Positions 1-64,000 of a stretch of 64,000 nucleotides of DNA are shown here, in pieces (positions within the stretch are counted from its first letter, which is position 1; the number at the start of each line of letters is the position of its first letter). The translations under genes were made by a program, and so were the position numbers. This DNA comes from a virus: IMG/VR virus record IMGVR_UViG_3300028182_000001, positions 94,404-158,403 of that record; one strand, given 5' to 3'. The notes under the pieces are model-generated. The model ran no database searches. It worked only from the letters and a program-made list of their open reading frames with translations, and was not told the DNA's origin.

Positions 1-102
1 CAGAAGCAGGACTTCTTCGAGAAGACTGTAACTCAATACGAGCAATCAACAGCTGAGAACACAGAGATGAACCTAGCAGATTTATCTAAACTTCAGTTCT
101 AA
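1..102 (+). CDS. Ribonucleotide reductase beta subunit, C-terminal fragment
   Basis: Frame 1 reads QKQDFFEKTVTQYEQ...QF*; DFFE..V..Y is the conserved R2 C-terminal motif. Confidence 0.75.
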   Translation, partial: QKQDFFEKTVTQYEQSTAENTEMNLADLSKLQF

Positions 103-107
103 ATTAG

Positions 108-138
108 AGAAGAGGAAAATTCCTCTTCTTTTTTTTTT
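108..138 (+). terminator. Rho-independent terminator
   Basis: AGAAGAGGA-aaat-TCCTCTTCT followed by a T run. Confidence 0.9.
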
Positions 139-148
139 GTATAAGTTG

Positions 149-177
149 TTGACTTATAGGAAACAATGATATAAGAT
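149..177 (+). promoter_or_regulatory. sigmaA-type early promoter
   Basis: TTGACT-N17-TAAGAT. Confidence 0.85.
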
Positions 178-201
178 AACGTTAACGATATAAGAGAGGG
201 C

Positions 202-858
202 GTGTTGATGATGAAACATGATATTGAGAAGTATGACAGAATAACGGTAACACAAGAAGACGTGGAGCGTTTATTTGCTTGGAGAGATAAGAACAAAGAG
301 TTAGTTCGAAACTTTAGTCCAGTATTGGAAGAAGGTGTTATCATAAACTCTGTAACACCACTTGTAAGGTACGTGTTCAAGAAAGAGGGGGATAGATACC
401 TATATAGTATCATTAACAAGTCCGATGACGTAGTATTGCACGCATTAATATGGGATTATACTACAGGTGAAGGTGTAACTGCCCACACAATACTGGATAA
501 CAGTCAAGCAAAAGACTACAACGAAACACTTATCTCCTTACATGCATCTTTAATGGCATACATGGAGCACTACCAAGATAACGAAGAGTATGTACGCAGA
601 CAGACGAACTCCGTTGTGGTAGGTCATAAGAAGCATAAGAAGTCCAAAAAGAAAACACCGATTAAGATACGTAGGAAGGTTTACTCACTTACAATTACAG
701 AGGAGAGCTTAAACGAAGTTACACGATCCTACGAACGCCAAATTGATAAATGGACTGTAAGAGGTCATTGGAGAAAAACAAAGAATGGTCAAGTATGGAT
801 TAAACCTCATGTCAGAGGAGAAGGGAAAGAAGTTACACCAAAAGAATATAAGTTGTAA
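202..858 (+). CDS. Phage protein with basic C-terminus (VRGHWR...WIKPHVRG motif)
   Basis: ORF track; follows promoter. Confidence 0.75.
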   Translation: MLMMKHDIEKYDRITVTQEDVERLFAWRDKNKELVRNFSPVLEEGVIINSVTPLVRYVFKKEGDRYLYSIINKSDDVVLHALIWDYTTGEGVTAHTILDNSQAKDYNETLISLHASLMAYMEHYQDNEEYVRRQTNSVVVGHKKHKKSKKKTPIKIRRKVYSLTITEESLNEVTRSYERQIDKWTVRGHWRKTKNGQVWIKPHVRGEGKEVTPKEYKL

Positions 859-866
859 AAAAGTTG

Positions 867-896
867 TTGACTAAAAGACAACCTACATGCTATAGT
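867..896 (+). promoter_or_regulatory. sigmaA-type early promoter
   Basis: TTGACT-N18-TATAGT with TG extension. Confidence 0.85.
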
Positions 897-920
897 AAGT
901 ACAGAAGTTAAGAAAAGGAG

Positions 921-1154
921 ATGTTACAAATGAAAATAAACGAAACAGTTTATGTGAATGGTAACTTAGAGTACGCATCTGAGGATGGTGCAATCTACGT
1001 AGTTATTGAACACGGTACAGGAGACATAATAGGTTTGGAGTATAATGACGCTACTGTCCACACTCTATACTCATTCATGTCAAAAGTAAAGTCTGCGTAC
1101 AATAGACGTGCAACAAAACAAGCATTAGAAAATATATCAATAGGAGGAGAGTAA
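921..1154 (+). CDS. Hypothetical protein (start may be 930)
   Basis: ORF with AAGGAG RBS. Confidence 0.75.
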   Translation: MLQMKINETVYVNGNLEYASEDGAIYVVIEHGTGDIIGLEYNDATVHTLYSFMSKVKSAYNRRATKQALENISIGGE

Positions 1155-1155
1155 C

Positions 1156-1434
1156 ATGAGATACACGTTAAAGAAAGCTTTAGTTGCTAGTAGAACTTCA
1201 AGTAGTGGACGAGTTGGTACTCCGATTCTAGGGTACTCTTTGCTAGATAGCGAAACAGGAGAAGTGAGTATCTATAGTAAATATGACGCTTACCGATTCG
1301 TAAAGTACCACAAAGCTACAAACTGCGAAGCAAAGACACGTACGATGGTGGTAGACGGGGAAAGTGAAACAATCTATTACTTAAAACCAAATGACGGAAC
1401 AAAAATGAACGAATATCTATTATCAGTAGAATAG
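1156..1434 (+). CDS. Hypothetical protein
   Basis: ORF with AGGAGG RBS. Confidence 0.8.
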   Translation: MRYTLKKALVASRTSSSGRVGTPILGYSLLDSETGEVSIYSKYDAYRFVKYHKATNCEAKTRTMVVDGESETIYYLKPNDGTKMNEYLLSVE

Positions 1435-1446
1435 GAGGAGAATAAT

Positions 1447-1761
1447 ATGGCTAAAAGACGTTGGAGTTGTGAAAATTGTGGGTACAACGAGATAGTTGAT
1501 GCTCACGCAACATTTGTATTATGTCCTGAGTGCGACTCAATAAGATTCGACCACGGTAGTATCATCGAAGATTACGATAATCTAGCCGATCCTAACACTA
1601 CGTTTGAGGACGAGTTCGGAGCAAGGTTGGTAGTGGTTAACGATATAGATGACGAAGGTGACATTAACATACTACCTTCGGATAATAACATGTTTTTTAG
1701 TAGAGAGAACGCTATTGCATTAGCAAAACATATTTTAAGAGTTTGTGGGGAGGAAGAATAA
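1447..1761 (+). CDS. Zinc-ribbon protein
   Basis: CENC...CPEC; RBS. Confidence 0.75.
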   Translation: MAKRRWSCENCGYNEIVDAHATFVLCPECDSIRFDHGSIIEDYDNLADPNTTFEDEFGARLVVVNDIDDEGDINILPSDNNMFFSRENAIALAKHILRVCGEEE

Positions 1762-1762
1762 T

Positions 1763-1885
1763 ATGGTTGAGAAAGTTAAAAAATTAATTAGAGATTACGA
1801 GAGTGGTCAAACAAGATTGAATATTTACGACTTAGCTTTCATGTTAAAAGAAATCGCAGAAGATAAATTGAAGGAGGAAGAATAA
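1763..1885 (+). CDS. Small hypothetical protein, 40 aa (not in ORF track)
   Basis: MVEKVKKLIRDYESG...KEEE*; GGAGG RBS; fills the gap between neighbours. Confidence 0.7.
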   Translation: MVEKVKKLIRDYESGQTRLNIYDLAFMLKEIAEDKLKEEE

Positions 1886-1886
1886 A

Positions 1887-2672
1887 ATGAATAAAGCAAT
1901 GGCACTTAAAAAAATGCAAACTGTACTAGCGGAGATGACGTTCCCTTGGGTATCAGAAAGAACGATCCTATTACTACCTTATGGAAGCCGCTTGTATGGA
2001 ACTGACACACTTGAGTCTGACTGGGACTTCAAAGGGGTGTGTATCCCTCCTAAAGATTTCTACTTAGGACTGAATACGTTTAATGAATTTAACAACACTG
2101 GTGGAAAGACATTTAAAAATACCAAAGAAGATGTAGATGTAAACATCCTACATATCAGTAAGTTCGTTAAGGACGCTATGCAAGGTGTACCTAACAATAT
2201 CGAAATGCTATTTGCTAGACCTGAAGACTATATCAAAGTGACAGAACTTGGACAAGTCCTGCTAGATAACCGTCATTTATTCCTATCTAAACAAATCATG
2301 AGAAAATTTGGCGGGTATACTACATCCTTAGTGAACAAGCTGAAAAATGGTGCAGGGCGTACCGAACTAATTGAAGCACATGGATATGACACAAAGAATT
2401 TTATGCAAGGTGTTAGACTGTTAATCTCTGCAATCGAAATCTTAGAAACTGGTGATTACAGCACATACCGTACTGAGCAAGATTTCTTACTAGGTTGCCG
2501 AGGTGGAGATTACACGCTTAGACAAGCGCTAGGTGTCATCGAATACCATGAGGAAAGACTACAAGAAGCTTATGAGAAATCTGAGCTACCTGATAAACCT
2601 GATTATGATAAGGTTAACAACATGTTAATGGGGATCAATGAAGACGCACTAAAATTCGGTATCCACCAATGA
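1887..2672 (+). CDS. DNA pol beta-superfamily nucleotidyltransferase (Nuc-transf/RlaP-like)
   Basis: GSRLYGT...SDWDFKG motif; helical C-terminus ending S.LPDKPD. Confidence 0.85.
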   Translation: MNKAMALKKMQTVLAEMTFPWVSERTILLLPYGSRLYGTDTLESDWDFKGVCIPPKDFYLGLNTFNEFNNTGGKTFKNTKEDVDVNILHISKFVKDAMQGVPNNIEMLFARPEDYIKVTELGQVLLDNRHLFLSKQIMRKFGGYTTSLVNKLKNGAGRTELIEAHGYDTKNFMQGVRLLISAIEILETGDYSTYRTEQDFLLGCRGGDYTLRQALGVIEYHEERLQEAYEKSELPDKPDYDKVNNMLMGINEDALKFGIHQ

Positions 2673-2911
2673 ACACGATGTACGTATGGGAAATACTATA
2701 CAAACAAGGGGAGAAAGCAAAGTCGGTCACACTAAATGGGATTAATCCTATTAAAGTAGTAGAGACATTACAACGTATACAGTACGATAAAAGTATGAGG
2801 ATAGTAGTTTACTGCGTGGATGCAGTAGGGCACATCAATAAATCGACTGGTGAGATTGTAACACTACCGCTAATGTTCGAAGGTAAGAAAGCAAAATATA
2901 GTACTAAGTAG
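2669..2911 (+). CDS. Hypothetical protein
   Basis: ATGA overlap with upstream gene. Confidence 0.65.
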   Translation: MNTMYVWEILYKQGEKAKSVTLNGINPIKVVETLQRIQYDKSMRIVVYCVDAVGHINKSTGEIVTLPLMFEGKKAKYSTK

Positions 2912-2939
2912 AGCAGGTTTCCGCAACCTGTTCTTTTTT
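2911..2939 (+). terminator. Rho-independent terminator
   Basis: GAGCAGGTT-tccgc-AACCTGTTC followed by Ts. Confidence 0.85.
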
Positions 2940-3061
2940 CTGTTTATGGTATAATTAAGGTAACGGTATACCAATCATTGTTGTGTCTGAAAATTCAGAA
3001 TTGGAGAGATAAACATGGAATATACAAATTGGCAAGAAGAAATTGGACGAGGTGAAATCTA

Positions 3062-3820
3062 ATGGCTAGAAAGAAATCATTAAATATCTTTAATACAGAT
3101 AGAGCATACAATATTAACTTAACTACAGTACAAGAGGAAGGTAGTTTCATTAAAGTTACAAAATTGAACGAAGAAGAAATCGAACAAGAGATGGATCAGT
3201 TAAAAGAAGAATCGGTTCGATTTAATATGCGTAACGATAAAAGGTACCTCCTATTTAAACAGCGATACGCTAACGATACATTACACGAGAAGATTATTAA
3301 TCACGGTGGCTACATTAAATATTACAGTGACGGTAGAGTGCCGATCCCTGTAATCAATCAGTTATCCAGTGTACCACAATCAGAAGTAATTTACTTATGT
3401 AAGAAAGAGCATACAATTGATGACGTATTGAATGTGCAACTAGCATCTATGGCAACGAGTGTCGTAGTAGATGTACCGATTGTACTTCCCGATATCAACG
3501 TGTACGATTATCTATTCTCGTTGTATCCACTACGCTATCATGTGGACAAGGTTAGAATTTCCTTCCCTCCTTTACGAGAAGATGAGATACAGGATCGACA
3601 TAAAAAGTTCTACACACTTTATAATGGTATGTATCATCTCAAAGCAAAATACAAATACCAATGTTTCTGCTACCTACAGGAGCCACTATCAACATGGAAA
3701 ATGAATATTTGGCTTACGTGTGATTCTCAGAAAGATAAGAAGATGGTAGAGGACTTAGTACTAAAAGATAATAAGCGTTTCAGACGTATGGAGAATCCTT
3801 TCGTAACGGAGGGAAACTAG
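3062..3820 (+). CDS. Phage protein upstream of HU-like gene
   Basis: 252 aa ORF, GAGGTG RBS. Confidence 0.8.
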   Translation: MARKKSLNIFNTDRAYNINLTTVQEEGSFIKVTKLNEEEIEQEMDQLKEESVRFNMRNDKRYLLFKQRYANDTLHEKIINHGGYIKYYSDGRVPIPVINQLSSVPQSEVIYLCKKEHTIDDVLNVQLASMATSVVVDVPIVLPDINVYDYLFSLYPLRYHVDKVRISFPPLREDEIQDRHKKFYTLYNGMYHLKAKYKYQCFCYLQEPLSTWKMNIWLTCDSQKDKKMVEDLVLKDNKRFRRMENPFVTEGN

Positions 3821-3821
3821 T

Positions 3822-4121
3822 ATGACGGTGAATAGAAAAGAGATTGCAAGACGTGCGGCCCACATCGGTAACTACGATATCGGTGGGACAGAAGAACTAA
3901 CAAAGATAATCGAAGATGTTATCGTTAGTGCCCTAGCAAACGGGGAAAGTGTGAAGTTCGGTAAAGTATGTAAATGGGATATCGAGGAAGTACCTGAGAA
4001 GAGAGCATACGATGGTCTAAATAAAAAGTATTTTACTAGACCAGCGAAGCGCATACCGAAATACAAGCCACTAAAACGACTTACAGATATTGAGCTGCCA
4101 GTACAAAAGAAAGAGGAGTAA
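3822..4121 (+). CDS. HU/IHF/TF1-like DNA-binding protein
   Basis: NRKEIA...VIVSALANGESVKFGK...PAKRIPKYKP pattern. Confidence 0.85.
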   Translation: MTVNRKEIARRAAHIGNYDIGGTEELTKIIEDVIVSALANGESVKFGKVCKWDIEEVPEKRAYDGLNKKYFTRPAKRIPKYKPLKRLTDIELPVQKKEE

Positions 4122-4135
4122 CGATCCTCTTTTTT
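4112..4135 (+). terminator. Rho-independent terminator
   Basis: AGAGGA-N7-TCCTCT followed by Ts. Confidence 0.75.
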
Positions 4136-4150
4136 CTTTGTAATTTATTG

Positions 4151-4179
4151 TTGACTTATAGACAAAGTTACAGTAATAT
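4151..4179 (+). promoter_or_regulatory. sigmaA-type promoter for the methyltransferase pair
   Basis: TTGACT-N17-TAATAT. Confidence 0.85.
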
Positions 4180-4222
4180 TATCTACAGATACAGAATACA
4201 TTATTAAGTTGAGGAGGTAATC

Positions 4223-5245
4223 ATGGACGAACTAAGAGTAGTAGAACTGTTTGCAGGATACGGTAGCCAATCAATGGCACTGAAACGAGCAAACATCAAT
4301 TATAAAACTGTAGCGATTGCAGAGATTGATAAGGACGCACTGGTTTCTTATGAAGCAATCCACGGCAAACCAAATAACCTTGGAGACATTACCAAGGTAA
4401 GAGGAGAAGACGTTCCTGACCACGACTTCATGACGTATTCATTCCCTTGTACAGACATCTCTGTATCAGGTGCGATGAAAGGTCTATTGGAAGGTTCAGG
4501 TACAAGCTCTAGTACGTTATGGGATGTAAAGAGAGTAATAGAAGCGAAGAAACCTAGATTCCTAATGATGGAAAACGTAGACAACCTTGTTATCAAATTC
4601 ATGGACGACTACCTACTATGGTTAAAGTACCTAGAATCACAAGGGTATGCTACATCGTGGAAAGTTATTGACGCATCTCCTTACGTACCACAAAGACGTA
4701 AACGTGTTATAGCAATCTCTCGATTAGATGGACAGGCATTCCCGTTCCCTGAAGACCCTACGGAGCGTACATATGATTTAATAGACGTGCTAGAGGAGTT
4801 CGATGATGCAGAAGCATTAGAGAGCTTTAAAGACCCTACAGTGCGAAGTGCTACAGTAGACCCTGTTACATATTATAACCCGAATTCAGATTACTATAAA
4901 CTGCAACCTGAGAATAGTAGAGCATCATTCATTGGATACATAGGGAACCAACCGAAACAGGCTACACGAGTATATGAACCTATCACGGCTTCAACGTTGA
5001 CTGCTAATGGTGGCGGCCAAGGTGGGAAGACAGGTCTGTATCACCTAGGTACGCATATCCGAAATCTTAGTCCGTTAGAAGCGTGGCGCATCATGGGTGT
5101 GAGTGACGAGGACTTCTACAAGGCAAAAGCAACAGGTATCAAGAAGACCCAACTACTACGTCAAGCAGGGAACTCTATCGTAGTTGATATCATGGTACCA
5201 ATATTTGAAAAGCTCTTTAAAGATTATATGAAGGAGACAAAATAA
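4223..5245 (+). CDS. DNA cytosine-C5 methyltransferase, full length
   Basis: Motifs I ELFAGYG, IV SFPC, VI ENV, VIII QRRKR, IX RNLSPLEAWRIMG, X QAGNSIV. Confidence 0.95.
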   Translation: MDELRVVELFAGYGSQSMALKRANINYKTVAIAEIDKDALVSYEAIHGKPNNLGDITKVRGEDVPDHDFMTYSFPCTDISVSGAMKGLLEGSGTSSSTLWDVKRVIEAKKPRFLMMENVDNLVIKFMDDYLLWLKYLESQGYATSWKVIDASPYVPQRRKRVIAISRLDGQAFPFPEDPTERTYDLIDVLEEFDDAEALESFKDPTVRSATVDPVTYYNPNSDYYKLQPENSRASFIGYIGNQPKQATRVYEPITASTLTANGGGQGGKTGLYHLGTHIRNLSPLEAWRIMGVSDEDFYKAKATGIKKTQLLRQAGNSIVVDIMVPIFEKLFKDYMKETK

Positions 5246-5246
5246 T

Positions 5247-5912
5247 ATGACAAAGAAGAAACTAAAAGTACTAGAATTATTTGCTGGCACGAGGTCAGTA
5301 GGTAAAGCATTCGAAGCACAGGGACACGAGGTATATAGTGTTGAGTGGGATCAGAAACATCCAGGAATCCATTGGTACGCAGATATATCGAAAATCACTG
5401 CACAGGAAATCATCGAACGCTTTGGTAAACCTGATATCATTTGGGCTAGTCCTGATTGTACAAGCTACTCAGTAGCAGGTATCTCGCATCACCGTAGAAA
5501 GGATGACGATGGTAACTTACGTCCTATTAGTGAGTATGCCCAATTCTGCGACACTACAAACCAACACGTAGTAGATTTAATTCGAGAACTTCAACCGAAG
5601 TACTACTTCATTGAGAATCCTCGTGGTGGAATGAGAAAGATGAACTTCATGCAGGATGACGCATTACCGAATGGTGGTAAACGTTACACAGTTACATATT
5701 GCCAGTACGGGGACACTCGTATGAAGCCAACTGACTTATGGACTAACCATCCTGAGCCGAAGTTTAAAGAGCCTTGTAAAAATGGTATGCCTTGTCACGT
5801 AGCTGCCCCTCGTGGAAGCGCAACAGGTACACAAGGTATAAAAGGGTCTGTAGACCGTTCACGCATCCCTGAGGAGCTATGCAACCACGTAGCGAAGATT
5901 TCTGAAGAGTAA
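5247..5912 (+). CDS. Short DNA cytosine-C5 methyltransferase-like protein
   Basis: Motif I ELFAGT, IV-like ASPDC, VI ENP; 221 aa. Confidence 0.85.
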   Translation: MTKKKLKVLELFAGTRSVGKAFEAQGHEVYSVEWDQKHPGIHWYADISKITAQEIIERFGKPDIIWASPDCTSYSVAGISHHRRKDDDGNLRPISEYAQFCDTTNQHVVDLIRELQPKYYFIENPRGGMRKMNFMQDDALPNGGKRYTVTYCQYGDTRMKPTDLWTNHPEPKFKEPCKNGMPCHVAAPRGSATGTQGIKGSVDRSRIPEELCNHVAKISEE

Positions 5913-5918
5913 AAGATT

Positions 5919-5945
5919 GAGAGGTGTAACAACCTCTCTTTTTTT
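5919..5945 (+). terminator. Rho-independent terminator
   Basis: GAGAGGT-N6-ACCTCTC followed by Ts. Confidence 0.85.
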
Positions 5946-5960
5946 GTGTCTATTATCTTG

Positions 5961-5989
5961 TTGACTTATAGTGTATGATATAGTACTAT
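5961..5989 (+). promoter_or_regulatory. sigmaA-type promoter
   Basis: TTGACT-N17-TACTAT. Confidence 0.8.
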
Positions 5990-6022
5990 TATAGAAGATT
6001 ATATGGAGGAGGAGAGGACATT

Positions 6023-6181
6023 ATGCCAAAGTTTTTGCAACTTGTTTTATGTGGATTACTTTTAGCAGGAGGGACAGACGACTGGATTAAAGATAGTATC
6101 CCGTCCGCCGTGTTCTTCTATGTTGTAGGTATAGGGCTACTGATTCATTTGTTTTTCCGATTCCTAGATGAACAGTACTAA
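6023..6181 (+). CDS. Small membrane protein, 52 aa (not in ORF track)
   Basis: MPKFLQLVLCGLLLAGG...; two hydrophobic segments; GGAGG RBS. Confidence 0.7.
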   Translation: MPKFLQLVLCGLLLAGGTDDWIKDSIPSAVFFYVVGIGLLIHLFFRFLDEQY

Positions 6182-6196
6182 TAAGGAGGACGTAAC

Positions 6197-9100
6197 TTGA
6201 AAGCATTATTTCTACAAGAGTTTGTAAGAGAAAGTCACATGCAACGACAGAATGATGGATCGTTTAAAAACATATTCCTCCAAACTAACGGAGGAAAGCT
6301 GCTAAAGAAACTAATCCATGAAGGGTTAGAGCTAACGAAGAATGACTACTACATCGACTATGCGTTCTTCAAAGTACCTGAGGTTATTACTCGGGATAAT
6401 CGAGATAGAGCCATTAAGTACAAACCACCAACTGCAAAAGAATCGAAACCTGAATACGAGAACTTATACAAACGTATCGTACAGGACAAGCCTGACATTA
6501 TCATTCCTTCAGGTAAACTTGGGTGTAAAGCTCTACTGAATGTAGCAGAGATTTCTAAGCTACGAGGAGTACCACAACAAGTTACAATCACTGCAAATAT
6601 TGAAATGTTTGATGAGAGCGCAGTTGTTGAAGGTGTAGATAACTCAGGTTGGATTACAGAAACGTATACACATACATGTTGGGTTATGCCTATATACAGT
6701 ATGGAATACATGCTTGTTAATCCGAAGATTCAGAACTTAGTAGAAGCAGACTTCGGTACATTGAAGAAGTACGTAGAGCAAGGTGACAACGCATTTATTG
6801 CGAAGGATGTAAAGTACGAAGATGTTACAACTATTGAACGTGTACGAGAAATCTTCACCAAGATAGTAAAAGAAGCTCCTATCGTAGCGTGGGATTTAGA
6901 GACCAATACGTTAGAAGCCGATAAAGCAGGTTCTAAACCACTAGTAATCTCTCTTTGTTGGAAAGAGGGTACAGGTGTAACCATTCCGTTAGAACATAAG
7001 GACTGGACATGGCTTCCTGGTCACTTAGCTGAGATTTACAACTACATAAAAGAATTTGTTGCCGATCCGAAGATTGTTAAAGTCGGACACAACATCAAGT
7101 TCGATATCAGGTTCCTACGCTTATCTAGAGGGTTTACAGAGTTCAATAACCATCGTGATACAAAAACAATGTACTACCTACTTGTAAACCAGGATGTAAA
7201 AGGTTCATTACGTCTATCCGACTTAACATTCGAATTTACAGATATGGGTGGATATGATAGAGCGCTAGAGGACTTTAAAAAGGATTACAAAGAGAACTAC
7301 AAGAAGAACGAGAAAGAACGTATTGCAAAACTAAAAGAAGAATTTAAAGCGCAATGTGCAAAAGAAAGAGCAGAAGTACAACAGCAAGTGAAGGACGCAA
7401 AAGCAGAATTACGTTTACTCAAGAAGGAATCTCCAACGACTGAAATTCTTAATAGAATAACAGAGTTACAGGAGATTGCACAACGTAAGTATGTGAAACC
7501 TTCGATGCCTGACTTTGGGACCGCAGGTTCACCAGTCAATCCTGTAGACGGATCGGACTTCTGTTATGAGTGGATTCCACTATTCGAAATGCTTTCTCCG
7601 TACGCTAGTGGTGACGTAGACGTGTGTTTACGTATCTATAACCAACTAGACCAAAGATGTCAGCAAAAAGGCTTAGAGCACATTAGAGAGCTTTATACGA
7701 ATCATTATCCACAACTATCTGCAACACTTGCTAAAATCGAAGCAACGGGAATCAAGTTAAACATCCCGTACGTACAAGCACTAGCAGATGCGTACCAAAA
7801 GGAAGAGGATCGTTTAACGGCAATCATCCGTAAGTTCCCTGAAGTAAAGCAAATGGAAGACGAACATCGCCAGCTTTACCAAATGGGATTAAACGAACTT
7901 GCAAAGCCTGTAGCTGAGAGAGACAAGAAGATAGCGGCCTTACGTGATAAGTACAAGGACAAGCTAGAGTTTAACGCAAACTCTCCTGACGACAAGAAAG
8001 AGGTACTGTACAAGATTACAGGCATTCGACTACCGTTCGATAAAGAGCGTCTAGTAGACTCTGTATTCGAGAAGGGACTAAAAGAGGAAGAGATTGAATG
8101 GTGCCATTACAAAACGAATACTGCGAACTTGGAGTACATCGCCAAGGAGTATCCTGAGTACAAGGAACTAGCAGAAGTTATGATCCATCACTCACTCGTT
8201 AAAACACGTAAGCAAAGTTTCACGTACAAGTTCCTTAGTATGGTAGATATGAACGATATCTTGCACGGTACGTTCAACCCTGAAGGTACAGAAACATCTC
8301 GTCTATCGTCAAAAGACCCGAACTGTCAGAACTTCCCTCGTAAGACGGAAGATGTAACACGGTTCGACTATCAGCACCCTATTAAACGAATGTTCGTAAG
8401 TAGATTCACAAACGGAGCACTACTACAACTCGATTACTCTTCACTTGAATCTCGTATCATGGCTTTAATTGCATACGATGAGGAAATGATTGAAGCGTTC
8501 TTAACGAAGAAGGATGTACATACGCACACTGCTTCACTGGTATTCAAAAAGGCAGAAGAAGATGTAACAGGTGATGAACGTACGGCCGCTAAACGGGTAA
8601 CATTCGGACTAGCGTACGGAGAAGCACCATTCTCGTTCGCACCTAAATACAACATGACAATCCAAGAAGCAGAGAAACTATTTGATGACTACTTCAAGAA
8701 CAAACCGAAGATTAAAACGTACATTGATGAAACGAAAGAGAAAGCTAGACAGACGGGTTATATCTCTTGTATGCAAGGTTTCACTCGTAACTTACGAGAT
8801 GTGTATTCGCAAGATAAACAGAAACGTAATGGTGCGTTACGTCAGTCTGTAAATACACAGGTACAGGGATCGGGTGCATTCTTAACGAATAACTCATTAA
8901 TCTACATCAACAACATTATTGAGAAGCAGGGACTACGTTCTCGTATCGTTCTAACTGTACACGATAGTATTGTTATAGATTGTCCACCCGAAGAAATTCA
9001 CATCATGGCTCACATCGGTAAAACAGTAATGGAGAACTTACCGATCCCTTGGTTACACATCGAGTGGAAAGGTGAAACAATTCGATTCCCTATTACGGCA

Positions 9101-9313
9101 GATGTGGAGATTGGTACAACATACAACGATATGGTTAACTACGATAAGGACGAACTAAACACGTTCCAAAAAGTAGAGAACTACTGTAAGTATCATATGG
9201 ACTTAAAGAGCGTGAAGCATTACAAAGAGTCAGGTATCATCACAGAAGAGAAAGCAAAAGAGCTAAAGGCTACGATTGAATCCAAAAAACAAGCGTACCA
9301 AACGGCTGTATAA
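6197..9313 (+). CDS. Family A DNA polymerase with N-terminal UDG-like and 3'-5' exonuclease domains
   Basis: Exo motifs AWDLET, GHNIKFD; pol motifs DYSSLESR, AKRVTFGLAYG, TVHDS; TTG start with AAGGAGG. Confidence 0.95.
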   Translation: MKALFLQEFVRESHMQRQNDGSFKNIFLQTNGGKLLKKLIHEGLELTKNDYYIDYAFFKVPEVITRDNRDRAIKYKPPTAKESKPEYENLYKRIVQDKPDIIIPSGKLGCKALLNVAEISKLRGVPQQVTITANIEMFDESAVVEGVDNSGWITETYTHTCWVMPIYSMEYMLVNPKIQNLVEADFGTLKKYVEQGDNAFIAKDVKYEDVTTIERVREIFTKIVKEAPIVAWDLETNTLEADKAGSKPLVISLCWKEGTGVTIPLEHKDWTWLPGHLAEIYNYIKEFVADPKIVKVGHNIKFDIRFLRLSRGFTEFNNHRDTKTMYYLLVNQDVKGSLRLSDLTFEFTDMGGYDRALEDFKKDYKENYKKNEKERIAKLKEEFKAQCAKERAEVQQQVKDAKAELRLLKKESPTTEILNRITELQEIAQRKYVKPSMPDFGTAGSPVNPVDGSDFCYEWIPLFEMLSPYASGDVDVCLRIYNQLDQRCQQKGLEHIRELYTNHYPQLSATLAKIEATGIKLNIPYVQALADAYQKEEDRLTAIIRKFPEVKQMEDEHRQLYQMGLNELAKPVAERDKKIAALRDKYKDKLEFNANSPDDKKEVLYKITGIRLPFDKERLVDSVFEKGLKEEEIEWCHYKTNTANLEYIAKEYPEYKELAEVMIHHSLVKTRKQSFTYKFLSMVDMNDILHGTFNPEGTETSRLSSKDPNCQNFPRKTEDVTRFDYQHPIKRMFVSRFTNGALLQLDYSSLESRIMALIAYDEEMIEAFLTKKDVHTHTASLVFKKAEEDVTGDERTAAKRVTFGLAYGEAPFSFAPKYNMTIQEAEKLFDDYFKNKPKIKTYIDETKEKARQTGYISCMQGFTRNLRDVYSQDKQKRNGALRQSVNTQVQGSGAFLTNNSLIYINNIIEKQGLRSRIVLTVHDSIVIDCPPEEIHIMAHIGKTVMENLPIPWLHIEWKGETIRFPITADVEIGTTYNDMVNYDKDELNTFQKVENYCKYHMDLKSVKHYKESGIITEEKAKELKATIESKKQAYQTAV

Positions 9314-9329
9314 TTTCTGTAACTTTTTG

Positions 9330-9358
9330 TTGACACACAGAATAGGATAGTGTAATAT
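9330..9358 (+). promoter_or_regulatory. sigmaA-type promoter
   Basis: TTGACA-N17-TAATAT. Confidence 0.85.
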
Positions 9359-9417
9359 ACTAAGAGAAGAGACAAGCAGTTTCTTCTCTTTAGTTTAAAG
9401 GATAGAGGTGAGAGTAT

Positions 9418-9957
9418 GTGCTAGATGTTAAAGTTGACAGCATAGATTTTCAGGAGCTTAGAATCATTGATGAAAACGGAGAGTATATCATGTTCGACAT
9501 GCGAGAAGAGTTAAAGGTGAATGAAGCCAACCTTCTCCAAGAAATGTTACATCAACCTTCGAAGTACATCTATTGGTCTTCTATTCTTGAAAAAATCAAA
9601 TTCTTCCAAGAGAAGACAGAAATGCAGTTAGAGCTTGTTGTTGCAAAGTTTGATTCCGAAGCACGAGAGGAAATCAAGAAGAACGGGGACAAGCCTACAA
9701 AGGATAGCGTAGATGCTTACATAAAACAAAAGCAAGAATACGTAACTGCAAGAGAGCAATGTCACTATTACGAGTACATTGCAGGAAGACTTGCACGGAT
9801 CGTAAAAGCATTTGAACAACGTAAAGATATGTTACAGTCTTATGGTAAGCAAATTGCCGAGGATAAAACATATGGAGCAGGTGCAGGTTCTCGTATTGAG
9901 CAGACACAGTTTCCTGTACCAACACAACAAACGCAGTATTGGGGAGGTCATCAATAA
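9418..9957 (+). CDS. Helical protein, putative UvsY-like recombination mediator
   Basis: Coiled-coil ending KAFEQRKDMLQS; lies between pol and SSB/RecA. Confidence 0.55.
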   Translation: MLDVKVDSIDFQELRIIDENGEYIMFDMREELKVNEANLLQEMLHQPSKYIYWSSILEKIKFFQEKTEMQLELVVAKFDSEAREEIKKNGDKPTKDSVDAYIKQKQEYVTAREQCHYYEYIAGRLARIVKAFEQRKDMLQSYGKQIAEDKTYGAGAGSRIEQTQFPVPTQQTQYWGGHQ

Positions 9958-10292
9958 TGTTAGAAGGAATTAAAAAAGCGTTCACGGCTACTTCATATGA
10001 ATCTGAGCAAGCACCTGTAGAAGTTAACCCAATTGACGATGCAGTAGCTGCTAAACTAGGTTATAAAGTAGCAGAAGGGCAATACAAAGAGTTACAGATT
10101 GATTTAGAGACTGGTGACGTATTCGTACTTGACGAATTACTTGTCGCTACACCACCTGAGTTCTCAAAGGATATTTTCCTAGTAAACTTAATGGCAGACT
10201 ATGCGAACGCTAACGGAATACAACTTCCGAAGTGGACGAATGAACCATTAAAGATTGCAAAAGCCGTAGCAGATTGGGAACCACAAAATTAA
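9957..10292 (+). CDS. Hypothetical protein
   Basis: ATG at 9957 with GGAGG RBS is a better start than 9939. Confidence 0.75.
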   Translation: MLEGIKKAFTATSYESEQAPVEVNPIDDAVAAKLGYKVAEGQYKELQIDLETGDVFVLDELLVATPPEFSKDIFLVNLMADYANANGIQLPKWTNEPLKIAKAVADWEPQN

Positions 10293-10398
10293 AAAAAAAT
10301 AGTCTCTAACTCATAAAAAATGATAGACATATGATATAATATATGTTAGACTGTTTATAGAGTTAAAAATTAAGAGATAACTAGGAGGAATTAATAGT

Positions 10399-11697
10399 AT
10401 GTCATTTGCTGATATCATTAACCAAGAACACAAGAACTTAGAACAAAATAGCGGTAACGACAAAGTTGAGTACCCGAAAACGAAACAGAAGCGTTTATTC
10501 TTTGAACAGAACCAACGTGAGGTAATTATCCAAGTGTTACCTGATGCTGCTATGGTAGGTCACTTCTTCGTTCCGATCCGTAAAGTATACTTAACTGCTA
10601 AAAGCTCTAGTGGTAAAGATGTTAACTCTAACTTCGTGTTAGACGCTGATCCTAACCCAGGTTCATTGTTAGAGCAAAAGATTACTGAGTGGGCAGGATT
10701 GGGTATTATCCCTAACGGTTACGGTGGACAAGCATCACCAAGACGTACATACCTAGTAAACGCAGTACGCATCATTCAAGACCCTGTATCACAACAATGG
10801 GTACAAGAACGAGATGCAAATGGTCAGTTAGCAACACGAGTATTCGAAATGACACAATCTGCTTTCGCTAACTATGCAGAGAAGTTAAAAAATCCGTTAT
10901 TAAACACGACAGGTTCAGGAATGTCATTCATGGACATTAACCGTCCAAACCCAATCCAAATTACTAAGCCTGAGAGAAACAGTAACTCTAAGGAGTACAA
11001 GGTAGATGTGTACAGTAGCATCGTCTTACCTCCATTAGGTGCAGGTTGGGAAAATACATTAGAGGACTTACAAGCACAAGCAGTTCCTACAGAGCGCTTA
11101 GTTAATGGTGATAAATGGGTACAAGCTTTCATCGACATGAAAGAAGGTCGTAAGCCAAACCAAGGTAATGCAGGAGCACAACCAACTGCACCACAACCTA
11201 CATCTAATCCATTCGGATCGTTCCCTGGTCAAACTGGACAACCAGTAGCGCCACAACAACCAATGGGACAACCTGTAGGGCAACCGATGGGACAACCTGC
11301 TCCAATGCCAGGGTATCCTGCACAACCAACGGCTCCAATGCCTACATACCAACCACAGGGACAACCAGCGCCAATGCCTAGTTACACGGCACCTGCACCC
11401 CAACCTGTAGCACCTGTACAACCAGTGATTACAATGCCTACGGGAATGGATGCAGGAGCAGGAGAACCTGACCCATTCAATATCGGTGTAGAAACTGACT
11501 TATCTCAGAATAACGGACTTGGAGCACAGCCTACTCAACCAGTAGCGCCAACGGCACCAACGACACCTGCACCTACATATACGGCACCTGCAACACCTGC
11601 ACCAACTGGTGAGCCAACGATTCCTGCACCATCACACGCAACTGGTGGAATGCCTAACATCGAAGACTTGTTAAAGACTGAGTTAGGTGCTCAGTAA
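10399..11697 (+). CDS. Putative single-stranded DNA-binding protein with Pro/Gln-rich linker
   Basis: Globular N-terminus, long PQ/PT low-complexity tract, position before recA. Confidence 0.6.
   Translation: MSFADIINQEHKNLEQNSGNDKVEYPKTKQKRLFFEQNQREVIIQVLPDAAMVGHFFVPIRKVYLTAKSSSGKDVNSNFVLDADPNPGSLLEQKITEWAGLGIIPNGYGGQASPRRTYLVNAVRIIQDPVSQQWVQERDANGQLATRVFEMTQSAFANYAEKLKNPLLNTTGSGMSFMDINRPNPIQITKPERNSNSKEYKVDVYSSIVLPPLGAGWENTLEDLQAQAVPTERLVNGDKWVQAFIDMKEGRKPNQGNAGAQPTAPQPTSNPFGSFPGQTGQPVAPQQPMGQPVGQPMGQPAPMPGYPAQPTAPMPTYQPQGQPAPMPSYTAPAPQPVAPVQPVITMPTGMDAGAGEPDPFNIGVETDLSQNNGLGAQPTQPVAPTAPTTPAPTYTAPATPAPTGEPTIPAPSHATGGMPNIEDLLKTELGAQ
11180..11640 (+). repeat. Coding low-complexity repeats (QPMG/QPVG, APT)
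   Basis: Repeated CAACC/GCACC units. Confidence 0.75.
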
Positions 11698-11772
11698 TAC
11701 AGTAAAAGAATAGTAGATTCCAAGTTACCTAGCCATCCTGTGGCTAGGTTGACTTAGGTTATATAATCATTA

Positions 11773-12174
11773 TTGACTAGGGGGCAACAACAAATGGAAG
11801 AAGTTAAAATGACAAAAGAAATGGTAAAGGTAGAACACGATTTATTAACAGAACGAGTTACAAAGGTATATCGTGAAAAGGAATCAAGTTTCCACGCACC
11901 ACACTTATTCACTGTAACATCTGCTGAGGACGACAAAACATTAGCAGTTATCCACTTCCAAGAGGGCGCATTAAACGTTGCAGGAGTTAACGGAGTAATG
12001 AATGAAGACTTACTAGTTATGATCCTAACTCGATTACAAGGCTTCCAAAATAGTGAGTTTGCTTGTAAAGAGAATGCAATGGCAATTACGAAGATTGAAG
12101 AAGCGTTACTATGGTTACGTAAACGTACAATGGGACGAGAGAAACGTGGCGTACTAGGAACACACACGAAGTAG
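11773..12174 (+). CDS. tad1: Tad1/Acb2-family anti-defence nucleotide sponge (start may be 11794 or 11809)
   Basis: IHFQEGA...GV.NEDLL...RLQGFQ...ENAMAITKIEEALLWLRKR...R..RGVLGT matches the Tad1 pattern. Confidence 0.85.
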   Translation: MTRGQQQMEEVKMTKEMVKVEHDLLTERVTKVYREKESSFHAPHLFTVTSAEDDKTLAVIHFQEGALNVAGVNGVMNEDLLVMILTRLQGFQNSEFACKENAMAITKIEEALLWLRKRTMGREKRGVLGTHTK

Positions 12175-12236
12175 TTACAGCCTTCAATACATAACGGTTA
12201 AAGAATTACATATACATATTAGGAGGAAATATACAT

Positions 12237-13448
12237 ATGGCAAAAGCAAAAACAAAGAAAGCACCTGCAAGCGTGGATTTAGACTTATCGGCTTTAAATT
12301 TAAGTGGCGGCCTAGTCTTACTGAGAGATTCAGATTATGCGAAGGTATTTGACAGACTTCCTCTATTCTTACCGAAGATTGATAAAATCCTAGGTGGCGG
12401 CCTACCGTTCGGACGAATGATTGAGGTTGCAGGAGTACCATCGGGTGGTAAATCAACTTTCACTCACCACGTAATGCGTGTAGCGACTGCTCTAGGTTGC
12501 ATTTGCGTATTGATTGACGTAGAGGGTACGTCAGATAATGAACGTTTATCTTCGCTAGGTATTGACACAAGTAAAGTATTAGTGAAGCAACCTGATCCTG
12601 ATAAAGGTACTGCACTAACGGTTGAAGAGGTTGGACAGACAGTAGAAGAAACGTTAAAACTATTCGGAGAGAAATATCCTCACGTACCTGTAGTGTACGT
12701 ATGGGACTCTGTAGGTTCTACACCTTCTATGGTAGAGTTAGAGAAAGACTTTGGTGAACAGAACGTTGGGGCTAGAGCTAAGGCTATCACACAGTTCGTA
12801 ACAAAGGTTACACCAATGGTATCTCAATCTAAATCACTGTTTATCGGTATCAACCAAGTACGTGACGATATCGGTGGAAATCCAATGTTCAAAACATACA
12901 AGGTTCCAGGTGGTAAAGCATGGGAGCACGCTGCTACACTTCGATTAGAGATTAAAAAGAAATCTTCTATCTTCAAAGGATCAGGAGCTAACAAGGAACG
13001 TCTAGGACATATCATGGGTGTTAAAACTCAGAAGTCTAAAGTATCTCGACCATTCCAAGAAGCAGACGGGACGTTACTAGCAGATACAGGTATCGACTAC
13101 GAGTACAACCTAGCTAAAATGGCAGAGGATGTGAAAGTCCTAGGTACAACTGGTCAAAGCTATGAGTACATTGATGCTTTAGGAGTTAACTACAAACAGA
13201 AGAAAGAGAACTTCATCGAGTGGTTACGTGACGAAGGTAGTCATGTCCGCCAAGAACTACTAAACAAGTTGATTCAAGTAGAGTTCCCTGAAGGGTACAC
13301 TGCATTGAAGAATGAAACATTAGATATCTCAGGTTGGATTGACCAAGTAGTTCCAGTGGTATCTCCTGAATTTTCGCAATCTTCCGATAATTCAGACAAT
13401 ATCGAGGACTTACTAGCAAAAGAAGCAGAAGACATTTTAAAAGGTTAG
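12237..13448 (+). CDS. recA: RecA-family recombinase
   Basis: Walker A GVPSGGKS; WDSV, INQVR and PGGKA motifs. Confidence 0.95.
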   Translation: MAKAKTKKAPASVDLDLSALNLSGGLVLLRDSDYAKVFDRLPLFLPKIDKILGGGLPFGRMIEVAGVPSGGKSTFTHHVMRVATALGCICVLIDVEGTSDNERLSSLGIDTSKVLVKQPDPDKGTALTVEEVGQTVEETLKLFGEKYPHVPVVYVWDSVGSTPSMVELEKDFGEQNVGARAKAITQFVTKVTPMVSQSKSLFIGINQVRDDIGGNPMFKTYKVPGGKAWEHAATLRLEIKKKSSIFKGSGANKERLGHIMGVKTQKSKVSRPFQEADGTLLADTGIDYEYNLAKMAEDVKVLGTTGQSYEYIDALGVNYKQKKENFIEWLRDEGSHVRQELLNKLIQVEFPEGYTALKNETLDISGWIDQVVPVVSPEFSQSSDNSDNIEDLLAKEAEDILKG

Positions 13449-13491
13449 GGGGGATTTCCCTCTAACCGTATTATTATAAGGAGGGTTTAGC

Positions 13492-13842
13492 TTGTATAAG
13501 GACACATATGGAGACGTAGTAGCGAACACATTGCAACACTATAGAGAGAGAACACAAAGTAACGATACTGTATCACCGACACCGTACAAAGATATTAAAG
13601 GTATGTTACAGAAGACGATGGAAGAAGGAAAACGTGTATTACTGGATATCAAAGATTCCTACAATACACAAACTGTAGTTGTCCGTTTTGAGAAGGTCTA
13701 CGATAGATGGGCAATGGGGACTGCGACTTGTTATTTTGAAGGTGAAGAAGTGAAAGTCCCATACACGATCCACTATTCCGACATCCTATGCAAGCATATA
13801 AACATCAAGGTGATTATAGAGGGGGCTAATCCTTTTGCCTAG
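13492..13842 (+). CDS. Phage protein between recA and sigma factor
   Basis: ORF with GAGG RBS. Confidence 0.75.
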   Translation: MYKDTYGDVVANTLQHYRERTQSNDTVSPTPYKDIKGMLQKTMEEGKRVLLDIKDSYNTQTVVVRFEKVYDRWAMGTATCYFEGEEVKVPYTIHYSDILCKHINIKVIIEGANPFA

Positions 13843-14473
13843 AAATGTCGAGAAAGAGCAAGAACAAATTTGGAACGGTAATCGGTTTATGGTAAGTACA
13901 GAAGAGACAACAGGAGTATTTATACGAGACGTAGATAAATTGTTCCATCAATACAGAAACTTACGAATGAGTGTCTATAACACGTACAAGGGTTATCTAT
14001 CTGCCGACCCTGTAACACAAGACGAACTTCGTAGCTACATTGATGAACAATTTATACGTCTTGTCAAGGAGTATGACATTGGTTCGGATGTGGATTTTCC
14101 TGGATACATCAAGATTAAGTTACACTCTAGAGTAAAGAACTCATTCATCAAATCAGTATTCCGAGATAAACAACGAGTATTTGTAACAAAGAACTCGTTT
14201 GACGTGTCTAACCTCATCGAGCAGAACCCTTGTAACGATGAGGAGCTAGACTACTATGTTGTACTTGAATACGCTATTGGAGGGTTTAACCTCACTCATA
14301 TCGAAAAGGAAGTGTTATACTACTTACTACAAGAACTAACAGACCCTCAGATTGAAAGAGAGATTCGAGAACTACATCCAAGAGAGCGTTTAAGCTCTGC
14401 TACGATCCGTGAAATCATCAAGGATATGCAAGATATCCTAAAAACAAAGTTGCAAGAATCGTTAAAAAACTAA
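13835..14473 (+). CDS. Phage RNA polymerase sigma factor (SPO1 gp34-like)
   Basis: Region 2-like FIRLVKEYD...DFPGYIK; region 4-like C-terminus; synteny. Confidence 0.75.
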   Translation: MPRNVEKEQEQIWNGNRFMVSTEETTGVFIRDVDKLFHQYRNLRMSVYNTYKGYLSADPVTQDELRSYIDEQFIRLVKEYDIGSDVDFPGYIKIKLHSRVKNSFIKSVFRDKQRVFVTKNSFDVSNLIEQNPCNDEELDYYVVLEYAIGGFNLTHIEKEVLYYLLQELTDPQIEREIRELHPRERLSSATIREIIKDMQDILKTKLQESLKN

Positions 14474-14481
14474 GTAGTTAC

Positions 14482-14491
14482 TGTTATATTA
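14482..14491 (+). promoter_or_regulatory. Putative late promoter -10 element (TGTTATATTA)
   Basis: No sigmaA -35; precedes holin; related TATATT motifs before 29208, 31691 and 63362. Confidence 0.5.
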
Positions 14492-14515
14492 ATAGGAGAA
14501 CTATTAAGTGAAAGG

Positions 14516-14824
14516 ATGATAATAATGGAAGACAATAAACAACAAGTATTTGTGCCTGTAGAGGTGCCAAAGGTTGAGCCAATGATGATTGTGCGTTTAC
14601 TTGTGTTCGTACTTGCATTAGTGAATGCAGTTGGAGCTATGTTCGGTTACGACTTGAACCTGTCAGTGGACCAGCAAAACGTGTATGATATCGTATCTGC
14701 ATTGTTCTTACTGGGATCAGGATTCCACGTAGCATGGAAGAACAACAACATCTCGAAGACCTCTCGTGTGAAAGCACATGTCGGAGAGCAAGTAACAGTT
14801 GATACGAAAGGGGAACAGAAATAA
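14516..14824 (+). CDS. Holin (SPP1/phiLC3-like)
   Basis: Two TM segments, IVRLLVFVLALVN...AWKNNNIS. Confidence 0.85.
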   Translation: MIIMEDNKQQVFVPVEVPKVEPMMIVRLLVFVLALVNAVGAMFGYDLNLSVDQQNVYDIVSALFLLGSGFHVAWKNNNISKTSRVKAHVGEQVTVDTKGEQK

Positions 14825-15300
14825 TGGCTAAATTAGCAGATGTACTAAAGCAAGCAACAGTAACTTTAAAAGTAGGTGACTACTTAGCAGCGTTCACTCG
14901 TCCTGAAGGTTACGTTCCTTCTATTAAAGGGACAACTTCACTTCACACTGGAAAATACCTATTCAAAATCGTAGGTGTTGGTACAGCAGAAGGTGACGGA
15001 TCGTACAAGAAAATGAACATCGTACCTGTAGTACATAAAGCAGACCAAAAAGGATACGAAGACAAGTTAAAAAGTCCAATCGTAATCGTGGAACCGTTAA
15101 AAGTGACACACGCAACTGGCCGCAATGACAATGAGTACAAGGACGTTTACCACGGTAACTCGTTCCACACTCACACAGTGAAAGCAGGAGAAGAAGGACG
15201 TTCAGCGTTACTTGCATTCCTTGAGTTCACGAAAACTGAATATTCATTAACTGTGAATGACTTCATGGTTGGTGGAGAAGAACTTATCGCAGGTGCGTAA
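14824..15300 (+). CDS. Hypothetical protein
   Basis: TAATG coupling with holin; followed by terminator. Confidence 0.8.
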   Translation: MAKLADVLKQATVTLKVGDYLAAFTRPEGYVPSIKGTTSLHTGKYLFKIVGVGTAEGDGSYKKMNIVPVVHKADQKGYEDKLKSPIVIVEPLKVTHATGRNDNEYKDVYHGNSFHTHTVKAGEEGRSALLAFLEFTKTEYSLTVNDFMVGGEELIAGA

Positions 15301-15312
15301 GGTGGAATACAA

Positions 15313-15341
15313 GAGGGAGCAGAGATGCTTCCTTTTTTTTT
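15313..15341 (+). terminator. Rho-independent terminator
   Basis: AGGGAGCA-gaga-TGCTTCCT followed by a T run. Confidence 0.8.
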
Positions 15342-15375
15342 ATGCAAAAAACTACTAAATTATGCTAGTTTTTTG

Positions 15376-15404
15376 TTGACTGTTACGAAACATGATGATA
15401 GAAT
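15376..15404 (+). promoter_or_regulatory. sigmaA-type promoter
   Basis: TTGACT-N17-TAGAAT. Confidence 0.85.
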
Positions 15405-15458
15405 GATAGTACAGTTGTTATACACTGTACATTTTTATAGGATACAAGGAGGGATTGA

Positions 15459-16418
15459 ATGTTCAATAAACAAGACGGAGAGACCCCCACACGGTTGAAA
15501 TTGTTCGTGTCGCCAACGTTCGAAGGTGTAACTAGTGTAGCAGTTATAGAGGAGATTTTACAAGACGATATAGTTCTCGAAACTGTATTCACAAACACAC
15601 TGGATTTTAGGGAACACGAAAAATTTAAAGACGCAGACATGATACTTGTGTTAGGATTAGCATACCGAGGGTACACGCTGCCCACGGAATTTTTCATTAA
15701 CGCAGACGTACCGTTTGTGGATTTCGTTCATATCAGTACATACGGAAATGCGATTGAAGGTAAACATATCATATCGTTCGTAGACGAACACACCGATCCA
15801 ATTAAAGTGTTGTACAACATACTGACAAATATGTCAAGTTCCTTAAATTTATCAAAGTACGTGAAACTTACCGATAAAGCGATGTATATGGTAGAAGCAG
15901 TTAACTCCTACCGTACATGGACGTGGGAAGGTAACAACACGACACGTATGTTACTAGCGCTATATCACGCTAGTTATAAGCGTCTTCCTAAGCTCCTACA
16001 CGGGCTTTCATTGCAGGAGGTAGTAAAAGCTAACGCACCTGTTATTAAAGGTCAGTTGGAGAAGCTAGAGGATTATATAGAGAGAAAGAGCCAACAGGTT
16101 CAATCACGTCAGGTTACAATTGACGGACAAGAATGCGTTATGAAACTTGTGTACGCAGAAGAATACATAAATGAGCTTGCGAACGATATCCTTCACCAAG
16201 AAGACATAGCGGTACCAGTTATCGTATGTGTAGGGAGAACCACAAAATCGAATGATATTTTTTCTGTACGGACTAAAGGGGTCAATGCAGGAAGAGTGGC
16301 AGAAGTGATTAATGGTGGGGGAGGTAAGGAGAACGTAGCTACATTCTTCTCCTCACTGGGGTATGCAACACTTATGGCAAATGCAACCGTAACCAGTATA
16401 AATAATGGTGCGTTGTAG
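15459..16418 (+). CDS. Degenerate DHH/DHHA1-family phosphoesterase-like protein
   Basis: DHHA1-like SVRT...VA...GGGG C-terminus; DHH catalytic motifs not intact. Confidence 0.55.
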   Translation: MFNKQDGETPTRLKLFVSPTFEGVTSVAVIEEILQDDIVLETVFTNTLDFREHEKFKDADMILVLGLAYRGYTLPTEFFINADVPFVDFVHISTYGNAIEGKHIISFVDEHTDPIKVLYNILTNMSSSLNLSKYVKLTDKAMYMVEAVNSYRTWTWEGNNTTRMLLALYHASYKRLPKLLHGLSLQEVVKANAPVIKGQLEKLEDYIERKSQQVQSRQVTIDGQECVMKLVYAEEYINELANDILHQEDIAVPVIVCVGRTTKSNDIFSVRTKGVNAGRVAEVINGGGGKENVATFFSSLGYATLMANATVTSINNGAL

Positions 16419-16469
16419 ATATCACAACTTAGTAGTGTGATATAATAAAATTCGGAGGGGATTTTTTAC

Positions 16470-16724
16470 ATGATTAAAGCAAAGGCATTCGAGAAATGGA
16501 TGGACACAAGTGGTCTTGTTTCCGATCCTGAATTTGGTAAACTTACTGACTTGCTTAGTAAACTACCAGTTGTTGATACAGGAAGCAGTGGAGGACTAAT
16601 CTTCGCATCCGAGACAACGGTATATGCGACAGCAGACGAGCAGTACTTACGATTAACATACCAAGTACGAACACCTAAAACACCGATAGGGATAAAATAC
16701 ACTTACTACTTTGGTCAAGCCTAA
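16470..16724 (+). CDS. Hypothetical protein
   Basis: ORF with GGAGG RBS. Confidence 0.75.
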   Translation: MIKAKAFEKWMDTSGLVSDPEFGKLTDLLSKLPVVDTGSSGGLIFASETTVYATADEQYLRLTYQVRTPKTPIGIKYTYYFGQA

Positions 16725-16746
16725 TAATTACATGGAGTGAGTAATT

Positions 16747-18054
16747 TTGGCTAAAGAGAAATTAACGGTTCAAGAACAAGAATTAATTAAACAAGAGACA
16801 GGCGCATATGTGGTAGTTATGGGTTACTTAAAACGAGAACGTGGACAAGTAGCCCCGTCTGTTTTCAACAAGATTATTGTCGAACTGGGTTATGATAAAG
16901 TAAAGAAGAACGATTTAATTGCAGTAGCACAAAAGATTGAGAAGAATGACGTGTTAGCAAGTCTGTATAAGAAGTCTTACTTAGGTGAGATTACAATAGA
17001 TGATATTCCACACGCTTACGAAGAGGAGTCGGAAGTGAAAGAGGAAAACATATTCTCCTATGTAACGAACTACTTAATGGACAAAGAGGACAACACTGCT
17101 AAACTACGAGAATACAGAAAATTACAAAAAGACGGAACTCTTATGGCTCTACTAATGAAAGACTTGAAGAAGCATTTAGTAGAGGAGTTAAAAGGTCTAC
17201 CTCGTGCGAAGTACTTAACGTCAACACCGTACACACCTGTAAAAGGGGATAAGACGTTAATCCTAGCACTATCAGACTGGCATGTAGGATTTATCAGTCA
17301 CGATATGCACACAGGAGACTACAATTTCGAAAGACTGCAAACGTCTATTCAAGAGATTGTATCGTACACGATCCGTACAGTGCAAGAGAGAGACATTAAA
17401 GAAGTTCACGTGCTGTTCTTAGGAGATTTAGTAGAAAACTTTGCAATGCGTTCTACACAGTCATTCGATTTAGAGTTTACCTTCGCAGAACAAATCGCAA
17501 AAGGGCAACAGTTACTAATAGATGTACTACTTACTCTTTCTAAATTTGTTCCAGTTACATTCAGTATGGTAGCAGGGAACCATGACCGATTCGAGACTGA
17601 CAAGAAAACTGCTATCTTTAACAACTCTGTGGCATACACTGTATTAGAGAACCTAATCATGTTACAAGAGAAGATGGGGCAGCTTCCTAACGTTACGATT
17701 ACGGACAATCGAAAAGACGTGTACCGATTCGATGTAGATATCGCAGGTCAAGGTATCGCAGGTGCTCACGGAGACCACTTAGCAAAGTCTAGTGAAAAGA
17801 TTCCTGCATTCATGACGCATGGTAGAAAAGTAGATATCCTGTTTACAGGACACTTACATAACTTTAGAATTGCACAGGAGAGCTTTACACGATTACATCT
17901 TCAAGTAGGCTCTACTATTGGAGAAAACTCATACTCTCGTCAAGGTAACTATCCGACAACAACACCGTCACAACAAATTGTTATTTTGACTGAAGGTTCT
18001 AAAATACCTGAACTGATCCCGTTGTGGTTAGGTACAGACGGAAAGTTACTATAG
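16747..18054 (+). CDS. Calcineurin-like metallophosphoesterase/nuclease
   Basis: SDWH, LGDL, GNHD, AHGD, GHLH motifs. Confidence 0.9.
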   Translation: MAKEKLTVQEQELIKQETGAYVVVMGYLKRERGQVAPSVFNKIIVELGYDKVKKNDLIAVAQKIEKNDVLASLYKKSYLGEITIDDIPHAYEEESEVKEENIFSYVTNYLMDKEDNTAKLREYRKLQKDGTLMALLMKDLKKHLVEELKGLPRAKYLTSTPYTPVKGDKTLILALSDWHVGFISHDMHTGDYNFERLQTSIQEIVSYTIRTVQERDIKEVHVLFLGDLVENFAMRSTQSFDLEFTFAEQIAKGQQLLIDVLLTLSKFVPVTFSMVAGNHDRFETDKKTAIFNNSVAYTVLENLIMLQEKMGQLPNVTITDNRKDVYRFDVDIAGQGIAGAHGDHLAKSSEKIPAFMTHGRKVDILFTGHLHNFRIAQESFTRLHLQVGSTIGENSYSRQGNYPTTTPSQQIVILTEGSKIPELIPLWLGTDGKLL

Positions 18055-18067
18055 GGAGGAAAAGAAA

Positions 18068-18451
18068 ATGACTGCATATGAGATTGTATTAGTTACACTG
18101 TACATGGTGGTAGCTGTAACATTCGTTACGAATAACATTCAGCTATATAAAGAGTCTGCTAGACTGAAAGAGATGGGACAAACCCCTCTAACGGGTCGCA
18201 ACCTATCCGTAGTGATTGTGGCATTCGTTGCCGAGATGTTGACCGTAGCAGGAATTATGTGGTGCTTCCAAGCGCTAGATACCCCTGTAAACTCTTGGAC
18301 TGTATCCTGTATGTTTATTGTAGGTTACTTACTACGTAACGTAGGCTCCTACTCTTCTGCGTGGTTACTGTGGACTGTATTCGTTCGGATCGACAAAGGC
18401 AAAATGAAACACGAAGTGGAAAAAGAAGTTAGTGGTGGGAAGGCTCTGTAA
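18068..18451 (+). CDS. Membrane protein
   Basis: Several TM segments; RBS. Confidence 0.8.
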   Translation: MTAYEIVLVTLYMVVAVTFVTNNIQLYKESARLKEMGQTPLTGRNLSVVIVAFVAEMLTVAGIMWCFQALDTPVNSWTVSCMFIVGYLLRNVGSYSSAWLLWTVFVRIDKGKMKHEVEKEVSGGKAL

Positions 18452-18491
18452 TAGAGTCTTTCTTTTTTTTTATTTTTTTTTATAAATGTTG

Positions 18492-18521
18492 TTGACTTTA
18501 GGAAAACATGTATGGTAAATT
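18492..18521 (+). promoter_or_regulatory. sigmaA-type promoter (cassette copy 1)
   Basis: TTGACT-N18-TAAATT, after a terminator at about 18440-18481. Confidence 0.8.
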
Positions 18522-18563
18522 AAGTACAAGAGATAACGAACAACATATCGAGGAGGAAACGAA

Positions 18564-18758
18564 ATGAGCTTATCAAAAGCAGAATTAATCAAAATGTTAC
18601 AAGAGGATAAATCACCAATGGGTATACCAGTTCAGGTATGTCTAGCTTGCACAAACAATGATGAGAATGTGATTAGCTTATCAGTTACACATATCGGATA
18701 TAGCAAAGATTTCGGATGTTTGTTTATCGAAGGTACTTACGAGGAGGATGAATTTTAA
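18564..18758 (+). CDS. Hypothetical protein
   Basis: ORF with RBS. Confidence 0.75.
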   Translation: MSLSKAELIKMLQEDKSPMGIPVQVCLACTNNDENVISLSVTHIGYSKDFGCLFIEGTYEEDEF

Positions 18759-18942
18759 AATGAAACGATGGATATATGAAGTAACGTATACAATGAAAAC
18801 TTGCCCAATGCTAACGCTTAGATTGGATGACTTGTACGAAGACAGGAGCATAGCAGAGTTCGAAGCAGAAAAGTTAAAGAGAGAACTAGAAGGAGAGTAC
18901 GCAGTAATTGATGTACGACCTAGAAAGTTGGTGCTACGATGA
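18748..18942 (+). CDS. Hypothetical protein (start may be 18760)
   Basis: ORF track. Confidence 0.7.
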   Translation: MNFKMKRWIYEVTYTMKTCPMLTLRLDDLYEDRSIAEFEAEKLKRELEGEYAVIDVRPRKLVLR

Positions 18943-19130
18943 TTCTACACCTACAATTGTGGTGGGCCGCAGATGGAACAGAAGATTACGGGCAAGCAAT
19001 TCGGTGGCTCTATCTTTACGGTGTTATAAGTGAAGCACGAATGAAAAAATTAGATAGTAGAAACTATAAGAAGTGGAATAAGCGCAATAGTAAATCGTTC
19101 GATGACTATTTAAAAGTAGCGAGAGTATAA
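18939..19130 (+). CDS. Hypothetical protein
   Basis: ATGA overlap. Confidence 0.65.
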   Translation: MILHLQLWWAADGTEDYGQAIRWLYLYGVISEARMKKLDSRNYKKWNKRNSKSFDDYLKVARV

Positions 19131-19146
19131 ACTATAATAAAGGGAG

Positions 19147-19662
19147 ATGTTTTACATGAAATTAGATTACGGATCAGGAAGACAACCAAAGCAAGGATTC
19201 AAGTCATCGGACTTTATCGGTACACCGTGTTACGACTTCTACATCAAGGATTACAGAGTACTAGACTTAGCAGATAATACGTGCGATGTTATTCATTGCC
19301 GTAACGTGATTCACCACATTCCAAAGGAAGACTTACCGATCCTATTCGGAGAGTTCAAGCGTTTATTAAAGCCAGGTGGACAATTAATCATCTCAGAGCC
19401 ACGAGAAGAGTTCCACGAACAAAACTTATTGCTGGACCTTATTTGGTACCGTTGGGTGAACTACGATACAAACATTATGATTCCTTACGAGTATGTAAAC
19501 TATAAGAAGTATCTAACGGACTTCACGCTGCTTGATACAGTGGATGAGTATAACAACGAGATTCTTACATACGTAGTAAATAAACCAGTACAAAAAATTA
19601 CACGTAGAACAGGAGTGTTAGTATGGTCATCGAACTCAAAACGATCTCTTATTACGAACTAG
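19147..19662 (+). CDS. Class I SAM-dependent methyltransferase
   Basis: LDYGSG; DVIHCRNVIHHI; RLLKPGG. Confidence 0.85.
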   Translation: MFYMKLDYGSGRQPKQGFKSSDFIGTPCYDFYIKDYRVLDLADNTCDVIHCRNVIHHIPKEDLPILFGEFKRLLKPGGQLIISEPREEFHEQNLLLDLIWYRWVNYDTNIMIPYEYVNYKKYLTDFTLLDTVDEYNNEILTYVVNKPVQKITRRTGVLVWSSNSKRSLITN

Positions 19663-19892
19663 AAGATATCATGAACGAAATGGAAGCAAGAGGGTTTATG
19701 TCTAAGCGTAAGTTTTGGCAGGACTATGCAACTGAATTTGGTGTTAACCGAGGTGCGATAGCGTGGTTTGGTTTCGACTACTACGAGTACACGGATAAAG
19801 CAGAGATATACGATATATACTTTGCAGAAGTTAAACGTATGTTAGGATTACCTGAGAAGACTAGTGGTATTATAGTTAAAACGGATTGGTAG
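19623..19892 (+). CDS. Hypothetical protein
   Basis: AGGAG RBS. Confidence 0.7.
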   Translation: MVIELKTISYYELEDIMNEMEARGFMSKRKFWQDYATEFGVNRGAIAWFGFDYYEYTDKAEIYDIYFAEVKRMLGLPEKTSGIIVKTDW

Positions 19893-19913
19893 AAAATAAT
19901 TTTAATAAAGTTG

Positions 19914-19942
19914 TTGACTTATAGAAAACAACATGGTAAATT
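19914..19942 (+). promoter_or_regulatory. sigmaA-type promoter (cassette copy 2)
   Basis: TTGACT-N17-TAAATT. Confidence 0.8.
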
Positions 19943-19986
19943 AAGTACATGAGATATCAAACAAATTATCGAAGGAGATGTTAATT

Positions 19987-20466
19987 ATGAATACAACAAC
20001 ATTAAATACGGATCAGTTACAAGTGGTATGGGAGCAACTAGACGGAGCGTGTGAAGCTCTAGAACGTTTACAGGAGAATGGTATTAGCACAGGAATGGTA
20101 GACTTCTCTTCCGTAGTAGCGTTAAAGAATGAAGTAGAAGAGTTAATGCAAAAACAAGGTAAGGCACTTTCATTTAAAGACATCGTAGAAACAAATAAAA
20201 TCCCGTTCAACTTAGAAGCAGTAAAGCGTGAGCTAAGGGAAGTAATAGACGGGAAGTTCATGGTACGGCAGTACAAAGGGTACAGAGGGTTAGATAGACA
20301 AGGAATCCATACTTACTATGTTTACTTCGATACTCCGACACCTCGAAACAAAGACGGTATAACGGTAACATTGGAAGCACTTGGTTTAGAACCAACGAAA
20401 ATGCGTGTTACTAGTGGATCGTACGGATATATAATCTCATTTAAAGTGAAAGAGGAGGGCAAGTAA
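19987..20466 (+). CDS. Hypothetical protein
   Basis: ATG 19987 is correctly spaced from AAGGAG. Confidence 0.75.
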   Translation: MNTTTLNTDQLQVVWEQLDGACEALERLQENGISTGMVDFSSVVALKNEVEELMQKQGKALSFKDIVETNKIPFNLEAVKRELREVIDGKFMVRQYKGYRGLDRQGIHTYYVYFDTPTPRNKDGITVTLEALGLEPTKMRVTSGSYGYIISFKVKEEGK

Positions 20467-20467
20467 G

Positions 20468-20821
20468 ATGATTAACAGAGAAAAAATTGCAGTTGCCGCA
20501 AAATTACTAGAGCTAGTTGTGAACCACAAAGATACGCAAAGCGTGGAAGGTCATATAGAGATGTTTGAGAATTGCAGAGAGCAGGGTTATAGAATCTGCT
20601 TACACACGTTTGGTGGGGATAGAGTAAAAACAATCGCATTCAGTGAGCACCGTAGTAGCGATGATATTGTAGTGTATCACAGTATGGATCATGAGGAGTA
20701 CGCATTCGGATACTCTGAAAAGTTTTGGGAGAGTTCGAAGCACTTCAGATACAACGACTACGAAGGCGCTACTGAGTACATTATAGACTTACTTAACTAC
20801 AGAGAAGGAGCAGAGGGCTAA
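20468..20821 (+). CDS. Hypothetical protein
   Basis: ORF with RBS. Confidence 0.75.
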   Translation: MINREKIAVAAKLLELVVNHKDTQSVEGHIEMFENCREQGYRICLHTFGGDRVKTIAFSEHRSSDDIVVYHSMDHEEYAFGYSEKFWESSKHFRYNDYEGATEYIIDLLNYREGAEG

Positions 20822-20822
20822 T

Positions 20823-21113
20823 ATGGGTGATTTAGCAGATGACGCAGTAGAGTGGGCAATGAGAGAGTACTATGATTTTAGAGAAGCGAGGAAGGAGGAA
20901 GTGTATGCTTGGAAAGACCGAGCTACACGCCTCCTCTCTACTAAAGACGATGGACAAGTAGTAGAGGAAGTTGAGAAAGTGTTAAAGCGTGGTTCGTACA
21001 ACAAAGAGTATCTAGACCAGCAACTATCAATGATAGCTTACTATATGATGTATAGAAGATTAACAGAGAAACAAAAGTGGGCAATGTGTTTGTTCGCTAC
21101 AGAATACGAATAA
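20823..21113 (+). CDS. Hypothetical protein
   Basis: ORF track. Confidence 0.75.
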   Translation: MGDLADDAVEWAMREYYDFREARKEEVYAWKDRATRLLSTKDDGQVVEEVEKVLKRGSYNKEYLDQQLSMIAYYMMYRRLTEKQKWAMCLFATEYE

Positions 21114-21121
21114 AAAAGTTG

Positions 21122-21150
21122 TTGACTTAAAGACAACATCATGGTAAATT
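21122..21150 (+). promoter_or_regulatory. sigmaA-type promoter (cassette copy 3)
   Basis: TTGACT-N17-TAAATT. Confidence 0.8.
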
Positions 21151-21192
21151 AGGTACATAAGATAATTACTAACATATCAGGAGGAATTAGAA

Positions 21193-21927
21193 ATGGATAA
21201 ATTCGGGAACCGCATGAAAGGTTATGAAAATGCTTATAGAATAAAGTTACCACAGAGAATGCCAGTAATCGTGCGTATTGATGGTAAGGCGTTCCACACT
21301 TATACAAAAGGTATGAACCGACCATTCGATTCAACACTAGCATACGCAATGTGGGAAACTTGTAAATACTTAGTGAAGAACGTTATGGGTTGTAAACTAG
21401 CATACACACAGTCTGACGAAATTAGTCTACTAATCACAAACTATGAAAAGCTAACAACTCAATCATGGTTCGATAATAACCTACAGAAGATCGTTTCAGT
21501 GGCCGCATCGCTCGCTACAGCGAAGTTTAACGAGGTTATGAGGGAAACATACCCTGAGAAGGAACTAGCTCTATTTGACGCTAGAGCGTGGGTCTTACCA
21601 CAAGATGAGGTAAACAACTACTTCTTATGGAGACAACAGGACGCTACAAAGAATAGTATCTCAATGGTAGCACAAGCAAACTTCCCACACAAATCTCTGC
21701 AAGGTCTAAATGGAAGACAGTTACAGGATAAGTTAATGCTAGAAAGAGATGTTAACTGGAATGACTTACCTGTATGGCAGAAACGTGGAGTATGTATCGT
21801 AAAAGAAATCTACACAAAGAACGGAGCATTACGATCCCGTTGTGCAGTAGATGAGAGCACGCCAGTATTCTCACAAGATACGGATTATATTAATGGGTTA
21901 GTATACCCAACTAAGGAGGAGAAGTAA
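21193..21927 (+). CDS. thg1: tRNA(His) guanylyltransferase Thg1 / Thg1-like 3'-5' RNA polymerase
   Basis: RIDGKAFH, YTQSDEISL, FDAR, WRQQDA, W.KRG motifs. Confidence 0.95.
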   Translation: MDKFGNRMKGYENAYRIKLPQRMPVIVRIDGKAFHTYTKGMNRPFDSTLAYAMWETCKYLVKNVMGCKLAYTQSDEISLLITNYEKLTTQSWFDNNLQKIVSVAASLATAKFNEVMRETYPEKELALFDARAWVLPQDEVNNYFLWRQQDATKNSISMVAQANFPHKSLQGLNGRQLQDKLMLERDVNWNDLPVWQKRGVCIVKEIYTKNGALRSRCAVDESTPVFSQDTDYINGLVYPTKEEK

Positions 21928-21928
21928 G

Positions 21929-22312
21929 ATGGAAAAAGATACAATTTACGCATTTGTATTCACATTAAAAGGTGACGTAGTAGGAACGAAGTCTTGGTTC
22001 TATGACAGTGAGAAGGAAGCAGCGTTATCGGCTAAATCGGCAATGCCTACATACAAAGCAGATGAGGTATCTATCCATCGCTTTGACGAGGGAACAGGGG
22101 AGTTCTTAAAGAATAGTGTTGTTCGCCAACGAAACGATATCAAATGGAAAGAGGTATATAACGCTCAGAATATGTTCGGTAAGGCATTTCACTACTGCCA
22201 AGAGGTTGCTGAAAACGTAGGGTATAAGTATCTCTTATTCAATGGAGTAGTGTACAGTGTCAACGGGACACTTAATCAAGGACTTTGTGAAGAGAAAGAT
22301 TTAATCGTCTAA
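21929..22312 (+). CDS. Hypothetical protein
   Basis: ORF with RBS. Confidence 0.75.
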   Translation: MEKDTIYAFVFTLKGDVVGTKSWFYDSEKEAALSAKSAMPTYKADEVSIHRFDEGTGEFLKNSVVRQRNDIKWKEVYNAQNMFGKAFHYCQEVAENVGYKYLLFNGVVYSVNGTLNQGLCEEKDLIV

Positions 22313-22325
22313 GGAGGGACAAGCT

Positions 22326-22604
22326 ATGAATCTATACCGACAAATTACTGCCCAAGAGTTACGAGATGAGATTTCCGTAATGTATAGTCACGCCTTGATA
22401 CGAGACGAGAAAGACCAAGAGGAGGTACTGCACGCTATTAAAATGATGAGTCGTAGGGAAGCGAAGCAAGCGATCCGAAAGTACTTCAAAGGTGATGTCG
22501 GATGTGCTGTCTTCTATAACAGAATTAAGAAGCTTTACTTCGCTCTAGAATGGGTTCAATCAGGTACCCCAGTTTACACAGATTTAATGAGGGAGGATGA
22601 TTAA
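22326..22604 (+). CDS. Hypothetical protein
   Basis: ORF with RBS. Confidence 0.75.
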   Translation: MNLYRQITAQELRDEISVMYSHALIRDEKDQEEVLHAIKMMSRREAKQAIRKYFKGDVGCAVFYNRIKKLYFALEWVQSGTPVYTDLMREDD

Positions 22605-22956
22605 AATGGGTTGGAGAAAGAAATTAGGTACAGGTGTTATAGTGGACGAGCAGGTGGACGAGTACTTAAAGGGTAACGGTTTCTACGAATCAACGTTAAA
22701 TCCTCGATTCCTGAATGACTGGTCGTTTGTAGACCACATTAAGGAACACGGAGCACCTTGCTTACGACTAGATACTACGGATCGTGACCGTGGTAATCCT
22801 GAATACACTCTACGTGTATTCGTAGCAGCCAATGAGCTATATATGGAAGTACAAACAAGTTGGGGTAGCCTTGACAGGTCGTATCATGTTCATGCACAAT
22901 ATGGTATTACGATGGATAATATTGACGAGCTTATGGACGAATTAATTGATTACTAG
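22597..22956 (+). CDS. Hypothetical protein (start may be 22606)
   Basis: ORF track. Confidence 0.7.
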   Translation: MIKMGWRKKLGTGVIVDEQVDEYLKGNGFYESTLNPRFLNDWSFVDHIKEHGAPCLRLDTTDRDRGNPEYTLRVFVAANELYMEVQTSWGSLDRSYHVHAQYGITMDNIDELMDELIDY

Positions 22957-22967
22957 GAGGAGATAAC

Positions 22968-23180
22968 ATGCACAAGAGTAAACTGAATATCTCGGACACA
23001 TTGCGATCCGAGATTAAACAACAAGAAACTACAACACGAAAACTAGCGTCTGACGTTGGGTTACACCAACCACAGATCAGTAAGGTACTAACAGGTACCA
23101 ACTACCAAATTGATACGCTCATCAAAGTGCTAGACGGGTTAGGACTAGAGATACAATTAACTAAGAAGGGTGGAGAATAA
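22968..23180 (+). CDS. XRE/Cro-like HTH regulator
   Basis: RKLASDVGLHQPQISKVLTG...IDTLIKVLDGLG. Confidence 0.85.
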   Translation: MHKSKLNISDTLRSEIKQQETTTRKLASDVGLHQPQISKVLTGTNYQIDTLIKVLDGLGLEIQLTKKGGE

Positions 23181-23580
23181 AATGAAGAAGAAACTAATTG
23201 CAGGTTTGATGTCTATTATGGCAGTGATAGGTTTAGCAGGTTGTAGTACAGAAGCAGATGTAGTTTCAGAAAATTTATCTAAGTCAGCAGATTCGTTTGA
23301 GGTTCAACGAAGAGTAGTGTTCTTCAATGGTATAACGGATAAGTACCTTTTAAGTATTGAGGGACTATGCGCTTTAGATGCTGGTGACGGGAAAAAGATA
23401 ACTGTAACTTGTAAGACTGGTGATGGTAAGTATAAGAAGCACTACCTTGGATTAAGTGACAATGTAAGTTACTTTATCGAACAAACAGACGCTAAGTACG
23501 AAGATGCGTACCATTACAAAGTACTGTTTAGACCTGAAGAGATTATTCCTGATATCAAGTTACAGACAAGCAACAAATAA
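23170..23580 (+). CDS. Lipoprotein (start likely 23182)
   Basis: MKKKLI...LAGC lipobox. Confidence 0.8.
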   Translation: MENKMKKKLIAGLMSIMAVIGLAGCSTEADVVSENLSKSADSFEVQRRVVFFNGITDKYLLSIEGLCALDAGDGKKITVTCKTGDGKYKKHYLGLSDNVSYFIEQTDAKYEDAYHYKVLFRPEEIIPDIKLQTSNK

Positions 23581-23608
23581 ACTACTTTTATAAGAAGGAG
23601 GAATTAGG

Positions 23609-23899
23609 ATGAGTGGAGGAAGTTTCAATTACTTATGTTATAAACAAATACATGAACTGTTTGACGAGGAGAATTTAGTAGAGTTAGAGAATATGGCAAC
23701 TAGTCTGATTGAGTTAGGTCATAAAGATGCGGCCCGAGAATTACTAAACATGAAATATACGATCGAGCAGTCTTTAGTACGTGTAGAGACTATGAAAGGT
23801 AGATTACATGATGTTATGCACGCAGTCGAGTGGCATGTTAGTGGAGATAGAAGTAAGGAAGCAGTCGCAGAAGCCGTAAAACAGTATAGAGGTGAATAA
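23609..23899 (+). CDS. Hypothetical protein (MSGGSFNY N-terminus)
   Basis: ORF with RBS. Confidence 0.75.
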   Translation: MSGGSFNYLCYKQIHELFDEENLVELENMATSLIELGHKDAARELLNMKYTIEQSLVRVETMKGRLHDVMHAVEWHVSGDRSKEAVAEAVKQYRGE

Positions 23900-23900
23900 G

Positions 23901-24065
23901 ATGGATTACACAAATAACTTCAGTAAATTGGTTAGGCACATCGAGAAAAAGTTGATGGATGGTTATGAGTCCATTGATATCTACGAAGAGTTAGAGAAAG
24001 AAGGAGACTGGGCACCCGATAGTCTCCACGATGCTTACTATATCGCTAAGAAAAATTTAGAGTAG
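23901..24065 (+). CDS. Small hypothetical protein, 54 aa (not in ORF track)
   Basis: MDYTNNFSKLVRHIEKK...NLE*; GAGGTG RBS. Confidence 0.7.
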   Translation: MDYTNNFSKLVRHIEKKLMDGYESIDIYEELEKEGDWAPDSLHDAYYIAKKNLE

Positions 24066-24145
24066 ATTTATGAATTTAAATAGTTACAGATGATACTTTA
24101 TATTGTATAATAGAGGAGGAATACAAGTTAGAGAGGGGTTACAGT

Positions 24146-24703
24146 ATGAATCCATTCGAGAATGGAGATTTAATTAAGATTTCAGCAAGTGATTTAACGT
24201 ACCGTAAGCAGGGAGTTCTCTACGTAGAGAAACGTCCCTACTACATAGTAGAACTGATTAAGGAGCCTGACACGGCGCTGTATGCAGTTGTATACGCAGT
24301 AGAGCCAGGTACAGAGAAGAAGCCGAAGAAACGAGCTACACCCATTATCAACAACGCAAACCGATTCAGTGGAGAAACAAGATTGGGGCAGATTGCAAAC
24401 ATGATGTTCCCCGTAAAGAAGACCACAGGATGGAAAGAGAATCCACCACTATTCGTATCACCTGTACTTAGCGGCCGAGTGGCTACACTAACAGGAGTGA
24501 ACGAAGACGGATTCTTTGAACGTACACCTGATAGATGGACTTCCGTTGCAGGTACGAAGAAGTTAGAGCATGGTAAACCGACAGGAGTATTCATTGGGCT
24601 ATCGACAATTGAGTGGGATACAATTACACATATCCCTGTAGACTCACTTGTACAAGCTATGATCCGTAATAAGCAAACGAGTGAATTCTTCGATTTATCT
24701 TAA
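24146..24703 (+). CDS. Hypothetical protein
   Basis: ORF with RBS. Confidence 0.8.
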   Translation: MNPFENGDLIKISASDLTYRKQGVLYVEKRPYYIVELIKEPDTALYAVVYAVEPGTEKKPKKRATPIINNANRFSGETRLGQIANMMFPVKKTTGWKENPPLFVSPVLSGRVATLTGVNEDGFFERTPDRWTSVAGTKKLEHGKPTGVFIGLSTIEWDTITHIPVDSLVQAMIRNKQTSEFFDLS

Positions 24704-24725
24704 TAGTTTACTAGGAGGGAAAGTT

Positions 24726-25184
24726 ATGAACAGAGCAGAGCAATTAGCATTAGAGATTGAACGTAAGCAAAGGGAGTTAGCAAAACTACTGAAGGAAGAG
24801 GAAGATAGAAAGAAACCGATTCCTTTTGATCCTGAAGGTACATGGAAAGTAACTACTGAAGGTGACTGTGAAGGGCGCAGTACTAAGCAGCTAGGTACAT
24901 ATGAAGGGCATATCTTAGATGTAGTGCGCCAATTGGCAGGACAAGCTTACTACCAGTTAACGTTCGAACGTGTACAAGCTCAGAGAGCTACAAAGCTTAC
25001 TAAAGGATCAAAACGATGTGTACAGTTCCATGTTACAGCAGGAGATAGAGAAACACGAGAGAAGTTACCTTCAGGAGATAGCAACGCACAGTTCAGAGCA
25101 TTAGCGCAACATCTGAGAGATGGGGAGTCACTTAAAGAAGGTAATTACTATAACGCAGTAGAATTAACTTGGGAGGTAAAATAA
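24726..25184 (+). CDS. Hypothetical protein
   Basis: ATG 24726 follows AGGAGG. Confidence 0.75.
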   Translation: MNRAEQLALEIERKQRELAKLLKEEEDRKKPIPFDPEGTWKVTTEGDCEGRSTKQLGTYEGHILDVVRQLAGQAYYQLTFERVQAQRATKLTKGSKRCVQFHVTAGDRETREKLPSGDSNAQFRALAQHLRDGESLKEGNYYNAVELTWEVK

Positions 25185-25185
25185 T

Positions 25186-25536
25186 ATGAATAAAACAACA
25201 GACTTTGTGCTTAAATGGTTCCTACCAATATGTATAATCATTATCGGGTTATCAGGTGCAGGGCAGATAGTGTACGGTTCCGTGACTGTAGGTTTAATTC
25301 AAGTATTCACAGGGTTCTATGTCGCAACTATGATTACACCTATGAAAATGGAACGAATGGTTAAGCGTTATGCTATTTGGTTAGGGATACTAACTGTAGG
25401 TATGATTGTTTGTCTTATAACTTTACTATTCTTAGGGAACTACTTTGGAGCGCTCAGTACCGCATTAGTTACTATTGCAGGAGCTTTCAATATCTACGTT
25501 CTACATTTCAAACATGGTAAGGAGGAGCAGGAATGA
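25186..25536 (+). CDS. Membrane protein (about 4 TM)
   Basis: Hydrophobic segments; RBS. Confidence 0.8.
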   Translation: MNKTTDFVLKWFLPICIIIIGLSGAGQIVYGSVTVGLIQVFTGFYVATMITPMKMERMVKRYAIWLGILTVGMIVCLITLLFLGNYFGALSTALVTIAGAFNIYVLHFKHGKEEQE

Positions 25537-25838
25537 TTATACATAAACAGGAACTGAAAGAGACCATCAAGGTATTCCATAACAGTCGTGAAGAGATGCA
25601 GAAGAACTTAGTTAAGTTAAAGTTAGACGGTTGGTCAGGAAATACTCGTGTCAGTGTTGTAGGTTTGGTTTTAGTTCGACAAGAGTTAAGCAACATGGAC
25701 ATTGAGTGGTTAAACGAGAACCACCCTGATTTAACGATACATGAGCCTGAAACGGATAACTTCCTATATAGCCAACCGTACGTATTCTACACAGAACACG
25801 AGAAAATTATCAAGGAGGAACATAAAAATGTTAGATAA
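25533..25838 (+). CDS. Hypothetical protein
   Basis: ATGA overlap; RBS. Confidence 0.7.
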   Translation: MIIHKQELKETIKVFHNSREEMQKNLVKLKLDGWSGNTRVSVVGLVLVRQELSNMDIEWLNENHPDLTIHEPETDNFLYSQPYVFYTEHEKIIKEEHKNVR

Positions 25839-26037
25839 ATTCGGAGGTATTTTTCAAATTACTGCTACTTTTCTTTTAGGATGCACAATCACATTTAATT
25901 TATGTGTAGGAGCACCTGTACTTGGATGGGTATACATTGTCTTTGTAGTCAGTTTCATTTGGATGCTAGTAGGTAATCCAACGTTCACAGAGAGGTTCCC
26001 ATACTTTAAAAACTTACTGAAACGTAAGGGGGAATAA
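25828..26037 (+). CDS. Small membrane protein
   Basis: ATG 25828 after AAGGAGG; two TM segments. Confidence 0.7.
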   Translation: MLDKFGGIFQITATFLLGCTITFNLCVGAPVLGWVYIVFVVSFIWMLVGNPTFTERFPYFKNLLKRKGE

Positions 26038-26039
26038 AC

Positions 26040-26792
26040 TTGGGGAGATGGAAAGATAGAGTTTGGTTCCATAAGTCTAAGGAGACGACAGGTATTCGTT
26101 GCTGGTTACACTGGGGAGAAGCAGTATGGCACTACGAAGGATATACCTTTAAGAACGCAAACAAGTTAGGTATTAGTATGGACGTAGGTGGCGATGAAAA
26201 TGATATCTCCCTCGGTGTCGGTATTAAAGGACTATTCACAATGTACTTTGGTGTTGACGGATTACTACCTCGTAAGTGGAAGTACAAACATCTACCTGAT
26301 ACTCGTAACTACGGTATTAGTGCGTTTGATGACTACATAAGCATCGAGTTCCACCGAGACGACTACGGTTATGGTAAAGGGTGGAGAGGGTTCCACAAGA
26401 TGATTAACTGGAAAGACATCCTCTTTGGTAAAGCTAAGTACACAGAAGAAGAAATACATACAATGCGAGGGTACGTTAGAATGCCTGAAGGTGACTATGC
26501 GGCCACGATCCGAGCTTACAACGCCACATGGACTCGTAAACGCTTTGTAGACCCTATGACCATCACTCGTTACGAGATTACACCTGATACACCTATCCCT
26601 GAACCAGGTAAAGGGGAGAACGGTTGGGATCAAGAGGACGATGCTACATTCTGTACGACTATCAGAGCAGATAGTGTATCCGATGCACTATTCCGTATGG
26701 CACAAAGTATTATGCGTACACGGGAAAACAGAGAAGGTAAGAACTGGGTACCTGACGCAGGATTCTCGGACAAGCTAAACCAACCATTGTAA
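26040..26792 (+). CDS. Hypothetical protein
   Basis: TTG start; followed by hairpin and Ts at 26795-26827. Confidence 0.75.
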   Translation: MGRWKDRVWFHKSKETTGIRCWLHWGEAVWHYEGYTFKNANKLGISMDVGGDENDISLGVGIKGLFTMYFGVDGLLPRKWKYKHLPDTRNYGISAFDDYISIEFHRDDYGYGKGWRGFHKMINWKDILFGKAKYTEEEIHTMRGYVRMPEGDYAATIRAYNATWTRKRFVDPMTITRYEITPDTPIPEPGKGENGWDQEDDATFCTTIRADSVSDALFRMAQSIMRTRENREGKNWVPDAGFSDKLNQPL

Positions 26793-26846
26793 AAAGGAGA
26801 GAATGCTATAACAGGCATTCTCTTTTCGTTAGAGAGGGGATACATA

Positions 26847-27563
26847 ATGAAACGATTTTATGAACAAGATATAAAAGACCTTATCCTAGAGAAGCAACAT
26901 CTATTCGTGTCGAATACAGACTCATCTACAGTTGTATTCGAGAAAGGGATTGTAATTGGTTCTACGATTGCAGACTGTTTGATATTCTCACGAGAGAAAG
27001 GTATAATCGGTATAGAGATTAAAACAGAGAGGGATTCAACACGTAGGTTAAATAGTCAGTTAAAGAACTATAGTCTTGTATGTGATTGGGTTTATGTTAT
27101 GTGCCATGATAACCATGTAGAGAAGGTGGAAGATATTCTAACTAAAAATGGTTATCATCATGTAGGTATCCTAGCATATACTGAGTTTAGAGGGGTAGCA
27201 ATTCTAGGTGAGTATAGAACTCCTAAGCGATCCCCATACAAGAAAGTAAGTGTAGCGTATCAGATGCTATGGAAAGAAGAGATTAACAATATCCTCGGGA
27301 GCTTTAAAAGACAGGTGAAGACGTTAGAAGAGTTTGGAATGAAAGTGGATACAGCCGAGAGTAGGTCAGGAGGATTGAACGGTCTCTATGTACAGTCAAA
27401 TGCTTCTAAGAAGTATCTAAAGAAGTCTGATATGATTAACATGATTATAGGAAGACTTGGTGAGACACAAGCAAATACATTGCTCTGTAACATCTTTATA
27501 TCAGGTAAAATGCACCCCGATAAACAATTGTCCTTCCACCACTTCAAAAGAAAAGATATATGA
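26847..27563 (+). CDS. PD-(D/E)XK nuclease-like protein (MmcB/sce7726-like)
   Basis: IADCLI...GIEIKTERDS.RRL.SQL..Y. Confidence 0.7.
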   Translation: MKRFYEQDIKDLILEKQHLFVSNTDSSTVVFEKGIVIGSTIADCLIFSREKGIIGIEIKTERDSTRRLNSQLKNYSLVCDWVYVMCHDNHVEKVEDILTKNGYHHVGILAYTEFRGVAILGEYRTPKRSPYKKVSVAYQMLWKEEINNILGSFKRQVKTLEEFGMKVDTAESRSGGLNGLYVQSNASKKYLKKSDMINMIIGRLGETQANTLLCNIFISGKMHPDKQLSFHHFKRKDI

Positions 27564-27601
27564 TACAATAGAGAGGAGAATAAACGTAAAGGGGAATTGT
27601 T

Positions 27602-28372
27602 ATGGCAAAGAAAATTGAAGCGGTAGAACGAGTAGGTACAGTAGGGGTAAATAGTCACGGGTCACGGATGGTAGTAGTATGGTACGAGAACAGTAAGAAA
27701 GTTATCGTACAGTTTGAGCAAGGTAACGTTGTACAAACTAGTTGGCAGCTGTTCATCAAAGGATCAGTAAAGAATCCGTACGACAAAACACTTCTTGGTG
27801 TAGGATACATGGGGTTAGGCCGCTATAGCTCTAAGACGGAGGATGGAGAAGATAACCCCATCTATTACACTTGGCTTCGTATGATGAGACGTTGTTACGA
27901 TGAGAATACACACAAAAGACAACCTGCGTATATTAACTGTATAGTTGATCCTGATTGGCACAACTTCCAAAACTTTGCAAAGTGGTACGAGGAAAACTAT
28001 TATGAGGTTGACGGAGAGACTATGTGCCTTGACAAAGATATACGTATTAAAGGTAATAAAGTATACTCACCTGATACATGTATCTTTGCTCCGACTCTCA
28101 TTAATAACCTGTTTATAACAAACGATAGTAGAAGAGGGGAGCTACCTGTAGGAGTCGTATACGATAAGAAACACGACAAATACATAGCGCAATATAGAAC
28201 TCCTCAAGGTAAACATTGGATAGGAAGATTCAAAACGGCAGAAGAAGCTTTCCTTGCTTATAAAGAGTTTAAGGAAGTTTATATAAAGAAGGTTGCAGAG
28301 GAATATAAGGGTAAAATACCACATACACTCTACAATATAATGATGACGTACAAGATAGAGATGACTGACTAA
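27602..28372 (+). CDS. HNH-type homing endonuclease with AP2-like C-terminus
   Basis: W..MMRRCY, WHNFQNFAKWY, LDKDI, GNKVYSP, IGRFKTAEEAF. Confidence 0.8.
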   Translation: MAKKIEAVERVGTVGVNSHGSRMVVVWYENSKKVIVQFEQGNVVQTSWQLFIKGSVKNPYDKTLLGVGYMGLGRYSSKTEDGEDNPIYYTWLRMMRRCYDENTHKRQPAYINCIVDPDWHNFQNFAKWYEENYYEVDGETMCLDKDIRIKGNKVYSPDTCIFAPTLINNLFITNDSRRGELPVGVVYDKKHDKYIAQYRTPQGKHWIGRFKTAEEAFLAYKEFKEVYIKKVAEEYKGKIPHTLYNIMMTYKIEMTD

Positions 28373-28412
28373 CTTTCCATCATTTTAGAAAAAAGTAAGA
28401 AAAAAGTGGAAA

Positions 28413-28441
28413 TAGACTTCTAAAAGTATGTATGATATCAT
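28413..28441 (+). promoter_or_regulatory. sigmaA-like promoter
   Basis: TAGACT-N17-TATCAT with TG extension. Confidence 0.6.
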
Positions 28442-28447
28442 AAAGAT

Positions 28448-28545
28448 AGGAGTATACTATAACTACAAAGTTATCGGATATACTCCTTTCCTCCTTACAT
28501 CGGAGGTTGGAGTAGAGACAGGAGACAACTAAATCTAAGGAGGAA
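28448..28545 (+). promoter_or_regulatory. Structured 5' leader with anti-Shine-Dalgarno
   Basis: Alternative hairpins; TTCCTCCTTA is complementary to TAAGGAGGAA. Confidence 0.6.
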
Positions 28546-28551
28546 TTTATA

Positions 28552-29103
28552 ATGACAGTTAAACAGTTAAGCTTAGTAAAATATGCAGGTGAATATTTTT
28601 GCACATTGGCAGACTATACGGAAACAAGAAGCACAGAGGGTTACTCAGATAGCGCATCGGTAAAATCAGCAGTTAGAACATTCGTAGTGAAATCAGATGC
28701 AACAAAATATATCTCTTTTAGAGGGGAAGCACAATTAAAGAATATCATCCAAGAGAATAAAGATAACCCTCACTTCCACGAAGAAGACTTCCGAGGGACT
28801 AGAATGGGTATCATCGCTTGGGATATGTTAGAGCCTTTAAATAACCGTTTCAAAGAGAATAAAGAATATAAAAAAGCATTTGCTCAGTTCATGAAAGAAG
28901 CTAATGATTATATAGAAGGACAACAAAGTAAAGAATCTTCAGATGCTAATGAAACTAACGACCCTACAGAGAGTCGTGCTATAGTAATACGTACATTACG
29001 ATCCGAGTTAAACCGAGTTGATAAAGAGATAGAAGTTCGTCAAATAAATAGAGAAAAGATTCTTCAGGCTATTAACGCATTGGAGAGTTTAGAAGTCGAA
29101 TAA
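28552..29103 (+). CDS. Hypothetical protein with C-terminal coiled coil
   Basis: 183 aa ORF with perfect RBS. Confidence 0.8.
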   Translation: MTVKQLSLVKYAGEYFCTLADYTETRSTEGYSDSASVKSAVRTFVVKSDATKYISFRGEAQLKNIIQENKDNPHFHEEDFRGTRMGIIAWDMLEPLNNRFKENKEYKKAFAQFMKEANDYIEGQQSKESSDANETNDPTESRAIVIRTLRSELNRVDKEIEVRQINREKILQAINALESLEVE

Positions 29104-29207
29104 AAGTAAAAGATTATGGTATAATTGAATAGTTACAGAATAGGGTTGCATTTTATGGTGCAACCCTTTATTATATTACTTATAGAGGGAGTTAAAGGAG
29201 GGTTACA

Positions 29208-29978
29208 GTGGTAGCTAAAAAAGGATTGAAGGACGAGAAGGTTGGCGTTAAAGTAGTTAGTACAGAAGGTTATACAATGGAGTGCGTTGACTACAATTCG
29301 TATACTGATATCACCGTTCGATTTGAAGATGGTCACGAAGTTAAATCTACTTGGCATAACTTCACGAAAGGAAGTATCAAGAACGTATATCACAAGTCTG
29401 TATATGGTGTTGGTTACATAGGTGAAGGTGACTACTCTTCAAAAGGTTACAGGACTCCGAAGTTTCCTATGTATCGGTCTTGGATATCTATGATGCGAAG
29501 ATGTTACAGTGATACAGATAATCCTAGAGATAGAGCATATAAACAATGTAGCGTTAACTCTATATGGCATAATTTTCAGAACTTCTGTCTATGGTATGAG
29601 TATAATTACTATGAGATAGAAGGAGAGACTATGTGTCTCGATAAAGATATACTGGTTAAAGGTAACAAAACATATGCACCGAAGACTGCTGTGTTTGTTC
29701 CTGAGTCAATTAACAAACTGTTCCTAACACGTAAGGACAAGAGAGGTCACTTACCTATAGGTGTGTACGAGAGACCAAATGGAAAGTTTGGAGCTTACCT
29801 GAGTAAGGGTGATAAGAGAGTACATCTAGGGTATTTCGGTATACCTCATGAAGCTTTCCTAGCCTACAAAGAAGCGAAGGAACAGCACATAAAGGAAGTA
29901 GCAGAAAAGTACAAGCACCATATTCCTATCAAGTTATATGACGCATTACTACGTTATGAGGTAGAGATGGATGACTAG
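29208..29978 (+). CDS. HNH-type homing endonuclease, paralog of 27602
   Basis: Same length and motifs (WHNFQNF, GETMCLDKDI). Confidence 0.8.
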   Translation: MVAKKGLKDEKVGVKVVSTEGYTMECVDYNSYTDITVRFEDGHEVKSTWHNFTKGSIKNVYHKSVYGVGYIGEGDYSSKGYRTPKFPMYRSWISMMRRCYSDTDNPRDRAYKQCSVNSIWHNFQNFCLWYEYNYYEIEGETMCLDKDILVKGNKTYAPKTAVFVPESINKLFLTRKDKRGHLPIGVYERPNGKFGAYLSKGDKRVHLGYFGIPHEAFLAYKEAKEQHIKEVAEKYKHHIPIKLYDALLRYEVEMDD

Positions 29979-30510
29979 AAAGAAGACAGGTAAACCGAAC
30001 TCTGTAACCCGATCAATAGCTAGGGGTGCCGCTGCTCGGGGAGACGGAGTTAATGGTGTTCACGAAAACGGGAAAGATGCCTATAAGCGCTCTAGGCAAA
30101 GCACAAAAGGTAACTATCGTATAGCGTTCACCGAACTATTCGAGAAGGTTACAGAGCGTGATTTAAGCCTTAAACATACATATGCAAAAGATTTACTCTC
30201 TAACTACCTGAAAGTCCCTGTAGATATGATTACATTAAAGGTAAAGAGGAAGCCACAACAGACTCTAACCAGCGTAGACGAAGTATTCTATGTGAAAGTA
30301 GGATCGGATATCTACGGTAAAGTATCTATACGGGTTCAACGTGTATTAAGAGGTAACATGCTTATATTCGTCTTCCAAGAGAAGAAGGCTGCGCTTAAAC
30401 CACCTACTAAGTCTTACAGCAGGAAGACTGGATTCAAGAAGAAAACATCCAGTCAAATAAGTCAGACGAAACGAAAGTCTTACCATTCACGACAAGGAGG
30501 AACAAATTAA
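29971..30510 (+). CDS. Basic protein, possibly nucleic-acid binding
   Basis: Lys/Arg-rich; RBS. Confidence 0.7.
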   Translation: MTRKKTGKPNSVTRSIARGAAARGDGVNGVHENGKDAYKRSRQSTKGNYRIAFTELFEKVTERDLSLKHTYAKDLLSNYLKVPVDMITLKVKRKPQQTLTSVDEVFYVKVGSDIYGKVSIRVQRVLRGNMLIFVFQEKKAALKPPTKSYSRKTGFKKKTSSQISQTKRKSYHSRQGGTN

Positions 30511-31364
30511 TGCAGATTCCAAACTTACCAACAAAACAAGGTTCACTAGAAATGTTACAAGGGCTGTTAAAGGATAAACGAAAGAGTGTATACGGTGTAT
30601 TCTATACGAATGATTACTTCAGTCAACGTTACCTTTGCCGTAACCACGTATTAGCCGATGAGGTGAACATTGAAGACAAGACAGTTAAACTAAAGATTGC
30701 TACACGAGTAGAGCACGCAGGTCTATGGGAACTAGAGAATACGTTAGATGCTTTAGTTCATTTCGAAGCAGGAGACATTCCTGGATACGATTATACAGAC
30801 GAGAACGCTACGATCCCTACAGTACCTGAACCGATATCTGTAGTAAAGAGTCTATTCAGTATCGACCTAGTATTGATTATGAAAGAACCGTCAATTACAT
30901 ACCAATCATTCGAAATTGCGGGAGCTAAATTCCTGTTAATGAATATCCATCTTGTACTAGAGGATAGCGAAGGAGACTTTGAACAACAAGTTACACTATT
31001 GTTCGGGGACTCAGGAAAGTTAAGCTTATTCTCTCACTTCTACGACAAGGAACTAGAGTATGAGGATATCCGTACGCTGCTACATCTAATCATGGATAAG
31101 AACATCACAGGTAAAGCTATCCTAGGTGTGCAGTCTATCAGTAAATCAGGAGCGATGTGTTCACTAAGTCCTGATAACGAGCAGATTAGTTCATGGGTGA
31201 CAGCAGAAGACCAGTATACATTCGGTTCAGGTCTAAGCTTCATTAGTATCCCTTACATGACACTGAAGACATATAAGCTAAAGCTTGATTCAAGTATCAC
31301 GATGGGGTACCATTTAGAACTAACAAACGATGAGCATAAATTAGAAATCTTCATGGAGAACTAG
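30510..31364 (+). CDS. Hypothetical protein
   Basis: TAATG coupling; terminator at 31359-31382. Confidence 0.8.
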   Translation: MQIPNLPTKQGSLEMLQGLLKDKRKSVYGVFYTNDYFSQRYLCRNHVLADEVNIEDKTVKLKIATRVEHAGLWELENTLDALVHFEAGDIPGYDYTDENATIPTVPEPISVVKSLFSIDLVLIMKEPSITYQSFEIAGAKFLLMNIHLVLEDSEGDFEQQVTLLFGDSGKLSLFSHFYDKELEYEDIRTLLHLIMDKNITGKAILGVQSISKSGAMCSLSPDNEQISSWVTAEDQYTFGSGLSFISIPYMTLKTYKLKLDSSITMGYHLELTNDEHKLEIFMEN

Positions 31365-31690
31365 GGACTATCCCTAGTTTTTCTTTATATTTACGATCCT
31401 ACAGAGCCATTTTAAGTAGAAAAAAGTACACTACTTAGTACAGTTAAATTTGGGGTTCTAAACTGATTTTTCGGTACCAATCGTAAACGACCTGATTTCG
31501 TACAAGATATTCCACATTCTTAAACGATAAAAAAGTATACAACGTAGTGGAACTTTTAAACTATTTACGAAAAAGTTTAAAATTCACTGTATGATTTACT
31601 ATATTATACGTAGACGTTGATACAACAGTATTCGAGGGACAATTTCCCCTATTTAAGATGTGAATATATTCGAAAGGGTTGGGATTTAAA

Positions 31691-32413
31691 ATGGCAGGAA
31701 ACGATAAAAAGAAATTAGGATCAAGTAGTGTATTAGTGCAGTTGTATAAGAATAAAAAGTTATGTACGAAAGTAGATAACATGCTAGATGAGGGACTAAC
31801 ATACGACTATATCATAGAGTTCTGTAACGATAATGACTTCAGTATTTCGAAAGCTTCATTAACAAACTACAAAAAGAAACGTGAAGAAGCAATCGAAAAA
31901 GGAGTACCACTACTTCAGTTACTGGACAAGCGTGCAAAGGATAACGTCACATACATTTCAGATAAACAAGTAAATGAATTTTGGAAGTCACCTGAAGACG
32001 GATCGGAAGAGTCTATGTCAGTTGCTTCAGTTACAGACATGACTAAAGTAGGTACAATCTTTAACGATTTAGAACTACTAGATGAGATTATTAAAAAGGG
32101 TGCAAAAGGGTTACAGGCTTTTGACGTGGTGGATACACCGTTGGCGATGAAAGCTATCGAACTGAAAGCAAAGATTACGAATAACCAATTATCAGGTCTA
32201 TCTATTGCAGGTCTACGTGAGATTAAATTACGTCAAACTGCAAAAGAAACGGCAATGATGCAAGTCATCATGAGTTACGTTTCCGAAGATAAGCATGACC
32301 AGTTATTTGAAGACTTAGACCTTGCGGAGAAAGAGTTCTACGAGAACTTAGACCTTACTGAGGAAGACAAACGTATCAGTAAAGCACTTGAATCTGCTGG
32401 TCTAGGAATATAA
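31691..32413 (+). CDS. Phage protein with HTH-like N-terminus
   Basis: DNMLDEGLTYDYIIEFC...ISKASLTNY; ATG 31691 is the likelier start. Confidence 0.7.
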   Translation: MAGNDKKKLGSSSVLVQLYKNKKLCTKVDNMLDEGLTYDYIIEFCNDNDFSISKASLTNYKKKREEAIEKGVPLLQLLDKRAKDNVTYISDKQVNEFWKSPEDGSEESMSVASVTDMTKVGTIFNDLELLDEIIKKGAKGLQAFDVVDTPLAMKAIELKAKITNNQLSGLSIAGLREIKLRQTAKETAMMQVIMSYVSEDKHDQLFEDLDLAEKEFYENLDLTEEDKRISKALESAGLGI

Positions 32414-32427
32414 GGAGGGAATAGCCA

Positions 32428-32907
32428 ATGAGTGGAGTAGTTGATGTTACACAGTATGAGAAGATTGACTACGTGGCGTACACATCGTTACGTGATAAGT
32501 TAGAAGCGCTTCTGAGGGGAGAGGTGCTTCTTGTTAAAAACTTCGAGCGCAGAATGAATCTTGATGTACTCATTCGAGTAGTGGATAAACGATTCACTGT
32601 AACGCAGATGACGTACGATATCGTAGAAGACCCAAGCAATGCGAGATACTGGGTTACATTTAATGTAGGGATCAATGACTTATCGTTATTCTCTGTCTTC
32701 AAATTCGAGGATAAAATCTTCAGTTATACGAATAAGTTCAGAATAGACGACCGAGTGGATTACATTAGTGCTACAGGTAAAAAGGACGCGGCCATTGTAG
32801 AAGAAGTATACATATCCAAGACCGATCCTGAAGTGTTTGCTTACAAACTATCCAGGGAAGATAACTTATATGAAGAGAAGGATTTAATCGCAATCCGTCC
32901 TATGTAA
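32428..32907 (+). CDS. Hypothetical protein
   Basis: ORF with RBS. Confidence 0.75.
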   Translation: MSGVVDVTQYEKIDYVAYTSLRDKLEALLRGEVLLVKNFERRMNLDVLIRVVDKRFTVTQMTYDIVEDPSNARYWVTFNVGINDLSLFSVFKFEDKIFSYTNKFRIDDRVDYISATGKKDAAIVEEVYISKTDPEVFAYKLSREDNLYEEKDLIAIRPM

Positions 32908-32940
32908 TACAGAGTCTAAAAAACTCTGTATTTTTTTTTT
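32907..32940 (+). terminator. Rho-independent terminator
   Basis: ATACAGAGT-loop-ACTCTGTAT followed by a T run. Confidence 0.9.
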
Positions 32941-32950
32941 GTTTATTTTG

Positions 32951-32980
32951 TTGACAGTAGGACAACCTATATGATATTCT
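32951..32980 (+). promoter_or_regulatory. sigmaA-type promoter
   Basis: TTGACA-N18-TATTCT. Confidence 0.8.
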
Positions 32981-33025
32981 TTGGTTACAGAAGTTATTAC
33001 AGTTTTTTGAGGAGGAAAGAAAGTC

Positions 33026-33622
33026 ATGAGTAAAGTTGAAAAGCTAAACACCGAGACAGACTTTAGAGAAGAGGATAGTCTCTTCCAACCAACACTACAT
33101 ACAGTAAGTCAGCAAGAAGAAAAAATCGCAAAGGACTACCAAAACGGTTTAGGGATTACTGACCTAACGAAGAAGTACGATGTATCAGTTGGTACAGTGT
33201 ACAACGCACTACGTAGACAAAAGGTTACACTTCGAAAAGGGATGTACAATTCACGAGCAGGTAATCGTTTGCTCACAATGACAACTTTAGAGAAAGATAG
33301 TTTAGTAGAAGATTACTTATCAGGTATGGCAATGACTGCAATTTATAAAAAGCACCGTATCAATAAGCATGGCTGCTACACGATCCTAGATGAGCGCAGT
33401 GTCGCAAGACGAGGTGGTTCACGAATGGGAGCAGGTAAGAAGGTTGAGAAGGAACAAGATAGTGAGCAATTAGATTTACTCCTCGATGCGTTAGAGACTG
33501 GTAAGATTCGAGATATAGAAGCTCACATCGAGGGTGAGACACTTCATGTGAAAGTTACAGTCATTCCTACGGTAAAGTTAGAGAGCATCAATGTAGTAAT
33601 TAAACAAGAGGAGGACAAATAA
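33026..33622 (+). CDS. Protein with two tandem HTH repeats
   Basis: DYQNGLGITDLTKKYDVS.GTVYNAL and DYLSGMAMTAIYKKH.I. Confidence 0.75.
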   Translation: MSKVEKLNTETDFREEDSLFQPTLHTVSQQEEKIAKDYQNGLGITDLTKKYDVSVGTVYNALRRQKVTLRKGMYNSRAGNRLLTMTTLEKDSLVEDYLSGMAMTAIYKKHRINKHGCYTILDERSVARRGGSRMGAGKKVEKEQDSEQLDLLLDALETGKIRDIEAHIEGETLHVKVTVIPTVKLESINVVIKQEEDK

Positions 33623-33623
33623 T

Positions 33624-34253
33624 ATGCCAAGTTCATATACGCAAGGAATTGTTGATGGGAGAGAACGTACAGGTAAAGCATATCTAATTCGTTATGCAAA
33701 AGGATTAGCAGCTTTCAATCACATGGGTGGTAAACCGATGGAAACTTACCCTGAGTTCCAAAAGCTTGATGTGCAACGTTACCATAATACCATCAAACAT
33801 TTAGAGGATGAATTATTCGAGGTTACCCATTTAGGTGAGTGGGGGTTAAACTCTCGATGGAAAGAAGCTAATCTTGACGAGCAGTTAAAGTTCAACAAAC
33901 AAGCTAAAGCAGATGTAGACCTGCGTAACCGATATGATAGAGTTATCGAAGAAGTTGAAGTGTGGGAGCCAAACACGGATCGTTTAAAGAAAATGAAGGA
34001 AGATGCGTTAGCGCACCTGAAGTATGTTCGTGAGTATGACTGTCGACCTGTGGATTGGAAAGAAACAGAGAGCAGCCTGTATAAGCCAATCCACTACGCT
34101 ACACCTGAAGATTGGCAGAAAGATACAATCGAATCGTTAAAGAAGCAAATAGCGTTCAATAAAGAACAGTTAGCAGGGGAGATTAAACGTACACACGTTA
34201 ACAATCTATTTATCTCCGATTTCATTTCTTCATTGGAGGGTATAGGACAATGA
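33624..34253 (+). CDS. Hypothetical protein
   Basis: ORF with RBS. Confidence 0.75.
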   Translation: MPSSYTQGIVDGRERTGKAYLIRYAKGLAAFNHMGGKPMETYPEFQKLDVQRYHNTIKHLEDELFEVTHLGEWGLNSRWKEANLDEQLKFNKQAKADVDLRNRYDRVIEEVEVWEPNTDRLKKMKEDALAHLKYVREYDCRPVDWKETESSLYKPIHYATPEDWQKDTIESLKKQIAFNKEQLAGEIKRTHVNNLFISDFISSLEGIGQ

Positions 34254-34570
34254 AAGTAGTCGATCCGATGAAAGTTGCGCTTGTTCTCGACTATCTACAT
34301 AGAGGTGGAGAACTTCGCATAGGACAAACAACGTTCGTGTGGTTGCACAATGAAAAGGTAGGTGAGTCCGAAACACACGAGTACTTCATTGATGGATTGG
34401 CTCGTAAAATGACCAGTACGAACTTATCTACTGGTGAAGAGTCTCCCCATTATATGGGATGCAAGGATATGACCTTACCGTACTTCTTCGATATACTGGA
34501 CAACATTGAAATTGCCGTATACACGGAAATGTTAGTTAATCTAAAACAGATGAGGGAGGGGAAACTATGA
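34250..34570 (+). CDS. Hypothetical protein
   Basis: ATGA overlap. Confidence 0.7.
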   Translation: MKVVDPMKVALVLDYLHRGGELRIGQTTFVWLHNEKVGESETHEYFIDGLARKMTSTNLSTGEESPHYMGCKDMTLPYFFDILDNIEIAVYTEMLVNLKQMREGKL

Positions 34571-34800
34571 ATCTAAAGAAAAAGGATAACACAGGTTCTT
34601 CATTCTACGTGGCAATAGCAGGTCTAGTACTATTCCTGCTTGCGGCCATTGTAGCTCTACTGTTTGCTTGCTTACCGATGGGTGTTATATGGTTTGTTCT
34701 CGTAGGAATACTGGAATATGATATCTCAGTTCGAGTGGTCTACTGGATTGTATACGGGTTTACGTTAATATTTGTCATTATAATGGCAATAGAAGACTAG
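34567..34800 (+). CDS. Small membrane protein
   Basis: Hydrophobic; RBS. Confidence 0.75.
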   Translation: MNLKKKDNTGSSFYVAIAGLVLFLLAAIVALLFACLPMGVIWFVLVGILEYDISVRVVYWIVYGFTLIFVIIMAIED

Positions 34801-34811
34801 GAGGGAAAAGG

Positions 34812-35024
34812 ATGAAAGGTGTAGGAGTTATAATTGGTTCGTTGATTGGGCTGGCTATCGTTGGTTTAGTGGCGTTGTTCTACTCATTAGTACCTGCGGC
34901 CATGATTTGGATTATCGCAACACAGGCATTCAGTTTTGACACGACATTCAAAGGGATTTACTGGGCTACATTCTTCGTAATGTTCCTGTTACTTCTATTC
35001 AAGGGGATCGCAAAAGAAAAATAA
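34812..35024 (+). CDS. Small membrane protein, similar layout to preceding gene
   Basis: Shared P...IW...YW pattern. Confidence 0.75.
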   Translation: MKGVGVIIGSLIGLAIVGLVALFYSLVPAAMIWIIATQAFSFDTTFKGIYWATFFVMFLLLLFKGIAKEK

Positions 35025-35106
35025 GTGGTATAAAAGGGTATGTTAGAGGATATAATGACTGTAACATACCCTATAAAATAGAAACAAAAATTTTTTTAAA
35101 TAGTTG

Positions 35107-35135
35107 TTGACTATAAGAAAACAACATGATAAGAT
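35107..35135 (+). promoter_or_regulatory. sigmaA-type promoter
   Basis: TTGACT-N17-TAAGAT. Confidence 0.85.
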
Positions 35136-35177
35136 AAAGACAGTTAAAACAAACCAATTAATTAGGAGGAAACAAAA

Positions 35178-35885
35178 ATGACAAAAGTACAAGTGAAACA
35201 TAATAAAACTGGTGAGGTAGCAGTAATCGTAGAAAATCAATCAGGTGTTGTAACAGTAGTAAAGAACGGGCAAGAGGTAACATTAGCTAATCAAACGGTA
35301 CAAACAATTGAAGCACAGTTCAACGAAGCAGGTTGGGTAACAGTAACACCTGAAACGGAATTATTCGAAGCTTCACACAAACAAGTGATTCAAGTGGACG
35401 ATGTAACATTAGTAACGGAAGTAAACAAAGCAGGTGGGACAAACGTTGTAGATGTAACAGAAGAAGAAAACGAAGATGACTTGATCCCTGCTAAAATTAA
35501 AAAGGACTTAGACGAGTTCCTTAAATTACATGCAGAAGCTGCTAAGTTAAAAACACAAATGGATAAACTGAAAAAGGGTGTACGTGAGTACATGGATAAA
35601 AACGACCTTACAGAGGTTAAAGGATCGAACGGTAAGAAAGTAGTCCTACAAGAAGGTATGAAGTCTAATTCATCTTCACTGTTCACTGATTACAACTTCA
35701 CGGATGTAGCAGCGGCCCTTAACGACAACGACTTACTGAAAGAGGTTACGGAAGTACGTATCAATGGTGACAAGCTAAAAGGTCTTCTAGGTCTAGGTAA
35801 ACTTCCTAAAGAGAAAGTGGAAGAAATCAAAGGACTTAAAATCGCAATCGAAGCTTCACCGAAATTCGTAGTAAAAAATAACTAA
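35178..35885 (+). CDS. Hypothetical protein
   Basis: Strong RBS; hairpin at 35892-35909 follows. Confidence 0.8.
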   Translation: MTKVQVKHNKTGEVAVIVENQSGVVTVVKNGQEVTLANQTVQTIEAQFNEAGWVTVTPETELFEASHKQVIQVDDVTLVTEVNKAGGTNVVDVTEEENEDDLIPAKIKKDLDEFLKLHAEAAKLKTQMDKLKKGVREYMDKNDLTEVKGSNGKKVVLQEGMKSNSSSLFTDYNFTDVAAALNDNDLLKEVTEVRINGDKLKGLLGLGKLPKEKVEEIKGLKIAIEASPKFVVKNN

Positions 35886-35931
35886 TTACATAGGGGCTTC
35901 GTGCCCCTTACCTTTAAAGGGGGAAACGGAA

Positions 35932-36117
35932 ATGGACGGAATGATTTCAGTTTGGGTTAATAAGGAAAACTATGATACGTACGAAAACGGTGAAGTAGCT
36001 ATAGGTTGGGCTACACAAATGGGTGAATGGGTTATAAACTTAATGGTTCCAATTAAACAGGTAACAGGTATGCAGGACTGGGGTAGAGAAGGATTGGAAA
36101 TAAATATCCAAAGGTAG
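35932..36117 (+). CDS. Hypothetical protein
   Basis: ORF with RBS. Confidence 0.7.
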   Translation: MDGMISVWVNKENYDTYENGEVAIGWATQMGEWVINLMVPIKQVTGMQDWGREGLEINIQR

Positions 36118-36126
36118 GGGATTGTA

Positions 36127-36375
36127 ATGGACGAGAAGAAAGCCGTAGTAGTTGGTAGCTGCGCTTCACTCGGTTGGTCAGACTTACATTTAGATGATGG
36201 GGTTCTAGTTGTGTGGGATTCAGCAGAAGCGTTACAACCTAAACCACAAAGCTTCTCAATGGAATCACTGATACAGTATACAACAGTAGAAATGGAAGAA
36301 ATTAAGGAAAAAGCAGAGAAGAGAGCGCAGGATCAGTTTAAAAAGATGCTATCAAAACCAAGACGAAAACGATAA
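36127..36375 (+). CDS. Hypothetical protein
   Basis: ORF track. Confidence 0.7.
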   Translation: MDEKKAVVVGSCASLGWSDLHLDDGVLVVWDSAEALQPKPQSFSMESLIQYTTVEMEEIKEKAEKRAQDQFKKMLSKPRRKR

Positions 36376-36389
36376 GGGAGATGTTAATT

Positions 36390-36950
36390 ATGAATACAAA
36401 CAAATTATTAGGATTCGGTAAAACTTACGGGCTAGGTAAAGGACTACGATTCTCAGGGATTGACGTTACAGATTCTTCAGATTATATCAGTGTAATGGTT
36501 AGCGACATGGACGAGAGAGCTTTAGTAAAGGACGTTATTGATAGCTACGTAGGTACAACTATCCGTTCTAAATGGATTCACCGAGTGGACGCTACTATAC
36601 TGAATGAACTTTCTGAGATGGCTAATTCTCACGAACATATTGAGGAACGTGTTGACCACTATACAAACGAAGACGATCCGACTCGTTGCAACTGGACTGA
36701 CATCGAGGGTATTGACTATGGTTGGAAGTGGACGAAGTATCCTGACAATCCTGAGAAGGTAGCAGAAATACTTCGTGACGACATTCACGAGTTTATTGAG
36801 TCTACTGTAACGGACATAAACAACGGTGTAAACATATTTGTAGTGGCGGTGGAATTTGGTGACAGAGTTACGTATCATTTCATTGGTCGCCCACGATTAA
36901 CTGCTGATATTATTTATACATTTGCAGATAGCGAAATAGATTTATTCTAA
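36390..36950 (+). CDS. Hypothetical protein
   Basis: ATG 36390 after GGAG; start context identical to 19987. Confidence 0.75.
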   Translation: MNTNKLLGFGKTYGLGKGLRFSGIDVTDSSDYISVMVSDMDERALVKDVIDSYVGTTIRSKWIHRVDATILNELSEMANSHEHIEERVDHYTNEDDPTRCNWTDIEGIDYGWKWTKYPDNPEKVAEILRDDIHEFIESTVTDINNGVNIFVVAVEFGDRVTYHFIGRPRLTADIIYTFADSEIDLF

Positions 36951-36965
36951 TAAGGAGGGGTTGAA

Positions 36966-37373
36966 GTGGCAGAGAAGTGGCTTACCTGTGGTGGGGATCA
37001 ACAATGGATGTCTGAATCAGAATATATGTATATGAACGAGGACATTACCATTGATCCTGAGGAAAAGGACTATGAGGAACAGGAGTACAGAAAACGTGAC
37101 AAGGCTAGTAAGTTAATTAGACGACTAGCCTTACGTGGTAGACGTATGAGAAATAGTGGTGTGGTTGTACTAGATGTACTGCGTCTCGATGAGTTAGGGT
37201 CACTAGCTAGAGCTGCTTTAGAGGTTGATACCTACAATAGGAAGTACCTCAAGACGGCTTTAGACATCATCAACGGTAGAGCTGGCTACCTGTCACTTCA
37301 AAATAAGCGTTTAGTATTAATGGGGTTTATAAGACCTTACGTAGATATCAGAGTATTAACATTTTCGGAATGA
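36966..37373 (+). CDS. Hypothetical protein
   Basis: GTG start; AAGGAGG RBS. Confidence 0.75.
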   Translation: MAEKWLTCGGDQQWMSESEYMYMNEDITIDPEEKDYEEQEYRKRDKASKLIRRLALRGRRMRNSGVVVLDVLRLDELGSLARAALEVDTYNRKYLKTALDIINGRAGYLSLQNKRLVLMGFIRPYVDIRVLTFSE

Positions 37374-37385
37374 GGAGGAACTATA

Positions 37386-37865
37386 ATGGAGCTATTAAAA
37401 GATGGGGCACCAACACCTTACGTAGATAAGAACGGTCTAAAAATTCTTATGGGGGACAAAGTTGAGCTAGAAGGTCATGAGTTTGATGTGACTCAGAACT
37501 GCTTCAGTGGTAAGATTGTAATTGATGGTGATACAGGACAGGAATCTTTAGAAACGTTAGCGTATATGTGTGAGGTTATCCTGGTTAACCGACTACCTAT
37601 CGGAGCACCTGATGTCTGTTTAAGTAGTAAGTATAAGGACGCAGACGATGTACTAAAACATATTTGGGAACTACGTAATAAGTTTGCTACTAAGTACGGT
37701 ATGCACGTAATGCCGAACACGGTGTATCTAGGTGAGAACTTAGTAACGGTACTAAATGACAATCACCCGTATACTAACAACGTAAAGGATGTATTCGGTA
37801 TGACCATCATCGAAGTAATGCCAACAGACCATATGTCTTTAGGTACTACCATGACGAAGCACTAG
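37386..37865 (+). CDS. Protein with YopX-like N-terminal motif
   Basis: DKNGLKILMGDKV. Confidence 0.6.
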   Translation: MELLKDGAPTPYVDKNGLKILMGDKVELEGHEFDVTQNCFSGKIVIDGDTGQESLETLAYMCEVILVNRLPIGAPDVCLSSKYKDADDVLKHIWELRNKFATKYGMHVMPNTVYLGENLVTVLNDNHPYTNNVKDVFGMTIIEVMPTDHMSLGTTMTKH

Positions 37866-37888
37866 AGCGCACAGACGCTCTTTTTTTT
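37864..37888 (+). terminator. Rho-independent terminator
   Basis: AGAGCG-N5-CGCTCT followed by Ts. Confidence 0.85.
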
Positions 37889-38031
37889 ATACCTATATCG
37901 TCCGATCCGTAACCTATAGGGTATGCTGTAACTTATAAAAAAATTACAAAATAATATAGACAAGCGTTAGAAACCTGTGCTACACTGATTACAGATAAGT
38001 TATCTAGAATAACTCAGGGAGTGGTAGTAGC

Positions 38032-38802
38032 ATGAATAAGAAAAGGGCAGGTAGCACTTACACCTTCGCCAATAAGGTACTAACTAAGGAAGAAACATAC
38101 GAACTAATTGAAAGGTCACAAGCAGGAGAGGAGGAAGCGACAGAATCATTAGTCGAACACAATGCTCGTCTTGTCAATTACGTGGTAAGACGTAAAAGCA
38201 ATCCGTATCACGAATACGATGACATGTTTCAATTAGGGATGATTGGACTAATCACTGCTATAGCGAAGTTCGATATCTCAAAAGGATTACAGTTTTCCAC
38301 TTATGCGGTCCGATGGATTGACGCAGAGATAGGGAACTACTTGAAGAACAGAACTTCTATTCTAAAGGTTCCGAGGGAGATTGGTGCAGTAGTCAACAAA
38401 ATCCTTGCAACGAAGTTGAAGAACGAGGAACCAGCTATTATAATGGAGAAGTTACAATTCGATGAAAAACAATTAAACAACGTTACAATTGCTTTAGAGG
38501 TTATACACAATGAAGTCATTAGTTTGGACAAGCCGACAGGTGAAGATAAAGATGATCCCTTGGCCGCACGCATTGGTCAAGATATAAACAAAGACTGGTT
38601 CTCGGATATCTCATTTTACGATATTATTAGAGTCCTAGATAGTAAAGAACAATCCGTACTTACGTTAGCATACGTGTACGACCAATCGGAATCAAACATT
38701 GCAACTATGCTAGGTACATATTCAGTCCAAGTATCTCGATTAAAGAGACGGGCACTTAAAAAACTACGAGAGCGTTATACATACGAGGAGTTGATAAACT
38801 AA
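38032..38802 (+). CDS. Sporulation-type (sigmaF/G-like) sigma70 factor
   Basis: SQAGEEEA..LVEHNARLV, DDMFQLGMIGL..AI.KFD...FSTYAV, KVPR; region 4 QVSRL. Confidence 0.9.
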   Translation: MNKKRAGSTYTFANKVLTKEETYELIERSQAGEEEATESLVEHNARLVNYVVRRKSNPYHEYDDMFQLGMIGLITAIAKFDISKGLQFSTYAVRWIDAEIGNYLKNRTSILKVPREIGAVVNKILATKLKNEEPAIIMEKLQFDEKQLNNVTIALEVIHNEVISLDKPTGEDKDDPLAARIGQDINKDWFSDISFYDIIRVLDSKEQSVLTLAYVYDQSESNIATMLGTYSVQVSRLKRRALKKLRERYTYEELIN

Positions 38803-38810
38803 AATAAGGG

Positions 38811-39569
38811 GTGGGAGAAATGTTATTATGGAAGAGAAGAGGTATTGAGTTAACTCGTGAGGAAACAATCGAATTGGTGAAGGAAGCTAAAACAGGATCG
38901 GAAGAAGCGAAGGAAAAGATTATACTTGGTTACAAAGGTATGGTGTACGACCTTGCTAGACGGTTCAGTAAAAATAGACAACATGAGTTCGAGGATATGT
39001 TCCAGGAAGGATTAGCTATTTTACTAGAAGTGATTGACAAGTACGATACAGAATCAGGTAATGCTTTTAGTACGTACGCATACCCACATGTTCTCGGTAA
39101 AATGAACAATGTTAGAAAGAGAAGTAATCCTTTGAAGATATCTGAGAACATTACGACTATCCGAACACAGGTTGTAAAACATAACATCGCAGACAAAACC
39201 CCTAAAGAGGTTTACGAGTTCCTTGGGAAAGATTACGAACTGAAATGGGTACAAGCTACACTTGAATACATGCGTAGTGGTAAAGTATTGAGTCTTGAGA
39301 AACCTTTTATTATGGATGGTAACGAGTCAGATTCTTCATTAAAGGAGATAATTGGAGGTGATTTGAATGGTAACTGGTCATTCATGATAGACATTAAAGG
39401 TTGTGTTTCACACTTAACATCTCATGAGCAGTATGTATTCCATGAGTACTTTATAAAGGACAGAATGCAATCCGATATCGCAGACGAGTTAGGGGTAAAA
39501 CCGCAAACAGTATCAAAACATGCGAAGAAAGCACTTAGAAAAGTTAAATTAGAATTAGGAGGAGTTTAA
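38811..39569 (+). CDS. Second sigmaF/G/B-like sigma70 factor (start may be 38820)
   Basis: EDMFQEG...IDKYD...FSTYAYP; QSDIADELGV...TVSK. Confidence 0.9.
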   Translation: MGEMLLWKRRGIELTREETIELVKEAKTGSEEAKEKIILGYKGMVYDLARRFSKNRQHEFEDMFQEGLAILLEVIDKYDTESGNAFSTYAYPHVLGKMNNVRKRSNPLKISENITTIRTQVVKHNIADKTPKEVYEFLGKDYELKWVQATLEYMRSGKVLSLEKPFIMDGNESDSSLKEIIGGDLNGNWSFMIDIKGCVSHLTSHEQYVFHEYFIKDRMQSDIADELGVKPQTVSKHAKKALRKVKLELGGV

Positions 39570-39570
39570 T

Positions 39571-40080
39571 ATGAGTACACATTATATTGAGAAAAGTAAA
39601 AAGGACGAAGCAATAAGACTATTAAAAGAGACGAGTAAGTCTTTACGTGAGATATCACAACTCACAGGGGTCTCAGTTAGTTCTGCCTTTATACTATCTA
39701 AAGAGCACCGACCTAAATCAGTGGCACAAGGTAATATCCGTAAAGGTCAGTTGTACAGTCTTCTGTCTCAAGGAAAGATATCACAAGCTACATTCGATAA
39801 AGAGGTCGCTCTTTTAGAGAAGAAGAAAGATAAAGTAGTCTTACCTACTTTCGAGGACTTCAAAGAGGATGGTGAGAAGACTAAGACGGTTGTAGCAGTC
39901 GATACGGAAACAGCCACAAGTGACGATCCGTTCAAGTTTAATTTCAATATTAGCTTATCGGAAAAGAACTTAACGAAGGAGGAAGTGTTGTCCAAGCTCC
40001 ACAACGCACTGAACATCATAGACCGACTTCCAGTGGTAACAGTATCATTCGATTTAACTATTAGAGAGGGAGATAAATAA
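39571..40080 (+). CDS. HTH-containing protein
   Basis: SLREISQLTGVSVSSA. Confidence 0.7.
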   Translation: MSTHYIEKSKKDEAIRLLKETSKSLREISQLTGVSVSSAFILSKEHRPKSVAQGNIRKGQLYSLLSQGKISQATFDKEVALLEKKKDKVVLPTFEDFKEDGEKTKTVVAVDTETATSDDPFKFNFNISLSEKNLTKEEVLSKLHNALNIIDRLPVVTVSFDLTIREGDK

Positions 40081-40081
40081 G

Positions 40082-40315
40082 ATGGAAAACAGAACACCGA
40101 ATTACCTTGTATGGGACGTAGAAGAGGTAGCAAGCGTATGTAGTCCTGAAGAAATGCAGATGCTTAACAGTATCATCGACAGAGTTCTTCAAGTAAGAGA
40201 GCAACAAGGTCAGTCAAATAAATTACAGTACTTAGTAATTCCAAACACAAAGCCGTACTACCGTCCAATCGCAGAGATGTTAGGGCTTATACAAGCTTCT
40301 AACCTACCAAAATAG
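40082..40315 (+). CDS. Hypothetical protein
   Basis: ORF with RBS. Confidence 0.7.
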   Translation: MENRTPNYLVWDVEEVASVCSPEEMQMLNSIIDRVLQVREQQGQSNKLQYLVIPNTKPYYRPIAEMLGLIQASNLPK

Positions 40316-40328
40316 GACACTATTAACC

Positions 40329-40360
40329 AACTTCCGATATTTTTTCGGAAGTTTTTTTTT
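40329..40360 (+). terminator. Rho-independent terminator
   Basis: AACTTCCGA-N7-TCGGAAGTT followed by Ts. Confidence 0.85.
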
Positions 40361-40370
40361 ACGTACAGGC

Positions 40371-40397
40371 AACTTTCTACGCATTTGCCCATATCAT
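40371..40397 (+). promoter_or_regulatory. Putative sigmaK/E-like promoter
   Basis: AAC-N16-CATATCAT; no sigmaA -35 between terminator and parM. Confidence 0.45.
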
Positions 40398-40456
40398 TTA
40401 ACTAAGTAATACAAAATAACACTTCCTCACACAGAGGAAAACAGGAGGTAATACTT

Positions 40457-41554
40457 TTGATTACAAATAAAACAATCCGTTTGAACCCTGAGCCTGATAG
40501 TCTTTCGGTAGCTGCTTTAGATGATGGATTCGGTGATATCAAATATGACTGTAACGGTTCACCACTTTTAATCCCATCATTTGTTATTCCTTACAAACCA
40601 AAACCAAAGGATGACTTCTCCACAGGAAGCAAGTTAGAGTATATCGCATGTGAGGTAGATGGTAAACGATATGTAGTCGGTGATTACGCAATTAAAATGG
40701 GAACGAATGTAGACTGGATCGGTGGGGAAAATAAACACATCGACAAACGGTTCCCAATCATGTTTAAGACCGCACTCGCTAGAATGGCACGAGGAGTGCA
40801 GGAGAGAGTATATACACTCATGATGAACCTTCCTATTAAAAACGATACAGCAGAGCGCAGGAAGGCTCTAATCGAGCTTGTACGAAACACACATGAGATA
40901 TCTATATCCTACGATGGTGTAGAGTTCATGCCAAAGATAATCACAGTAGAAGACGTAGTTATCAAGAAGCAACCTTTCGGATCGCTATGCGATGTCATGC
41001 TAAACAATGACGGAGAGATAGTTGACCACGATGTAGCAAGAGGTTTCGTAGTCCTAGTGGATGTAGGAGCAAGAACATTAAATATTCTGACAATGGATGG
41101 ACTAGAGGAACAACCTGAACTGACTACACATACGAATCACGGAATGTTTCAAGCATACACGGCAGTTAGTCAGTATCTAGAAGCAATGCACAGTATCACA
41201 GTTCCTGACGGAAAACTTCCTATGATAATGAAAACAAAGGAAATACGAAACATGGATATAACAGACCTGATTAATCAGGCATACGAGAACCACGCCAACA
41301 CGATTTTAAACGTACTTGATAAAGTTCTAATCGACAGTTATGGCTTTGTAACAACCGTGATTTTTACGGGTGGGGGTGCAGAACTACTAAAGCCGTATCT
41401 AGAGCAGAAATATGCAGGTACTAACATTCGAACATTGTTCCTAGATAGATACGCAAACGCAAGAGGTCTTCGCAAATACGGTATACGCTCTATGAAGAAA
41501 CAGAAGAAGAAAGGGATCAACATTCATGTAGGGGGTAATTCTTATAACGGATAG
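40457..41554 (+). CDS. parM: ParM/StbA-family actin-like ATPase
   Basis: Actin-fold motifs LDDGFGDIK, VDVGARTLN, FTGGGA, ANARG; TTG start with AGGAGG. Confidence 0.9.
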   Translation: MITNKTIRLNPEPDSLSVAALDDGFGDIKYDCNGSPLLIPSFVIPYKPKPKDDFSTGSKLEYIACEVDGKRYVVGDYAIKMGTNVDWIGGENKHIDKRFPIMFKTALARMARGVQERVYTLMMNLPIKNDTAERRKALIELVRNTHEISISYDGVEFMPKIITVEDVVIKKQPFGSLCDVMLNNDGEIVDHDVARGFVVLVDVGARTLNILTMDGLEEQPELTTHTNHGMFQAYTAVSQYLEAMHSITVPDGKLPMIMKTKEIRNMDITDLINQAYENHANTILNVLDKVLIDSYGFVTTVIFTGGGAELLKPYLEQKYAGTNIRTLFLDRYANARGLRKYGIRSMKKQKKKGINIHVGGNSYNG

Positions 41555-41565
41555 GAGGAAAGGAG

Positions 41566-41880
41566 ATGAGAAGGTCATTATATTTAAGAGAGGATATGGA
41601 CGATGACATTTTACAGGTCGTAACACCATTACTAAAGAAGAATAGCTTCGCACATGTAATGCGAGAACTAGCTCGGGACGGTATGAAGTATAGAGAGATG
41701 ATAAAGAAGGGTGGGAATGTCACACAAAGTAATACTTCTACAAAGCCTTATAAACCAAAGGCTTCAGGGGCTAAGTATGAGAATATCCCACAAAGTAATA
41801 CAAAACCGTTAATGAACGTAAAAATTACGAAAAAGGAGATGTCGAAAGAGGATATTGAGAGCAAATTGGATAACTTTTAA
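41566..41880 (+). CDS. Putative ParR-like ribbon-helix-helix adaptor
   Basis: RRSLYLRED..DI...FAHVMRELARDG N-terminus with a disordered tail; directly after parM. Confidence 0.65.
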   Translation: MRRSLYLREDMDDDILQVVTPLLKKNSFAHVMRELARDGMKYREMIKKGGNVTQSNTSTKPYKPKASGAKYENIPQSNTKPLMNVKITKKEMSKEDIESKLDNF

Positions 41881-41883
41881 ATC

Positions 41884-41990
41884 CGTCTTACCCATCTTAC
41901 CTAATTACCCTATTACCCACGGGTAAGACGTAATTACCCACTAATTACCCACATTTATGAGTATGTTATTTCCGAGGGTAATTAGGGTAA
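41884..41990. repeat. TTACCC direct/inverted repeat array (parC- or origin-like)
   Basis: Six TTACCY and three GGGTAA copies in about 105 bp, plus CGTCTTACCC/GGGTAAGACG inverted repeat. Confidence 0.8.
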
Positions 41991-42043
41991 AATCAGTCGT
42001 AGCAAGGGTTTTACACAGGTCATACGAAATTCATCTTTCCCAC

Positions 42044-42205
42044 TCAATCAACGACACGAAAATCATGCAGTACAGTTAGGATTTCATACAACTGCTTCAT
42101 ATTAATATCAATTTTCTTTCTATCTCTAATTTCTTGGAGAACTAAATGGTCAATAAATTTCATTTGCTTTTCGTAACGATACTCACTATCAGTACTGAAC
42201 CACAT
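42044..42205 (-). CDS. Small minus-strand protein, 53 aa (not in ORF track)
   Basis: MWFSTDSEYRYEKQMKF...HDFRVVD*; AAGGAGG RBS on minus strand (42215-42221). Confidence 0.7.
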   Translation of the reverse strand: MWFSTDSEYRYEKQMKFIDHLVLQEIRDRKKIDINMKQLYEILTVLHDFRVVD

Positions 42206-42246
42206 TCTTCGCTTCCTCCTTTATAGTTGAATCATTAAGTTACCTG

Positions 42247-42275
42247 TAGTATTGCCAAACAAAAAATAAATATAC
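42247..42275 (-). promoter_or_regulatory. Putative sigmaF/G-like promoter
   Basis: Minus strand GTATA-N14-GGCAATACTA upstream of the 53 aa ORF. Confidence 0.5.
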
Positions 42276-42290
42276 ATGGAGGTTTTAAAA

Positions 42291-42476
42291 ATGGGTATTT
42301 TAGCAACTGGTGTTTCAATCGTGGTTATGTGCTCGGCAGGTATTGCAGTCTCTACAGTATTCAAATGGTTACACAACTACGAGTTCAATATCGGTAAACC
42401 GAATAACGGATCGCGGTCGGGTGGAAATGACCGTATTAGCAGTTTGAATGACCGAGTTAAACCAGGCAACCGTTAA
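42291..42476 (+). CDS. Small single-TM membrane protein
   Basis: ATG 42291 after GGAGG; hydrophobic N-terminus. Confidence 0.7.
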   Translation: MGILATGVSIVVMCSAGIAVSTVFKWLHNYEFNIGKPNNGSRSGGNDRISSLNDRVKPGNR

Positions 42477-42508
42477 TAATAGAAGGTAACTATAAAGGAG
42501 GAAGTAAA

Positions 42509-43042
42509 ATGATAAACGTAAATTTAGGAGCTAAGAATTTGGATAGTCAATTGGAATATGTACCATTTAAAAAGACTACAACTATCACTGAGGAGCCAAG
42601 TTTTTTAGTAGAGAATGTAGTGAGGGAGGTGACGGAAGCAACAGGAGGTCGGAAAGTGAAGAAGGTACGCAAATTGAAGAAACTCGTAAAGGTTTCACTA
42701 TCCGTATTGGCAGCCAGTATCAACATAGCTCCAAGAGCACTAGCATCGGGAGTAACTGGGGGAACTCCACTACTATCTCCACTGACACCTGCGGTCGTAA
42801 TGGAATGGGGACTACAAATAGCGTTCATATCGGTAGCGGCAGGGGTTGCAGTAGCAATGGTTACACTTACAACAGCAGGGGTATACAGAATGCTCAGAAA
42901 GAAACAGGAAGCAGATGCGTGGAGCCAAGACATTCTAAAGGGACTAACGCAAGTACTCATAAGCGTACCAAGCATTTACCTTCTTTACTACTTGGCGAAG
43001 TTACTCTTCCAAAACTTAAACTTCTTAAAACTAGCCTTATAA
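42509..43042 (+). CDS. Membrane protein with TrbC/VirB2 pilin-like C-terminal hairpin
   Basis: Signal-like ...APRALA, then TM-charged loop-TM. Confidence 0.55.
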   Translation: MINVNLGAKNLDSQLEYVPFKKTTTITEEPSFLVENVVREVTEATGGRKVKKVRKLKKLVKVSLSVLAASINIAPRALASGVTGGTPLLSPLTPAVVMEWGLQIAFISVAAGVAVAMVTLTTAGVYRMLRKKQEADAWSQDILKGLTQVLISVPSIYLLYYLAKLLFQNLNFLKLAL

Positions 43043-44196
43043 AATATGCAAAGGTTGCAATCATTCCTCTAGCTACAGTTTCTACATTCTTCTTGACTTC
43101 ATTAACTGACAGAACCTATGCGGCCGTAACTGATTTAGGTACCGATCCGAACTCATTCTTCTCAGGAGATAAGGGTAACATGTTCCAAGGTGTAAAGAGC
43201 TTCTTTACAGGTAAAGTACAGGAGACGTTGATACCTGATCCGATACAGGAAATCATTAATTGGTTTGGTGAGTTTATAAAACTAATTAAAGAGTTGCCTG
43301 TAAATGTAGGTCATATGTCGGCAGACCTTATGGCTTGGGTATACGAACTATGTGGAGATTTAATCCTGAAGACACCTTTATGGTTATTCAGTAACGAATG
43401 GTTCACGAATATGACTCTGCTATTTAGCTCAGTGGCATTAGGTGCAGTTGCGGTCCTAACAGTCATCGAAGCAATCAAACGAATGTTCTCAGGTGTAAAA
43501 GACGGAAGACGACCAATGGTAAAAGCTCCGATGGAATTTAAAACAATCATTAAACGTTGGGCAGTCGTGGCAGGATTAACAACAATCGTTCCATTCTTAT
43601 TCCAAAAGACTTTCCAACTCCTGAATTATATATCCGATATACTCATAGGTATGAACGGTAAGACAATGGCTACAACTGCTTTATCGGAAACATTCGGTAC
43701 ATTGGATATTATAGCGCTCCTAGCATTCGATGCAGTCCTGATTGGTACAGTAATCCCTGTATTGTGGCAGAACGGGCGCAGATTTTTCGACTTGCTGGTC
43801 CTGGGGATTACGGCTCCATTGGCTTTAGGGGCTTGGGTATTCGATTCTAAACGTCACCTATTCGACCAATGGTGGAAGAACGTAAAACATCTATCGCTTG
43901 TTCAAGTATATCACTCATTATTCCTACTCGTGCTAGGGTGGTTCATATTCGGTATCCCTACACCAGTAGACTTCACAGGTACAGTCATCAAGTTATTAGT
44001 TGTAATCGGTGGGTTTGCTCGTATGCAGAATCCTCCGAGATTGATAGCGCAACATCTAGACAGCGGAGGAGGGTTAGATGAGATTACGAAGAAACCACTT
44101 AGAGGAACAAGACAGAAGATTCTAAGTAACTTTGCTTTCTCTAAGAGTGCAGTAATGAGTCCAATTAATTTGTTGAAAAAGATTAAAAAGAAATAG
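42805..44196 (+). CDS. Polytopic membrane protein, VirB6/TrbL-like (start uncertain)
   Basis: About 6-7 TM; RFFDLLVLGITAPLAL...FDQWWK...LVQVYH resembles the VirB6/TrbL core. Confidence 0.6.
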   Translation: MGTTNSVHIGSGRGCSSNGYTYNSRGIQNAQKETGSRCVEPRHSKGTNASTHKRTKHLPSLLLGEVTLPKLKLLKTSLIKYAKVAIIPLATVSTFFLTSLTDRTYAAVTDLGTDPNSFFSGDKGNMFQGVKSFFTGKVQETLIPDPIQEIINWFGEFIKLIKELPVNVGHMSADLMAWVYELCGDLILKTPLWLFSNEWFTNMTLLFSSVALGAVAVLTVIEAIKRMFSGVKDGRRPMVKAPMEFKTIIKRWAVVAGLTTIVPFLFQKTFQLLNYISDILIGMNGKTMATTALSETFGTLDIIALLAFDAVLIGTVIPVLWQNGRRFFDLLVLGITAPLALGAWVFDSKRHLFDQWWKNVKHLSLVQVYHSLFLLVLGWFIFGIPTPVDFTGTVIKLLVVIGGFARMQNPPRLIAQHLDSGGGLDEITKKPLRGTRQKILSNFAFSKSAVMSPINLLKKIKKK

Positions 44197-44207
44197 GGGG
44201 AACTACC

Positions 44208-44324
44208 ATGAGTATGACGACTGCAATTATCATTTTGAATACGACTATGTTATTGACAAACGCTACAGTGAATGCGATTCAATCTATCCTGCTCTACAAG
44301 GAGTTGAAGAGACGTGTGGACTAA
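44208..44324 (+). CDS. Small hydrophobic protein, 38 aa (not in ORF track)
   Basis: MSMTTAIIILNTTMLLTN...RRVD*; GGGGG RBS. Confidence 0.55.
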   Translation: MSMTTAIIILNTTMLLTNATVNAIQSILLYKELKRRVD

Positions 44325-46635
44325 AACGAAGGGAGCTAAGAACATATCCAACTACTTCTCCATTGTAGATGATATCGGTAAAGCATTTGAGCAGATTATG
44401 AATGCAGACACAGAAGGACTATTCGGGCTAGAGCTTCAATTGTATCCAGGAGGGAGAAGTCTTGTTCTTGTCTCTCCTCCTAGTCTTCGGATCGGTAACG
44501 GAATTAGTCCTCGTCAGACGCTCGTAGAAGGCGACACAGAAGACTTGTCTTACTATGAGGGATATTTACTCGAACCTAACTTCCTCCCACTGTACGGGGC
44601 TTATAAAGGTGCCTTACTGAACGAACTATCTTCTATAGAATTGAAGGGAGGTGAAATCATTGAATTGCAGTGGCTGCTCCGTAGACGGTACGACAATTGG
44701 AGACCGAATGCAGTAGCAAGATATAGCAGTTATTTAGAAGGTAATGACTACCCGATGCAGTCTAAACTAGGTAGAGGTCTTCAAACAAAAATTCTGAAAA
44801 CTCTGAACAAGATAGCTTCATTCGAAACCAAGAGACCGTATATCCAAGAAGTAGAAAATAAAATTGTAGACGAAGCATATCAATTCCAGTTAAGAGTAGT
44901 CGTCCGTTCTAAGGAGCCTAAGAGCCTTGTACAGTGCTTGGATAACGTCCTAAGCAAATACGACTCGTACAATGCTATCCGACTCTATAAACGGAAGGAG
45001 CGTGGGATAAAGCAGGAATACACGGATCGTATCATGACAGGAGATACGGACACACAGATATTAAGTAGAACAGAGCTTGTATCCTTATTCGGTGGGACCG
45101 CAATAGAAGTTACACCAGTACAACCAGCCGTAACTGAAAAGCAACTAACGGATTACAGAGTGACCGAGGTTAAGACCGATGGAATAATAGCTCTATTGCC
45201 AAAGTATGATAGGGAGAAGGTTGAAGCAGACGAAGGATTAATCACGAAACTGGCTGAAGCAATGAAACGAGTTGGGTTAATTAGTCAAGCACGTCTAACA
45301 AATAGTACCATCACTTCAGGTATCAGGCTCACGGTTATCCAATGTGATATACCGAAACAAAAGACATTGAGCCACATTGTAGGTAAAGCAGTCGATATAC
45401 AGGCCGCACTTGGAGTTGTATCTTTAAGCGTTGAACAAGGGAGCACGGCAGATACAGTACGATTTACGATCCCAAACGAAGTTCCTTCTATAATAGGATT
45501 ACGAGAACTACTGGAAGATGCACGGTTCCACGAGTATGCTCAGGACGCAGTACTACCATTCATCGTAGGAGTAAACGAAATAGACGAACCGATATACCTG
45601 TCACTCGGGAAGCTTGTACACCTGATGGTGGCAGGGACTACAGGCTCAGGTAAATCGGTATTCGTAAATACACTCATTATATCCTTATTGGCTACGTATC
45701 CACCTGAGTTGCTTCGCTTCTATATGATTGATCCGAAACTAGTAGAGCTTAGTCATTATAAAGACCTACCACACGTAGAGCACGTAGTCACAGACATGGA
45801 GAAGGCTTCGGCTATGCTCAGTAAACTGGTGAAGGAGATGGAACGAAGATACTCACAGTTCAGCGAGAACGGTGTAAAAGGTATCAAAGTGTATAACGAG
45901 AAGATGGATGTAAAAATGCCGTATATCGTCTGTGTAGTGGATGAGTATGCAGATTTACGGGATACAAACCCTGAAGTAGAGGAATATCTTGTTAGGCTAG
46001 GTCAGAAAGCACGGGCCGCAGGAATACACTTAGTTATTGCCACACAGAGACCGAGTTCAACTGTTATTAGTGGGCGTGTAAAAGCAGTCATACCGAGCGC
46101 AATAAGCTTCAACCTTAATTCTAATACAGACTATAAAACTGTATTTGGGAAAGGGATCGGAAGTACGAAATTATTAGGACGTGGGGACGGGATCATGAGG
46201 ATAGAAGGTTGGGAGAAAGAGTTCCAACGCTTTCAGAGTTCGATTGTAAGCCCCATAGAGTCCCGTGAGGAGCAAGTGTATAAGGACATAATAAATTACT
46301 ACTCAGATGTAAAAACAATCCCATTAGACGTTCAGAAGCCTGTTATAGAAGAAGTCATATCATTTGACGGAAATATAGAACTTGAAGAAGATATAGAACT
46401 GGACTACGACATCATTACAGAAGAGGACTTATTAGAGAAGTTAAAAGGTGTTATAGCACGTACTAGAGAAACGAGAGTTGCAGAGTTACGTAAGCTAATG
46501 AAGATTAAAATGAATGTTCTATCAGACCTTATGAATAAGCTGGTGGAGGAAGGTTGGTTAGTGAAGCATCCTTCTAGGGCTAAAGGTTATGAAATATCCA
46601 TAGATGAGTTGACGTTGGCTCGATACAAAAAATAA
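44314..46635 (+). CDS. ftsK: FtsK/SpoIIIE-family DNA translocase
   Basis: HLMVAGTTGSGKS, IDPK, VVDEYAD, RAAGIHLVIATQRP, LLGRGD; C-terminal wHTH gamma-like domain. Confidence 0.93.
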   Translation: MWTKTKGAKNISNYFSIVDDIGKAFEQIMNADTEGLFGLELQLYPGGRSLVLVSPPSLRIGNGISPRQTLVEGDTEDLSYYEGYLLEPNFLPLYGAYKGALLNELSSIELKGGEIIELQWLLRRRYDNWRPNAVARYSSYLEGNDYPMQSKLGRGLQTKILKTLNKIASFETKRPYIQEVENKIVDEAYQFQLRVVVRSKEPKSLVQCLDNVLSKYDSYNAIRLYKRKERGIKQEYTDRIMTGDTDTQILSRTELVSLFGGTAIEVTPVQPAVTEKQLTDYRVTEVKTDGIIALLPKYDREKVEADEGLITKLAEAMKRVGLISQARLTNSTITSGIRLTVIQCDIPKQKTLSHIVGKAVDIQAALGVVSLSVEQGSTADTVRFTIPNEVPSIIGLRELLEDARFHEYAQDAVLPFIVGVNEIDEPIYLSLGKLVHLMVAGTTGSGKSVFVNTLIISLLATYPPELLRFYMIDPKLVELSHYKDLPHVEHVVTDMEKASAMLSKLVKEMERRYSQFSENGVKGIKVYNEKMDVKMPYIVCVVDEYADLRDTNPEVEEYLVRLGQKARAAGIHLVIATQRPSSTVISGRVKAVIPSAISFNLNSNTDYKTVFGKGIGSTKLLGRGDGIMRIEGWEKEFQRFQSSIVSPIESREEQVYKDIINYYSDVKTIPLDVQKPVIEEVISFDGNIELEEDIELDYDIITEEDLLEKLKGVIARTRETRVAELRKLMKIKMNVLSDLMNKLVEEGWLVKHPSRAKGYEISIDELTLARYKK

Positions 46636-46651
46636 ATGTTGGCTAAAAGGA

Positions 46652-46678
46652 AACAATTTAGTTCTAACCCCATACAAT
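46652..46678 (+). promoter_or_regulatory. Putative sigmaK/E-like promoter
   Basis: AAC-N16-CATACAAT. Confidence 0.5.
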
Positions 46679-46742
46679 GAGCCATAGACTATAACATGTA
46701 ACACAAAGTAACACAAAAACAAAAATCGGGAGGAATTTAAAA

Positions 46743-47426
46743 ATGAAAAACACAACTAAAAAAATCGCAATTGGTGGAGCAGTAGTAGCATCATTATTAG
46801 TGGGAGCACTTGGTGGAGCAGCAGGAGCAAGTTCATACTTAAATGACAATACAGTGGATTTAGTATCATTTAAACAGTGGAGTAATGAGCTTACGGATAA
46901 AGTAGTTAAGAAGAACGGTACTATTAAAGACTTACAGGCTTCTGTAGCTAACCTTGAGAAAGCAAACAAGGAGTTACAGGATTCAAATATACAGAAGGAC
47001 GCTCAGATTGAGAAGTTGAATGCAGAAGTTACTGCTTTTACAGAACAGGTTAAAGTTCTCCAACAAGATATCGCTAATAAAAATATGACGATTGATAAGT
47101 TAACTGCTTGCATTGCAGAGCTAGAGGGTAAAGTAAAAGGACTACAGGATAAAGTAAATGGTCTTGAGAAGAGTAATGCAGAGAAGCAAGCAATTATTGA
47201 TAACTTGACTGCAACATTAAAAGCTACAGAGCAACAACTTAAAAATACACAGGTTATCCTAGCACAAACGAAAAAAGAACTTGATGCTGCTAATCAATCA
47301 GGTAAAGAAAAAGATGCAAAGATTGCTAACTTAGAAGCTAAATTGAAAGAATACAGTGATGAAATTAATACATTGAAACCACTTCAGAAACAACAGGATC
47401 AGAAAATTAAAGACTCGGAGAAATAA
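46743..47426 (+). CDS. Exported or anchored long coiled-coil protein
   Basis: Signal peptide followed by continuous heptads. Confidence 0.8.
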   Translation: MKNTTKKIAIGGAVVASLLVGALGGAAGASSYLNDNTVDLVSFKQWSNELTDKVVKKNGTIKDLQASVANLEKANKELQDSNIQKDAQIEKLNAEVTAFTEQVKVLQQDIANKNMTIDKLTACIAELEGKVKGLQDKVNGLEKSNAEKQAIIDNLTATLKATEQQLKNTQVILAQTKKELDAANQSGKEKDAKIANLEAKLKEYSDEINTLKPLQKQQDQKIKDSEK

Positions 47427-47433
47427 CATGTCA

Positions 47434-47460
47434 GGGGAGTCCATTACGGGTTCCCTTTTT
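47434..47460 (+). terminator. Rho-independent terminator
   Basis: GGGAGTCC-loop-GGGTTCCC followed by Ts. Confidence 0.75.
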
Positions 47461-47641
47461 ACTTGTCATATTTTAAACCCTTGATACATAAGGGATACTT
47501 GAACATTCATTTACCTTTCTGTCCTATTTAAATTATAAGTGGTCTGTATTTATATTATTATATTTATTATTAATAATAGTAATGTAGTTATAATAGTATT
47601 TAATTAAGATAGACGATCCGAAAAAACTTTTAAAATAGTTG

Positions 47642-47670
47642 TTGACTTATAGAAAACCACGTTATATACT
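47642..47670 (+). promoter_or_regulatory. sigmaA-type promoter
   Basis: TTGACT-N17-TATACT. Confidence 0.85.
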
Positions 47671-47704
47671 AAGGTCAGAAAGTTAAACAAGGAGGTGCTT
47701 ACAA

Positions 47705-47941
47705 ATGTGTAAGTATTGTGAAGCAGTTGAACTTCGTAACGCAGAGTCTATCGAAGCAGAATGGATTGAGATTAAAGTAATTGGTGATAAACTTAACCTG
47801 GACTATTCAGCGTACTCTTGTGACTCAAGTTTCGAAGAAGCCGTTAAAATCAACTTCTGTCCAATGTGTGGTAAGGAACTTGTTGCTATAGAAGAAGAAG
47901 AGGAGGAAGACGATGAGGACGAGGAAGATGAAGATGAGTAA
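47705..47941 (+). CDS. Zinc-finger protein with acidic tail
   Basis: CKYC...INFCPMCG; poly-E/D tail. Confidence 0.8.
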   Translation: MCKYCEAVELRNAESIEAEWIEIKVIGDKLNLDYSAYSCDSSFEEAVKINFCPMCGKELVAIEEEEEEDDEDEEDEDE

Positions 47942-48122
47942 CCTTTGGAATAACATCTTCAAGGTAGAGATGGTTTTCGCAAGTGGAGATAAAAAGACAA
48001 TTTACTTTTTCGGATCGTTAAAAGGTGCGATTAGAGACTTCTTCAAAACTTACGGAAATTTACGGGTAGTTGCAAACTTCTACATACTTGGTGGTGTTTG
48101 GTTAAAAGAAATCGGGGTATAG
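47934..48122 (+). CDS. Hypothetical protein
   Basis: In frame with ORF 47913; later ATG is more plausible. Confidence 0.6.
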   Translation: MSNLWNNIFKVEMVFASGDKKTIYFFGSLKGAIRDFFKTYGNLRVVANFYILGGVWLKEIGV

Positions 48123-48136
48123 GAGGACAAACAGTA

Positions 48137-48217
48137 ATGGGACTACTCATCGGAGTTGCAGTAATACTACTCGTAACATGGTTTATGGAAGATTATACGA
48201 ATAGAGGAGGAAATTAA
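48137..48217 (+). CDS. 26 aa membrane peptide (not in ORF track)
   Basis: MGLLIGVAVILLVTWF...; AGGAGG RBS. Confidence 0.6.
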   Translation: MGLLIGVAVILLVTWFMEDYTNRGGN

Positions 48218-48595
48218 ATGGAATATGTATTAGCGCTACTAACTCTGATGACTGTAGGTGGTATAGCTTTAATGGTTATCTACTACAGTACAGATGGTCA
48301 GTTCTTCGTAGGGATAATGTTCGCAGTTATTGGAGGGGTATTCTTACTTGCAACAGGGGTAGCCACTCTACAAAACCGTCACGATAGCGCAGAGTTCATC
48401 GAAAAGTACGAAATACTAGACGCTACAATCAAGTACAATCGTGGAATCGGCATGAGTGAGTTCGAACGTATAGCGTTGAATGAGAAAATTGCAGAGTATA
48501 ACGAGATTCTTGCAAAATACAAATATGCGAACGAAGGTCACTTCTACGATATCGCAGTTGTAGACGAAGTATCTAAGTTAGAGTACTTAAAATAA
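48218..48595 (+). CDS. Membrane protein
   Basis: Two N-terminal TM segments. Confidence 0.75.
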   Translation: MEYVLALLTLMTVGGIALMVIYYSTDGQFFVGIMFAVIGGVFLLATGVATLQNRHDSAEFIEKYEILDATIKYNRGIGMSEFERIALNEKIAEYNEILAKYKYANEGHFYDIAVVDEVSKLEYLK

Positions 48596-48626
48596 TCGGA
48601 CAAGCAGGTCAGAAGGAGGGGATGTC

Positions 48627-48743
48627 ATGAATGTTAGAGTTTTCTTTAAAGAAGGTGGATACACAGAGATACGTATTCATAGTCTTGCCGAATTAGATGC
48701 TAGGTATGGTATGTATCAGATTTCTAGAATAGAAGTTTTATAA
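48627..48743 (+). CDS. 38 aa protein (not in ORF track)
   Basis: MNVRVFFKEGG...IEVL*; AAGGAGG RBS. Confidence 0.65.
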   Translation: MNVRVFFKEGGYTEIRIHSLAELDARYGMYQISRIEVL

Positions 48744-48762
48744 AAAATTTTTTAAAAAGTTA

Positions 48763-48791
48763 TTGACTGTTAGACAACATGATAGTATGAT
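48763..48791 (+). promoter_or_regulatory. sigmaA-type promoter
   Basis: TTGACT-N17-TATGAT. Confidence 0.8.
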
Positions 48792-48838
48792 GAATATAAG
48801 AAATACAGAGCAACACACAATAAAAAATAAAATTAGCA

Positions 48839-48867
48839 TTGATTTCCAGTTGACTCCTTGATACAAT
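48839..48867 (+). promoter_or_regulatory. Second tandem sigmaA-type promoter
   Basis: TTGATT-N17-TACAAT with TG extension. Confidence 0.65.
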
Positions 48868-48899
48868 AGTTGTAATCAACTAAGAAAGGGGAGTTAACA

Positions 48900-49076
48900 A
48901 TGAATGCGAGTAAGATATTGCTAGGATGTGCAGTAACGATCGTCTTGTTTCTACTCTTCATGTTCATCATCATGTTCGTACCTTGGGCTTTCCCACTAAT
49001 CATCATCGGGGGTATTGTCTTTGGAACTATGGCAGGGTGGCACTACGGAGGTAGAAATAGAGACAACGATAACTGA
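48900..49076 (+). CDS. 58 aa two-TM membrane protein (not in ORF track)
   Basis: MNASKILLGCAVTIVLFLLF...; AAGGGGAG RBS. Confidence 0.7.
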   Translation: MNASKILLGCAVTIVLFLLFMFIIMFVPWAFPLIIIGGIVFGTMAGWHYGGRNRDNDN

Positions 49077-49092
49077 AAGGAGGTGAAACCTT

Positions 49093-49167
49093 ATGGTAAA
49101 TCAAAACGTTGAGAATGGCGTTTACGAGATTACTAAGTTGTTGGCTGACGCTAAAGCAGGTAAGTAA
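49093..49167 (+). CDS. 24 aa peptide MVNQNVENGVYEITKLLADAKAGK (not in ORF track)
   Basis: AAAGGAGGTGA RBS. Confidence 0.65.
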   Translation: MVNQNVENGVYEITKLLADAKAGK

Positions 49168-49197
49168 TGATTACGGAATACGGGTCGTAGGAAGGAG

Positions 49198-49386
49198 GTG
49201 GTATATGTGGAAAAATACATAAGTTTACCTGGTGATGAACCAATGAAGACACCATTCGAGTATGCAGTAGGGGAAGTTATTCGAGTGAACAACAACAGGC
49301 CGCATAAGTGTTACAAGAAAGAAGTGAAGGACGGAAAGCTATTCCAGTACTTCAAAGAAGGACGAGTAGTTGTAGTATGGGACTAA
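49198..49386 (+). CDS. Hypothetical protein (start likely GTG 49207)
   Basis: AAGGAGGTG RBS. Confidence 0.7.
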   Translation: MVYVEKYISLPGDEPMKTPFEYAVGEVIRVNNNRPHKCYKKEVKDGKLFQYFKEGRVVVVWD

Positions 49387-49409
49387 CAGATATAAAGGGT
49401 GATTGAGAG

Positions 49410-49586
49410 ATGTTGGCAACGGAGAAGATACAGAGGGCAAAAGAGTACCTAGAACAAGCCGAACAATGTATCAAAGATGGTAATAAACGGTTAGCAGTCG
49501 GTAGTTTGGATCATGTGAAGGACGATGTGTTTGGAGCTATCTATCTACTAATTGCTGAAGTAATCGAGGAGGAGGGAGATTACTAG
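49410..49586 (+). CDS. 58 aa protein (not in ORF track)
   Basis: MLATEKIQRAKEYLEQ...; coupled to the next gene. Confidence 0.6.
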   Translation: MLATEKIQRAKEYLEQAEQCIKDGNKRLAVGSLDHVKDDVFGAIYLLIAEVIEEEGDY

Positions 49587-49984
49587 TGGAGAAGTACACC
49601 TACGGTTTCAAAGAAAACTGGCGTGACTTCCTAGACTTGGCAGAACGTGAACTATCTGCGGATTATTGGTGGGGAGACCTATACTTCATGTACCATGAGG
49701 ATGATGGGGAAGACGCTTACGTATTCACAAAGACTGATGAGATTGACGATTGGTTAGAGAAGATGTTTTGGGATGGATGTCACTACGAATCGAGTGACCT
49801 AGAGACCTCTATGGACGAGTTCAAAATATGGAAACTGATCCGTGAGTCCGATGTTAAGAAGTTCACGTCACTTTATAAGGACGCAAAAAGGACAAGATTG
49901 GTAGTGGACGGTGAGACGTACTACAGAACACCTGTATCAATATGTGTAGAGCAAACAATACTTGTATCAACAAGTAGTTATTAA
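49586..49984 (+). CDS. Acidic hypothetical protein
   Basis: ORF with RBS. Confidence 0.75.
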   Translation: MEKYTYGFKENWRDFLDLAERELSADYWWGDLYFMYHEDDGEDAYVFTKTDEIDDWLEKMFWDGCHYESSDLETSMDEFKIWKLIRESDVKKFTSLYKDAKRTRLVVDGETYYRTPVSICVEQTILVSTSSY

Positions 49985-50022
49985 TAAAAAAAAATTATAA
50001 CATACCAAAGGGAGAGATTGTA

Positions 50023-52059
50023 ATGGAATTCAAACAATTTAAGAAAGCATTGAAAGCAAACTTTAAGGAAATGGTAAAAGATACAGACCACTTATATGAG
50101 GTAGAAGTGGACAAGGATGTAATGTGGGACTTGTACTTAGATAGCCATACTGAAGGAACTAACGAAGTCTTCCGTGAGCGTAGACAAGCTGATTGCAGTG
50201 CTTGTAAACAGTTCATCCGAAACATGGGTAACTTAGTCGTTATCAAGAATAACAAAGTAACTACTATTTGGGATTTCGAAACGAACAGTGCGTACCAACC
50301 AGTAGCCAATGCTTTAGCGAAATTCATCAAGAGTCACGCAGTGGCAGATGTGTGGGTAAACAAGTTCAGTAAGATTGGTGTTGATAGCAACCTAGAAGAC
50401 TACCAAGGACAAGTCCTAACTTGGCAACATCTTAACGTAGATATCCCTGCTAAATTTGTTACTCGTAGCAGTAACTCAGAAGCTGAAATCCGTGGCGGTC
50501 TACGAGATACACGAAATGTGTTCCTACGCTCACTAATCGAAATCTCAGAAGAGAGCTTAATGACTGTATTAGAACTGATCCACTCAAATACATTGTACAA
50601 AGGTGCAGAATGGAAAGCAGTATTAACTCAGTTCCTTGCACATAAACGAGTATTCCTTAGCTTAGGAACAGTTTCAGAAAGAGAGAACTACGCTTGGGAG
50701 CAGTCAGTAAAAATCGGTGGTGCAATGGGTCGTATCCGTAACCACAGCATCGGTACTTTACTGGTAAATATCAGTGAAGGAATGGAACTAGACCGAGCAG
50801 TTAGAGCATATGAAGTGATCGTAGCACCATCTAACTACAAACGTCCTAAAGCAATCTTTACGAAGAAGATGGTTGAAGAAGCGGAGAAAATGAGCTTAGA
50901 AATGGGCTTCCAAGATTCATTCGGTAGACGTTTCGCAACATTAAACGACATCACTGTAAACAACATCTTATTCTCTAACAAAGAAGCGGCCAAACGAATC
51001 GCAGGAGCAGGTATTTTCGCAGAAGCATTGAATGCAGTAGCAGTTAATCCTAAACAATTCACACGAGTTGAGGAAATCTCAATCGATAACTTCATTAACA
51101 ATGTACTACCAATGGCAAGAGAGCTTGAAGTGTATCTAGAGAATAAACAAGCTAACAACATGGTATCTCTGATTGCACCTGAAAACAAAGATGCTAAGAC
51201 AATGTTCAAATGGAATAACGGATTCAGCTGGGCGTACTCAGGTAACATCACTGATAGCTCTATGAAAGAGAATGTTAAGTCTGCGGGAGGTAAGGTCGAT
51301 GGTGTGTTAAGATTCTCGATCCAGTGGAATGATGACGAGTTCGATGGTAATGACTTAGATGCTCACTGTATCGAACCAGGTGGCAACTTAATCTACTACG
51401 GAGAAAAGGTTAACAGACGTACTGGCGGTAAGTTAGACGTGGATATCATCCATCCTAGCCGTAATGTACCTGCCGTAGAGAACATCACATGGGGTAACAA
51501 GCGCAACATGGAAGTAGGGACATACAAATTCCTTGTGCATAACTTTAACAACCGAGGTGGTAAGTCAGGATTCAGAGCTGAAATTGAGTTTGATGGACAA
51601 GTATTCTCATTCGACTACACGAAAGCATTACGAGATGGTGAAAAAGTTGTTGTTGCAGAAGTATACTTTGACGGTACTAACTTCGCAATCAAAGAGCTAT
51701 TACCATCTAACGTATCAACTAGAGATGTGTGGGGATTAAAAACAAACCAATTCATTCCTGTATCTACAATGATGTTCTCTCCTAACTATTGGGACGAGCA
51801 GCAAGGAATTGGGCACCGTCATTACTTCTTCATGCTGAAAGATTGCGTGAACCCTGAGCAACCAAATGGTTTCTACAATGAGTTCCTTACAGAGGAGTTG
51901 ATGCAACACAAACGAGTATTCGAGTACCTTGGAAGTCGTACAGCAGTCAAAGATGTAGAGGATCAGTTATCAGGTGTAGGTTTCTCATCTACTAAGAGAG
52001 CTGAGTTAATCGTCAAAGTCAAAGGTCAAACAGAACGAGTAGTAAAAGTAAAATTCTAA
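50023..52059 (+). CDS. Large protein with N-terminal CxxC and C-terminal YfaP/DUF2135-like domain
   Basis: DCSACKQFI; DLDAHCIEP.G..IYY...GGKLDVD...VENI. Confidence 0.7.
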   Translation: MEFKQFKKALKANFKEMVKDTDHLYEVEVDKDVMWDLYLDSHTEGTNEVFRERRQADCSACKQFIRNMGNLVVIKNNKVTTIWDFETNSAYQPVANALAKFIKSHAVADVWVNKFSKIGVDSNLEDYQGQVLTWQHLNVDIPAKFVTRSSNSEAEIRGGLRDTRNVFLRSLIEISEESLMTVLELIHSNTLYKGAEWKAVLTQFLAHKRVFLSLGTVSERENYAWEQSVKIGGAMGRIRNHSIGTLLVNISEGMELDRAVRAYEVIVAPSNYKRPKAIFTKKMVEEAEKMSLEMGFQDSFGRRFATLNDITVNNILFSNKEAAKRIAGAGIFAEALNAVAVNPKQFTRVEEISIDNFINNVLPMARELEVYLENKQANNMVSLIAPENKDAKTMFKWNNGFSWAYSGNITDSSMKENVKSAGGKVDGVLRFSIQWNDDEFDGNDLDAHCIEPGGNLIYYGEKVNRRTGGKLDVDIIHPSRNVPAVENITWGNKRNMEVGTYKFLVHNFNNRGGKSGFRAEIEFDGQVFSFDYTKALRDGEKVVVAEVYFDGTNFAIKELLPSNVSTRDVWGLKTNQFIPVSTMMFSPNYWDEQQGIGHRHYFFMLKDCVNPEQPNGFYNEFLTEELMQHKRVFEYLGSRTAVKDVEDQLSGVGFSSTKRAELIVKVKGQTERVVKVKF

Positions 52060-52097
52060 TAAAAAAAAAACTAATAAAAGAGGAGTAGTGAATTATT

Positions 52098-52493
52098 ATG
52101 ACAAAATCAATCGAAAACTTATTTGAGGTAGCTACACGTACGAAAATGCTTTTCCCATTCAGAGGTATGATTAATGTAATCGACTTATGGGACTTAACAC
52201 CAACTCAGTTAGACTTAGTGTTCAAATCACTTAACGCTCAATTTAAACAAGCGTCAGAAGAGAGCTTACTTAAAGTGAAAACACCTGCTGATAAAGTAGT
52301 TGAAGTGCAAATCGAAATCGTGAAATATATCGTCTCTGTGAAAGTAGCAGAGCAAGAAGCTAGATTACAAGCTCAAGCTAGGAAAGAAGAGAAACAAAAG
52401 TTACTATCAATCTTAGCTACTAAAGAAGACGAAGAGTTACAAGGTAAATCTGCTGAAGAAATTCGAGCTATGATCGCAGACTTAGATAAGTAA
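52098..52493 (+). CDS. Helical hypothetical protein
   Basis: DLWDL motif; RBS. Confidence 0.8.
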   Translation: MTKSIENLFEVATRTKMLFPFRGMINVIDLWDLTPTQLDLVFKSLNAQFKQASEESLLKVKTPADKVVEVQIEIVKYIVSVKVAEQEARLQAQARKEEKQKLLSILATKEDEELQGKSAEEIRAMIADLDK

Positions 52494-52495
52494 TT

Positions 52496-52705
52496 ATGAA
52501 GATACTGAAACTGAGTGACGGTAACTTTGTAGAGGAGATAAACATAGCAGGGCATATCATCATATGCCCTCTCCCCTACCAAGCTAAGAAGTTTGTTAAA
52601 GATTCTGATTTAAAACCGTATACAGACTTTTTGGACGAGTCTTACAGTCCACTAATATACAAGGTTATGGATTTCAAATACAGTGCAGAGGAGATAAAGA
52701 AATGA
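52496..52705 (+). CDS. Hypothetical protein
   Basis: ORF track. Confidence 0.6.
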   Translation: MKILKLSDGNFVEEINIAGHIIICPLPYQAKKFVKDSDLKPYTDFLDESYSPLIYKVMDFKYSAEEIKK

Positions 52706-52995
52706 AAATTAATTTACCAAAAGAAGTTGTTAAACGAAATTATAACGTAGGGGATATTATCGTACCTGGTTACTCAAGCGGTGCTGCTTACTTCATATTT
52801 AAAAATCCTGCTACTCATGAGTATTCGTTACTAAAGCAAGACATGTCTACTTTCTATACAGGAAGATTCTCTTCGTTACACGCTCTCATGAATCATTTAG
52901 AAAATAAAGGAGACGGATTCAAACACTATCCTAAAGATGAGTACGACTTAAATCTAGTACTCAAGGAGAAAGAGAAGGAGGAAGGAGTAGAATGA
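52702..52995 (+). CDS. Hypothetical protein
   Basis: ATGA overlap; RBS. Confidence 0.7.
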   Translation: MKINLPKEVVKRNYNVGDIIVPGYSSGAAYFIFKNPATHEYSLLKQDMSTFYTGRFSSLHALMNHLENKGDGFKHYPKDEYDLNLVLKEKEKEEGVE

Positions 52996-53165
52996 AACAA
53001 CATTTAACTGCTACATATGTGTTTGATCCTTTAGATGTCACAGAGTTTAACAAGGTTTGTAATAAGGTTGAGAAGCTAAAGGATGCAGGTTACGTAGAAA
53101 AGGTTAGAAACATGAATAAAGAAGGACAAGTTATCATCAAGCTAGAGTTCGAGGAGGAAATGTAA
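52992..53165 (+). CDS. 57 aa protein (not in ORF track)
   Basis: MKQHLTATYVFDP...; coupled on both sides. Confidence 0.7.
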   Translation: MKQHLTATYVFDPLDVTEFNKVCNKVEKLKDAGYVEKVRNMNKEGQVIIKLEFEEEM

Positions 53166-54250
53166 TGTCAACCGTATCACAGTACAGTAGTGTAGAAAAG
53201 AACTTCGATAAAATGTCTGAAGAGATGAACAAGTTTAAGGACATAACTCTTGCACACATCAAGAAGACAGAAGATTTAGTAGGTATTAAACCAAAGCAAC
53301 ACTTGAAGAAGTTACATATCTACGGTTTAGAAGTAAAACGTGCTACAGGTTCAGGATACTACGATAAGAGTTTGTATTTAACTATCCGAGTACCAAAAGC
53401 TACTTATGATGCTATCGAGGATAAAACTCTCCTTTTAGGTCACTACTGTAATGAGACATATAACGATATCTACTTCAAGCTAAAGATTATCGAATCCAAC
53501 AAGGATCGTGTAGAAGATTTCAAGAAAATTATTCATGTAATTGGTTCACTAGACCTATTAACACACTTAGAGAACATTAACATTGCGAAAGAGAATGACC
53601 AGTTACTTACAAACATCTTCAACCTATTGGAAAAAGCAGGTGTCCATAGAAGCCATTACGGTTATAAAACAAAACGATCCAGTAAACAGACAGAAATGTA
53701 CTACAACTTCCCTAGTGAGATTCGTAATCAGATTGCAACTACATACAGAGAAGATACACTAGAGGAACGTAAGAAAGCGTTACTGAAGCAGGTAGACGAC
53801 ATTTGGAATCAAGAGATGAAAAAGGTCGAGGACGAGCGTAAGCAGAAAGAAGCAGAGGAGAAAGCTAAGAAAGAGAACCGCACACTGGCTCTATTACTAG
53901 CTAAATACGACTTGGGCATCGAGCAGGACTGGGACGACTTGTTACAGGCTATTATCGAGAAGAATAAGTATTTATTCCTTGCTCACCGTCTAGAACAGAA
54001 CCGAGGAGACTGGAACGATGGATGCTCTTACGCTGAGTCAGGACTAGATAACTTCACGATTGAGACAGAGGAAGACCAAAAAATCCATGAGAACATTTAC
54101 TACTATATCAGTACATGGGATCAGCACATGGATGGGCGAGTATTCCGTGACTGTACATACGACTACGGGACTATCTTTGGTATAGCAGCCGAGAAGGATA
54201 GTGACTTGTATACAGACTATGAAACTGTAAAACAAAAGGTAGACCGCTAG
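53165..54250 (+). CDS. Hypothetical protein
   Basis: 361 aa ORF with RBS. Confidence 0.8.
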   Translation: MSTVSQYSSVEKNFDKMSEEMNKFKDITLAHIKKTEDLVGIKPKQHLKKLHIYGLEVKRATGSGYYDKSLYLTIRVPKATYDAIEDKTLLLGHYCNETYNDIYFKLKIIESNKDRVEDFKKIIHVIGSLDLLTHLENINIAKENDQLLTNIFNLLEKAGVHRSHYGYKTKRSSKQTEMYYNFPSEIRNQIATTYREDTLEERKKALLKQVDDIWNQEMKKVEDERKQKEAEEKAKKENRTLALLLAKYDLGIEQDWDDLLQAIIEKNKYLFLAHRLEQNRGDWNDGCSYAESGLDNFTIETEEDQKIHENIYYYISTWDQHMDGRVFRDCTYDYGTIFGIAAEKDSDLYTDYETVKQKVDR

Positions 54251-54351
54251 TAGGAGAGGATGGTATAATTGGGTGAGTGGTTACTAGAGTTATTAGGTGC
54301 AATACTAGATTTAGTAGGGGCTATCGTCTCTAACGATGAGGAGGAGAAATA

Positions 54352-54681
54352 ATGAAAGTAGTTGACGAGAAGGTTTACGAAGATTGGAAAGCAAAGAATA
54401 CAGACGGTTACGGTGCAGGTATCTTCCGATATGCTGAGAAGTGGGCTAACTTAATGGAAGAGGAAATCGAGAAAGGTTCAGGACTTCGATACATAGCTAG
54501 TAGTCTATCTCATAAAGCTGATACAGAAGGTATTACAGGCTTCATGTACGGTGCGGCCGTTAGTATTCTCTCACAATGTTGGGTTCACGGAGAAGAGTTA
54601 AAGAAGTGGCACAACAAAGAGTATGACTACGAGGGTGAAGGAGCAGCTAACCCTGCACTGATTACTATTACAAAGAAGTAG
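54352..54681 (+). CDS. Hypothetical protein (GITGFMYG...W.HGEEL..WHN motif)
   Basis: ORF with RBS. Confidence 0.8.
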   Translation: MKVVDEKVYEDWKAKNTDGYGAGIFRYAEKWANLMEEEIEKGSGLRYIASSLSHKADTEGITGFMYGAAVSILSQCWVHGEELKKWHNKEYDYEGEGAANPALITITKK

Positions 54682-54693
54682 AGGAGGGAGACG

Positions 54694-54831
54694 ATGAGTG
54701 AAGAACTAGCTCAGGAAAAGATAGCAGAGATTGTAAAGAAAGGTGAAGAACTATCGGCTTCGTACGATTGGTCGGAGAGTTTAGCCCTTGAAGCATTACT
54801 TGATTGGATAAAGGAGGAATATTATGTTTAA
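54694..54831 (+). CDS. 45 aa acidic protein (not in ORF track)
   Basis: MSEELAQEKIAEIV...; GGAGG RBS. Confidence 0.6.
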   Translation: MSEELAQEKIAEIVKKGEELSASYDWSESLALEALLDWIKEEYYV

Positions 54832-55564
54832 TTTCATCGGTTGTGGTAGCGCATTTAACACAGCATTAGGTAATAACAGTGCTTACATCAAGGAGGACGG
54901 TATTCTATTCATGATTGACTGCGGTAGTGCCAACTTCGATAGAATCAAGCGTAGCGGCCTGTTAGAGGACGTAGAAGACATCGTAGTATTAATGACACAT
55001 ACACACCCTGACCACGTAGGATCGTTAGGAGACTTAATCTTCTATAGTTACTTCTGTATGGGACAAGTTAAAGTACCTAACTTAACTGTATACGCACCAT
55101 ATGATATGAAGATTAGTAAAGTGTTACAGGGTATGGGAGTAGAACGAGAGTGTTATAGACTCGTACAGTTTGATAACTCTAACCAGTATCCACCTGGGTT
55201 CCGTAAAGATGGGTTCCGTATCCAGTTCCAAGTAGTCCCTAACCGACATGTACCTGAGATTGTATGCTACGGCTACTTGATTACATATAAAGATAAAACT
55301 ATCTATTATAGTGGGGATTCTAATACTATCTCACCATTCATACTGAATATGTTCAAAAAAGGTGAGATTGACTACTTCTATCAGGATACTTGCCAAGCAG
55401 ACTATGAAGGTAATGTTCACCTATCGTTGCGAGAACTCAGTGAACTGATCCGTCCTTGGGACAAACCTGAGAAAGTATACTGTATGCACTTAGATGAGAG
55501 CTTCAACCGAGAGCAAGCAGAGGGTTATGGCTTTAATGTTGTACAACCTACTATAACTATATGA
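54824..55564 (+). CDS. Metallo-beta-lactamase-fold hydrolase (RNase Z/Apyc1-like)
   Basis: GCGSAF..NNSA, IDCG, THTHPDH, YYSGD, VH, MH. Confidence 0.85.
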   Translation: MFNFIGCGSAFNTALGNNSAYIKEDGILFMIDCGSANFDRIKRSGLLEDVEDIVVLMTHTHPDHVGSLGDLIFYSYFCMGQVKVPNLTVYAPYDMKISKVLQGMGVERECYRLVQFDNSNQYPPGFRKDGFRIQFQVVPNRHVPEIVCYGYLITYKDKTIYYSGDSNTISPFILNMFKKGEIDYFYQDTCQADYEGNVHLSLRELSELIRPWDKPEKVYCMHLDESFNREQAEGYGFNVVQPTITI

Positions 55565-55583
55565 TAAGGGGAGAAGGAATAGA

Positions 55584-56774
55584 ATGAAAAGTTCATTATT
55601 TGTACCTGATAAAATTAACGTAGGATTCCAGGATCGCAGTGGTACGTATACTGGTAAGTTAGCGTACGTAATCTACTGGGATGCGAGAGGTAAACTACGA
55701 AAAGAAACTTCGTGGGAAGGGTGGAGAGATACAAAGATTGATAACCTTGTCGCAGATAACGTACCGACTTCAGGATTCGTATTAAATAAGAAAGCAGGAG
55801 ACTATAAGTACGACTGGAACCATCGTCAAGCTTATGCTCGTGTATACGATCCTCGTGGGTTTGAGTTCGAGATTACCATTGACAATCTACTATTCATCCT
55901 AGAGTGTTGCGATATGTTCAAAGGTAAAGGGATCGACGGTGAGTTAGTATATGCTTGGGATGGTAAAGAGTTAGTATTGCTACCTGTTAACTCTCCCGAT
56001 TACAAAGAAATCATGGAGTATAACAAAATCATAAAAGAGAACAAAACATTTAAAGGTAAAGACTTAAAACTAGGATACAAGTACCTAGATAAAGATGGTA
56101 AAGAGTGGGTATACTTAGGTAGATTCCACAAGTACGATAGCTACGATGGTGTGAAGAAGAAAAACAAATTCTACTTCTTCGCTAAGAGTTACATACCTTG
56201 GAATAAGAAAGAGGAAGTACACTGGTCTATTGAAACTATAGGTTCTCTTGGACATAAGTTTATTACGGAGTCTCCTGACGGTTGCGTGGAGAACTTTGAC
56301 GAGCTTCTAGAAATACTAGAGAGCGATAGAGAGTACTCTCCTATTGACTTCTCGAAGGATGAGTACATACCAATGACGTTTGAAGAGTTTCTAACAGCGT
56401 TGAATGATAAGTCAAACTTAGAAGAGTGGTTCTATAGTCCTGTAGCACAACGTAATGTTGAACGTTATGATAAATACTACACTAGAAATAATCGTGTTAA
56501 AGTAGAGAGAAGTACGGTGAAGCAGTTGAAGGATAGTGCAAGAACGTACTCCTACTACTCTAACGACTACAAATGGGTTCAAGAATATAACAACGAAGAA
56601 GAGAGAAGACCGCTATTTGTAGTATCAAACGGTGGTTCTAAAAGCCACTATGCTACATACGACAACTACCATGAGTACTTCAAAGGTACACTAGAAGAAG
56701 TATTTGAATACTTACAACCGTCTACTAGAAAAGTATACCTAGAGAACGGAAAACTATATTCAGTAGATAAATAA
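55584..56774 (+). CDS. Hypothetical protein
   Basis: 396 aa; YDPRGFEFEI motif. Confidence 0.8.
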   Translation: MKSSLFVPDKINVGFQDRSGTYTGKLAYVIYWDARGKLRKETSWEGWRDTKIDNLVADNVPTSGFVLNKKAGDYKYDWNHRQAYARVYDPRGFEFEITIDNLLFILECCDMFKGKGIDGELVYAWDGKELVLLPVNSPDYKEIMEYNKIIKENKTFKGKDLKLGYKYLDKDGKEWVYLGRFHKYDSYDGVKKKNKFYFFAKSYIPWNKKEEVHWSIETIGSLGHKFITESPDGCVENFDELLEILESDREYSPIDFSKDEYIPMTFEEFLTALNDKSNLEEWFYSPVAQRNVERYDKYYTRNNRVKVERSTVKQLKDSARTYSYYSNDYKWVQEYNNEEERRPLFVVSNGGSKSHYATYDNYHEYFKGTLEEVFEYLQPSTRKVYLENGKLYSVDK

Positions 56775-56788
56775 GGAGGATCGTTAAT

Positions 56789-57148
56789 ATGAACAAATGG
56801 GGAGTTATTATAGGGCTATGTATCGTAGCCCTAGTAGTCTCCTTCTCTATCTTTAGTTACTATCGTGTGACTACAGTAGAAGGAACTATCACAGACAAGT
56901 ATAACAAGCGTGATGGGAAGAAAGATAAGTTCTACCTTGTTATCAAGGACGAGGACAACAACGAGCAGGTACTAGAGAATACTGATAGTACTCTCATGTT
57001 AAAATGGGATTCAGCAGACATTCAAGCCACAACAAAAGTAGGTAAGAAGTACAAAGTAGAGTTACGTGGTTGGAGAGTTCCGATCCTATCCATGTTCCCG
57101 AATGTAGACAATATTAAAGAAATCAAAACATACGAAGGAGAGAAGTAA
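56789..57148 (+). CDS. Membrane-anchored protein
   Basis: N-terminal TM; G.RVP.LS.FPN motif. Confidence 0.75.
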   Translation: MNKWGVIIGLCIVALVVSFSIFSYYRVTTVEGTITDKYNKRDGKKDKFYLVIKDEDNNEQVLENTDSTLMLKWDSADIQATTKVGKKYKVELRGWRVPILSMFPNVDNIKEIKTYEGEK

Positions 57149-57149
57149 A

Positions 57150-57584
57150 ATGGCAAAAGATATCGTGAGTGTAAATGATGAGAAGGTATTAGCATTAAAA
57201 AAATTAGTAGACGAGAAGAAAGAGAAGTTAGCAAGTAGAAAATCATTACGTCAAAAATCGCTAACAACTTGCACGCTTGATTTAGATGGTACACGTCATA
57301 ACTTCAATGTACTGAACACGAAGCAGTTAAACGGTATTCTAGTACGTTTACACGCATTAGTATTAGCGGCCGAGGACTTAGATGTTGAAATTGATGTAGT
57401 AGAATTAAGTGGTTTCCCTCTATCTCATTGGATTACAGACTTAAAAGGTAAGATTAACGAAATGTCTATCCGTGAGGAAGAAGCAGAATTACGTAAAGCA
57501 GAAGCGGCCCTAGACAAGTTGCTATCTAAAGACAAGAAAGTAGAACTAGAGCTAGATTCTTTAGCAGCGTTCTTAAAAGGTTGA
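57150..57584 (+). CDS. Coiled-coil hypothetical protein
   Basis: ORF with RBS. Confidence 0.8.
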   Translation: MAKDIVSVNDEKVLALKKLVDEKKEKLASRKSLRQKSLTTCTLDLDGTRHNFNVLNTKQLNGILVRLHALVLAAEDLDVEIDVVELSGFPLSHWITDLKGKINEMSIREEEAELRKAEAALDKLLSKDKKVELELDSLAAFLKG

Positions 57585-57593
57585 TATGTGTAA

Positions 57594-57627
57594 AATACAG
57601 GGTGTAAAAACTCTGTATTTTTTTTTT
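57594..57627 (+). terminator. Rho-independent terminator
   Basis: AATACAGGGT-loop-ACTCTGTATT followed by a T run. Confidence 0.85.
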
Positions 57628-57637
57628 AAATTTGTTG

Positions 57638-57667
57638 TTGACGATTGGACAACCTCTATGTTATTCT
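57638..57667 (+). promoter_or_regulatory. sigmaA-type promoter
   Basis: TTGACG-N18-TATTCT. Confidence 0.75.
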
Positions 57668-57698
57668 AAGTGTACAAGATAACAAGGAGGTGAAACAC

Positions 57699-57872
57699 AT
57701 GAAAAACCTCGGATTGAGGGTCGGTGTATGTGTCATTATAGCAGCCTTAGCAATAGTTGGTGCAGTAGTTGTAGCCGCCAAGTTAGGGGCAGGTACTACA
57801 GTTGTAGTTGCTTTAGCTATCATAGGAGCTTGTAGTTTACTTGACTGGATTTCAGAACGAATGATTGGTTGA
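57699..57872 (+). CDS. Small two-TM membrane protein
   Basis: ATG 57699 after AAGGAGGTG. Confidence 0.75.
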   Translation: MKNLGLRVGVCVIIAALAIVGAVVVAAKLGAGTTVVVALAIIGACSLLDWISERMIG

Positions 57873-57900
57873 TAATTAAATAATAGAAAGGGAGATTAAT

Positions 57901-58293
57901 ATGGGATTCAATTTTAAAAATATTACAATCACAGGAAGAAAAGGTACAGTAAACATCAACGGTAAAACATATGTAGGTAATAGCGTTGTAACAAGAAACG
58001 GAGTAGTAATTGTCGATGGTGTTGTCCAAGAAGGATCAGTAGAGGACAAGCTAGAGATTACGGTACTCTGCAACGTGGACAAGATTGAAAGCGAACAATC
58101 TATCACAGTTATCGGTAACGTAACTGGTGACATCCAGGCAGGTTCTAGTGTAAGTTGCGATGACGTGACAGGAAATGTACAAGCAGGTTCCAGTGTGAGT
58201 TGTGACGACATCGGTGGAGATGCAAGAGCAGGGTCATCTATCAGTTGCGATGGTATTAAAGGAAATGCTTACGCTAACATCATTAGCAGGTAA
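57901..58293 (+). CDS. Beta-solenoid-like repeat protein
   Basis: 15 aa repeats of the form V.G.VQAGSSVSCDD. Confidence 0.7.
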   Translation: MGFNFKNITITGRKGTVNINGKTYVGNSVVTRNGVVIVDGVVQEGSVEDKLEITVLCNVDKIESEQSITVIGNVTGDIQAGSSVSCDDVTGNVQAGSSVSCDDIGGDARAGSSISCDGIKGNAYANIISR

Positions 58294-58326
58294 TGCATAA
58301 AAATACATAACAGGAGGACAAATAAC

Positions 58327-58530
58327 ATGCACTATCTAACACTAATTGAACTATGGGAGAAACTGAATAGTCTAAAGGACAAGCACCCTGACGCAGAGGT
58401 AGTATTAGGGCAACACACCGATCCTCGTACGTACTGGGGTCTAGTTGATATAAAGTACGATCCTATCTTTGATACATTGGATTTACATTCTAGACCAAAG
58501 GAGGAGCAACATGTTAGTCCAACACTATAA
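58327..58530 (+). CDS. Hypothetical protein
   Basis: ORF with RBS. Confidence 0.7.
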   Translation: MHYLTLIELWEKLNSLKDKHPDAEVVLGQHTDPRTYWGLVDIKYDPIFDTLDLHSRPKEEQHVSPTL

Positions 58531-58774
58531 AGGTATCCGTCTTCAACTCATTAATCGGAAGTACGGAGAACGTAAAGCGAAACGATTCACATTAGGAGGT
58601 ACCAATCAGAACGTTTGGATACCGAATAAGCACCTAGAGTCTGATGGGAGATTGAAATACGGTCAGAATATTGATTACGTGTTTAGACAGGCACAGAGAC
58701 AGTTAGAGCTTGCAGGATACACGGAGCCTATCATTGGTATTAAAAGAAAATCATTAGTAGAGGAGAGAGTGTAA
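58511..58774 (+). CDS. Hypothetical protein
   Basis: ATG 58511 after AAGGAGG. Confidence 0.7.
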   Translation: MLVQHYKGIRLQLINRKYGERKAKRFTLGGTNQNVWIPNKHLESDGRLKYGQNIDYVFRQAQRQLELAGYTEPIIGIKRKSLVEERV

Positions 58775-59406
58775 TGGTATTAGGAGGTTTAGCAGTATTC
58801 TCATTGATTGTGGTAGTTATTTTATGTGTGATTTGGGCTAGACATGAGTATAAAAAGCAGGTTCGTATTGGTGAGGAACTTGATAAAGAACGTGCAGAGC
58901 TAGAGAGACAACTATTAGAGGAGGAGCAAGAAAGAGCACGATTAGAACAAGAACGATTAGCAAAAGTAAAGATGGAAACAAATACATACTTACGTGAGCA
59001 AGGGTACAAACCATCTATCAAGATTCAAAAGAAAGAGGAACCTGTGGAGATAGTATATCCGATGTCTCGTGCTCAAGCGGCACCGACTATGAAATCATCA
59101 CCAGCGCCTACGCAAAGACGTACAAGTTCTAGTGTAAGTAGCACACCGAAAGCAAAAGCAACACCTAAAACTACTGCACGATCCACTAGCAGACGTGACG
59201 ATGATGACGACTACAATTACAATAACTCAACAGTTCTAGGAAGTACGTGCGGAAGTAGTAGCTGGGGTTCTTCTTCTTCTAGTAGTGACGATAGTTGGGG
59301 TTCTAGTTCTTCTCGTAGCTCATGTGGAAGCGCTAGCAGTAGTTGGGGTAGTGATTCATCGTCTAGTAGCTCATCAAGTGATAGTGGGTCATCATGGTGC
59401 GATTGA
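58774..59406 (+). CDS. Membrane-anchored protein with Ser/Gly-rich tail
   Basis: TM, coiled coil, then SSSSWG repeats ending WCD. Confidence 0.75.
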   Translation: MVLGGLAVFSLIVVVILCVIWARHEYKKQVRIGEELDKERAELERQLLEEEQERARLEQERLAKVKMETNTYLREQGYKPSIKIQKKEEPVEIVYPMSRAQAAPTMKSSPAPTQRRTSSSVSSTPKAKATPKTTARSTSRRDDDDDYNYNNSTVLGSTCGSSSWGSSSSSSDDSWGSSSSRSSCGSASSSWGSDSSSSSSSSDSGSSWCD

Positions 59407-59424
59407 TAAATGGGAGGGAAAATT

Positions 59425-59727
59425 ATGAACTTAGCTAAAGAACTATTGGAACTAGCAAAAAGTAAACTAGAAACAAACTCTAAGGACTATATAGAAGAAG
59501 TAAGACGTAAAGCTAAAAGGGCAGCCAATGGCTCTCGTGTACAGGTAGAGGTAGAGTTACCTACAAAATCAAGAAGCTTAAAGAGAGAAATTGCTAATGC
59601 GTTATACGAAGACGGTTTCAGCGTAACGACAAAAGACTTCCCAAGTACAGGGAGCTTCTATGTTATTGTCGATTGGAGTCGTGAGGTACCTAAAAAGCCT
59701 GAACATATCGACTACACAGGGTACTAA
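59425..59727 (+). CDS. Hypothetical protein
   Basis: ATG 59425 after GGAGG. Confidence 0.7.
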   Translation: MNLAKELLELAKSKLETNSKDYIEEVRRKAKRAANGSRVQVEVELPTKSRSLKREIANALYEDGFSVTTKDFPSTGSFYVIVDWSREVPKKPEHIDYTGY

Positions 59728-59739
59728 GGAGGGATCGAC

Positions 59740-59913
59740 ATGCAACACCCTTGCGAAGATTTATTACTAGTACTAGCAGAGACCAACGTGTACAATAGGC
59801 AGCTAGAACAACGTAACAAGTATCTAGAAAACAAGTTGAAGAAAGAGAGACGGTGGATTTACTTCTTTATAGTACTAACATGGTTTTGGATGTTAAAATA
59901 CTTTTTATCTTAG
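59740..59913 (+). CDS. 57 aa protein with hydrophobic C-terminus (not in ORF track)
   Basis: MQHPCEDLLLVLAE...; AAGGAGG RBS. Confidence 0.65.
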   Translation: MQHPCEDLLLVLAETNVYNRQLEQRNKYLENKLKKERRWIYFFIVLTWFWMLKYFLS

Positions 59914-59924
59914 GAGGAAACAAA

Positions 59925-60266
59925 ATGACAACACCTTATGTACGTTTAACCGATGTAAAACTATTACTGAAAGATTTGAAACATCCTGATTCTACTATTG
60001 ACCACGCTATAGACTATTTATACGAGAAAGCAAAATTTGCTAATGTTGATGACGGTAGCGATACACATGAACACTACTATGTTGCTAAGTCTATGACACG
60101 TAAGGACAAAATAGACCTATGTTATCAAGTAGCAGTATCAAGAGGTGAAGAAATAGAGTGTCCGTTTGAAGATATGCTAGAGCACAACTTAGAGAAAGCA
60201 TTCTTATACTACTTCAAGATACACTGGGAAAAACAGTATAAGGAGGAGAAAGAGTGGCTATTGTAG
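59925..60266 (+). CDS. Hypothetical protein
   Basis: ATG 59925 after AGGAGG. Confidence 0.7.
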   Translation: MTTPYVRLTDVKLLLKDLKHPDSTIDHAIDYLYEKAKFANVDDGSDTHEHYYVAKSMTRKDKIDLCYQVAVSRGEEIECPFEDMLEHNLEKAFLYYFKIHWEKQYKEEKEWLL

Positions 60267-60757
60267 GTGATTACATGGTAAATGGTAACTGTACAGTCTG
60301 TGGGAAGTATCTACCAAAAGGTACACTATGTTGTGACGAAATAGTACAAAGTAACTATAACAAGTGGTGGGACGAAATGCAAAAGAAGAAAGAGGATCAG
60401 CAACCTGCATTAGTACTTAACGTACGTAAACGTTCTATTGGTACAGGAATCAGAGGGATTAAGGATTTAATGAAAGAAAGCGGTCCGAAGTTCTTCGCAG
60501 ATGTAGTAGCGAAAAATAACAGATTAAGAGAGGAAGAGAAATCAATGAAAAAAGAGTACTACGTGCTACGTATATATAATAGTGAGTGTGGTTTAGTAAA
60601 CGAGCATACAAGTAAAGAGAAATACGAAATTATGAACAAAATCTATTTAGCGATAAGTGACCGTGATTTTGTACTGCAAGACTTAGATATTGTAGAAACG
60701 GGTTTGCCTGATGATGTTATTACTCTATACAAAGTTACAGGGAGGTTCGTTCGATGA
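60254..60757 (+). CDS. Hypothetical protein with Cys cluster; possible internal start at 60545
   Basis: CTVC...CC; RBS. Confidence 0.65.
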   Translation: MAIVGDYMVNGNCTVCGKYLPKGTLCCDEIVQSNYNKWWDEMQKKKEDQQPALVLNVRKRSIGTGIRGIKDLMKESGPKFFADVVAKNNRLREEEKSMKKEYYVLRIYNSECGLVNEHTSKEKYEIMNKIYLAISDRDFVLQDLDIVETGLPDDVITLYKVTGRFVR

Positions 60758-61191
60758 GTACAAGTGATAAAGCAGTAACATGGTTAATGGATCGTGCAGA
60801 TAAGTTAGGTGGGTTTATTGATGAACTAGCAAAGCAATTAGGAGTAGCTGCCACACATGTATATGAAGTATTAGTAAAGCAACAGTTTGTAGATGGTATT
60901 AGTTTACTAGTCAAAGCTGGTGTATGGATTGTAGTACTGACTCTATTATGGACATTGATAAACAAGTTCGTATTCAAGAAGTGGAGTAGCTATTACGATG
61001 ATGACCCATATAGTTTCGATTCACAGTTCTTCCTAAGTATAGTCGTTGTCATTTTTGGAGTAGTTACTATCTTCTTCGGTTTCGCAATTGTAGACTGGTT
61101 AACACTAGGTATCAAGAAACTATTAAACCCTGAGTACTACGCACTAGAGGACATCATGACATTTATCAAAGGGCAGGTGGATAAGAAATGA
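60754..61191 (+). CDS. Membrane protein
   Basis: Two TM segments; NPEYYA motif. Confidence 0.8.
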   Translation: MSTSDKAVTWLMDRADKLGGFIDELAKQLGVAATHVYEVLVKQQFVDGISLLVKAGVWIVVLTLLWTLINKFVFKKWSSYYDDDPYSFDSQFFLSIVVVIFGVVTIFFGFAIVDWLTLGIKKLLNPEYYALEDIMTFIKGQVDKK

Positions 61192-61337
61192 CACAACTAG
61201 AACATTTCATGTACATACGTATTATGTATCAAGAAGCAACCACAAAACCAGCTTCACTAAGTCAACTACATAAAGAAGTAGTGGAGTATTGTGAAAAGTT
61301 TGGCGCTGATTACGGACGAACAGTAATACTATTATAA
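61188..61337 (+). CDS. 49 aa protein (not in ORF track)
   Basis: MTQLEHFMYIRIMY...; ATGA overlap. Confidence 0.6.
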   Translation: MTQLEHFMYIRIMYQEATTKPASLSQLHKEVVEYCEKFGADYGRTVILL

Positions 61338-61351
61338 GAGGAGGAAAACAA

Positions 61352-61525
61352 ATGAAATACTTTCTATTTAAACTAGCAGGTGTACTAACAATCGGTATGG
61401 GAGGATTCATTGTAGGGTACGCTAAAGGAGTATCAATTTATACAGTACTAGGATCAATCTTCTTCTACTTCATTGGACAGTTACTATATGACCAAGCATT
61501 CAAGAATAGAAAGGAAGATTACTAA
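61352..61525 (+). CDS. 57 aa membrane protein (not in ORF track)
   Basis: MKYFLFKLAGVLTIG...; AGGAGG RBS. Confidence 0.7.
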   Translation: MKYFLFKLAGVLTIGMGGFIVGYAKGVSIYTVLGSIFFYFIGQLLYDQAFKNRKEDY

Positions 61526-61740
61526 TGAATGACTTTCAAGTAATGGCACTATTGGGAGCTATAGTTACGGCTATAGTCTTCCTAATAGTATTAGTAGTAT
61601 ATAACTTTGTATTCATGTTGAAACTGGCCGCAGTCATTACATTTATTGGTATTGTAGTACTTGGTATATACGCAATATTTGCAGGGATCGGATATATTGT
61701 CCACTTACTAATAAACTTATTCAGTAGAAAGGGGAAATAG
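61525..61740 (+). CDS. Small membrane protein
   Basis: Hydrophobic; coupled to upstream gene. Confidence 0.7.
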   Translation: MNDFQVMALLGAIVTAIVFLIVLVVYNFVFMLKLAAVITFIGIVVLGIYAIFAGIGYIVHLLINLFSRKGK

Positions 61741-61743
61741 AAC

Positions 61744-62067
61744 ATGGAAACTACTACAGATAAAAGAAAAGCAGAATGTATCCATTGTAAGGTAGAAGAC
61801 ATGGTACCTAAAGACAAAATTAAAGTAGCAGACGGGAACGACTACTGGGCATGTGAACCCTGTATAAAAGAGAAGAGAGAGATGGCACGCTCCTATAAAA
61901 TGGTATTCATGGATCAGGGAATATTCGGAGCTACCTTATTAGAGGATATCAACCAAGAAGAGTTAAGTAGAATCCTTCATGAGCTATTGACCGTGCATAA
62001 AGGAGTTGTACTCAGTCTAGAGGAAGTAACAGTAAAACGTAAAGAGAAAGCACAGGTATTACACTAA
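61744..62067 (+). CDS. Zinc-finger protein
   Basis: CIHC...CEPC. Confidence 0.7.
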   Translation: METTTDKRKAECIHCKVEDMVPKDKIKVADGNDYWACEPCIKEKREMARSYKMVFMDQGIFGATLLEDINQEELSRILHELLTVHKGVVLSLEEVTVKRKEKAQVLH

Positions 62068-62095
62068 TACATATATAGTATAGGAGGATTACATA

Positions 62096-62482
62096 ATGAC
62101 AGAAGTAGAAAAGAAAGAAGAAGTATTAGAATTAGAACCAATCGTAGGTCACTTAGTAGTAAAAGGGGGATTACATACAGAGTTCCTTAATGCTACAACA
62201 AGCGCAATTAAGAAGTATACCAAGCAAGGATATGAAGTAGAAACACATTACCAAATGGTGACCGATCCAAATAGTGGTGAGTTAACACATTCTGCATATC
62301 TAGTAGGTAAGTTGAAAGAAACGAAACCTGAAGAACCTGAACTAATAACTGTACACATACCGCATGTTAGCCAAGAAGCACTAAGTAAAGTAGAAGAGTG
62401 GGTAGAGAGTTATTGGGGAACAGGACATATGCCAAATGGTATATATAATACGATTATGGATTTAATAGATTCAGCAAAATAA
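62096..62482 (+). CDS. Hypothetical protein
   Basis: ORF with RBS. Confidence 0.75.
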   Translation: MTEVEKKEEVLELEPIVGHLVVKGGLHTEFLNATTSAIKKYTKQGYEVETHYQMVTDPNSGELTHSAYLVGKLKETKPEEPELITVHIPHVSQEALSKVEEWVESYWGTGHMPNGIYNTIMDLIDSAK

Positions 62483-62496
62483 ATTTCAATTAGTAG

Positions 62497-62526
62497 TTGA
62501 CTAACAAGAAACAATCATGGTACTAT
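62497..62526 (+). promoter_or_regulatory. sigmaA-type promoter firing into a non-coding region
   Basis: TTGACT-N18-TACTAT. Confidence 0.7.
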
Positions 62527-63361
62527 AACAGTGAGCTTAATAAGAGAAACAAACAATACTATATGAGTAATAAATATGTATGCTAGACGGATCATAATAT
62601 GAAACATTGTAAGCAACGACAAGCGACATAACAGTAAGAGTGAGAACTTCTGTTAAAGCATATATAGAATGGAAAGTATAGCAATACATAATAAAAACAA
62701 GTATAGTAGAGAGAGAGTTTCAAATAGAGAGCTTACCTGTATAGATGAAATAGGTACAGTAGTAAGAGAGTATAGTATATAGAGCAAAGGTATCTATATA
62801 GTATATAAGGAATGAGGAACATAGATAATAACAAATAAAACGTATAGGAACGAACGAGTTACACCTATATCTATATACACACCCACCCAAAAGTCGATAT
62901 AGATTTGTAATTATACTATAGAGCCTTCATGTTTTCAACCGTATATACTATATAGTAACACACCTAGTGAGGGAATCACATCCATATATACCGAATCGGA
63001 AAATACACGTATTCTTCAAATACCCTGTAGTTAGACATAAGGTTCGTATATCGCTCACACATTCTGACTCCTGTATAGTAATTGATATAGTATAGGCACT
63101 ATAGAGATGTTATATAAGAGAAACCAAACGCAGACCGTACCTACGACTACGGAAAGCACAAAACATTTGATGAGACTCTTAAAAAGACTCGTTCACAGTC
63201 GAACCTGGGGCGTGCAAATAAGGTGCGCTATAGACTAGACTCTCATACCTGCATCTATAATTCTATTAGAGGTTAATAGTTGAAAGGATTGGTAGCTTTC
63301 CCCATAGGCCGCCGATCCTTTTGCTATATTGGTAGTAAGGCGTAGAAAGGTGGAATACATA

Positions 63362-63556
63362 ATGATATCACTAGCGTATACTGTACACTGTGACGAGTGT
63401 GCAACACAGGAGCCGTTAATAGCTCAATTACTAACGGAAGCACGATCTGAAGCAGCCAACATGGGTTGGACCGCAGAGAAGATGAGTACGGGGTCACAAC
63501 AATGGTACTGTCCTAGTTGCTCACTACAAAAGCTACAGGCCGCACAACAACAATAA
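63362..63556 (+). CDS. Zinc-ribbon protein
   Basis: CDEC...W...WYCPSC; AAAGGTGG RBS. Confidence 0.7.
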   Translation: MISLAYTVHCDECATQEPLIAQLLTEARSEAANMGWTAEKMSTGSQQWYCPSCSLQKLQAAQQQ

Positions 63557-63726
63557 GAGCGTTTATAGACTGCTACGGTGTAAGTTAATACAATTGCACT
63601 GGGAGCAGTCTTTCTACGTTAATAGACGGTGTGAGAGCCGTTAAAATGCACGTTAGACGGAGCAGCCTATAATTACTATTATTCCCGATTATTTTAAAAT
63701 ATATTCATTTATTTTATGTATAGTTG

Positions 63727-63755
63727 TTGACTTTAAGGAAACAATCCTGTATTAT
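63727..63755 (+). promoter_or_regulatory. sigmaA-type promoter
   Basis: TTGACT-N17-TATTAT. Confidence 0.8.
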
Positions 63756-63803
63756 ATAAGTAAGAGGTAAATAACACATACTATATAAGAGGAGTGAGTT
63801 AGA

Positions 63804-64000
63804 GTGATTACTACAGTAGAGAAGCCGCAAGTGTTTGACATAGGAGGTATCTATAAGTTAGAGTTAGTGAAGCTAGTATCGGGCTACTGCGGAGAATACA
63901 CAGTGGTTAAGACAGGTGCTACATACTCGTTTGATGGTGCAGGTATGACTCGTAGGAAGATACTACAGAAGTTTTGGGATCGGGCTAAGAAGATTGATCC
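63804..64000 (+). CDS. Hypothetical protein, truncated by window end
   Basis: GTG start after AGGAG; open to the end of the window. Confidence 0.65.
   Translation, partial: MITTVEKPQVFDIGGIYKLELVKLVSGYCGEYTVVKTGATYSFDGAGMTRRKILQKFWDRAKKID

Follow-up and report, generated by a model that had tools for sequence, protein, structure and literature searches.

Context of GATC sites in the window and the genome

Why does a phage genome keep GATC almost only in one sequence context, and do two cytosine methyltransferase (MTase) genes found near the start of the analysed DNA account for it? The stretch studied here (the window, 64 kb, 39.2% GC) belongs to the 158-kb genome of a Caeruleovirus, a Bacillus phage. 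The window contained 126 GATC sites, 117 of which lay in the context GGATCR/YGATCC (59 on the plus and 58 on the minus strand), divided into 73 GGATCG/CGATCC and 44 GGATCA/TGATCC; 17 GATC sites fell within the first 10 kb. Across the whole genome, this context accounted for 268 of 292 GATC. RGATCY did not occur in the window and occurred once in the genome. Nine GATC sites in the window were exceptions (Table 1). Genome-wide, 23 of the 24 exceptions retained GATCR on one of their strands, and exceptions were more distant from GGATCR sites than random positions. A motif longer than the hexamer was ruled out, as the flanks had no further fixed letters, and so was a promoter or intergenic role, as the non-coding share of GGATC-context sites equalled that of the genome. 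A strand-polar (Chi- or primase-like) signal was also ruled out by the balance between strands and by the repulsion of sites in all three orientations.

The bias was evaluated against two codon-aware nulls, a synonymous-codon shuffle preserving codon usage and codon junctions, and a stricter null with a penalty on all purged words and refitted codon frequencies. Under the shuffle, coding GATC across the genome numbered 254 versus 412 expected, and coding AGATC 15 versus 214. Coding GGATCR was in excess (232 versus 99, z 16), and GGATCG (161 versus 42) made up nearly the entire excess, with GGATCA neutral at 71 versus 58. The stricter null raised the expected numbers to 60–79 for GGATCG and 86–89 for GGATCA; the enrichment of GGATCG is thus 2–4 fold. 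Both nulls rule out a codon or composition artefact. A previous sequence-only reading had counted about 117 sites in context, about nine exceptions and no RGATCY, with 17 sites falling in the first 10 kb, and our recount returned 117, nine, zero and 17 and identical coordinates for the exceptions. The bias, which that reading proposed to check against a codon-aware null, persisted under both, and the hexamer enrichment it described is real, except that it belongs almost wholly to GGATCG.

Table 1. Positions in the window of the MTase cassette, its parts and the sites discussed in the text
Feature	Position	Strand	Basis or remark
Intrinsic-terminator-like hairpin opening the M1-M2 cassette	4106-4139		
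Sigma-A-like promoter match upstream of both MTase genes	4151..4179	+	such matches no commoner than chance here
M1, canonical 340-aa C5 methyltransferase	4223..5245	+	Pfam, M.HhaI match, alignments; FPC Cys76, ENV
M1 target-recognition module, residues 238-276	4934..5050	+	alignments
M2, compact 221-aa C5-cytosine methyltransferase, candidate GGATC writer	5247..5912	+	Pfam, invariant columns, model, orthologue footprints
Intrinsic-terminator-like hairpin closing the M1-M2 cassette	5919..5945	+	
Second footprint, GGCC sites	3857..63541	none	all 30 window GGCC in GCGGCC/GGCCGC
Nine exception GATC sites	19643, 21489, 23075, 23761, 30011, 48938, 50817, 52472, 63444 (span 19643..63447)	none	

Relatives with and without the MTase genes

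The same GATC footprint was present in Deep Blue, BCP8-2, PK16 and BMBsp2, all four of which carry both M1 and M2. None of 10 Bastillevirinae lacking the MTases had the bias: some of them purge GATC, and the others retain it without the G bias. BigBertha, Kamfam and W.Ph. have no GATC and LBC2 has five; in BCP78, QCM8, McCartney, Moonbeam and phiNIT1 the GGATCR:AGATCR ratio was 0.6–1.6 compared to 17.9 in this phage. RGATCY was close to zero in the GATC-keeping MTase-less relatives too. Distant M1 homologues with a different recognition region, in BMBphi and 1_ICo-2020, were not accompanied by a GGATCR bias. The Tsarbombaviruses, in which no MTase was detected, persist in the shared host group with 281–330 GATC per genome, which indicates that shielding is not needed for keeping GATC. 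Independent cases are few, because the Caeruleoviruses are ~84% identical to one another and the two positive M2-orthologue contigs described below are mutually related.

Spacing, conservation and turnover

All GATC sites in the window, taken together, had a mean gap of 506 bp and a maximum of 1501 bp (CV 0.58); in four genomes no 4-mer was more regularly spaced than GATC (CV 0.62–0.68). The rate of encountering the next GGATCR climbed from 0.5/kb below 100 bp to 3.0–3.3/kb at 0.8–1.7 kb, compared to a neutral rate of about 0.7–1.2/kb. Pair repulsion was independent of orientation, and the short-range spacing effect was not present in host chromosomes. Even GATC spacing was also found in the MTase-less Tsarbombaviruses and so does not depend on the MTases; two-site enzymes of the Sau3AI type may lie behind it. 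Caeruleovirus and Tsarbombavirus, each with ~280–330 GATC per genome, showed the rising gap-filling rate. GGATCG conservation was 0.61–0.68 compared to 0.42–0.46 for the median hexamer (rank 5–12 of about 1,400), and lineage-specific GGATCG losses and gains lay close together (P ≤ 0.003), a pattern of local replacement upon loss. Plain protection does not explain the over-production of GGATCG, its conservation or its ~500-base spacing.

We favour an explanation in three layers, to which we assign a probability of about 0.62. First, M2 would act as an orphan enzyme with the asymmetric word GGATC as its target, methylating a cytosine there, probably on a single strand. Host restriction of the Sau3AI type would then spare GATC in this context, while GATC elsewhere has been purged to roughly one tenth of the expected number. 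Avoidance of RGATCY throughout these Bacillus phages removes GGATCC and GGATCT, leaving GGATCR. Second, selection would disfavour GATC pairs in either orientation that lie within ~400 bp of each other, independently of the MTases and in a manner that fits two-site (type IIE) enzymes. Third, long site-free stretches in Caeruleovirus are filled with GGATCG, and such filling would imply that carrying the shielded site brings a benefit of its own, most probably because a protein of the host or the phage reads it as a local mark. The analysis shows directly how many sites there are, that they co-occur with the MTase genes, and how they are spaced, conserved and turned over; methylation, the pairing of each enzyme with its motif and the identities of the restriction enzyme and the reader are inferred. 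Sau3AI/MutH-type genes were present in four of the 61 genomes sampled at the level of a Bacillales-type order, and Sau3AI homologues with an adjoining C5 MTase occur in Bacillales genomes. Our search for a phage reader returned genus-specific proteins without an informative Pfam, PHROG or Atlas match. A weak Rha/AntA-like lead at 28552-29103 was rejected, as it follows phylogeny and is also present in phiNIT1, which has no spacing.

The footprint interpretation of the sequence-only reading thus survived the codon nulls and its proposed comparison with MTase-less relatives, from which the bias is absent, but masking cannot be the whole story, because the MTase-less Tsarbombaviruses hold ~300 evenly spaced GATC. 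The alternative that it named, a positively selected mark, gains support alongside masking from conservation, turnover and gap filling.

One possible identity of the third layer, which would explain the second as well, is mimicry of a host self-mark. Methylated GATC would switch off a DISARM/BREX-like translocating defence, so that one mark per 0.5–1 kb pays; Caeruleovirus would write the mark itself and Tsarbombavirus would borrow it from host methylases. Precedents are the lowering of DrmAB ATPase activity by 5mC (PMC9142583) and the switching off of class 1 DISARM by methylated motifs (10.1101/2021.12.28.474362), and the similar GATC numbers and rising gap-filling rate in both genera agree with it, as do the orientation independence of the effect and its absence at short range from host chromosomes. 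However, a GATC-specific system of this kind was not identified in a host, and Tsarbombavirus GATC is conserved less than average. GGATCR and GCGGCC sites also showed no mutual repulsion, so any 5mC will not do. We regard this mimicry as possible but doubtful. We would likewise propose only tentatively that a lytic phage writes a methylated GATC mark every 0.5–1 kb to mimic or disarm a density-reading host defence, with the presence of the modified site under selection and the M2 family being GGATC writers.

Proposed assignment of the footprints to the two MTases

M2 scored above the Pfam cut-off for the C5-cytosine DNA methyltransferase family (PF00145, 3.2e-8) and has its motif I (FAGT), catalytic Cys71 (in SPDC), EN (in ENP) and fold; it departs from the family norm in having PDC in place of PC and a very short C-terminal recognition region. 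P69-D70-C71 and E123-N124 were invariant across 31 homologues, and the structure model (pLDDT 81) had M.HaeIII as its best Foldseek match and also matched DNMT3. Two temperate-type phage contigs carry M2 orthologues 76–79% identical to M2. In L293, 26 of 27 GATC were GGATC, including seven GGATCT/AGATCC, and in P0021, 50 of 65; the part of P0021 retrieved after the hypothesis was formed had 15 GGATCR and one AGATCR. The GGATC bias in these contigs was significant (P 1e-8 and 6e-7), and the GCGGCC excess was absent there. No G bias was seen near the close orthologues L128/L116 (84%), L114 and L117, where GATC was barely depleted, or at the L294 locus (B. paranthracis), though GATC was depleted there. 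The compact family is very common (8,000+ clusters), and 73 pooled loci gave neither a G bias nor a common footprint. Judged from these sequence comparisons, M2 is a likelier GGATC writer than M1, with GGATC, not GGATCR, as the probable word recognised. The sequence-only reading had one C5 MTase, starting at 4223 or 5247, writing a GGATCR-like site; an MTase footprint still holds, with the shorter word and the gene at 5247 now favoured.

M1 is a clear PF00145 member (1.4e-51; full-length M.HhaI match, 1.8e-30), with motif I, the catalytic PC, ENV and motif X in order and these residues invariant. Multi-domain MTases of low-GC phage contigs contain one module that shares 64–70% identity with the M1 recognition module. 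All 72 GGCC of the genome lie within GCGGCC/GGCCGC, and 19 of 26 GGWCC within GCGGTCC. General CCGC methylation was ruled out as the cause by the overall depletion of CCGC to 0.43 of expectation; with GYCCGC also nearly absent, only GRCCGC stands out. By elimination, M1 would be the writer of this second footprint, GRCCGC/GCGGYC.

The assignment could be swapped, with M1 writing GGATCR and M2 writing GCGGYC or something else. A low-GC phage contig whose multi-domain MTase includes the M1 module has 8 of 15 GATC as GGATCA (P=0.02, codon null), and a relative that has lost half of the module shows 0 of 4. However, that contig also encodes two N6/N4 MTases and further recognition modules, and the GGATC bias of the M2-orthologue contigs is far stronger, which makes the swap unlikely. 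If the phage methylated nothing, GGATCR would be the remnant after avoidance of host sites (AGATC-type, RGATCY, TGATCA, CGATCG, CGATCA) and its excess a protein binding site. RGATCY and TGATCA are indeed avoided in MTase-less relatives, whose GATC is also spaced, but several independent enzymes would have to spare one context, and do so again for GGCC; moreover, the G bias follows the MTase genes from genus to genus, and unrelated phages that carry an M2 orthologue show it too. We consider such a remnant quite improbable. A mutational drive like that of Dcm/Vsr in E. coli, with very-short-patch-type T:G to C:G repair inflating GGATCG without selection, is in line with the enrichment of the C-rich variants GGATCG and GCGGCC but scarcely credible, as GGATTG, which should serve as the donor word, shows no depletion (0.9–1.0 compared to 1.0–1.1 in relatives) and the drive yields neither even spacing nor local compensation.

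The cassette is flanked by an HU-like gene and a DNA polymerase gene. With no cognate endonuclease adjacent, a type II restriction-modification system was ruled out, and the neighbours and terminator-bounded cassette place the pair among orphan phage MTases. BCP8-2 has an HNH gene between its two MTases, which this genome lacks at that position. M1 is not a multispecific Bacillus phage MTase of the phi3T/SPR type, as it has one module where P0005-P0007 have several. DISARM DrmMII was also rejected (M1 3e-28 compared to 2e-59 on the generic type II model; M2 9e-7), and no drm genes were found among the MTase neighbours.

Relation to known systems

The MTases of the temperate phages phi3T, SPR and rho11 cover whole palindromic sites via stacked modules. 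They resemble the present pair as phage cytosine MTases without an adjacent endonuclease, shielding DNA from host restriction, and the M1 module recurs in multi-module enzymes. In contrast, we find in a lytic myovirus separate single-module enzymes predicted to protect GATC and GGCC only at an asymmetric subset of sites, around which the genome has been reshaped. The orphan C5 MTases of these Bacillus phages are reviewed in PMC12707154. Bc431v3, of the same genus, has the same two-MTase cassette (genes 172/173); its DNA was reportedly digested poorly, modification was suspected and the impact of the MTases was stated as unknown (PMC3601020). Neither that paper nor the Thurquoise paper describes a target, footprint or spacing, and our search found no literature on GGATCR or Caeruleovirus methylation.

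Sau3AI is a two-site looping enzyme recognising GATC, and the most probable loop sizes for type IIE two-site enzymes are under 75 to about 500 bp (PMC1474071), a range that matches that of GATC pair depletion here. Such an enzyme, putative in this host, would account for the avoidance of close pairs but not for GGATCG enrichment or conservation. In DISARM/BREX-related systems, e.g. MANTIS, methylation is likewise a self signal and site architecture marks phage genomes (PMC9142583; 10.1101/2021.12.28.474362; 10.64898/2026.09.23.753747); however, the genome effects reported there concern unmodified sites, which are depleted or strand-biased, whereas here there is an orientation-independent excess of presumably modified ones.

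For the two MTases, uncharacterised so far and belonging to a biocontrol phage genus, these results propose targets that can be tested; GGATC is a first candidate specificity for the compact C5 MTases, a huge family that has apparently gone unstudied. In the searched literature we did not find this signature, a host restriction site retained in a shielded context, enriched there and placed at even intervals. GATC spacing in several unrelated Bacillus phages, and not in host chromosomes, would read out two-site restriction or a density-reading defence.

The methyltransferase cassette

The DNA polymerase was 91-94% identical to that of Deep Blue, BM15, Bcp1, JBP901 and BCP8-2, which places the phage in Caeruleovirus (Bastillevirinae; B. 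cereus group). The complete record is 158,403 bp, the window being its final 64 kb, and encodes exactly two PF00145 proteins, M1 and M2, in a small cassette flanked by an HU-like gene and the DNA polymerase gene. M1 homologues at 85-95% identity were confined to Caeruleoviruses, and all those genomes carry M2 as well. By motifs and fold M2 is a compact C5 methyltransferase, of a family exceeding 8,000 clusters. Neither enzyme qualified as DISARM DrmMII. Cassettes range from two genes here to three in Deep Blue and four in PK16 (loci L002:5537-8486; L004:637-4636), with no extra footprint evident for the additional methyltransferases of the latter two; that of BCP8-2 has an inserted HNH gene.

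Features located in the window
Feature	Position	Strand	Remark
RlaP-family nucleotidyltransferase	1887-2672		among compared genomes, otherwise only in Tsarbombavirus
GGCC as GCGGCC/GGCCGC	3857-63541		30 of 30 sites
M1	4223-5245	+	canonical C5 methyltransferase, 340 aa
M2	5247-5912	+	compact C5 methyltransferase, 221 aa
183-aa protein	28552-29103		weak Rha/AntA-like signal

GATC and GGCC contexts

The manual tally of the sequence-only reading was reproduced exactly: 126 GATC in the window, 117 of them GGATCR/YGATCC, with the same nine exceptions and no RGATCY. Genome-wide, 268 of 292 sites had this context, spread evenly over the full length. Under a synonymous shuffle holding codon usage and codon junctions constant, GGATCG occurred 161 times versus 42 expected, GGATCA 71 versus 58, and AGATC 15 versus 214. 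When purged words were penalised and codon frequencies refitted, expectations became 60-79 for GGATCG and 86-89 for GGATCA. The GGATC-context bias, which persisted under both nulls, is real and strong. These counts indicate purging of GATC outside the G context, neutrality of GGATCA and a 2-4 times enrichment of GGATCG; the excess first proposed for the whole hexamer (roughly 2-3 fold) lies almost entirely in GGATCG. Repair-driven mutation bias is a disfavoured source of this enrichment.

GGCC occurred only within GCGGCC/GGCCGC (72 of 72 in the genome), and 19 of 26 GGWCC read GCGGTCC. Under the synonymous shuffle, GCGGCC and GGATCG far exceeded all other hexamers in enrichment; the stricter null gave 67 GCGGCC versus 10-15 expected. 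The genome keeps GACCGC but has almost no GYCCGC, and the GGCC pattern is identical in four relatives.

Relatives with and without the enzymes

Both footprints were present in Deep Blue, BCP8-2, PK16 and BMBsp2. Relatives without the methyltransferases fell into two states. GATC was purged in BigBertha (0), Kamfam (0), W.Ph. (0 in the 80 kb read) and LBC2 (5), all four with zero GGCC (W.Ph. again over 80 kb), and kept in the Tsarbombaviruses BCP78, QCM8, McCartney and MarvelLand and in Moonbeam and phiNIT1. GGATCR:AGATCR was 0.6-1.6 in five measured GATC-keeping phages without the enzymes versus 17.9 here. The comparison that the sequence-only reading had proposed therefore shows the G bias tracking the cassette. 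Its masking idea gains from this and is limited by the persistence of GATC in phages without methyltransferases; genomes of Caeruleovirus and Tsarbombavirus alike hold 281-330 sites. RGATCY was also near zero in the GATC-keeping phages, so the final R of GGATCR needs no methyltransferase.

Tsarbombaviruses (loci L256, L093-L097, L257-L258, for BCP78, QCM8 and McCartney) combine no detected methyltransferase with ~300 evenly spaced GATC and fast turnover; CCWGG and GCWGC are at about twofold excess. CCGG (0), CCAGA (1), CGNCG (8), GAGGC (3) and CGCG (5) are purged here and likewise in BCP78. In BigBertha, LBC2 and W.Ph. it is GATC and CCWGG that are purged; phages of one host group thus follow two distinct avoidance regimes.

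Assignment of the footprints

No common footprint emerged from 73 pooled M2-family loci. Two temperate-type phage contigs carry M2 orthologues whose C-terminal region is almost identical, and their GATC is depleted and kept as GGATC (26 of 27 in L293, seven of these being GGATCT/AGATCC; 50 of 65 in the P0021 contig); being syntenic, they amount to about one independent case. Neither had a GCGGCC excess. A 9-kb stretch obtained after the hypothesis was formed held 15 GGATCR versus 1 AGATCR, and L174 (63%), a locus selected post hoc, had 12 of 14 GATC as GGATC. Counter-cases were L128/L116, L114 and L117, whose GATC was barely depleted and showed at most a slight G bias, and L294, depleted without G bias. 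M1 as the writer is a less likely alternative: a contig with its recognition module had 8 of 15 GATC in the biased context (P=0.02), but also encodes other methyltransferases. Of the two enzymes between which the sequence-only reading left the choice, orthologue footprints thus favour M2 as the probable writer of GGATC, at roughly 3:1. GRCCGC falls to M1 by elimination only.

L294, a B. paranthracis contig, has 17 GATC in 20.7 kb (gap CV 0.30). Multi-module C5 methyltransferases of low-GC phage contigs (L065-L067) share M1's recognition module, half of it deleted in L066. Some phages with distant M2 homologues (L133, L188, L185, L183) keep other GATC without any GGATCR (0 versus 10.5 expected in L133), the reverse of the bias seen here.

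Spacing and turnover

In four genomes, which are related and not independent replicates, GGATCR gaps had a CV of 0.63-0.70, with P<0.0005 for every genome individually. In each of them GATC surpassed every other 4-mer in regularity; among ~640 comparable hexamers CGATCC ranked first in three and tied for first place in the fourth. GGATCR pairs were depleted up to ~400 bp in every orientation. GCGGCC showed neither significant spacing nor repulsion from GGATCR. GCWGC (99 sites) came next in regularity (CV 0.67-0.76 in four genomes). GATC spacing is not specific to the methyltransferases: GATC/GATCA topped the regularity ranking of words in four Tsarbombaviruses, and spacing was weaker in Moonbeam and absent in phiNIT1 and BMBphi. 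It was present in four M2-bearing phage loci selected by identity (P<=0.001). Four Bacillales chromosomes with Sau3AI/MutH-type genes showed little or none of it at short range. Sau3AI is of type IIE and brings two sites together in a loop, for which enzymes of this kind prefer sizes ranging from below 75 to about 500 bp (PMC1474071). One M2-bearing prophage lies in a host genome that encodes a Sau3AI homologue (1.4e-79) adjoining a C5 methyltransferase. Pair avoidance caused by such two-site enzymes would be the most economical reading of the spacing.

Against relatives at 84% identity, GGATCG conservation was 0.61-0.68 versus a median of 0.42-0.46; in Tsarbombavirus, GATC words were below average. 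GGATCG losses and gains clustered near each other (P<=0.003), new sites appearing far from shared ones. At distances below 100 bp the next GGATCR was met at 0.5/kb, a rate that climbed to 3.0-3.3/kb at 0.8-1.7 kb; an equally frequent control word held steady near 2/kb, and the neutral GGATCR rate is ~0.7-1.2/kb. Caeruleovirus had fewer long gaps than an exponential distribution predicts (P 0.007-0.05), with no such deficit in Tsarbombavirus. Because pair avoidance cannot lift the rate above neutral, the shielded site appears to have its own benefit. Positive selection, raised earlier as an alternative to shielding, is accordingly favoured alongside it, not instead of it.

Proposed mechanism

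M2 would methylate GGATC as a shield, two-site restriction would thin out close pairs, and some reader may reward presence of the mark. Such a shield is a variation on known anti-restriction by phage orphan methyltransferases; by itself it would not account for the enrichment, conservation and even spacing of the shielded site. For a methyl mark that is rewarded there is precedent in a DISARM-like off switch (PMC9142583; 10.1101/2021.12.28.474362). Searches found neither a GATC-specific DISARM-like system nor, among genus-specific proteins compared with Pfam, PHROG and Atlas, a phage-encoded reader. Bc431v3 DNA digests poorly with enzymes that do not probe the GATC/GGCC footprint sites, and its authors left open the role of its two methyltransferases (PMC3601020); this digestion is the sole experimental pointer, and a hint. 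The 183-aa protein is absent from BigBertha, LBC2 and Kamfam and present in all examined GATC-keeping genera.

What the first reader, a model, noticed from the sequence alone, without database searches (positions are those of the whole stretch)
3850..63545. GGCC occurs only inside GCGGCC/GGCCGC
Seen: about 30 GGCC sites (e.g. near 3857, 5015, 7936, 8584, 12309, 15118, 21501, 27817, 43122, 54555, 63307). Every one I found has GC directly on one side, where chance would give under 10%. Many are Ala-Ala written GCG GCC although the phage otherwise favours GCA/GCT. Established: methylating the first C of GCNGC in GGCCGC hits the inner C of GGCC (the HaeIII/BsuRI-blocking position), and the reverse also holds; Bacillus phage multispecific MTases with GGCC/GCNGC specificity are known. 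Inference: an MTase for one site shields the overlapping site from a different restriction enzyme. The sequence cannot tell which is the MTase target.
Basis: partly seen in the sequence, partly recalled or inferred. Interest (0 to 1): 0.75.

Follow-up and report, generated by a model that had tools for sequence, protein, structure and literature searches.

The report
Phage methylation shields leftover GGCC sites
In this Bacillus cereus phage and its close relatives, the restriction target GGCC survives only where it overlaps GGCCGC, most likely because one of the phage's two cytosine methyltransferases methylates that motif and so blocks the host enzyme.

Summary
All 30 GGCC in the window, all 72 in the 158-kb genome and all 423 in seven Caeruleovirus genomes lie in GCGGCC/GGCCGC. 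Four sister-genus genomes read in full have 0-1 GGCC, and all five searched carry no C5-methyltransferase and no GCGGCC. So GGCC is the restricted word, and the exemption goes with the phage's two methyltransferase genes (window 4223-5245 and 5247-5912).

The shielding idea holds, but GCNGC is not the best shield motif. GGWCC is locked the same way: 120 of 138 sites are GGACCGC, which contains no GCNGC, and only 1 is GGTCCGC. This points to an asymmetric motif GRCCGC. CGCG is not tolerated next to it (GRCCGCG stands unaided once in 694 motifs). By exclusion the methyl group sits on the first C, GR(m5C)CGC, which is the inner C of GGCC.

A second lock exists: GATC, CGCG and CGACG survive almost only inside GGATCR. 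GCGGCC is about 8-fold enriched, mostly as Ala-Ala. The likely reason is that free GCNGC is also selected against and this hexamer is its only shielded spelling.

No methylation was measured. Other first readers in this scan noted the same pattern in other windows of this genome, not on other DNA.

The parts
4223..5245 (+). C5-cytosine DNA methyltransferase A (340 aa), present in all Caeruleovirus genomes examined; candidate GRCCGC enzyme
   Evidence: Pfam PF00145 1.4e-51 over the full length. Motifs FAGYGS, FPC, ENV, QRRKR and GNS are intact. Full-length alignment to M.HhaI includes the target-recognition domain.
5247..5912 (+). Small C5-methyltransferase-like protein B (221 aa), always next to A; specificity unassigned (GGATCR by elimination)
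   Evidence: PF00145 matches only profile positions 1-113. FAGTRS, SPDC and ENPRG motifs and a Cys-rich tail. More than 8000 homologues at 70-84% identity in Firmicutes.
3855..3860 (-). GGCC in shield context (GCGGCC on +, so GGCCGC reads on -)
5013..5018 (-). GCGGCC
7934..7939 (-). GCGGCC
8584..8589 (+). GGCCGC
12307..12312 (-). GCGGCC
12397..12402 (-). GCGGCC
15118..15123 (+). GGCCGC
18965..18970 (+). GGCCGC
21501..21506 (+). GGCCGC
23729..23734 (-). GCGGCC
24471..24476 (-). GCGGCC
26499..26504 (-). GCGGCC
27818..27823 (+). GGCCGC
32788..32793 (-). GCGGCC, preceded by C: the one CGCG in the seven genomes that has only this motif beside it (CGCGGCC)
34642..34647 (-). GCGGCC
34896..34901 (-). 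GCGGCC
35712..35717 (-). GCGGCC
38562..38567 (+). GGCCGC
43120..43125 (-). GCGGCC
45402..45407 (+). GGCCGC
46014..46019 (+). GGCCGC
49298..49303 (+). GGCCGC
50986..50991 (-). GCGGCC
54553..54558 (-). GCGGCC
54954..54959 (-). GCGGCC
57366..57371 (-). GCGGCC
57504..57509 (-). GCGGCC
61626..61631 (+). GGCCGC
63307..63312 (+). GGCCGC
63538..63543 (+). GGCCGC
7518..7524 (+). GGWCC shielded as GGACCGC
38305..38311 (-). GGWCC shielded (GCGGTCC on +)
43450..43456 (-). GGWCC shielded (GCGGTCC on +)
45095..45101 (+). GGWCC shielded as GGACCGC
60480..60486 (-). GGWCC shielded (GCGGTCC on +)
63468..63474 (+). GGWCC shielded as GGACCGC

Best explanation
The window belongs to a Caeruleovirus, a Bastille-like myophage of the Bacillus cereus group. 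Host restriction against GGCC is strong enough that related phages have removed every GGCC. This genus carries two C5-cytosine methyltransferase genes. The inference is that one of them, tentatively gene A at 4223-5245, methylates an asymmetric six-base motif GRCCGC (complement GCGGYC) on its first C, giving GR(m5C)CGC. In GGCCGC that base is the inner C of GGCC, the position whose methylation blocks HaeIII-type enzymes. In GGACCGC it is the inner C of GGWCC. In GGCCGC it is also the first C of GCCGC, a GCNGC site. GGCC and GGWCC are therefore harmless only where they overlap this motif, and purifying selection removes every other copy. The hexamer is over-represented because free GCNGC is also selected against in this genus. 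Ala-Ala must contain GCNGC, and GCG-GCC or G|GCC-GCN is its only shielded spelling. Shown: the context rule, its statistics, its tie to methyltransferase-bearing genomes, the parallel locks, and the depletion of free GCNGC. Inferred: that methylation occurs, which gene does it, the exact motif, the methylated base, and which host enzymes are involved.
For: GGCC in context: 30/30 in the window, 72/72 in the genome, 423/423 in seven Caeruleovirus genomes. Four sister-genus genomes read in full have 0-1 GGCC. All five searched have 0 GCGGCC and no PF00145 gene. This genome has exactly two PF00145 genes and no detected N6/N4 or Dam-type methyltransferase. Of 138 GGWCC sites, 120 are GGACCGC, 1 is GGTCCGC and 17 are free. 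GNCCGC per genome is GA 38.7, GG 60.4, GT 1.0 and GC 0.4, against 17.2, 0, 27 and 9.2 in sister genera. The base after GRCCGC is G in 9 of 694 cases, and 8 of those 9 are also covered by CGCGATCC; GGATCG is followed by CG 40 times in 1337. This excludes the CpG cytosines as the methylated base. A parallel lock shows the principle is general: GATC is 92% GGATCR, and 40 of 50 CGCG are GGATCGCG. Free GCNGC is depleted 2-5 fold in every frame, and Ala-Ala is at 0.8 of expectation against about 1.1 in sister genera. Gene A has all catalytic motifs and a recognition domain alignable to M.HhaI. Deep Blue carries an extra methyltransferase and has the most CCWGG, 142 against 71-90.
Against: No methylation data exist for any of these phages. 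The Bc431v3 paper states that the effect of the two methylases is unknown (PMC3601020). No homologue of A or B with a known specificity was found. Two methyltransferases may have to account for three tolerances (GRCCGC, GGATCR and unlocked CCWGG). Synonymous retention of GCG-GCC (0.65) is no higher than for other Ala-Ala spellings (0.58-0.66), which sits badly with strong selection for the hexamer. Context-specific C-to-T rates showed no clear hypermutable C in the motif, but the test had low power. M.AciI, the known CCGC enzyme, methylates the CpG cytosines (PMC8112702), not the base deduced here. Hemimethylation must be enough to block the host enzymes.
Confidence: 0.7

Rival explanations
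1. One reading: a GCNGC-specific (Fnu4HI-type or multispecific) phage methyltransferase methylates G(m5C)NGC and thereby hemimethylates the inner C of GGCC in GCGGCC.
For: GCGGCC contains GCGGC, so the GGCC rule alone fits this equally well. From my own knowledge, GGCC/GCNGC multispecific enzymes occur in B. subtilis phages. An orphan enzyme with GGCC, GCNGC and GDGCHC specificity is reported in B. amyloliquefaciens (PMC3459991).
Against: GGWCC is locked to GGACCGC, which has no GCNGC, and GGTCCGC is absent. Free GCNGC is depleted 2-5 fold compared with sister genera rather than tolerated. CTGCAG occurs 0-1 times, so CTGCAGC is not tolerated either. BisI-family enzymes that cut G(m5C)NGC occur in B. 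cereus and B. thuringiensis (PMC4926085). This model gives no reason to prefer GCGGCC over GCGGCT or GCGGCA.
Confidence: 0.1
2. GGCC is avoided because host or prophage enzymes would methylate it and methyl-dependent nucleases of the next host would then cut it. Phage methylation in GRCCGC would keep GGCC from being marked or recognised.
For: B. anthracis cannot be transformed with M.HaeIII-methylated plasmid and carries at least three methyl-dependent nucleases. Prophage enzymes that methylate GGCC exist in the group (PMC4722110; PMC3459991).
Against: The phage's own m5C would also be exposed to such nucleases. There is no evidence that GRCCGC methylation blocks a GGCC methyltransferase. The classical reading explains the same facts with fewer steps.
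Confidence: 0.1
3. No modification is involved: the host GGCC enzyme simply cannot cut GGCC flanked by GC, or recognises a longer degenerate site.
For: None beyond the context rule itself.
Against: Five sister-genus phages of the same host species keep no GCGGCC at all. The exemption therefore goes with the methyltransferase-bearing genus, not with the host.
Confidence: 0.03
4. GCGGCC is a positively selected functional DNA motif, such as a binding, nicking or recombination signal, unrelated to restriction.
For: Eight-fold enrichment. Multi-step changes end in GCGGCC at orthologous positions, for example GCTGCT, ACTGCT or GTGGTC to GCGGCC.
Against: There is no strand bias (36 against 34 on the coding strand) and sites fall in all frames. 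Only 14 of 131 orthologous positions are conserved in all seven genomes, and the loss rate looks neutral. This reading does not explain why free GGCC is absent, or the parallel GGWCC, GATC and CGCG locks.
Confidence: 0.05

Closest known systems
Phage-encoded orphan C5-methyltransferases used against restriction (multispecific enzymes of Bacillus phages SPbeta, phi3T, SPR; prophage enzyme BCE_0393 of B. cereus ATCC 10987)
   Same: A phage-borne C5-methyltransferase with no cognate nuclease next to it, in a Bacillus phage, whose methylation blocks host GGCC-type restriction.
   Different: Those enzymes methylate every GGCC and carry several recognition domains; I recall sizes of about 440-500 aa. 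Here free GGCC is strictly avoided, so GGCC itself is not the target. Protection comes only through partial overlap with a longer asymmetric motif, and gene A is 340 aa.
Restriction-site (palindrome) avoidance in phage genomes
   Same: GGCC, CCGG, CGCG, GATC and GGWCC fall far below expectation.
   Different: Avoidance here is conditional. The residual sites are not random survivors: all of them lie inside one hexamer, which is itself 8-fold enriched.
M.AciI (CCGC/GCGG C5-methyltransferase)
   Same: The inferred motif contains CCGC, is asymmetric, and carries a C5 methyl group.
   Different: M.AciI marks the CpG cytosine on both strands in any CCGC (PMC8112702). Here GRCCGCG is not tolerated, so the CpG cytosines appear unmethylated. 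The motif also needs GR in front: GTCCGC and GCCCGC are nearly absent.
Blocking of restriction enzymes by overlapping Dam, Dcm or CpG methylation (laboratory knowledge)
   Same: The same chemistry: a methyl group placed by an enzyme of one specificity falls inside the site of another enzyme.
   Different: Here the effect appears to have shaped whole genomes by selection. It can be read backwards to predict the specificity and target base of uncharacterised methyltransferases.

Membership tests
C5-cytosine DNA methyltransferase (Pfam PF00145), gene A | Full-length profile match above the curated cut-off | tested here: met
   176.3 bits against a cut-off of 22, profile positions 2-324 of 324; TIGR00675 165.9 bits.
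C5-cytosine DNA methyltransferase (Pfam PF00145), gene A | Catalytic motifs I (FxGxG), IV (PC), VI (ENV), VIII (QxRxR) and X (GNS) | tested here: met
   ELFAGYGS, SFPCTD, MENV, PQRRKRV and AGNSIVV are read in the translation and aligned to M.HhaI.
C5-cytosine DNA methyltransferase (Pfam PF00145), gene B | Full set of motifs including a recognition domain and motifs IX-X | tested here: inconclusive
   Only profile positions 1-113 match (33.8 bits). SPDC and ENPRG are invariant in the family. The C-terminal 95 aa is Cys-rich and matches no known recognition domain. No fold was predicted.
Multispecific GGCC/GCNGC methyltransferases of SPbeta-type phages | Methylates every GGCC, so GGCC is not avoided | tested here: not met
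   0 free GGCC against 60 expected.
Multispecific GGCC/GCNGC methyltransferases of SPbeta-type phages | Several tandem recognition domains (about 440-500 aa, from memory) | tested here: not met
   A is 340 aa and B is 221 aa. The tblastn match of A to SPbeta (SPBc2) and SPR covers 66% of A at 33-34% identity.
AciI-type CCGC methyltransferase | Methylates the CpG cytosine on both strands | tested here: not met
   Tested by proxy only. GRCCGCG occurs unaided in 1 of 694 motifs, whereas GGATCGCG is tolerated. Direct methylation was not measured.
AciI-type CCGC methyltransferase | Acts on CCGC in any flank | tested here: inconclusive
   Shielding is seen for GGCCGC and GGACCGC but not for GGTCCGC. 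Sequence alone cannot test other flanks.
Restriction-site avoidance | Word far below a codon-aware expectation | tested here: met
   Free GGCC 0 against 60; CCGG 0 against 123; CGCG 5 against 132.
Restriction-site avoidance | A matching restriction enzyme in the hosts | not testable with these tools
   Host strains are unknown. The literature shows GGWCC and GCWGC systems and methyl-dependent nucleases in the group. I found no documented GGCC endonuclease.

The most novel reading that the evidence does not exclude
These phages use a minimal-methylation strategy. They place one m5C on one strand of a rare six-base asymmetric motif (GR(m5C)CGC, and likewise GGAT(m5C)R). That is enough to block several classical enzymes at overlapping sites (GGCC, GGWCC and GCSGC; GATC, CGCG and CGACG). 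It would leave too few methyl groups per site for the methyl-dependent BisI- and McrBC-type nucleases common in the B. cereus group. The genome is then rewritten so that sequences it cannot do without, such as Ala-Ala, are spelled with the shielded hexamer. If so, both enzymes have new specificities that were read from sequence alone.
Probability: 0.3. Interest if true: 0.75.

Novelty: new variant of a known kind. Interest (0 to 1): 0.6.

Why it matters
This is an unusually clean natural experiment: 423 of 423 sites across seven genomes, with sister genera as controls. It shows that a phage can combine site avoidance with narrow-specificity methylation, and that residual restriction sites can reveal the motif and even the target base of an uncharacterised methyltransferase. 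It yields concrete, cheap predictions (m5C at GR(m5C)CGC and GGAT(m5C)R) for a genus that has been proposed for biocontrol of B. cereus (my own knowledge). It also shows how deeply restriction pressure reshapes phage proteomes: whole dipeptides such as Gly-Pro are missing. The method could be applied to other phage groups to assign methyltransferase specificities from genome sequence.

Tried and rejected
1. Context-specific C-to-T rates from a seven-genome alignment, meant to locate a hypermutable m5C. There were too few events per context. Only G(C)GC stood out (6 of 26), and nothing was clear for CCGC.

2. Strict gain/loss counts per hexamer, using patterns of six genomes against one. The method is biased against gains at variable synonymous positions, so I did not use it.

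3. Vsr-type biased repair as the cause of enrichment. No PF03852 gene was found, and GCWGC is depleted rather than enriched.

4. Pent-up demand for Gly-Pro as the cause of GGACCGC enrichment. Only 2-7 Gly-Pro exist per genome, and GGACCGC sites lie in all frames.

5. Naming the specificity by homology. Neither A nor B has a named or characterised close relative, and NCBIfam gives only the superfamily.

6. Assigning B from other phages. Seventy-five viral loci with B homologues show no GATC or GGCC lock.

7. Assigning A from other phages. Viral homologues are at most 41% identical over the full length, and only a weak, unconvincing partial GGCC lock appeared in one contig family.

8. A general CpG or GpC methyltransferase. 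Rejected because GGCCG without the following C, CGCG and CCGG are all avoided.

9. Footprint of the third methyltransferase (C) in Bcp1, Hobo and JBP901. None was found.


Full report
**What the window is.** The window is the right 64 kb of a complete 158,403-bp phage genome with terminal repeats. Over window 3000-12000 it is 84-89% identical to Bacillus phages Hobo/BM15, Bcp1, Deep Blue, JBP901 and BCP8-2. These belong to genus Caeruleovirus, subfamily Bastillevirinae, and are myophages of the Bacillus cereus group.

**The observation.** A direct count finds 30 GGCC in the window: 18 as GCGGCC, 12 as GGCCGC, none otherwise and none as GCGGCCGC. Genome-wide the count is 72 of 72.

I shuffled synonymous codons within genes, which keeps proteins and codon usage. 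This predicts 60.0 +/- 6.9 free GGCC and 9.3 +/- 2.5 in-context sites. The genome has 0 and 72 (z = 24.6). So the rule is real. In addition, the hexamer is not merely tolerated but about 8-fold over-represented.

Fifty of the 72 sites encode Ala-Ala, as GCG-GCC (28) or G|GCC-GCN (22). GCG-GCC makes up 28 of 140 Ala-Ala pairs, although GCG and GCC are the two rarest Ala codons.

**Comparative test.** I fetched six further Caeruleovirus genomes and four genomes of sister genera in full, and searched a fifth (B4) by pattern and profile.
- All seven Caeruleovirus genomes have 51-72 GGCC each, 423 in total, and every one lies in GCGGCC/GGCCGC.
- BigBertha, Bastille, Evoli and Hakuna have 0-1 GGCC. 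Those four and B4 have 0 GCGGCC.
- The five sister genomes have no PF00145 match.
- This genome has exactly two PF00145 matches, at window 4223-5245 (A) and 5247-5912 (B), and no detected N6/N4 or Dam-type methyltransferase.
- A and B are present in every Caeruleovirus examined. Some carry a third enzyme (C in Bcp1, Hobo and JBP901; D in Deep Blue) or an HNH gene between A and B.

Therefore GGCC is the word under restriction in this host group. The exemption for GCGGCC goes with the methyltransferase-bearing genus. It is not a property of the host enzyme, because sister phages of the same host species keep no GCGGCC.

**Which motif shields.** GGCC alone cannot separate GCNGC from CCGC, since GGCCGC contains both. 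GGWCC can.
- Of 138 GGWCC in the seven genomes, 120 are GGACCGC, 1 is GGTCCGC and 17 are free. GGACCGC contains CCGC but no GCNGC.
- The A/T asymmetry implies a purine before CCGC.
- Counts of GNCCGC per genome are GA 38.7, GG 60.4, GT 1.0 and GC 0.4. In sister genera they are 17.2, 0, 27 and 9.2.
- GACCGC that is not part of GGWCC (15-26 per genome) is as common as in sister genera, while the other NNCCGC words are 1.3- to 27-fold rarer.

The unit that behaves as protected is thus GRCCGC (complement GCGGYC).

**Which base.** The phages also avoid CGCG (5-11 per genome against 160-186 in sister genera). This word serves as a reporter.
- GGATCG is freely followed by CG (40 of 1337), so a modification on the C of GGATC protects the first C of an overlapping CGCG.
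- In contrast, GRCCGC is followed by G in only 9 of 694 cases, and 8 of those 9 are additionally covered by CGCGATCC.
- If the second C of GRCCGC, its last C, or the C of GCGG on the other strand were methylated, GRCCGCG should be tolerated. It is not.
- By exclusion the methyl group is on the first C, GR(m5C)CGC.

It is also the inner C of GGWCC and the first C of GCCGC. M.AciI, the known CCGC enzyme, instead marks the CpG cytosines (PMC8112702), so this would not be an AciI-type enzyme. This deduction is an inference. It assumes that the CGCG activity is sensitive to m5C at those positions.

**A second, parallel lock.** GATC is absent from the sister genera but occurs about 300 times in each Caeruleovirus genome. 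Of those, 86-92% are GGATCR/YGATCC: in this genome 185 GGATCG and 83 GGATCA out of 292, and in the window 117 of 126. RGATCY and GGATCC are absent or nearly so. The rare CGCG (40 of 50) and several CGACG lie in GGATCGCG and GGATCGACG. Two locks and two methyltransferases is the economical mapping.

**Which gene does which** is not settled.
- A has all catalytic motifs, and its recognition domain aligns with that of M.HhaI.
- B belongs to a very large, highly conserved family of 210-220-aa enzymes in Firmicutes.
- Seventy-five other viral loci with B homologues show neither lock. Several have no GGCC at all, not even GCGGCC.

These points argue weakly that A, not B, is the GRCCGC enzyme.

**Why the hexamer is enriched.** Compared with sister genera, free GCNGC is depleted in Caeruleovirus in every reading frame.
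- The depletion is strongest where synonymous escape is possible: frame 1 has 7-12 against 33-45, and frame 2 has 16-30 against 37-100.
- It is weaker in the Ala-Ala frame, where GCNGC is unavoidable: 90-103 free plus 29-50 shielded, against 157-212.
- Ala-Ala itself is at 0.8 of expectation, against about 1.1 in sister genera.

So GCNGC also looks selected against. GGCCGC is the only GCNGC that carries the shield methyl group. This would funnel Ala-Ala, and xGC-GGC-C, into the shielded spelling.

Across the seven genomes, 131 orthologous positions hold the hexamer in at least one genome, but only 14 do so in all seven. Multi-step conversions such as GCTGCT, ACTGCT or GTGGTC to GCGGCC occur.

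One point does not fit neatly. Synonymous retention of GCG-GCC (0.65) is no higher than for other Ala-Ala spellings. The strength and nature of the force behind the enrichment therefore remain open. No Vsr gene is present.

**Host background from papers.**
- B. cereus ATCC 10987 has GGWCC and GCWGC systems and a prophage multispecific enzyme that covers GGCC (PMC3459991).
- BisI-family nucleases, which cut GCNGC carrying two to four m5C, occur in B. cereus and B. thuringiensis (PMC4926085).
- B. anthracis restricts M.HaeIII-methylated DNA (PMC4722110).

These facts make a phage GCNGC methylase costly. They make sparse, single-strand methylation attractive. They also leave open a rival reading in which GGCC is avoided because of methyl-dependent restriction.

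The only paper I found that discusses these methylases (Bc431v3, PMC3601020) says their effect on the DNA is unknown.

**Verdict.** The shielding idea is supported. Nothing about methylation has been measured, so the mechanism remains an inference, though one with sharp and cheap tests. Other first readers in this scan noted the CCGC and GGATC locks in overlapping windows of this same genome. I reached them independently and tested them here. Nothing similar was on record for other DNA.

Noticed in passing
window 1-64000 (117 of 126 GATC); whole genome 268 of 292: GATC survives almost only as GGATCR/YGATCC (GGATCG 185, GGATCA 83). RGATCY and GGATCC are absent or nearly so. Sister genera have 0 GATC. 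CGATCC is the most over-represented hexamer in all Caeruleovirus genomes examined for this.
   Followed up: yes
window 32787 and 42412; seven genomes: The few CGCG (40 of 50) and several CGACG sites lie in GGATCGCG and GGATCGACG. The GGATCR modification therefore shields them too, which places the modified base on the C of GATC.
   Followed up: yes
whole genome and relatives (loci L012-L093): Whole dipeptides are missing from the proteomes. Gly-Pro is 0 in BigBertha, Bastille and Evoli (about 88 expected) and 2-7 in Caeruleovirus (about 100 expected). Trp-Pro is 0-1 (16-19 expected). Pro-Gly is 1-2 in Bastille, Evoli and Hakuna (about 85 expected). Every spelling of these dipeptides contains GGNCC, GGCC or CCNGG.
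   Followed up: partly
whole genome and six relatives: Caeruleovirus, but not the sister genera, nearly lacks CCGG (0-2), CCAGA/TCTGG (about 1 against 291), GAGGC/GCCTC (0-3 against about 114), CGACG (about 3 against 83), GTCCGC (1 against 27), CCGCTC (0.9 against 21), CCCGC, and also CTGCAG, GGATCC and GAGCTC. The sister genera instead lack GATC, GGNCC and CCWGG. The two groups carry different restriction footprints despite the same host species.
   Followed up: partly
L003:1225-2484 (Deep Blue), L001:3459-4442 (Bcp1), L005:2203-2814 (BCP8-2): The methyltransferase cassette varies: an extra 419-aa enzyme in Deep Blue goes with the highest CCWGG count (142 against 71-90). An extra 327-332-aa enzyme in Bcp1, Hobo and JBP901 has no detectable k-mer footprint. 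An HNH gene lies between A and B in BCP8-2 and BMBsp2.
   Followed up: partly
window 5247-5912: Protein B belongs to a very large family: more than 8000 database proteins of 210-220 aa, 70-84% identical across Enterococcus, Bacillus, Oceanobacillus and Mammaliicoccus. The family has an unusual SPDC catalytic motif and a Cys-rich tail. I found no assigned specificity.
   Followed up: partly
record MN364664.1: 'Xanthomonas phage Xoo-sp15' is 86.6% identical to this Bacillus phage over 9 kb and carries the same methyltransferases. The stated host is probably wrong.
   Followed up: no
window 14668, 19434, 43797: Three free GGWCC sites lie in the window and six in the genome, three of them as CTGGTCCTG. 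GGWCC restriction is evidently less absolute than GGCC restriction.
   Followed up: no
window 3062-4121: A conserved 252-aa protein with no Pfam match and an HU/IHF-like DNA-binding protein lie directly upstream of the methyltransferases in all relatives examined.
   Followed up: no

Follow-up and report, generated by a model that had tools for sequence, protein, structure and literature searches.

The locus and its predicted transcription unit

The stretch of DNA analysed here, 64,000 nt in length and referred to below as the window, comes from a Caeruleovirus (Herelleviridae, Bastillevirinae), a myovirus of the Bacillus cereus group, and sequence comparison gave 97% identity to phage Bcp1 over this region. 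The leader precedes a plus-strand gene at 28552–29103 that encodes a 183-aa protein and matches the uncharacterised PHROG family phrog_5660. The product occurs in 111 phage records, all of them Bastillevirinae. Its predicted structure (pLDDT 77) is that of a soluble protein without membrane helices, in which an alpha/beta N-terminal domain is followed by a coiled-coil hairpin. The protein matched no Pfam family, a Foldseek search of the model against the PDB returned nothing at E <= 0.001 and only weak uL10-like rows above that, and a VIA-align structure search found only generic long-helix matches (Z <= 5.8). No recognisable RNA-binding fold was detected by Pfam, Foldseek or VIA-align.

A promoter scan identified a sigma-A-type extended -10 (TG-n-TATCAT) on the plus strand at 28433–28441, separated by a 17-nt spacer from a -35-like hexamer, TAGACT, at 28413–28418. 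The hexamer is conserved in Caeruleovirus and Tsarbombavirus, and reads TGGACT in PBC6 and BCP78. Upstream sequence was read for 30 relatives, and every one of them has an extended -10 immediately 5' of the 183-aa gene; in most it lies approximately 7 nt from a common ATAG-type start. A sequence-only reading of this locus had placed a promoter here with its +1 at about 28448, which is 7 nt downstream of the extended -10. This start is predicted from the promoter, and the prediction is well founded because the extended -10 has been kept upstream of the gene in every one of the 30 relatives. With a +1 near 28448 and the ATG at 28552, the predicted untranslated region (UTR) is 104 nt long. In SIOphi, one extra match to the extended -10 was seen far upstream and was attributed to chance.

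The scan also identified an intrinsic terminator with an 11-bp stem and a U-rich tail at 29142–29177 (plus strand), which is 86–98% identical across nine relatives. As it comes after the stop codon of the 183-aa gene, it would close the unit and probably give a monocistronic mRNA of about 730 nt. In this phage the unit is bordered by two paralogous HNH-AP2 genes, at 27602–28372 and 29208–29978, and many relatives lack one or both of them. No minus-strand promoter-like site was found by the promoter scan in or beside the leader region. No transcriptome or map of transcription starts was found in the literature for any member of the Bastillevirinae, and to our knowledge post-transcriptional control in the large Bacillus phages (Herelleviridae) is almost unexplored.

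Folding of the leader and comparison with chance

The predicted transcript opens with a stem-loop, hairpin A (28448–28487, plus strand; -15.5 kcal/mol), made up of an outer stem of 9 bp (28448–56/28479–87), a C-G/U-G step, an inner stem of 6 bp (28459–64/28469–74) and a 4-nt loop. It is followed at 28488–28497 by a tract, here called the anti-SD, that is the exact reverse complement of the ribosome-binding site (RBS) at 28536–28545. The latter is the Shine-Dalgarno (SD) region, with the core AAGGAGG, and six bases separate it from the ATG. Together with 28483–28490, the anti-SD tract forms what we take to be two tandem look-alikes of the 3' tail of Bacillus 16S rRNA. Between the two complementary segments, on the same strand, lie an SD-like GGAGG at 28502–28506, a potential partner of the anti-SD core that is referred to as the decoy, and a small hairpin at 28505–28530 (28505–09 paired with 28526–30; found by RNAfold and RNAalifold) whose 16-nt purine loop carries AGGAGA (28520–25). 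A larger alternative, hairpin B, would pair 28481–86 with 28509–14, the latter lying within the span of the small hairpin, and 28490–94 with 28502–06 as its inner stem. The strings and coordinates given for A, B, the anti-SD and the SD in the sequence-only reading were all confirmed by reading the sequence, and an inverted-repeat search recovered the same repeats, lengthening the anti-SD:SD match to 13 nt (92%, one mismatch). None of the three SD-like motifs upstream of the true SD (GGAGG at 28502–06, GGAG at 28509–12 and AGGAGA at 28520–25) has an ATG or GTG after it, and the single TTG, at 28507–28509, touches the GGAGG with zero spacing.

When 28448–28560 was folded using RNAfold, hairpin A combined with the anti-SD:SD helix was both the MFE and the centroid structure (-32.1 kcal/mol), in agreement with the OFF fold that had been proposed. 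Only one in 200 dinucleotide shuffles was as stable (z = -3.29). The probability that the SD is unpaired was 0.00 here and in all eight distinct leaders from the main Caeruleovirus clade. The default state of the leader is firmly SD-closed, and the leader looks like a built-in brake on translation.

Both hairpin A and the anti-SD exceed what is expected by chance. For a hairpin starting within the first five bases of the transcript, the value of -15.5 kcal/mol compares with -4.5 +/- 2.4 kcal/mol for shuffled sequences, and none of 200 shuffles reached it. Opening the SD core costs 7.0 kcal/mol; when the upstream leader was shuffled 300 times, 12 of the shuffles reached this value. Among 196 SD-led ORFs listed from the whole 158-kb genome, this opening cost ranks eighth, and the seven ORFs that rank higher are all 52–87 codons long. 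An exact anti-SD of at least 9 nt located no more than 150 nt upstream was found for this ORF alone among the 196 (10 nt), with the runners-up at 8 and 6 nt. The anti-SD 10-mer was found 32 times in the window when up to one mismatch was allowed, 30 times on the minus strand and twice on the plus strand. The minus-strand matches are accordingly the ordinary SD sites of plus-strand genes, while the plus-strand copies are the one in the leader, which is the sole exact one, and another at 42213 with one mismatch. Extended -10 promoters precede 22 SD-led ORFs, mostly with UTRs of 25–48 nt that lack a 5' hairpin, and only the promoter described here combines a 104-nt UTR with a strong hairpin at the +1 (-15.5 kcal/mol; the next is -7.7). 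Elsewhere in the phage genome, neither a complementary trans partner nor a further copy of the leader was found. Each of 13 IMG/VR contigs carries the conserved core of the leader exactly once, in every case at this locus.

Hairpin B can be seen in the sequence, yet it does not clearly exceed what chance would give. Its effect on opening of the SD was equalled by 28–36 of 300 shuffles of the purine-rich middle segment (28498–28535), and because about 10% of such shuffles open the SD equally well, B is not clearly more than a product of composition. This bears on the proposal that the leader is a two-state switch, in which A locks up its own 3' arm and leaves the anti-SD on the RBS (OFF), while loss or blockage of the 5' arm allows B to form and frees the RBS (ON). 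The thermodynamic part of the proposal holds. Removal of the 5' arm raised the probability that the SD is open from 0.000 to about 0.2–0.5, and to 0.31–0.48 when the 5' end was placed at 28457–28479. For these shortened RNAs B (-16.1 kcal/mol) is about iso-energetic with the anti-SD:SD pairing (-16.3 kcal/mol), which is why the SD opens and makes the switch logic coherent. The mutual exclusion of A and B stood only in part. The full B requires A to be melted, and this state lies 13 kcal/mol above OFF in the intact RNA, but the inner stem of B coexists with A, so that the two hairpins are only partly exclusive. OFF was likewise upheld as the default. The best SD-open fold of the intact RNA, 7 kcal/mol above OFF, retains A, and in it the decoy at 28502–06 is paired with the anti-SD core. 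This inner-B fold is also the first fold of the growing transcript; a role for the decoy hairpin as a kinetic trap was rejected, as a barrier of just about 6 kcal/mol stands between it and OFF.

The sequence-only reading had likened this arrangement to a riboswitch or a toxin leader, and neither comparison was supported. Using Rfam 15, cmscan of 27800–29400 with E values up to 10 returned nothing in 28373–28551. The leader contains simple hairpins only, and the sequence, loop and length of hairpin A are free to vary between genera. A metabolite riboswitch is unlikely, since Rfam gave no match and nothing resembling a conserved aptamer core is present. Outside the leader, the same scan gave weak terminator-like hits at 29033–29233 and chance hits of snoRNA type at 27945–28014 and 28612–28678. 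A type I toxin leader was rejected because the product is not a hydrophobic peptide of fewer than 60 aa but a 183-aa soluble alpha/beta and coiled-coil protein, found in the 111 Bastillevirinae records. A type I antisense sRNA was rejected as no minus-strand promoter was found at the leader and no complementary locus in the genome.

Further classes were also considered and rejected. Translation attenuation of the ermC/cat type would need a start codon 4–12 nt after a leader SD-like motif, and none is present. An RNA thermometer (ROSE or fourU) does not fit an SD helix that is a perfect 10 bp and costs 7 kcal/mol to open at 37 C. Hairpin A was not called as an intrinsic terminator or attenuator by the scan (its tail is UUUCCUCC), and in Tsarbombavirus the U-run is missing. 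For an SPO1-type middle promoter at AGGAGA (28520–25), the spacing to the T-rich box varies by 4 nt between genera and the motif reads AAGAGA in three Tsarbombavirus leaders. A minus-strand gene using 28488–97 as its SD was rejected as there is no start codon 4–13 nt downstream on that strand.

Conservation within and between genera

In a comparison with BCP8-2 covering 40 kb of aligned sequence with a mean identity of 84%, positions 28391–28540 are 100% identical and rank first among 3741 sliding windows of 150 nt. Within the main Caeruleovirus clade the promoter is 100% identical and the leader 96–99%. For the third codon positions of the gene, identity is 52–74% in most Caeruleovirus relatives and 88% in the closest two. 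The island of identity, 28400–28550, is sharp, and conservation is lower on both sides of it, in the 3' end of the HNH gene (86–92%) and in the coding sequence. Near-100% identity exceeds what a simple hairpin and a helix would need, and hints at extra constraints, which may be pairing in more than one state, a bound factor or a role at the level of the DNA. The leader is a real, conserved and previously unannotated cis-regulatory element.

The possibility that the conserved sequence is a small gene, with the pairing incidental, was considered. A 34-aa ORF at 28428–28532 is annotated in four relatives (including Kioshi_183 and BCP8-2_142) and is open in the main Caeruleovirus clade. However, this ORF would begin within the promoter spacer, ahead of the predicted +1, at an ATG that lacks an SD; in the Deep Blue clade its frame is changed by a deletion of 1 nt, and in Tsarbombavirus a stop follows after 5 codons. 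Nor is identity of 100% at the nucleotide level, with no synonymous change, the pattern of coding sequence, and we regard a coding role as most improbable.

A role at the level of the DNA, as an operator at the +1, a homing-endonuclease target or a recombination joint with the RNA folds as by-products, is suggested by the palindrome at the +1 and by the HNH-AP2 genes directly upstream (ending at 28372) and downstream (starting at 29208), whose presence varies between relatives. A second conserved island, at 29100–29150, also abuts an insertion point. Against this, the island in the leader is sharper than a co-conversion gradient, the adjoining 3' end of the HNH gene being only 86–92% identical, and it is identical in phages with and without the HNH insert. 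The stems and loop lengths of the +1 hairpins vary freely between genera, and no minus-strand promoter or gene was found. Moreover, the substitutions C-to-U at 28486, A-to-G at 28545 and A-to-G at 28537 retain pairing as G-U, which is possible only in the plus-sense RNA. A DNA-level role is considered very unlikely.

The substitutions within Caeruleovirus are compatible with pairing of the plus-sense RNA in hairpin A, as all three that were seen in this hairpin keep or improve pairing; A-to-G at 28478, for example, makes a new C-G pair. The sequence-only reading had called for covariation across relatives, and this was not found: with 16 distinct leaders from both genera, RNAalifold gave 0 compensatory pairs, the variation being too little. 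It retained only CUC:GAG and the small helix 28505–09/28526–30, which survives in both genera via two one-sided G-C/G-U changes.

Strong hairpins at or beside the +1, with unrelated stems and differing loop sizes, were found among the relatives, including four other genus-level lineages. The energies were -18.3 kcal/mol for Deep Blue, -14.1 for Goe8 and -15.7 for Mater, none of which was reached by any of 200 shuffles, and -15.7 for the IMG/VR relative L050, which was reached by two of 200. The Bobb leader likewise carries a strong hairpin at or beside the +1. The Tsarbombavirus leader has a weak 5' hairpin that does not exceed shuffles. Conservation of that leader is lowest in the 5' arm and loop, and over the 69 nt that run from the 3' arm to the start codon identity is 94–99%. 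The leaders of the B. subtilis-type phages phiNIT1, Goe3, BSP38 and Shbh1, and of Moonbeam (B. megaterium), are short and unstructured.

Sequestration of the SD is confined to the two B. cereus-group genera, which achieve it by different pairings. In Caeruleovirus it is the 10-bp helix with the anti-SD, which spans the SD and reaches beyond it on the 5' side. In Tsarbombavirus, the SD core is paired to a CCUC, and another segment is paired to the spacer between the SD and the AUG. The opening cost in QCM8, TsarBomba and BCP78 is 5.3–7.2 kcal/mol (matched by 4–15 of 300 shuffles), and that in MarvelLand, 3.6 kcal/mol, is not significant against shuffles. In the clade of Deep Blue, Thurquoise and Xoo-sp15 the anti-SD and the decoy are both mutated and sequestration has largely been lost, with opening costs of 1.3–2.6 kcal/mol that are not significant. 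The cost falls because the altered anti-SD pairs equally well with AGGAGA at 28520–25.

These comparisons bear on the two-state switch on both sides. In Tsarbombavirus the 3' arm differs in sequence but can still pair, with one bulge, with the nearly invariant downstream element, and for MarvelLand and PBC6 this B-like pairing gives the best of the folds that leave the SD open. Near-total conservation is what pairing with several partners would impose. Precedents include the lambda N leader and the cIII mRNA (RNase III), the RNase III sites of SP82 early RNA and the 5'-processed tisB and zorO mRNAs. On the other hand, the decoy is mutated to GAAGG in the Deep Blue clade, which breaks the inner stem of B, so the comparison with relatives adds to the shuffles and to the coexistence of this stem with A in arguing against B as a specific element. 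The logic would be the opposite in Mater and L050, where the complement of the 3' arm is the SD-AUG spacer. As noted above, B also lies far above OFF in the intact RNA. The triggers proposed are RNase III, RNase Y or RNase J1 acting on A, or a protein or a 30S subunit on the 5' AGGAG, and the switch would set when, or how much of, the protein is made during infection. Hairpin A, a 17-bp duplex with two small bulges, is short for RNase III when compared with a reference of about 20 bp or more for RNase III leaders, and any trigger is purely conjectural. The switch model is therefore partly supported and plausible but unproven, and as the explanation of the leader it is rather doubtful.

The purine-rich middle of the leader is nearly invariant across the two genera. 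Positions 28505–28528 are mostly invariant in the 16 distinct leaders, the exceptions being 28515–17, 28519 and 28521, while Caeruleovirus and Tsarbombavirus differ by about 40% elsewhere in the leader. This segment is displayed in loops in the default fold, and its conservation at the level of primary sequence is above what pairing needs. It may therefore be a platform on which a protein or the 30S subunit reads 28505–28528 and the GGAG/GGA motifs repeated at 28449, 28503, 28510, 28521, 28539 and 28542, with the hairpins merely presenting them. Candidate proteins are the gene's own product (as feedback), another early protein of the phage or a CsrA-type regulator of the host, though the motifs match the CsrA consensus only in part. 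For the 30S subunit, the motifs could be a standby or STAB-SD site, and the three SD-like motifs with no usable start codon would fit this. The product of the gene, however, has no recognisable RNA-binding fold, and AGGAGA is replaced by AAGAGA in three of the six distinct Tsarbombavirus leaders. We consider a factor-binding platform unlikely as the main function of the leader.

Proposed stabilisation and repression, and possible relief

The explanation that we favour, and to which we give about an even chance of being right, is that the leader combines a 5' stabiliser hairpin with an anti-SD brake on translation, on a phage mRNA that is probably monocistronic and of an early type transcribed by the host RNA polymerase. 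Hairpin A, at the extreme 5' end, would by analogy guard the transcript against decay that depends on the 5' end (RNase J1), as 5' stem-loops are known to do in Bacillus. The intact transcript would be poorly translated by default because the pyrimidine tract at 28488–97 pairs with the RBS. The purine-rich, SD-like middle (28502–28525) would remain single-stranded and offer the anti-SD alternative partners, and may also be a landing or stabilising site for 30S subunits. The layout implies that relief of the brake would need an outside input and not a ligand sensor in the RNA.

Bacillus has well-established cases of stabilisation by 5' stem-loops and SD-like sequences, namely aprE, ermC, SP82 and cryIIIA STAB-SD (cited in PMC3997798 and PMC7509114), and the STAB-SD was defined in B. 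thuringiensis (cited in PMC3997798), in the same B. cereus/thuringiensis host group as here, a point that would also suit a 30S platform. The leader resembles the aprE/ermC stabilisers, the SP82 polypurine stabiliser and the cryIIIA STAB-SD in having a stem-loop that, given the predicted start, lies right at the 5' terminus, and strong SD-like purine tracts in the UTR that have no start codon after them and no use for initiation. SP82 is, moreover, a phage of the same family, Herelleviridae. The Bacillus stabilisers, however, leave the real RBS open, whereas this leader buries it in a perfect 10-bp helix.

A bolder form of the switch would make the leader a new phage RNA device, in which the 5' hairpin clamps an anti-SD resembling the 16S tail onto the RBS of a conserved early gene until, at a fixed point in infection, a host RNase or an RNA-binding factor of the phage or host takes away or covers the 5' arm and the RNA flips to the decoy-paired ON fold. 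With each nucleotide serving two pairings or more, such a device would account for the conservation of 100%. This proposal is tentative and rather improbable. Close parallels are the lambda N leader and the cIII mRNA, where, as here, the RBS of an early phage gene is occluded by structure in the leader, and where translation depends on which fold forms or on whether an upstream hairpin is cut. These differ in having a Gram-negative host and other sequences, and hairpin A, with its bulges, has only 17 bp. The tisB, zorO and hok mRNAs are similar in that pairing of the 5' end makes the primary transcript inert and its loss exposes the site of ribosome entry, but the gene described here encodes a soluble core phage protein of 183 aa and not a small membrane toxin, and no antisense RNA gene was found.

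No other 150-nt stretch of the 40 kb aligned is as well conserved as the leader, and the gene behind it occurs in 111 records of Bastillevirinae. Should processing or a factor lift the brake, the leader would be a counterpart of lambda N and cIII in a phage of Gram-positive bacteria, and would offer synthetic control in Bacillus a compact part. As no more than a constitutive stabiliser and damper, it would be ordinary, if well made. The leader measures just 104 nt, and its pairings are clear and testable.

A C/U-rich anti-SD in cis that pairs with the SD is also found in the rpoS leader hairpin and in the 3' UTR of icaR in Staphylococcus aureus (PMC3868564), where the anti-SD lowers translation and a competitor for the anti-SD relieves the effect. 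In those systems the competitor is an sRNA acting in trans, or the anti-SD is itself in the 3' UTR. No trans partner was found in the phage genome, and the possible competitors, GGAGG and AGGAGA, lie within the same leader.

SD-like and anti-SD-like elements in the leader of the 183-aa gene

The segment of the leader upstream of the 183-aa gene that comprises the 3′ arm of hairpin A, the hairpin at the predicted +1, and the adjoining anti-SD (window 28483–28497) contains, in direct succession, two stretches that we take to resemble the 3′-terminal tail of Bacillus 16S rRNA, CUCCUUUC followed by CCUCCUU. The leader therefore carries two putative rRNA-tail mimics together with five SD-like motifs. 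The annotations of Kioshi, BC-VP, PK16 and BCP8-2 place a hypothetical protein of 34 aa within this leader. The corresponding ORF lies at 28428–28532 in the window and at 1556–1660, 654–758, 656–760 and 656–760 in the related phage sequences L002, L005, L007 and L011, respectively. It was rejected as a real gene and the annotation is probably spurious, because its start falls in the promoter spacer and is not preceded by an SD, and the frame is shifted or truncated in other clades.

Leaders elsewhere in the window and in relatives

Three further promoters in the window combine an extended −10 with a TTGACT −35 box (predicted +1 at 18528, 19949 and 21157). Their leaders are near-identical, only 36–38 nt long, and carry GAUA-N10-UAUC immediately before the SD, in contrast to the long, structured leader of the 183-aa gene.

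In phage Mater (L049) and an IMG/VR relative (L050), both B. megaterium-type, a +1 hairpin was found approximately 60–70 nt upstream of the homologous gene. The 3′ arm of this hairpin includes an 8-nt exact complement of the SD-AUG spacer. Melting of the hairpin in these two phages would hide the initiation region rather than free it, a predicted polarity that is the reverse of that in the window's leader.

Surroundings of the 183-aa gene

A second island of high conservation (29100–29180; 86–98% in nine relatives) was found at the end of the 183-aa gene. Here the stop codon is separated from the terminator hairpin (29142–29167) by a stretch containing an extended −10-like site, TG-n-TATAAT (29117–29125). 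A transcript that started at approximately 29131 would reach this hairpin about 11 nt in, and thus could be an sRNA of approximately 45 nt, an attenuator or the 5′ hairpin leader of the next gene. The Rfam matches here were all weak and sub-threshold (mir-2804, sbrA and RsaF).

The 183-aa gene is flanked by two paralogous 256-aa HNH-AP2 genes (27602–28372 and 29208–29978), which are homing-endonuclease-like. Relatives contain zero, one or two copies, and in some a different HNH or AP2 gene occupies the downstream site. This variation marks the intergenic joints on either side of the gene as hot spots for insertion. One relative (L012, GenBank accession number MN364664.1) is recorded as Xanthomonas phage Xoo-sp15 and flagged UNVERIFIED_ORG. 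The stated host is doubtful, as the phage is a Caeruleovirus by taxonomy and shares 80–88% nucleotide identity with the window at this locus.
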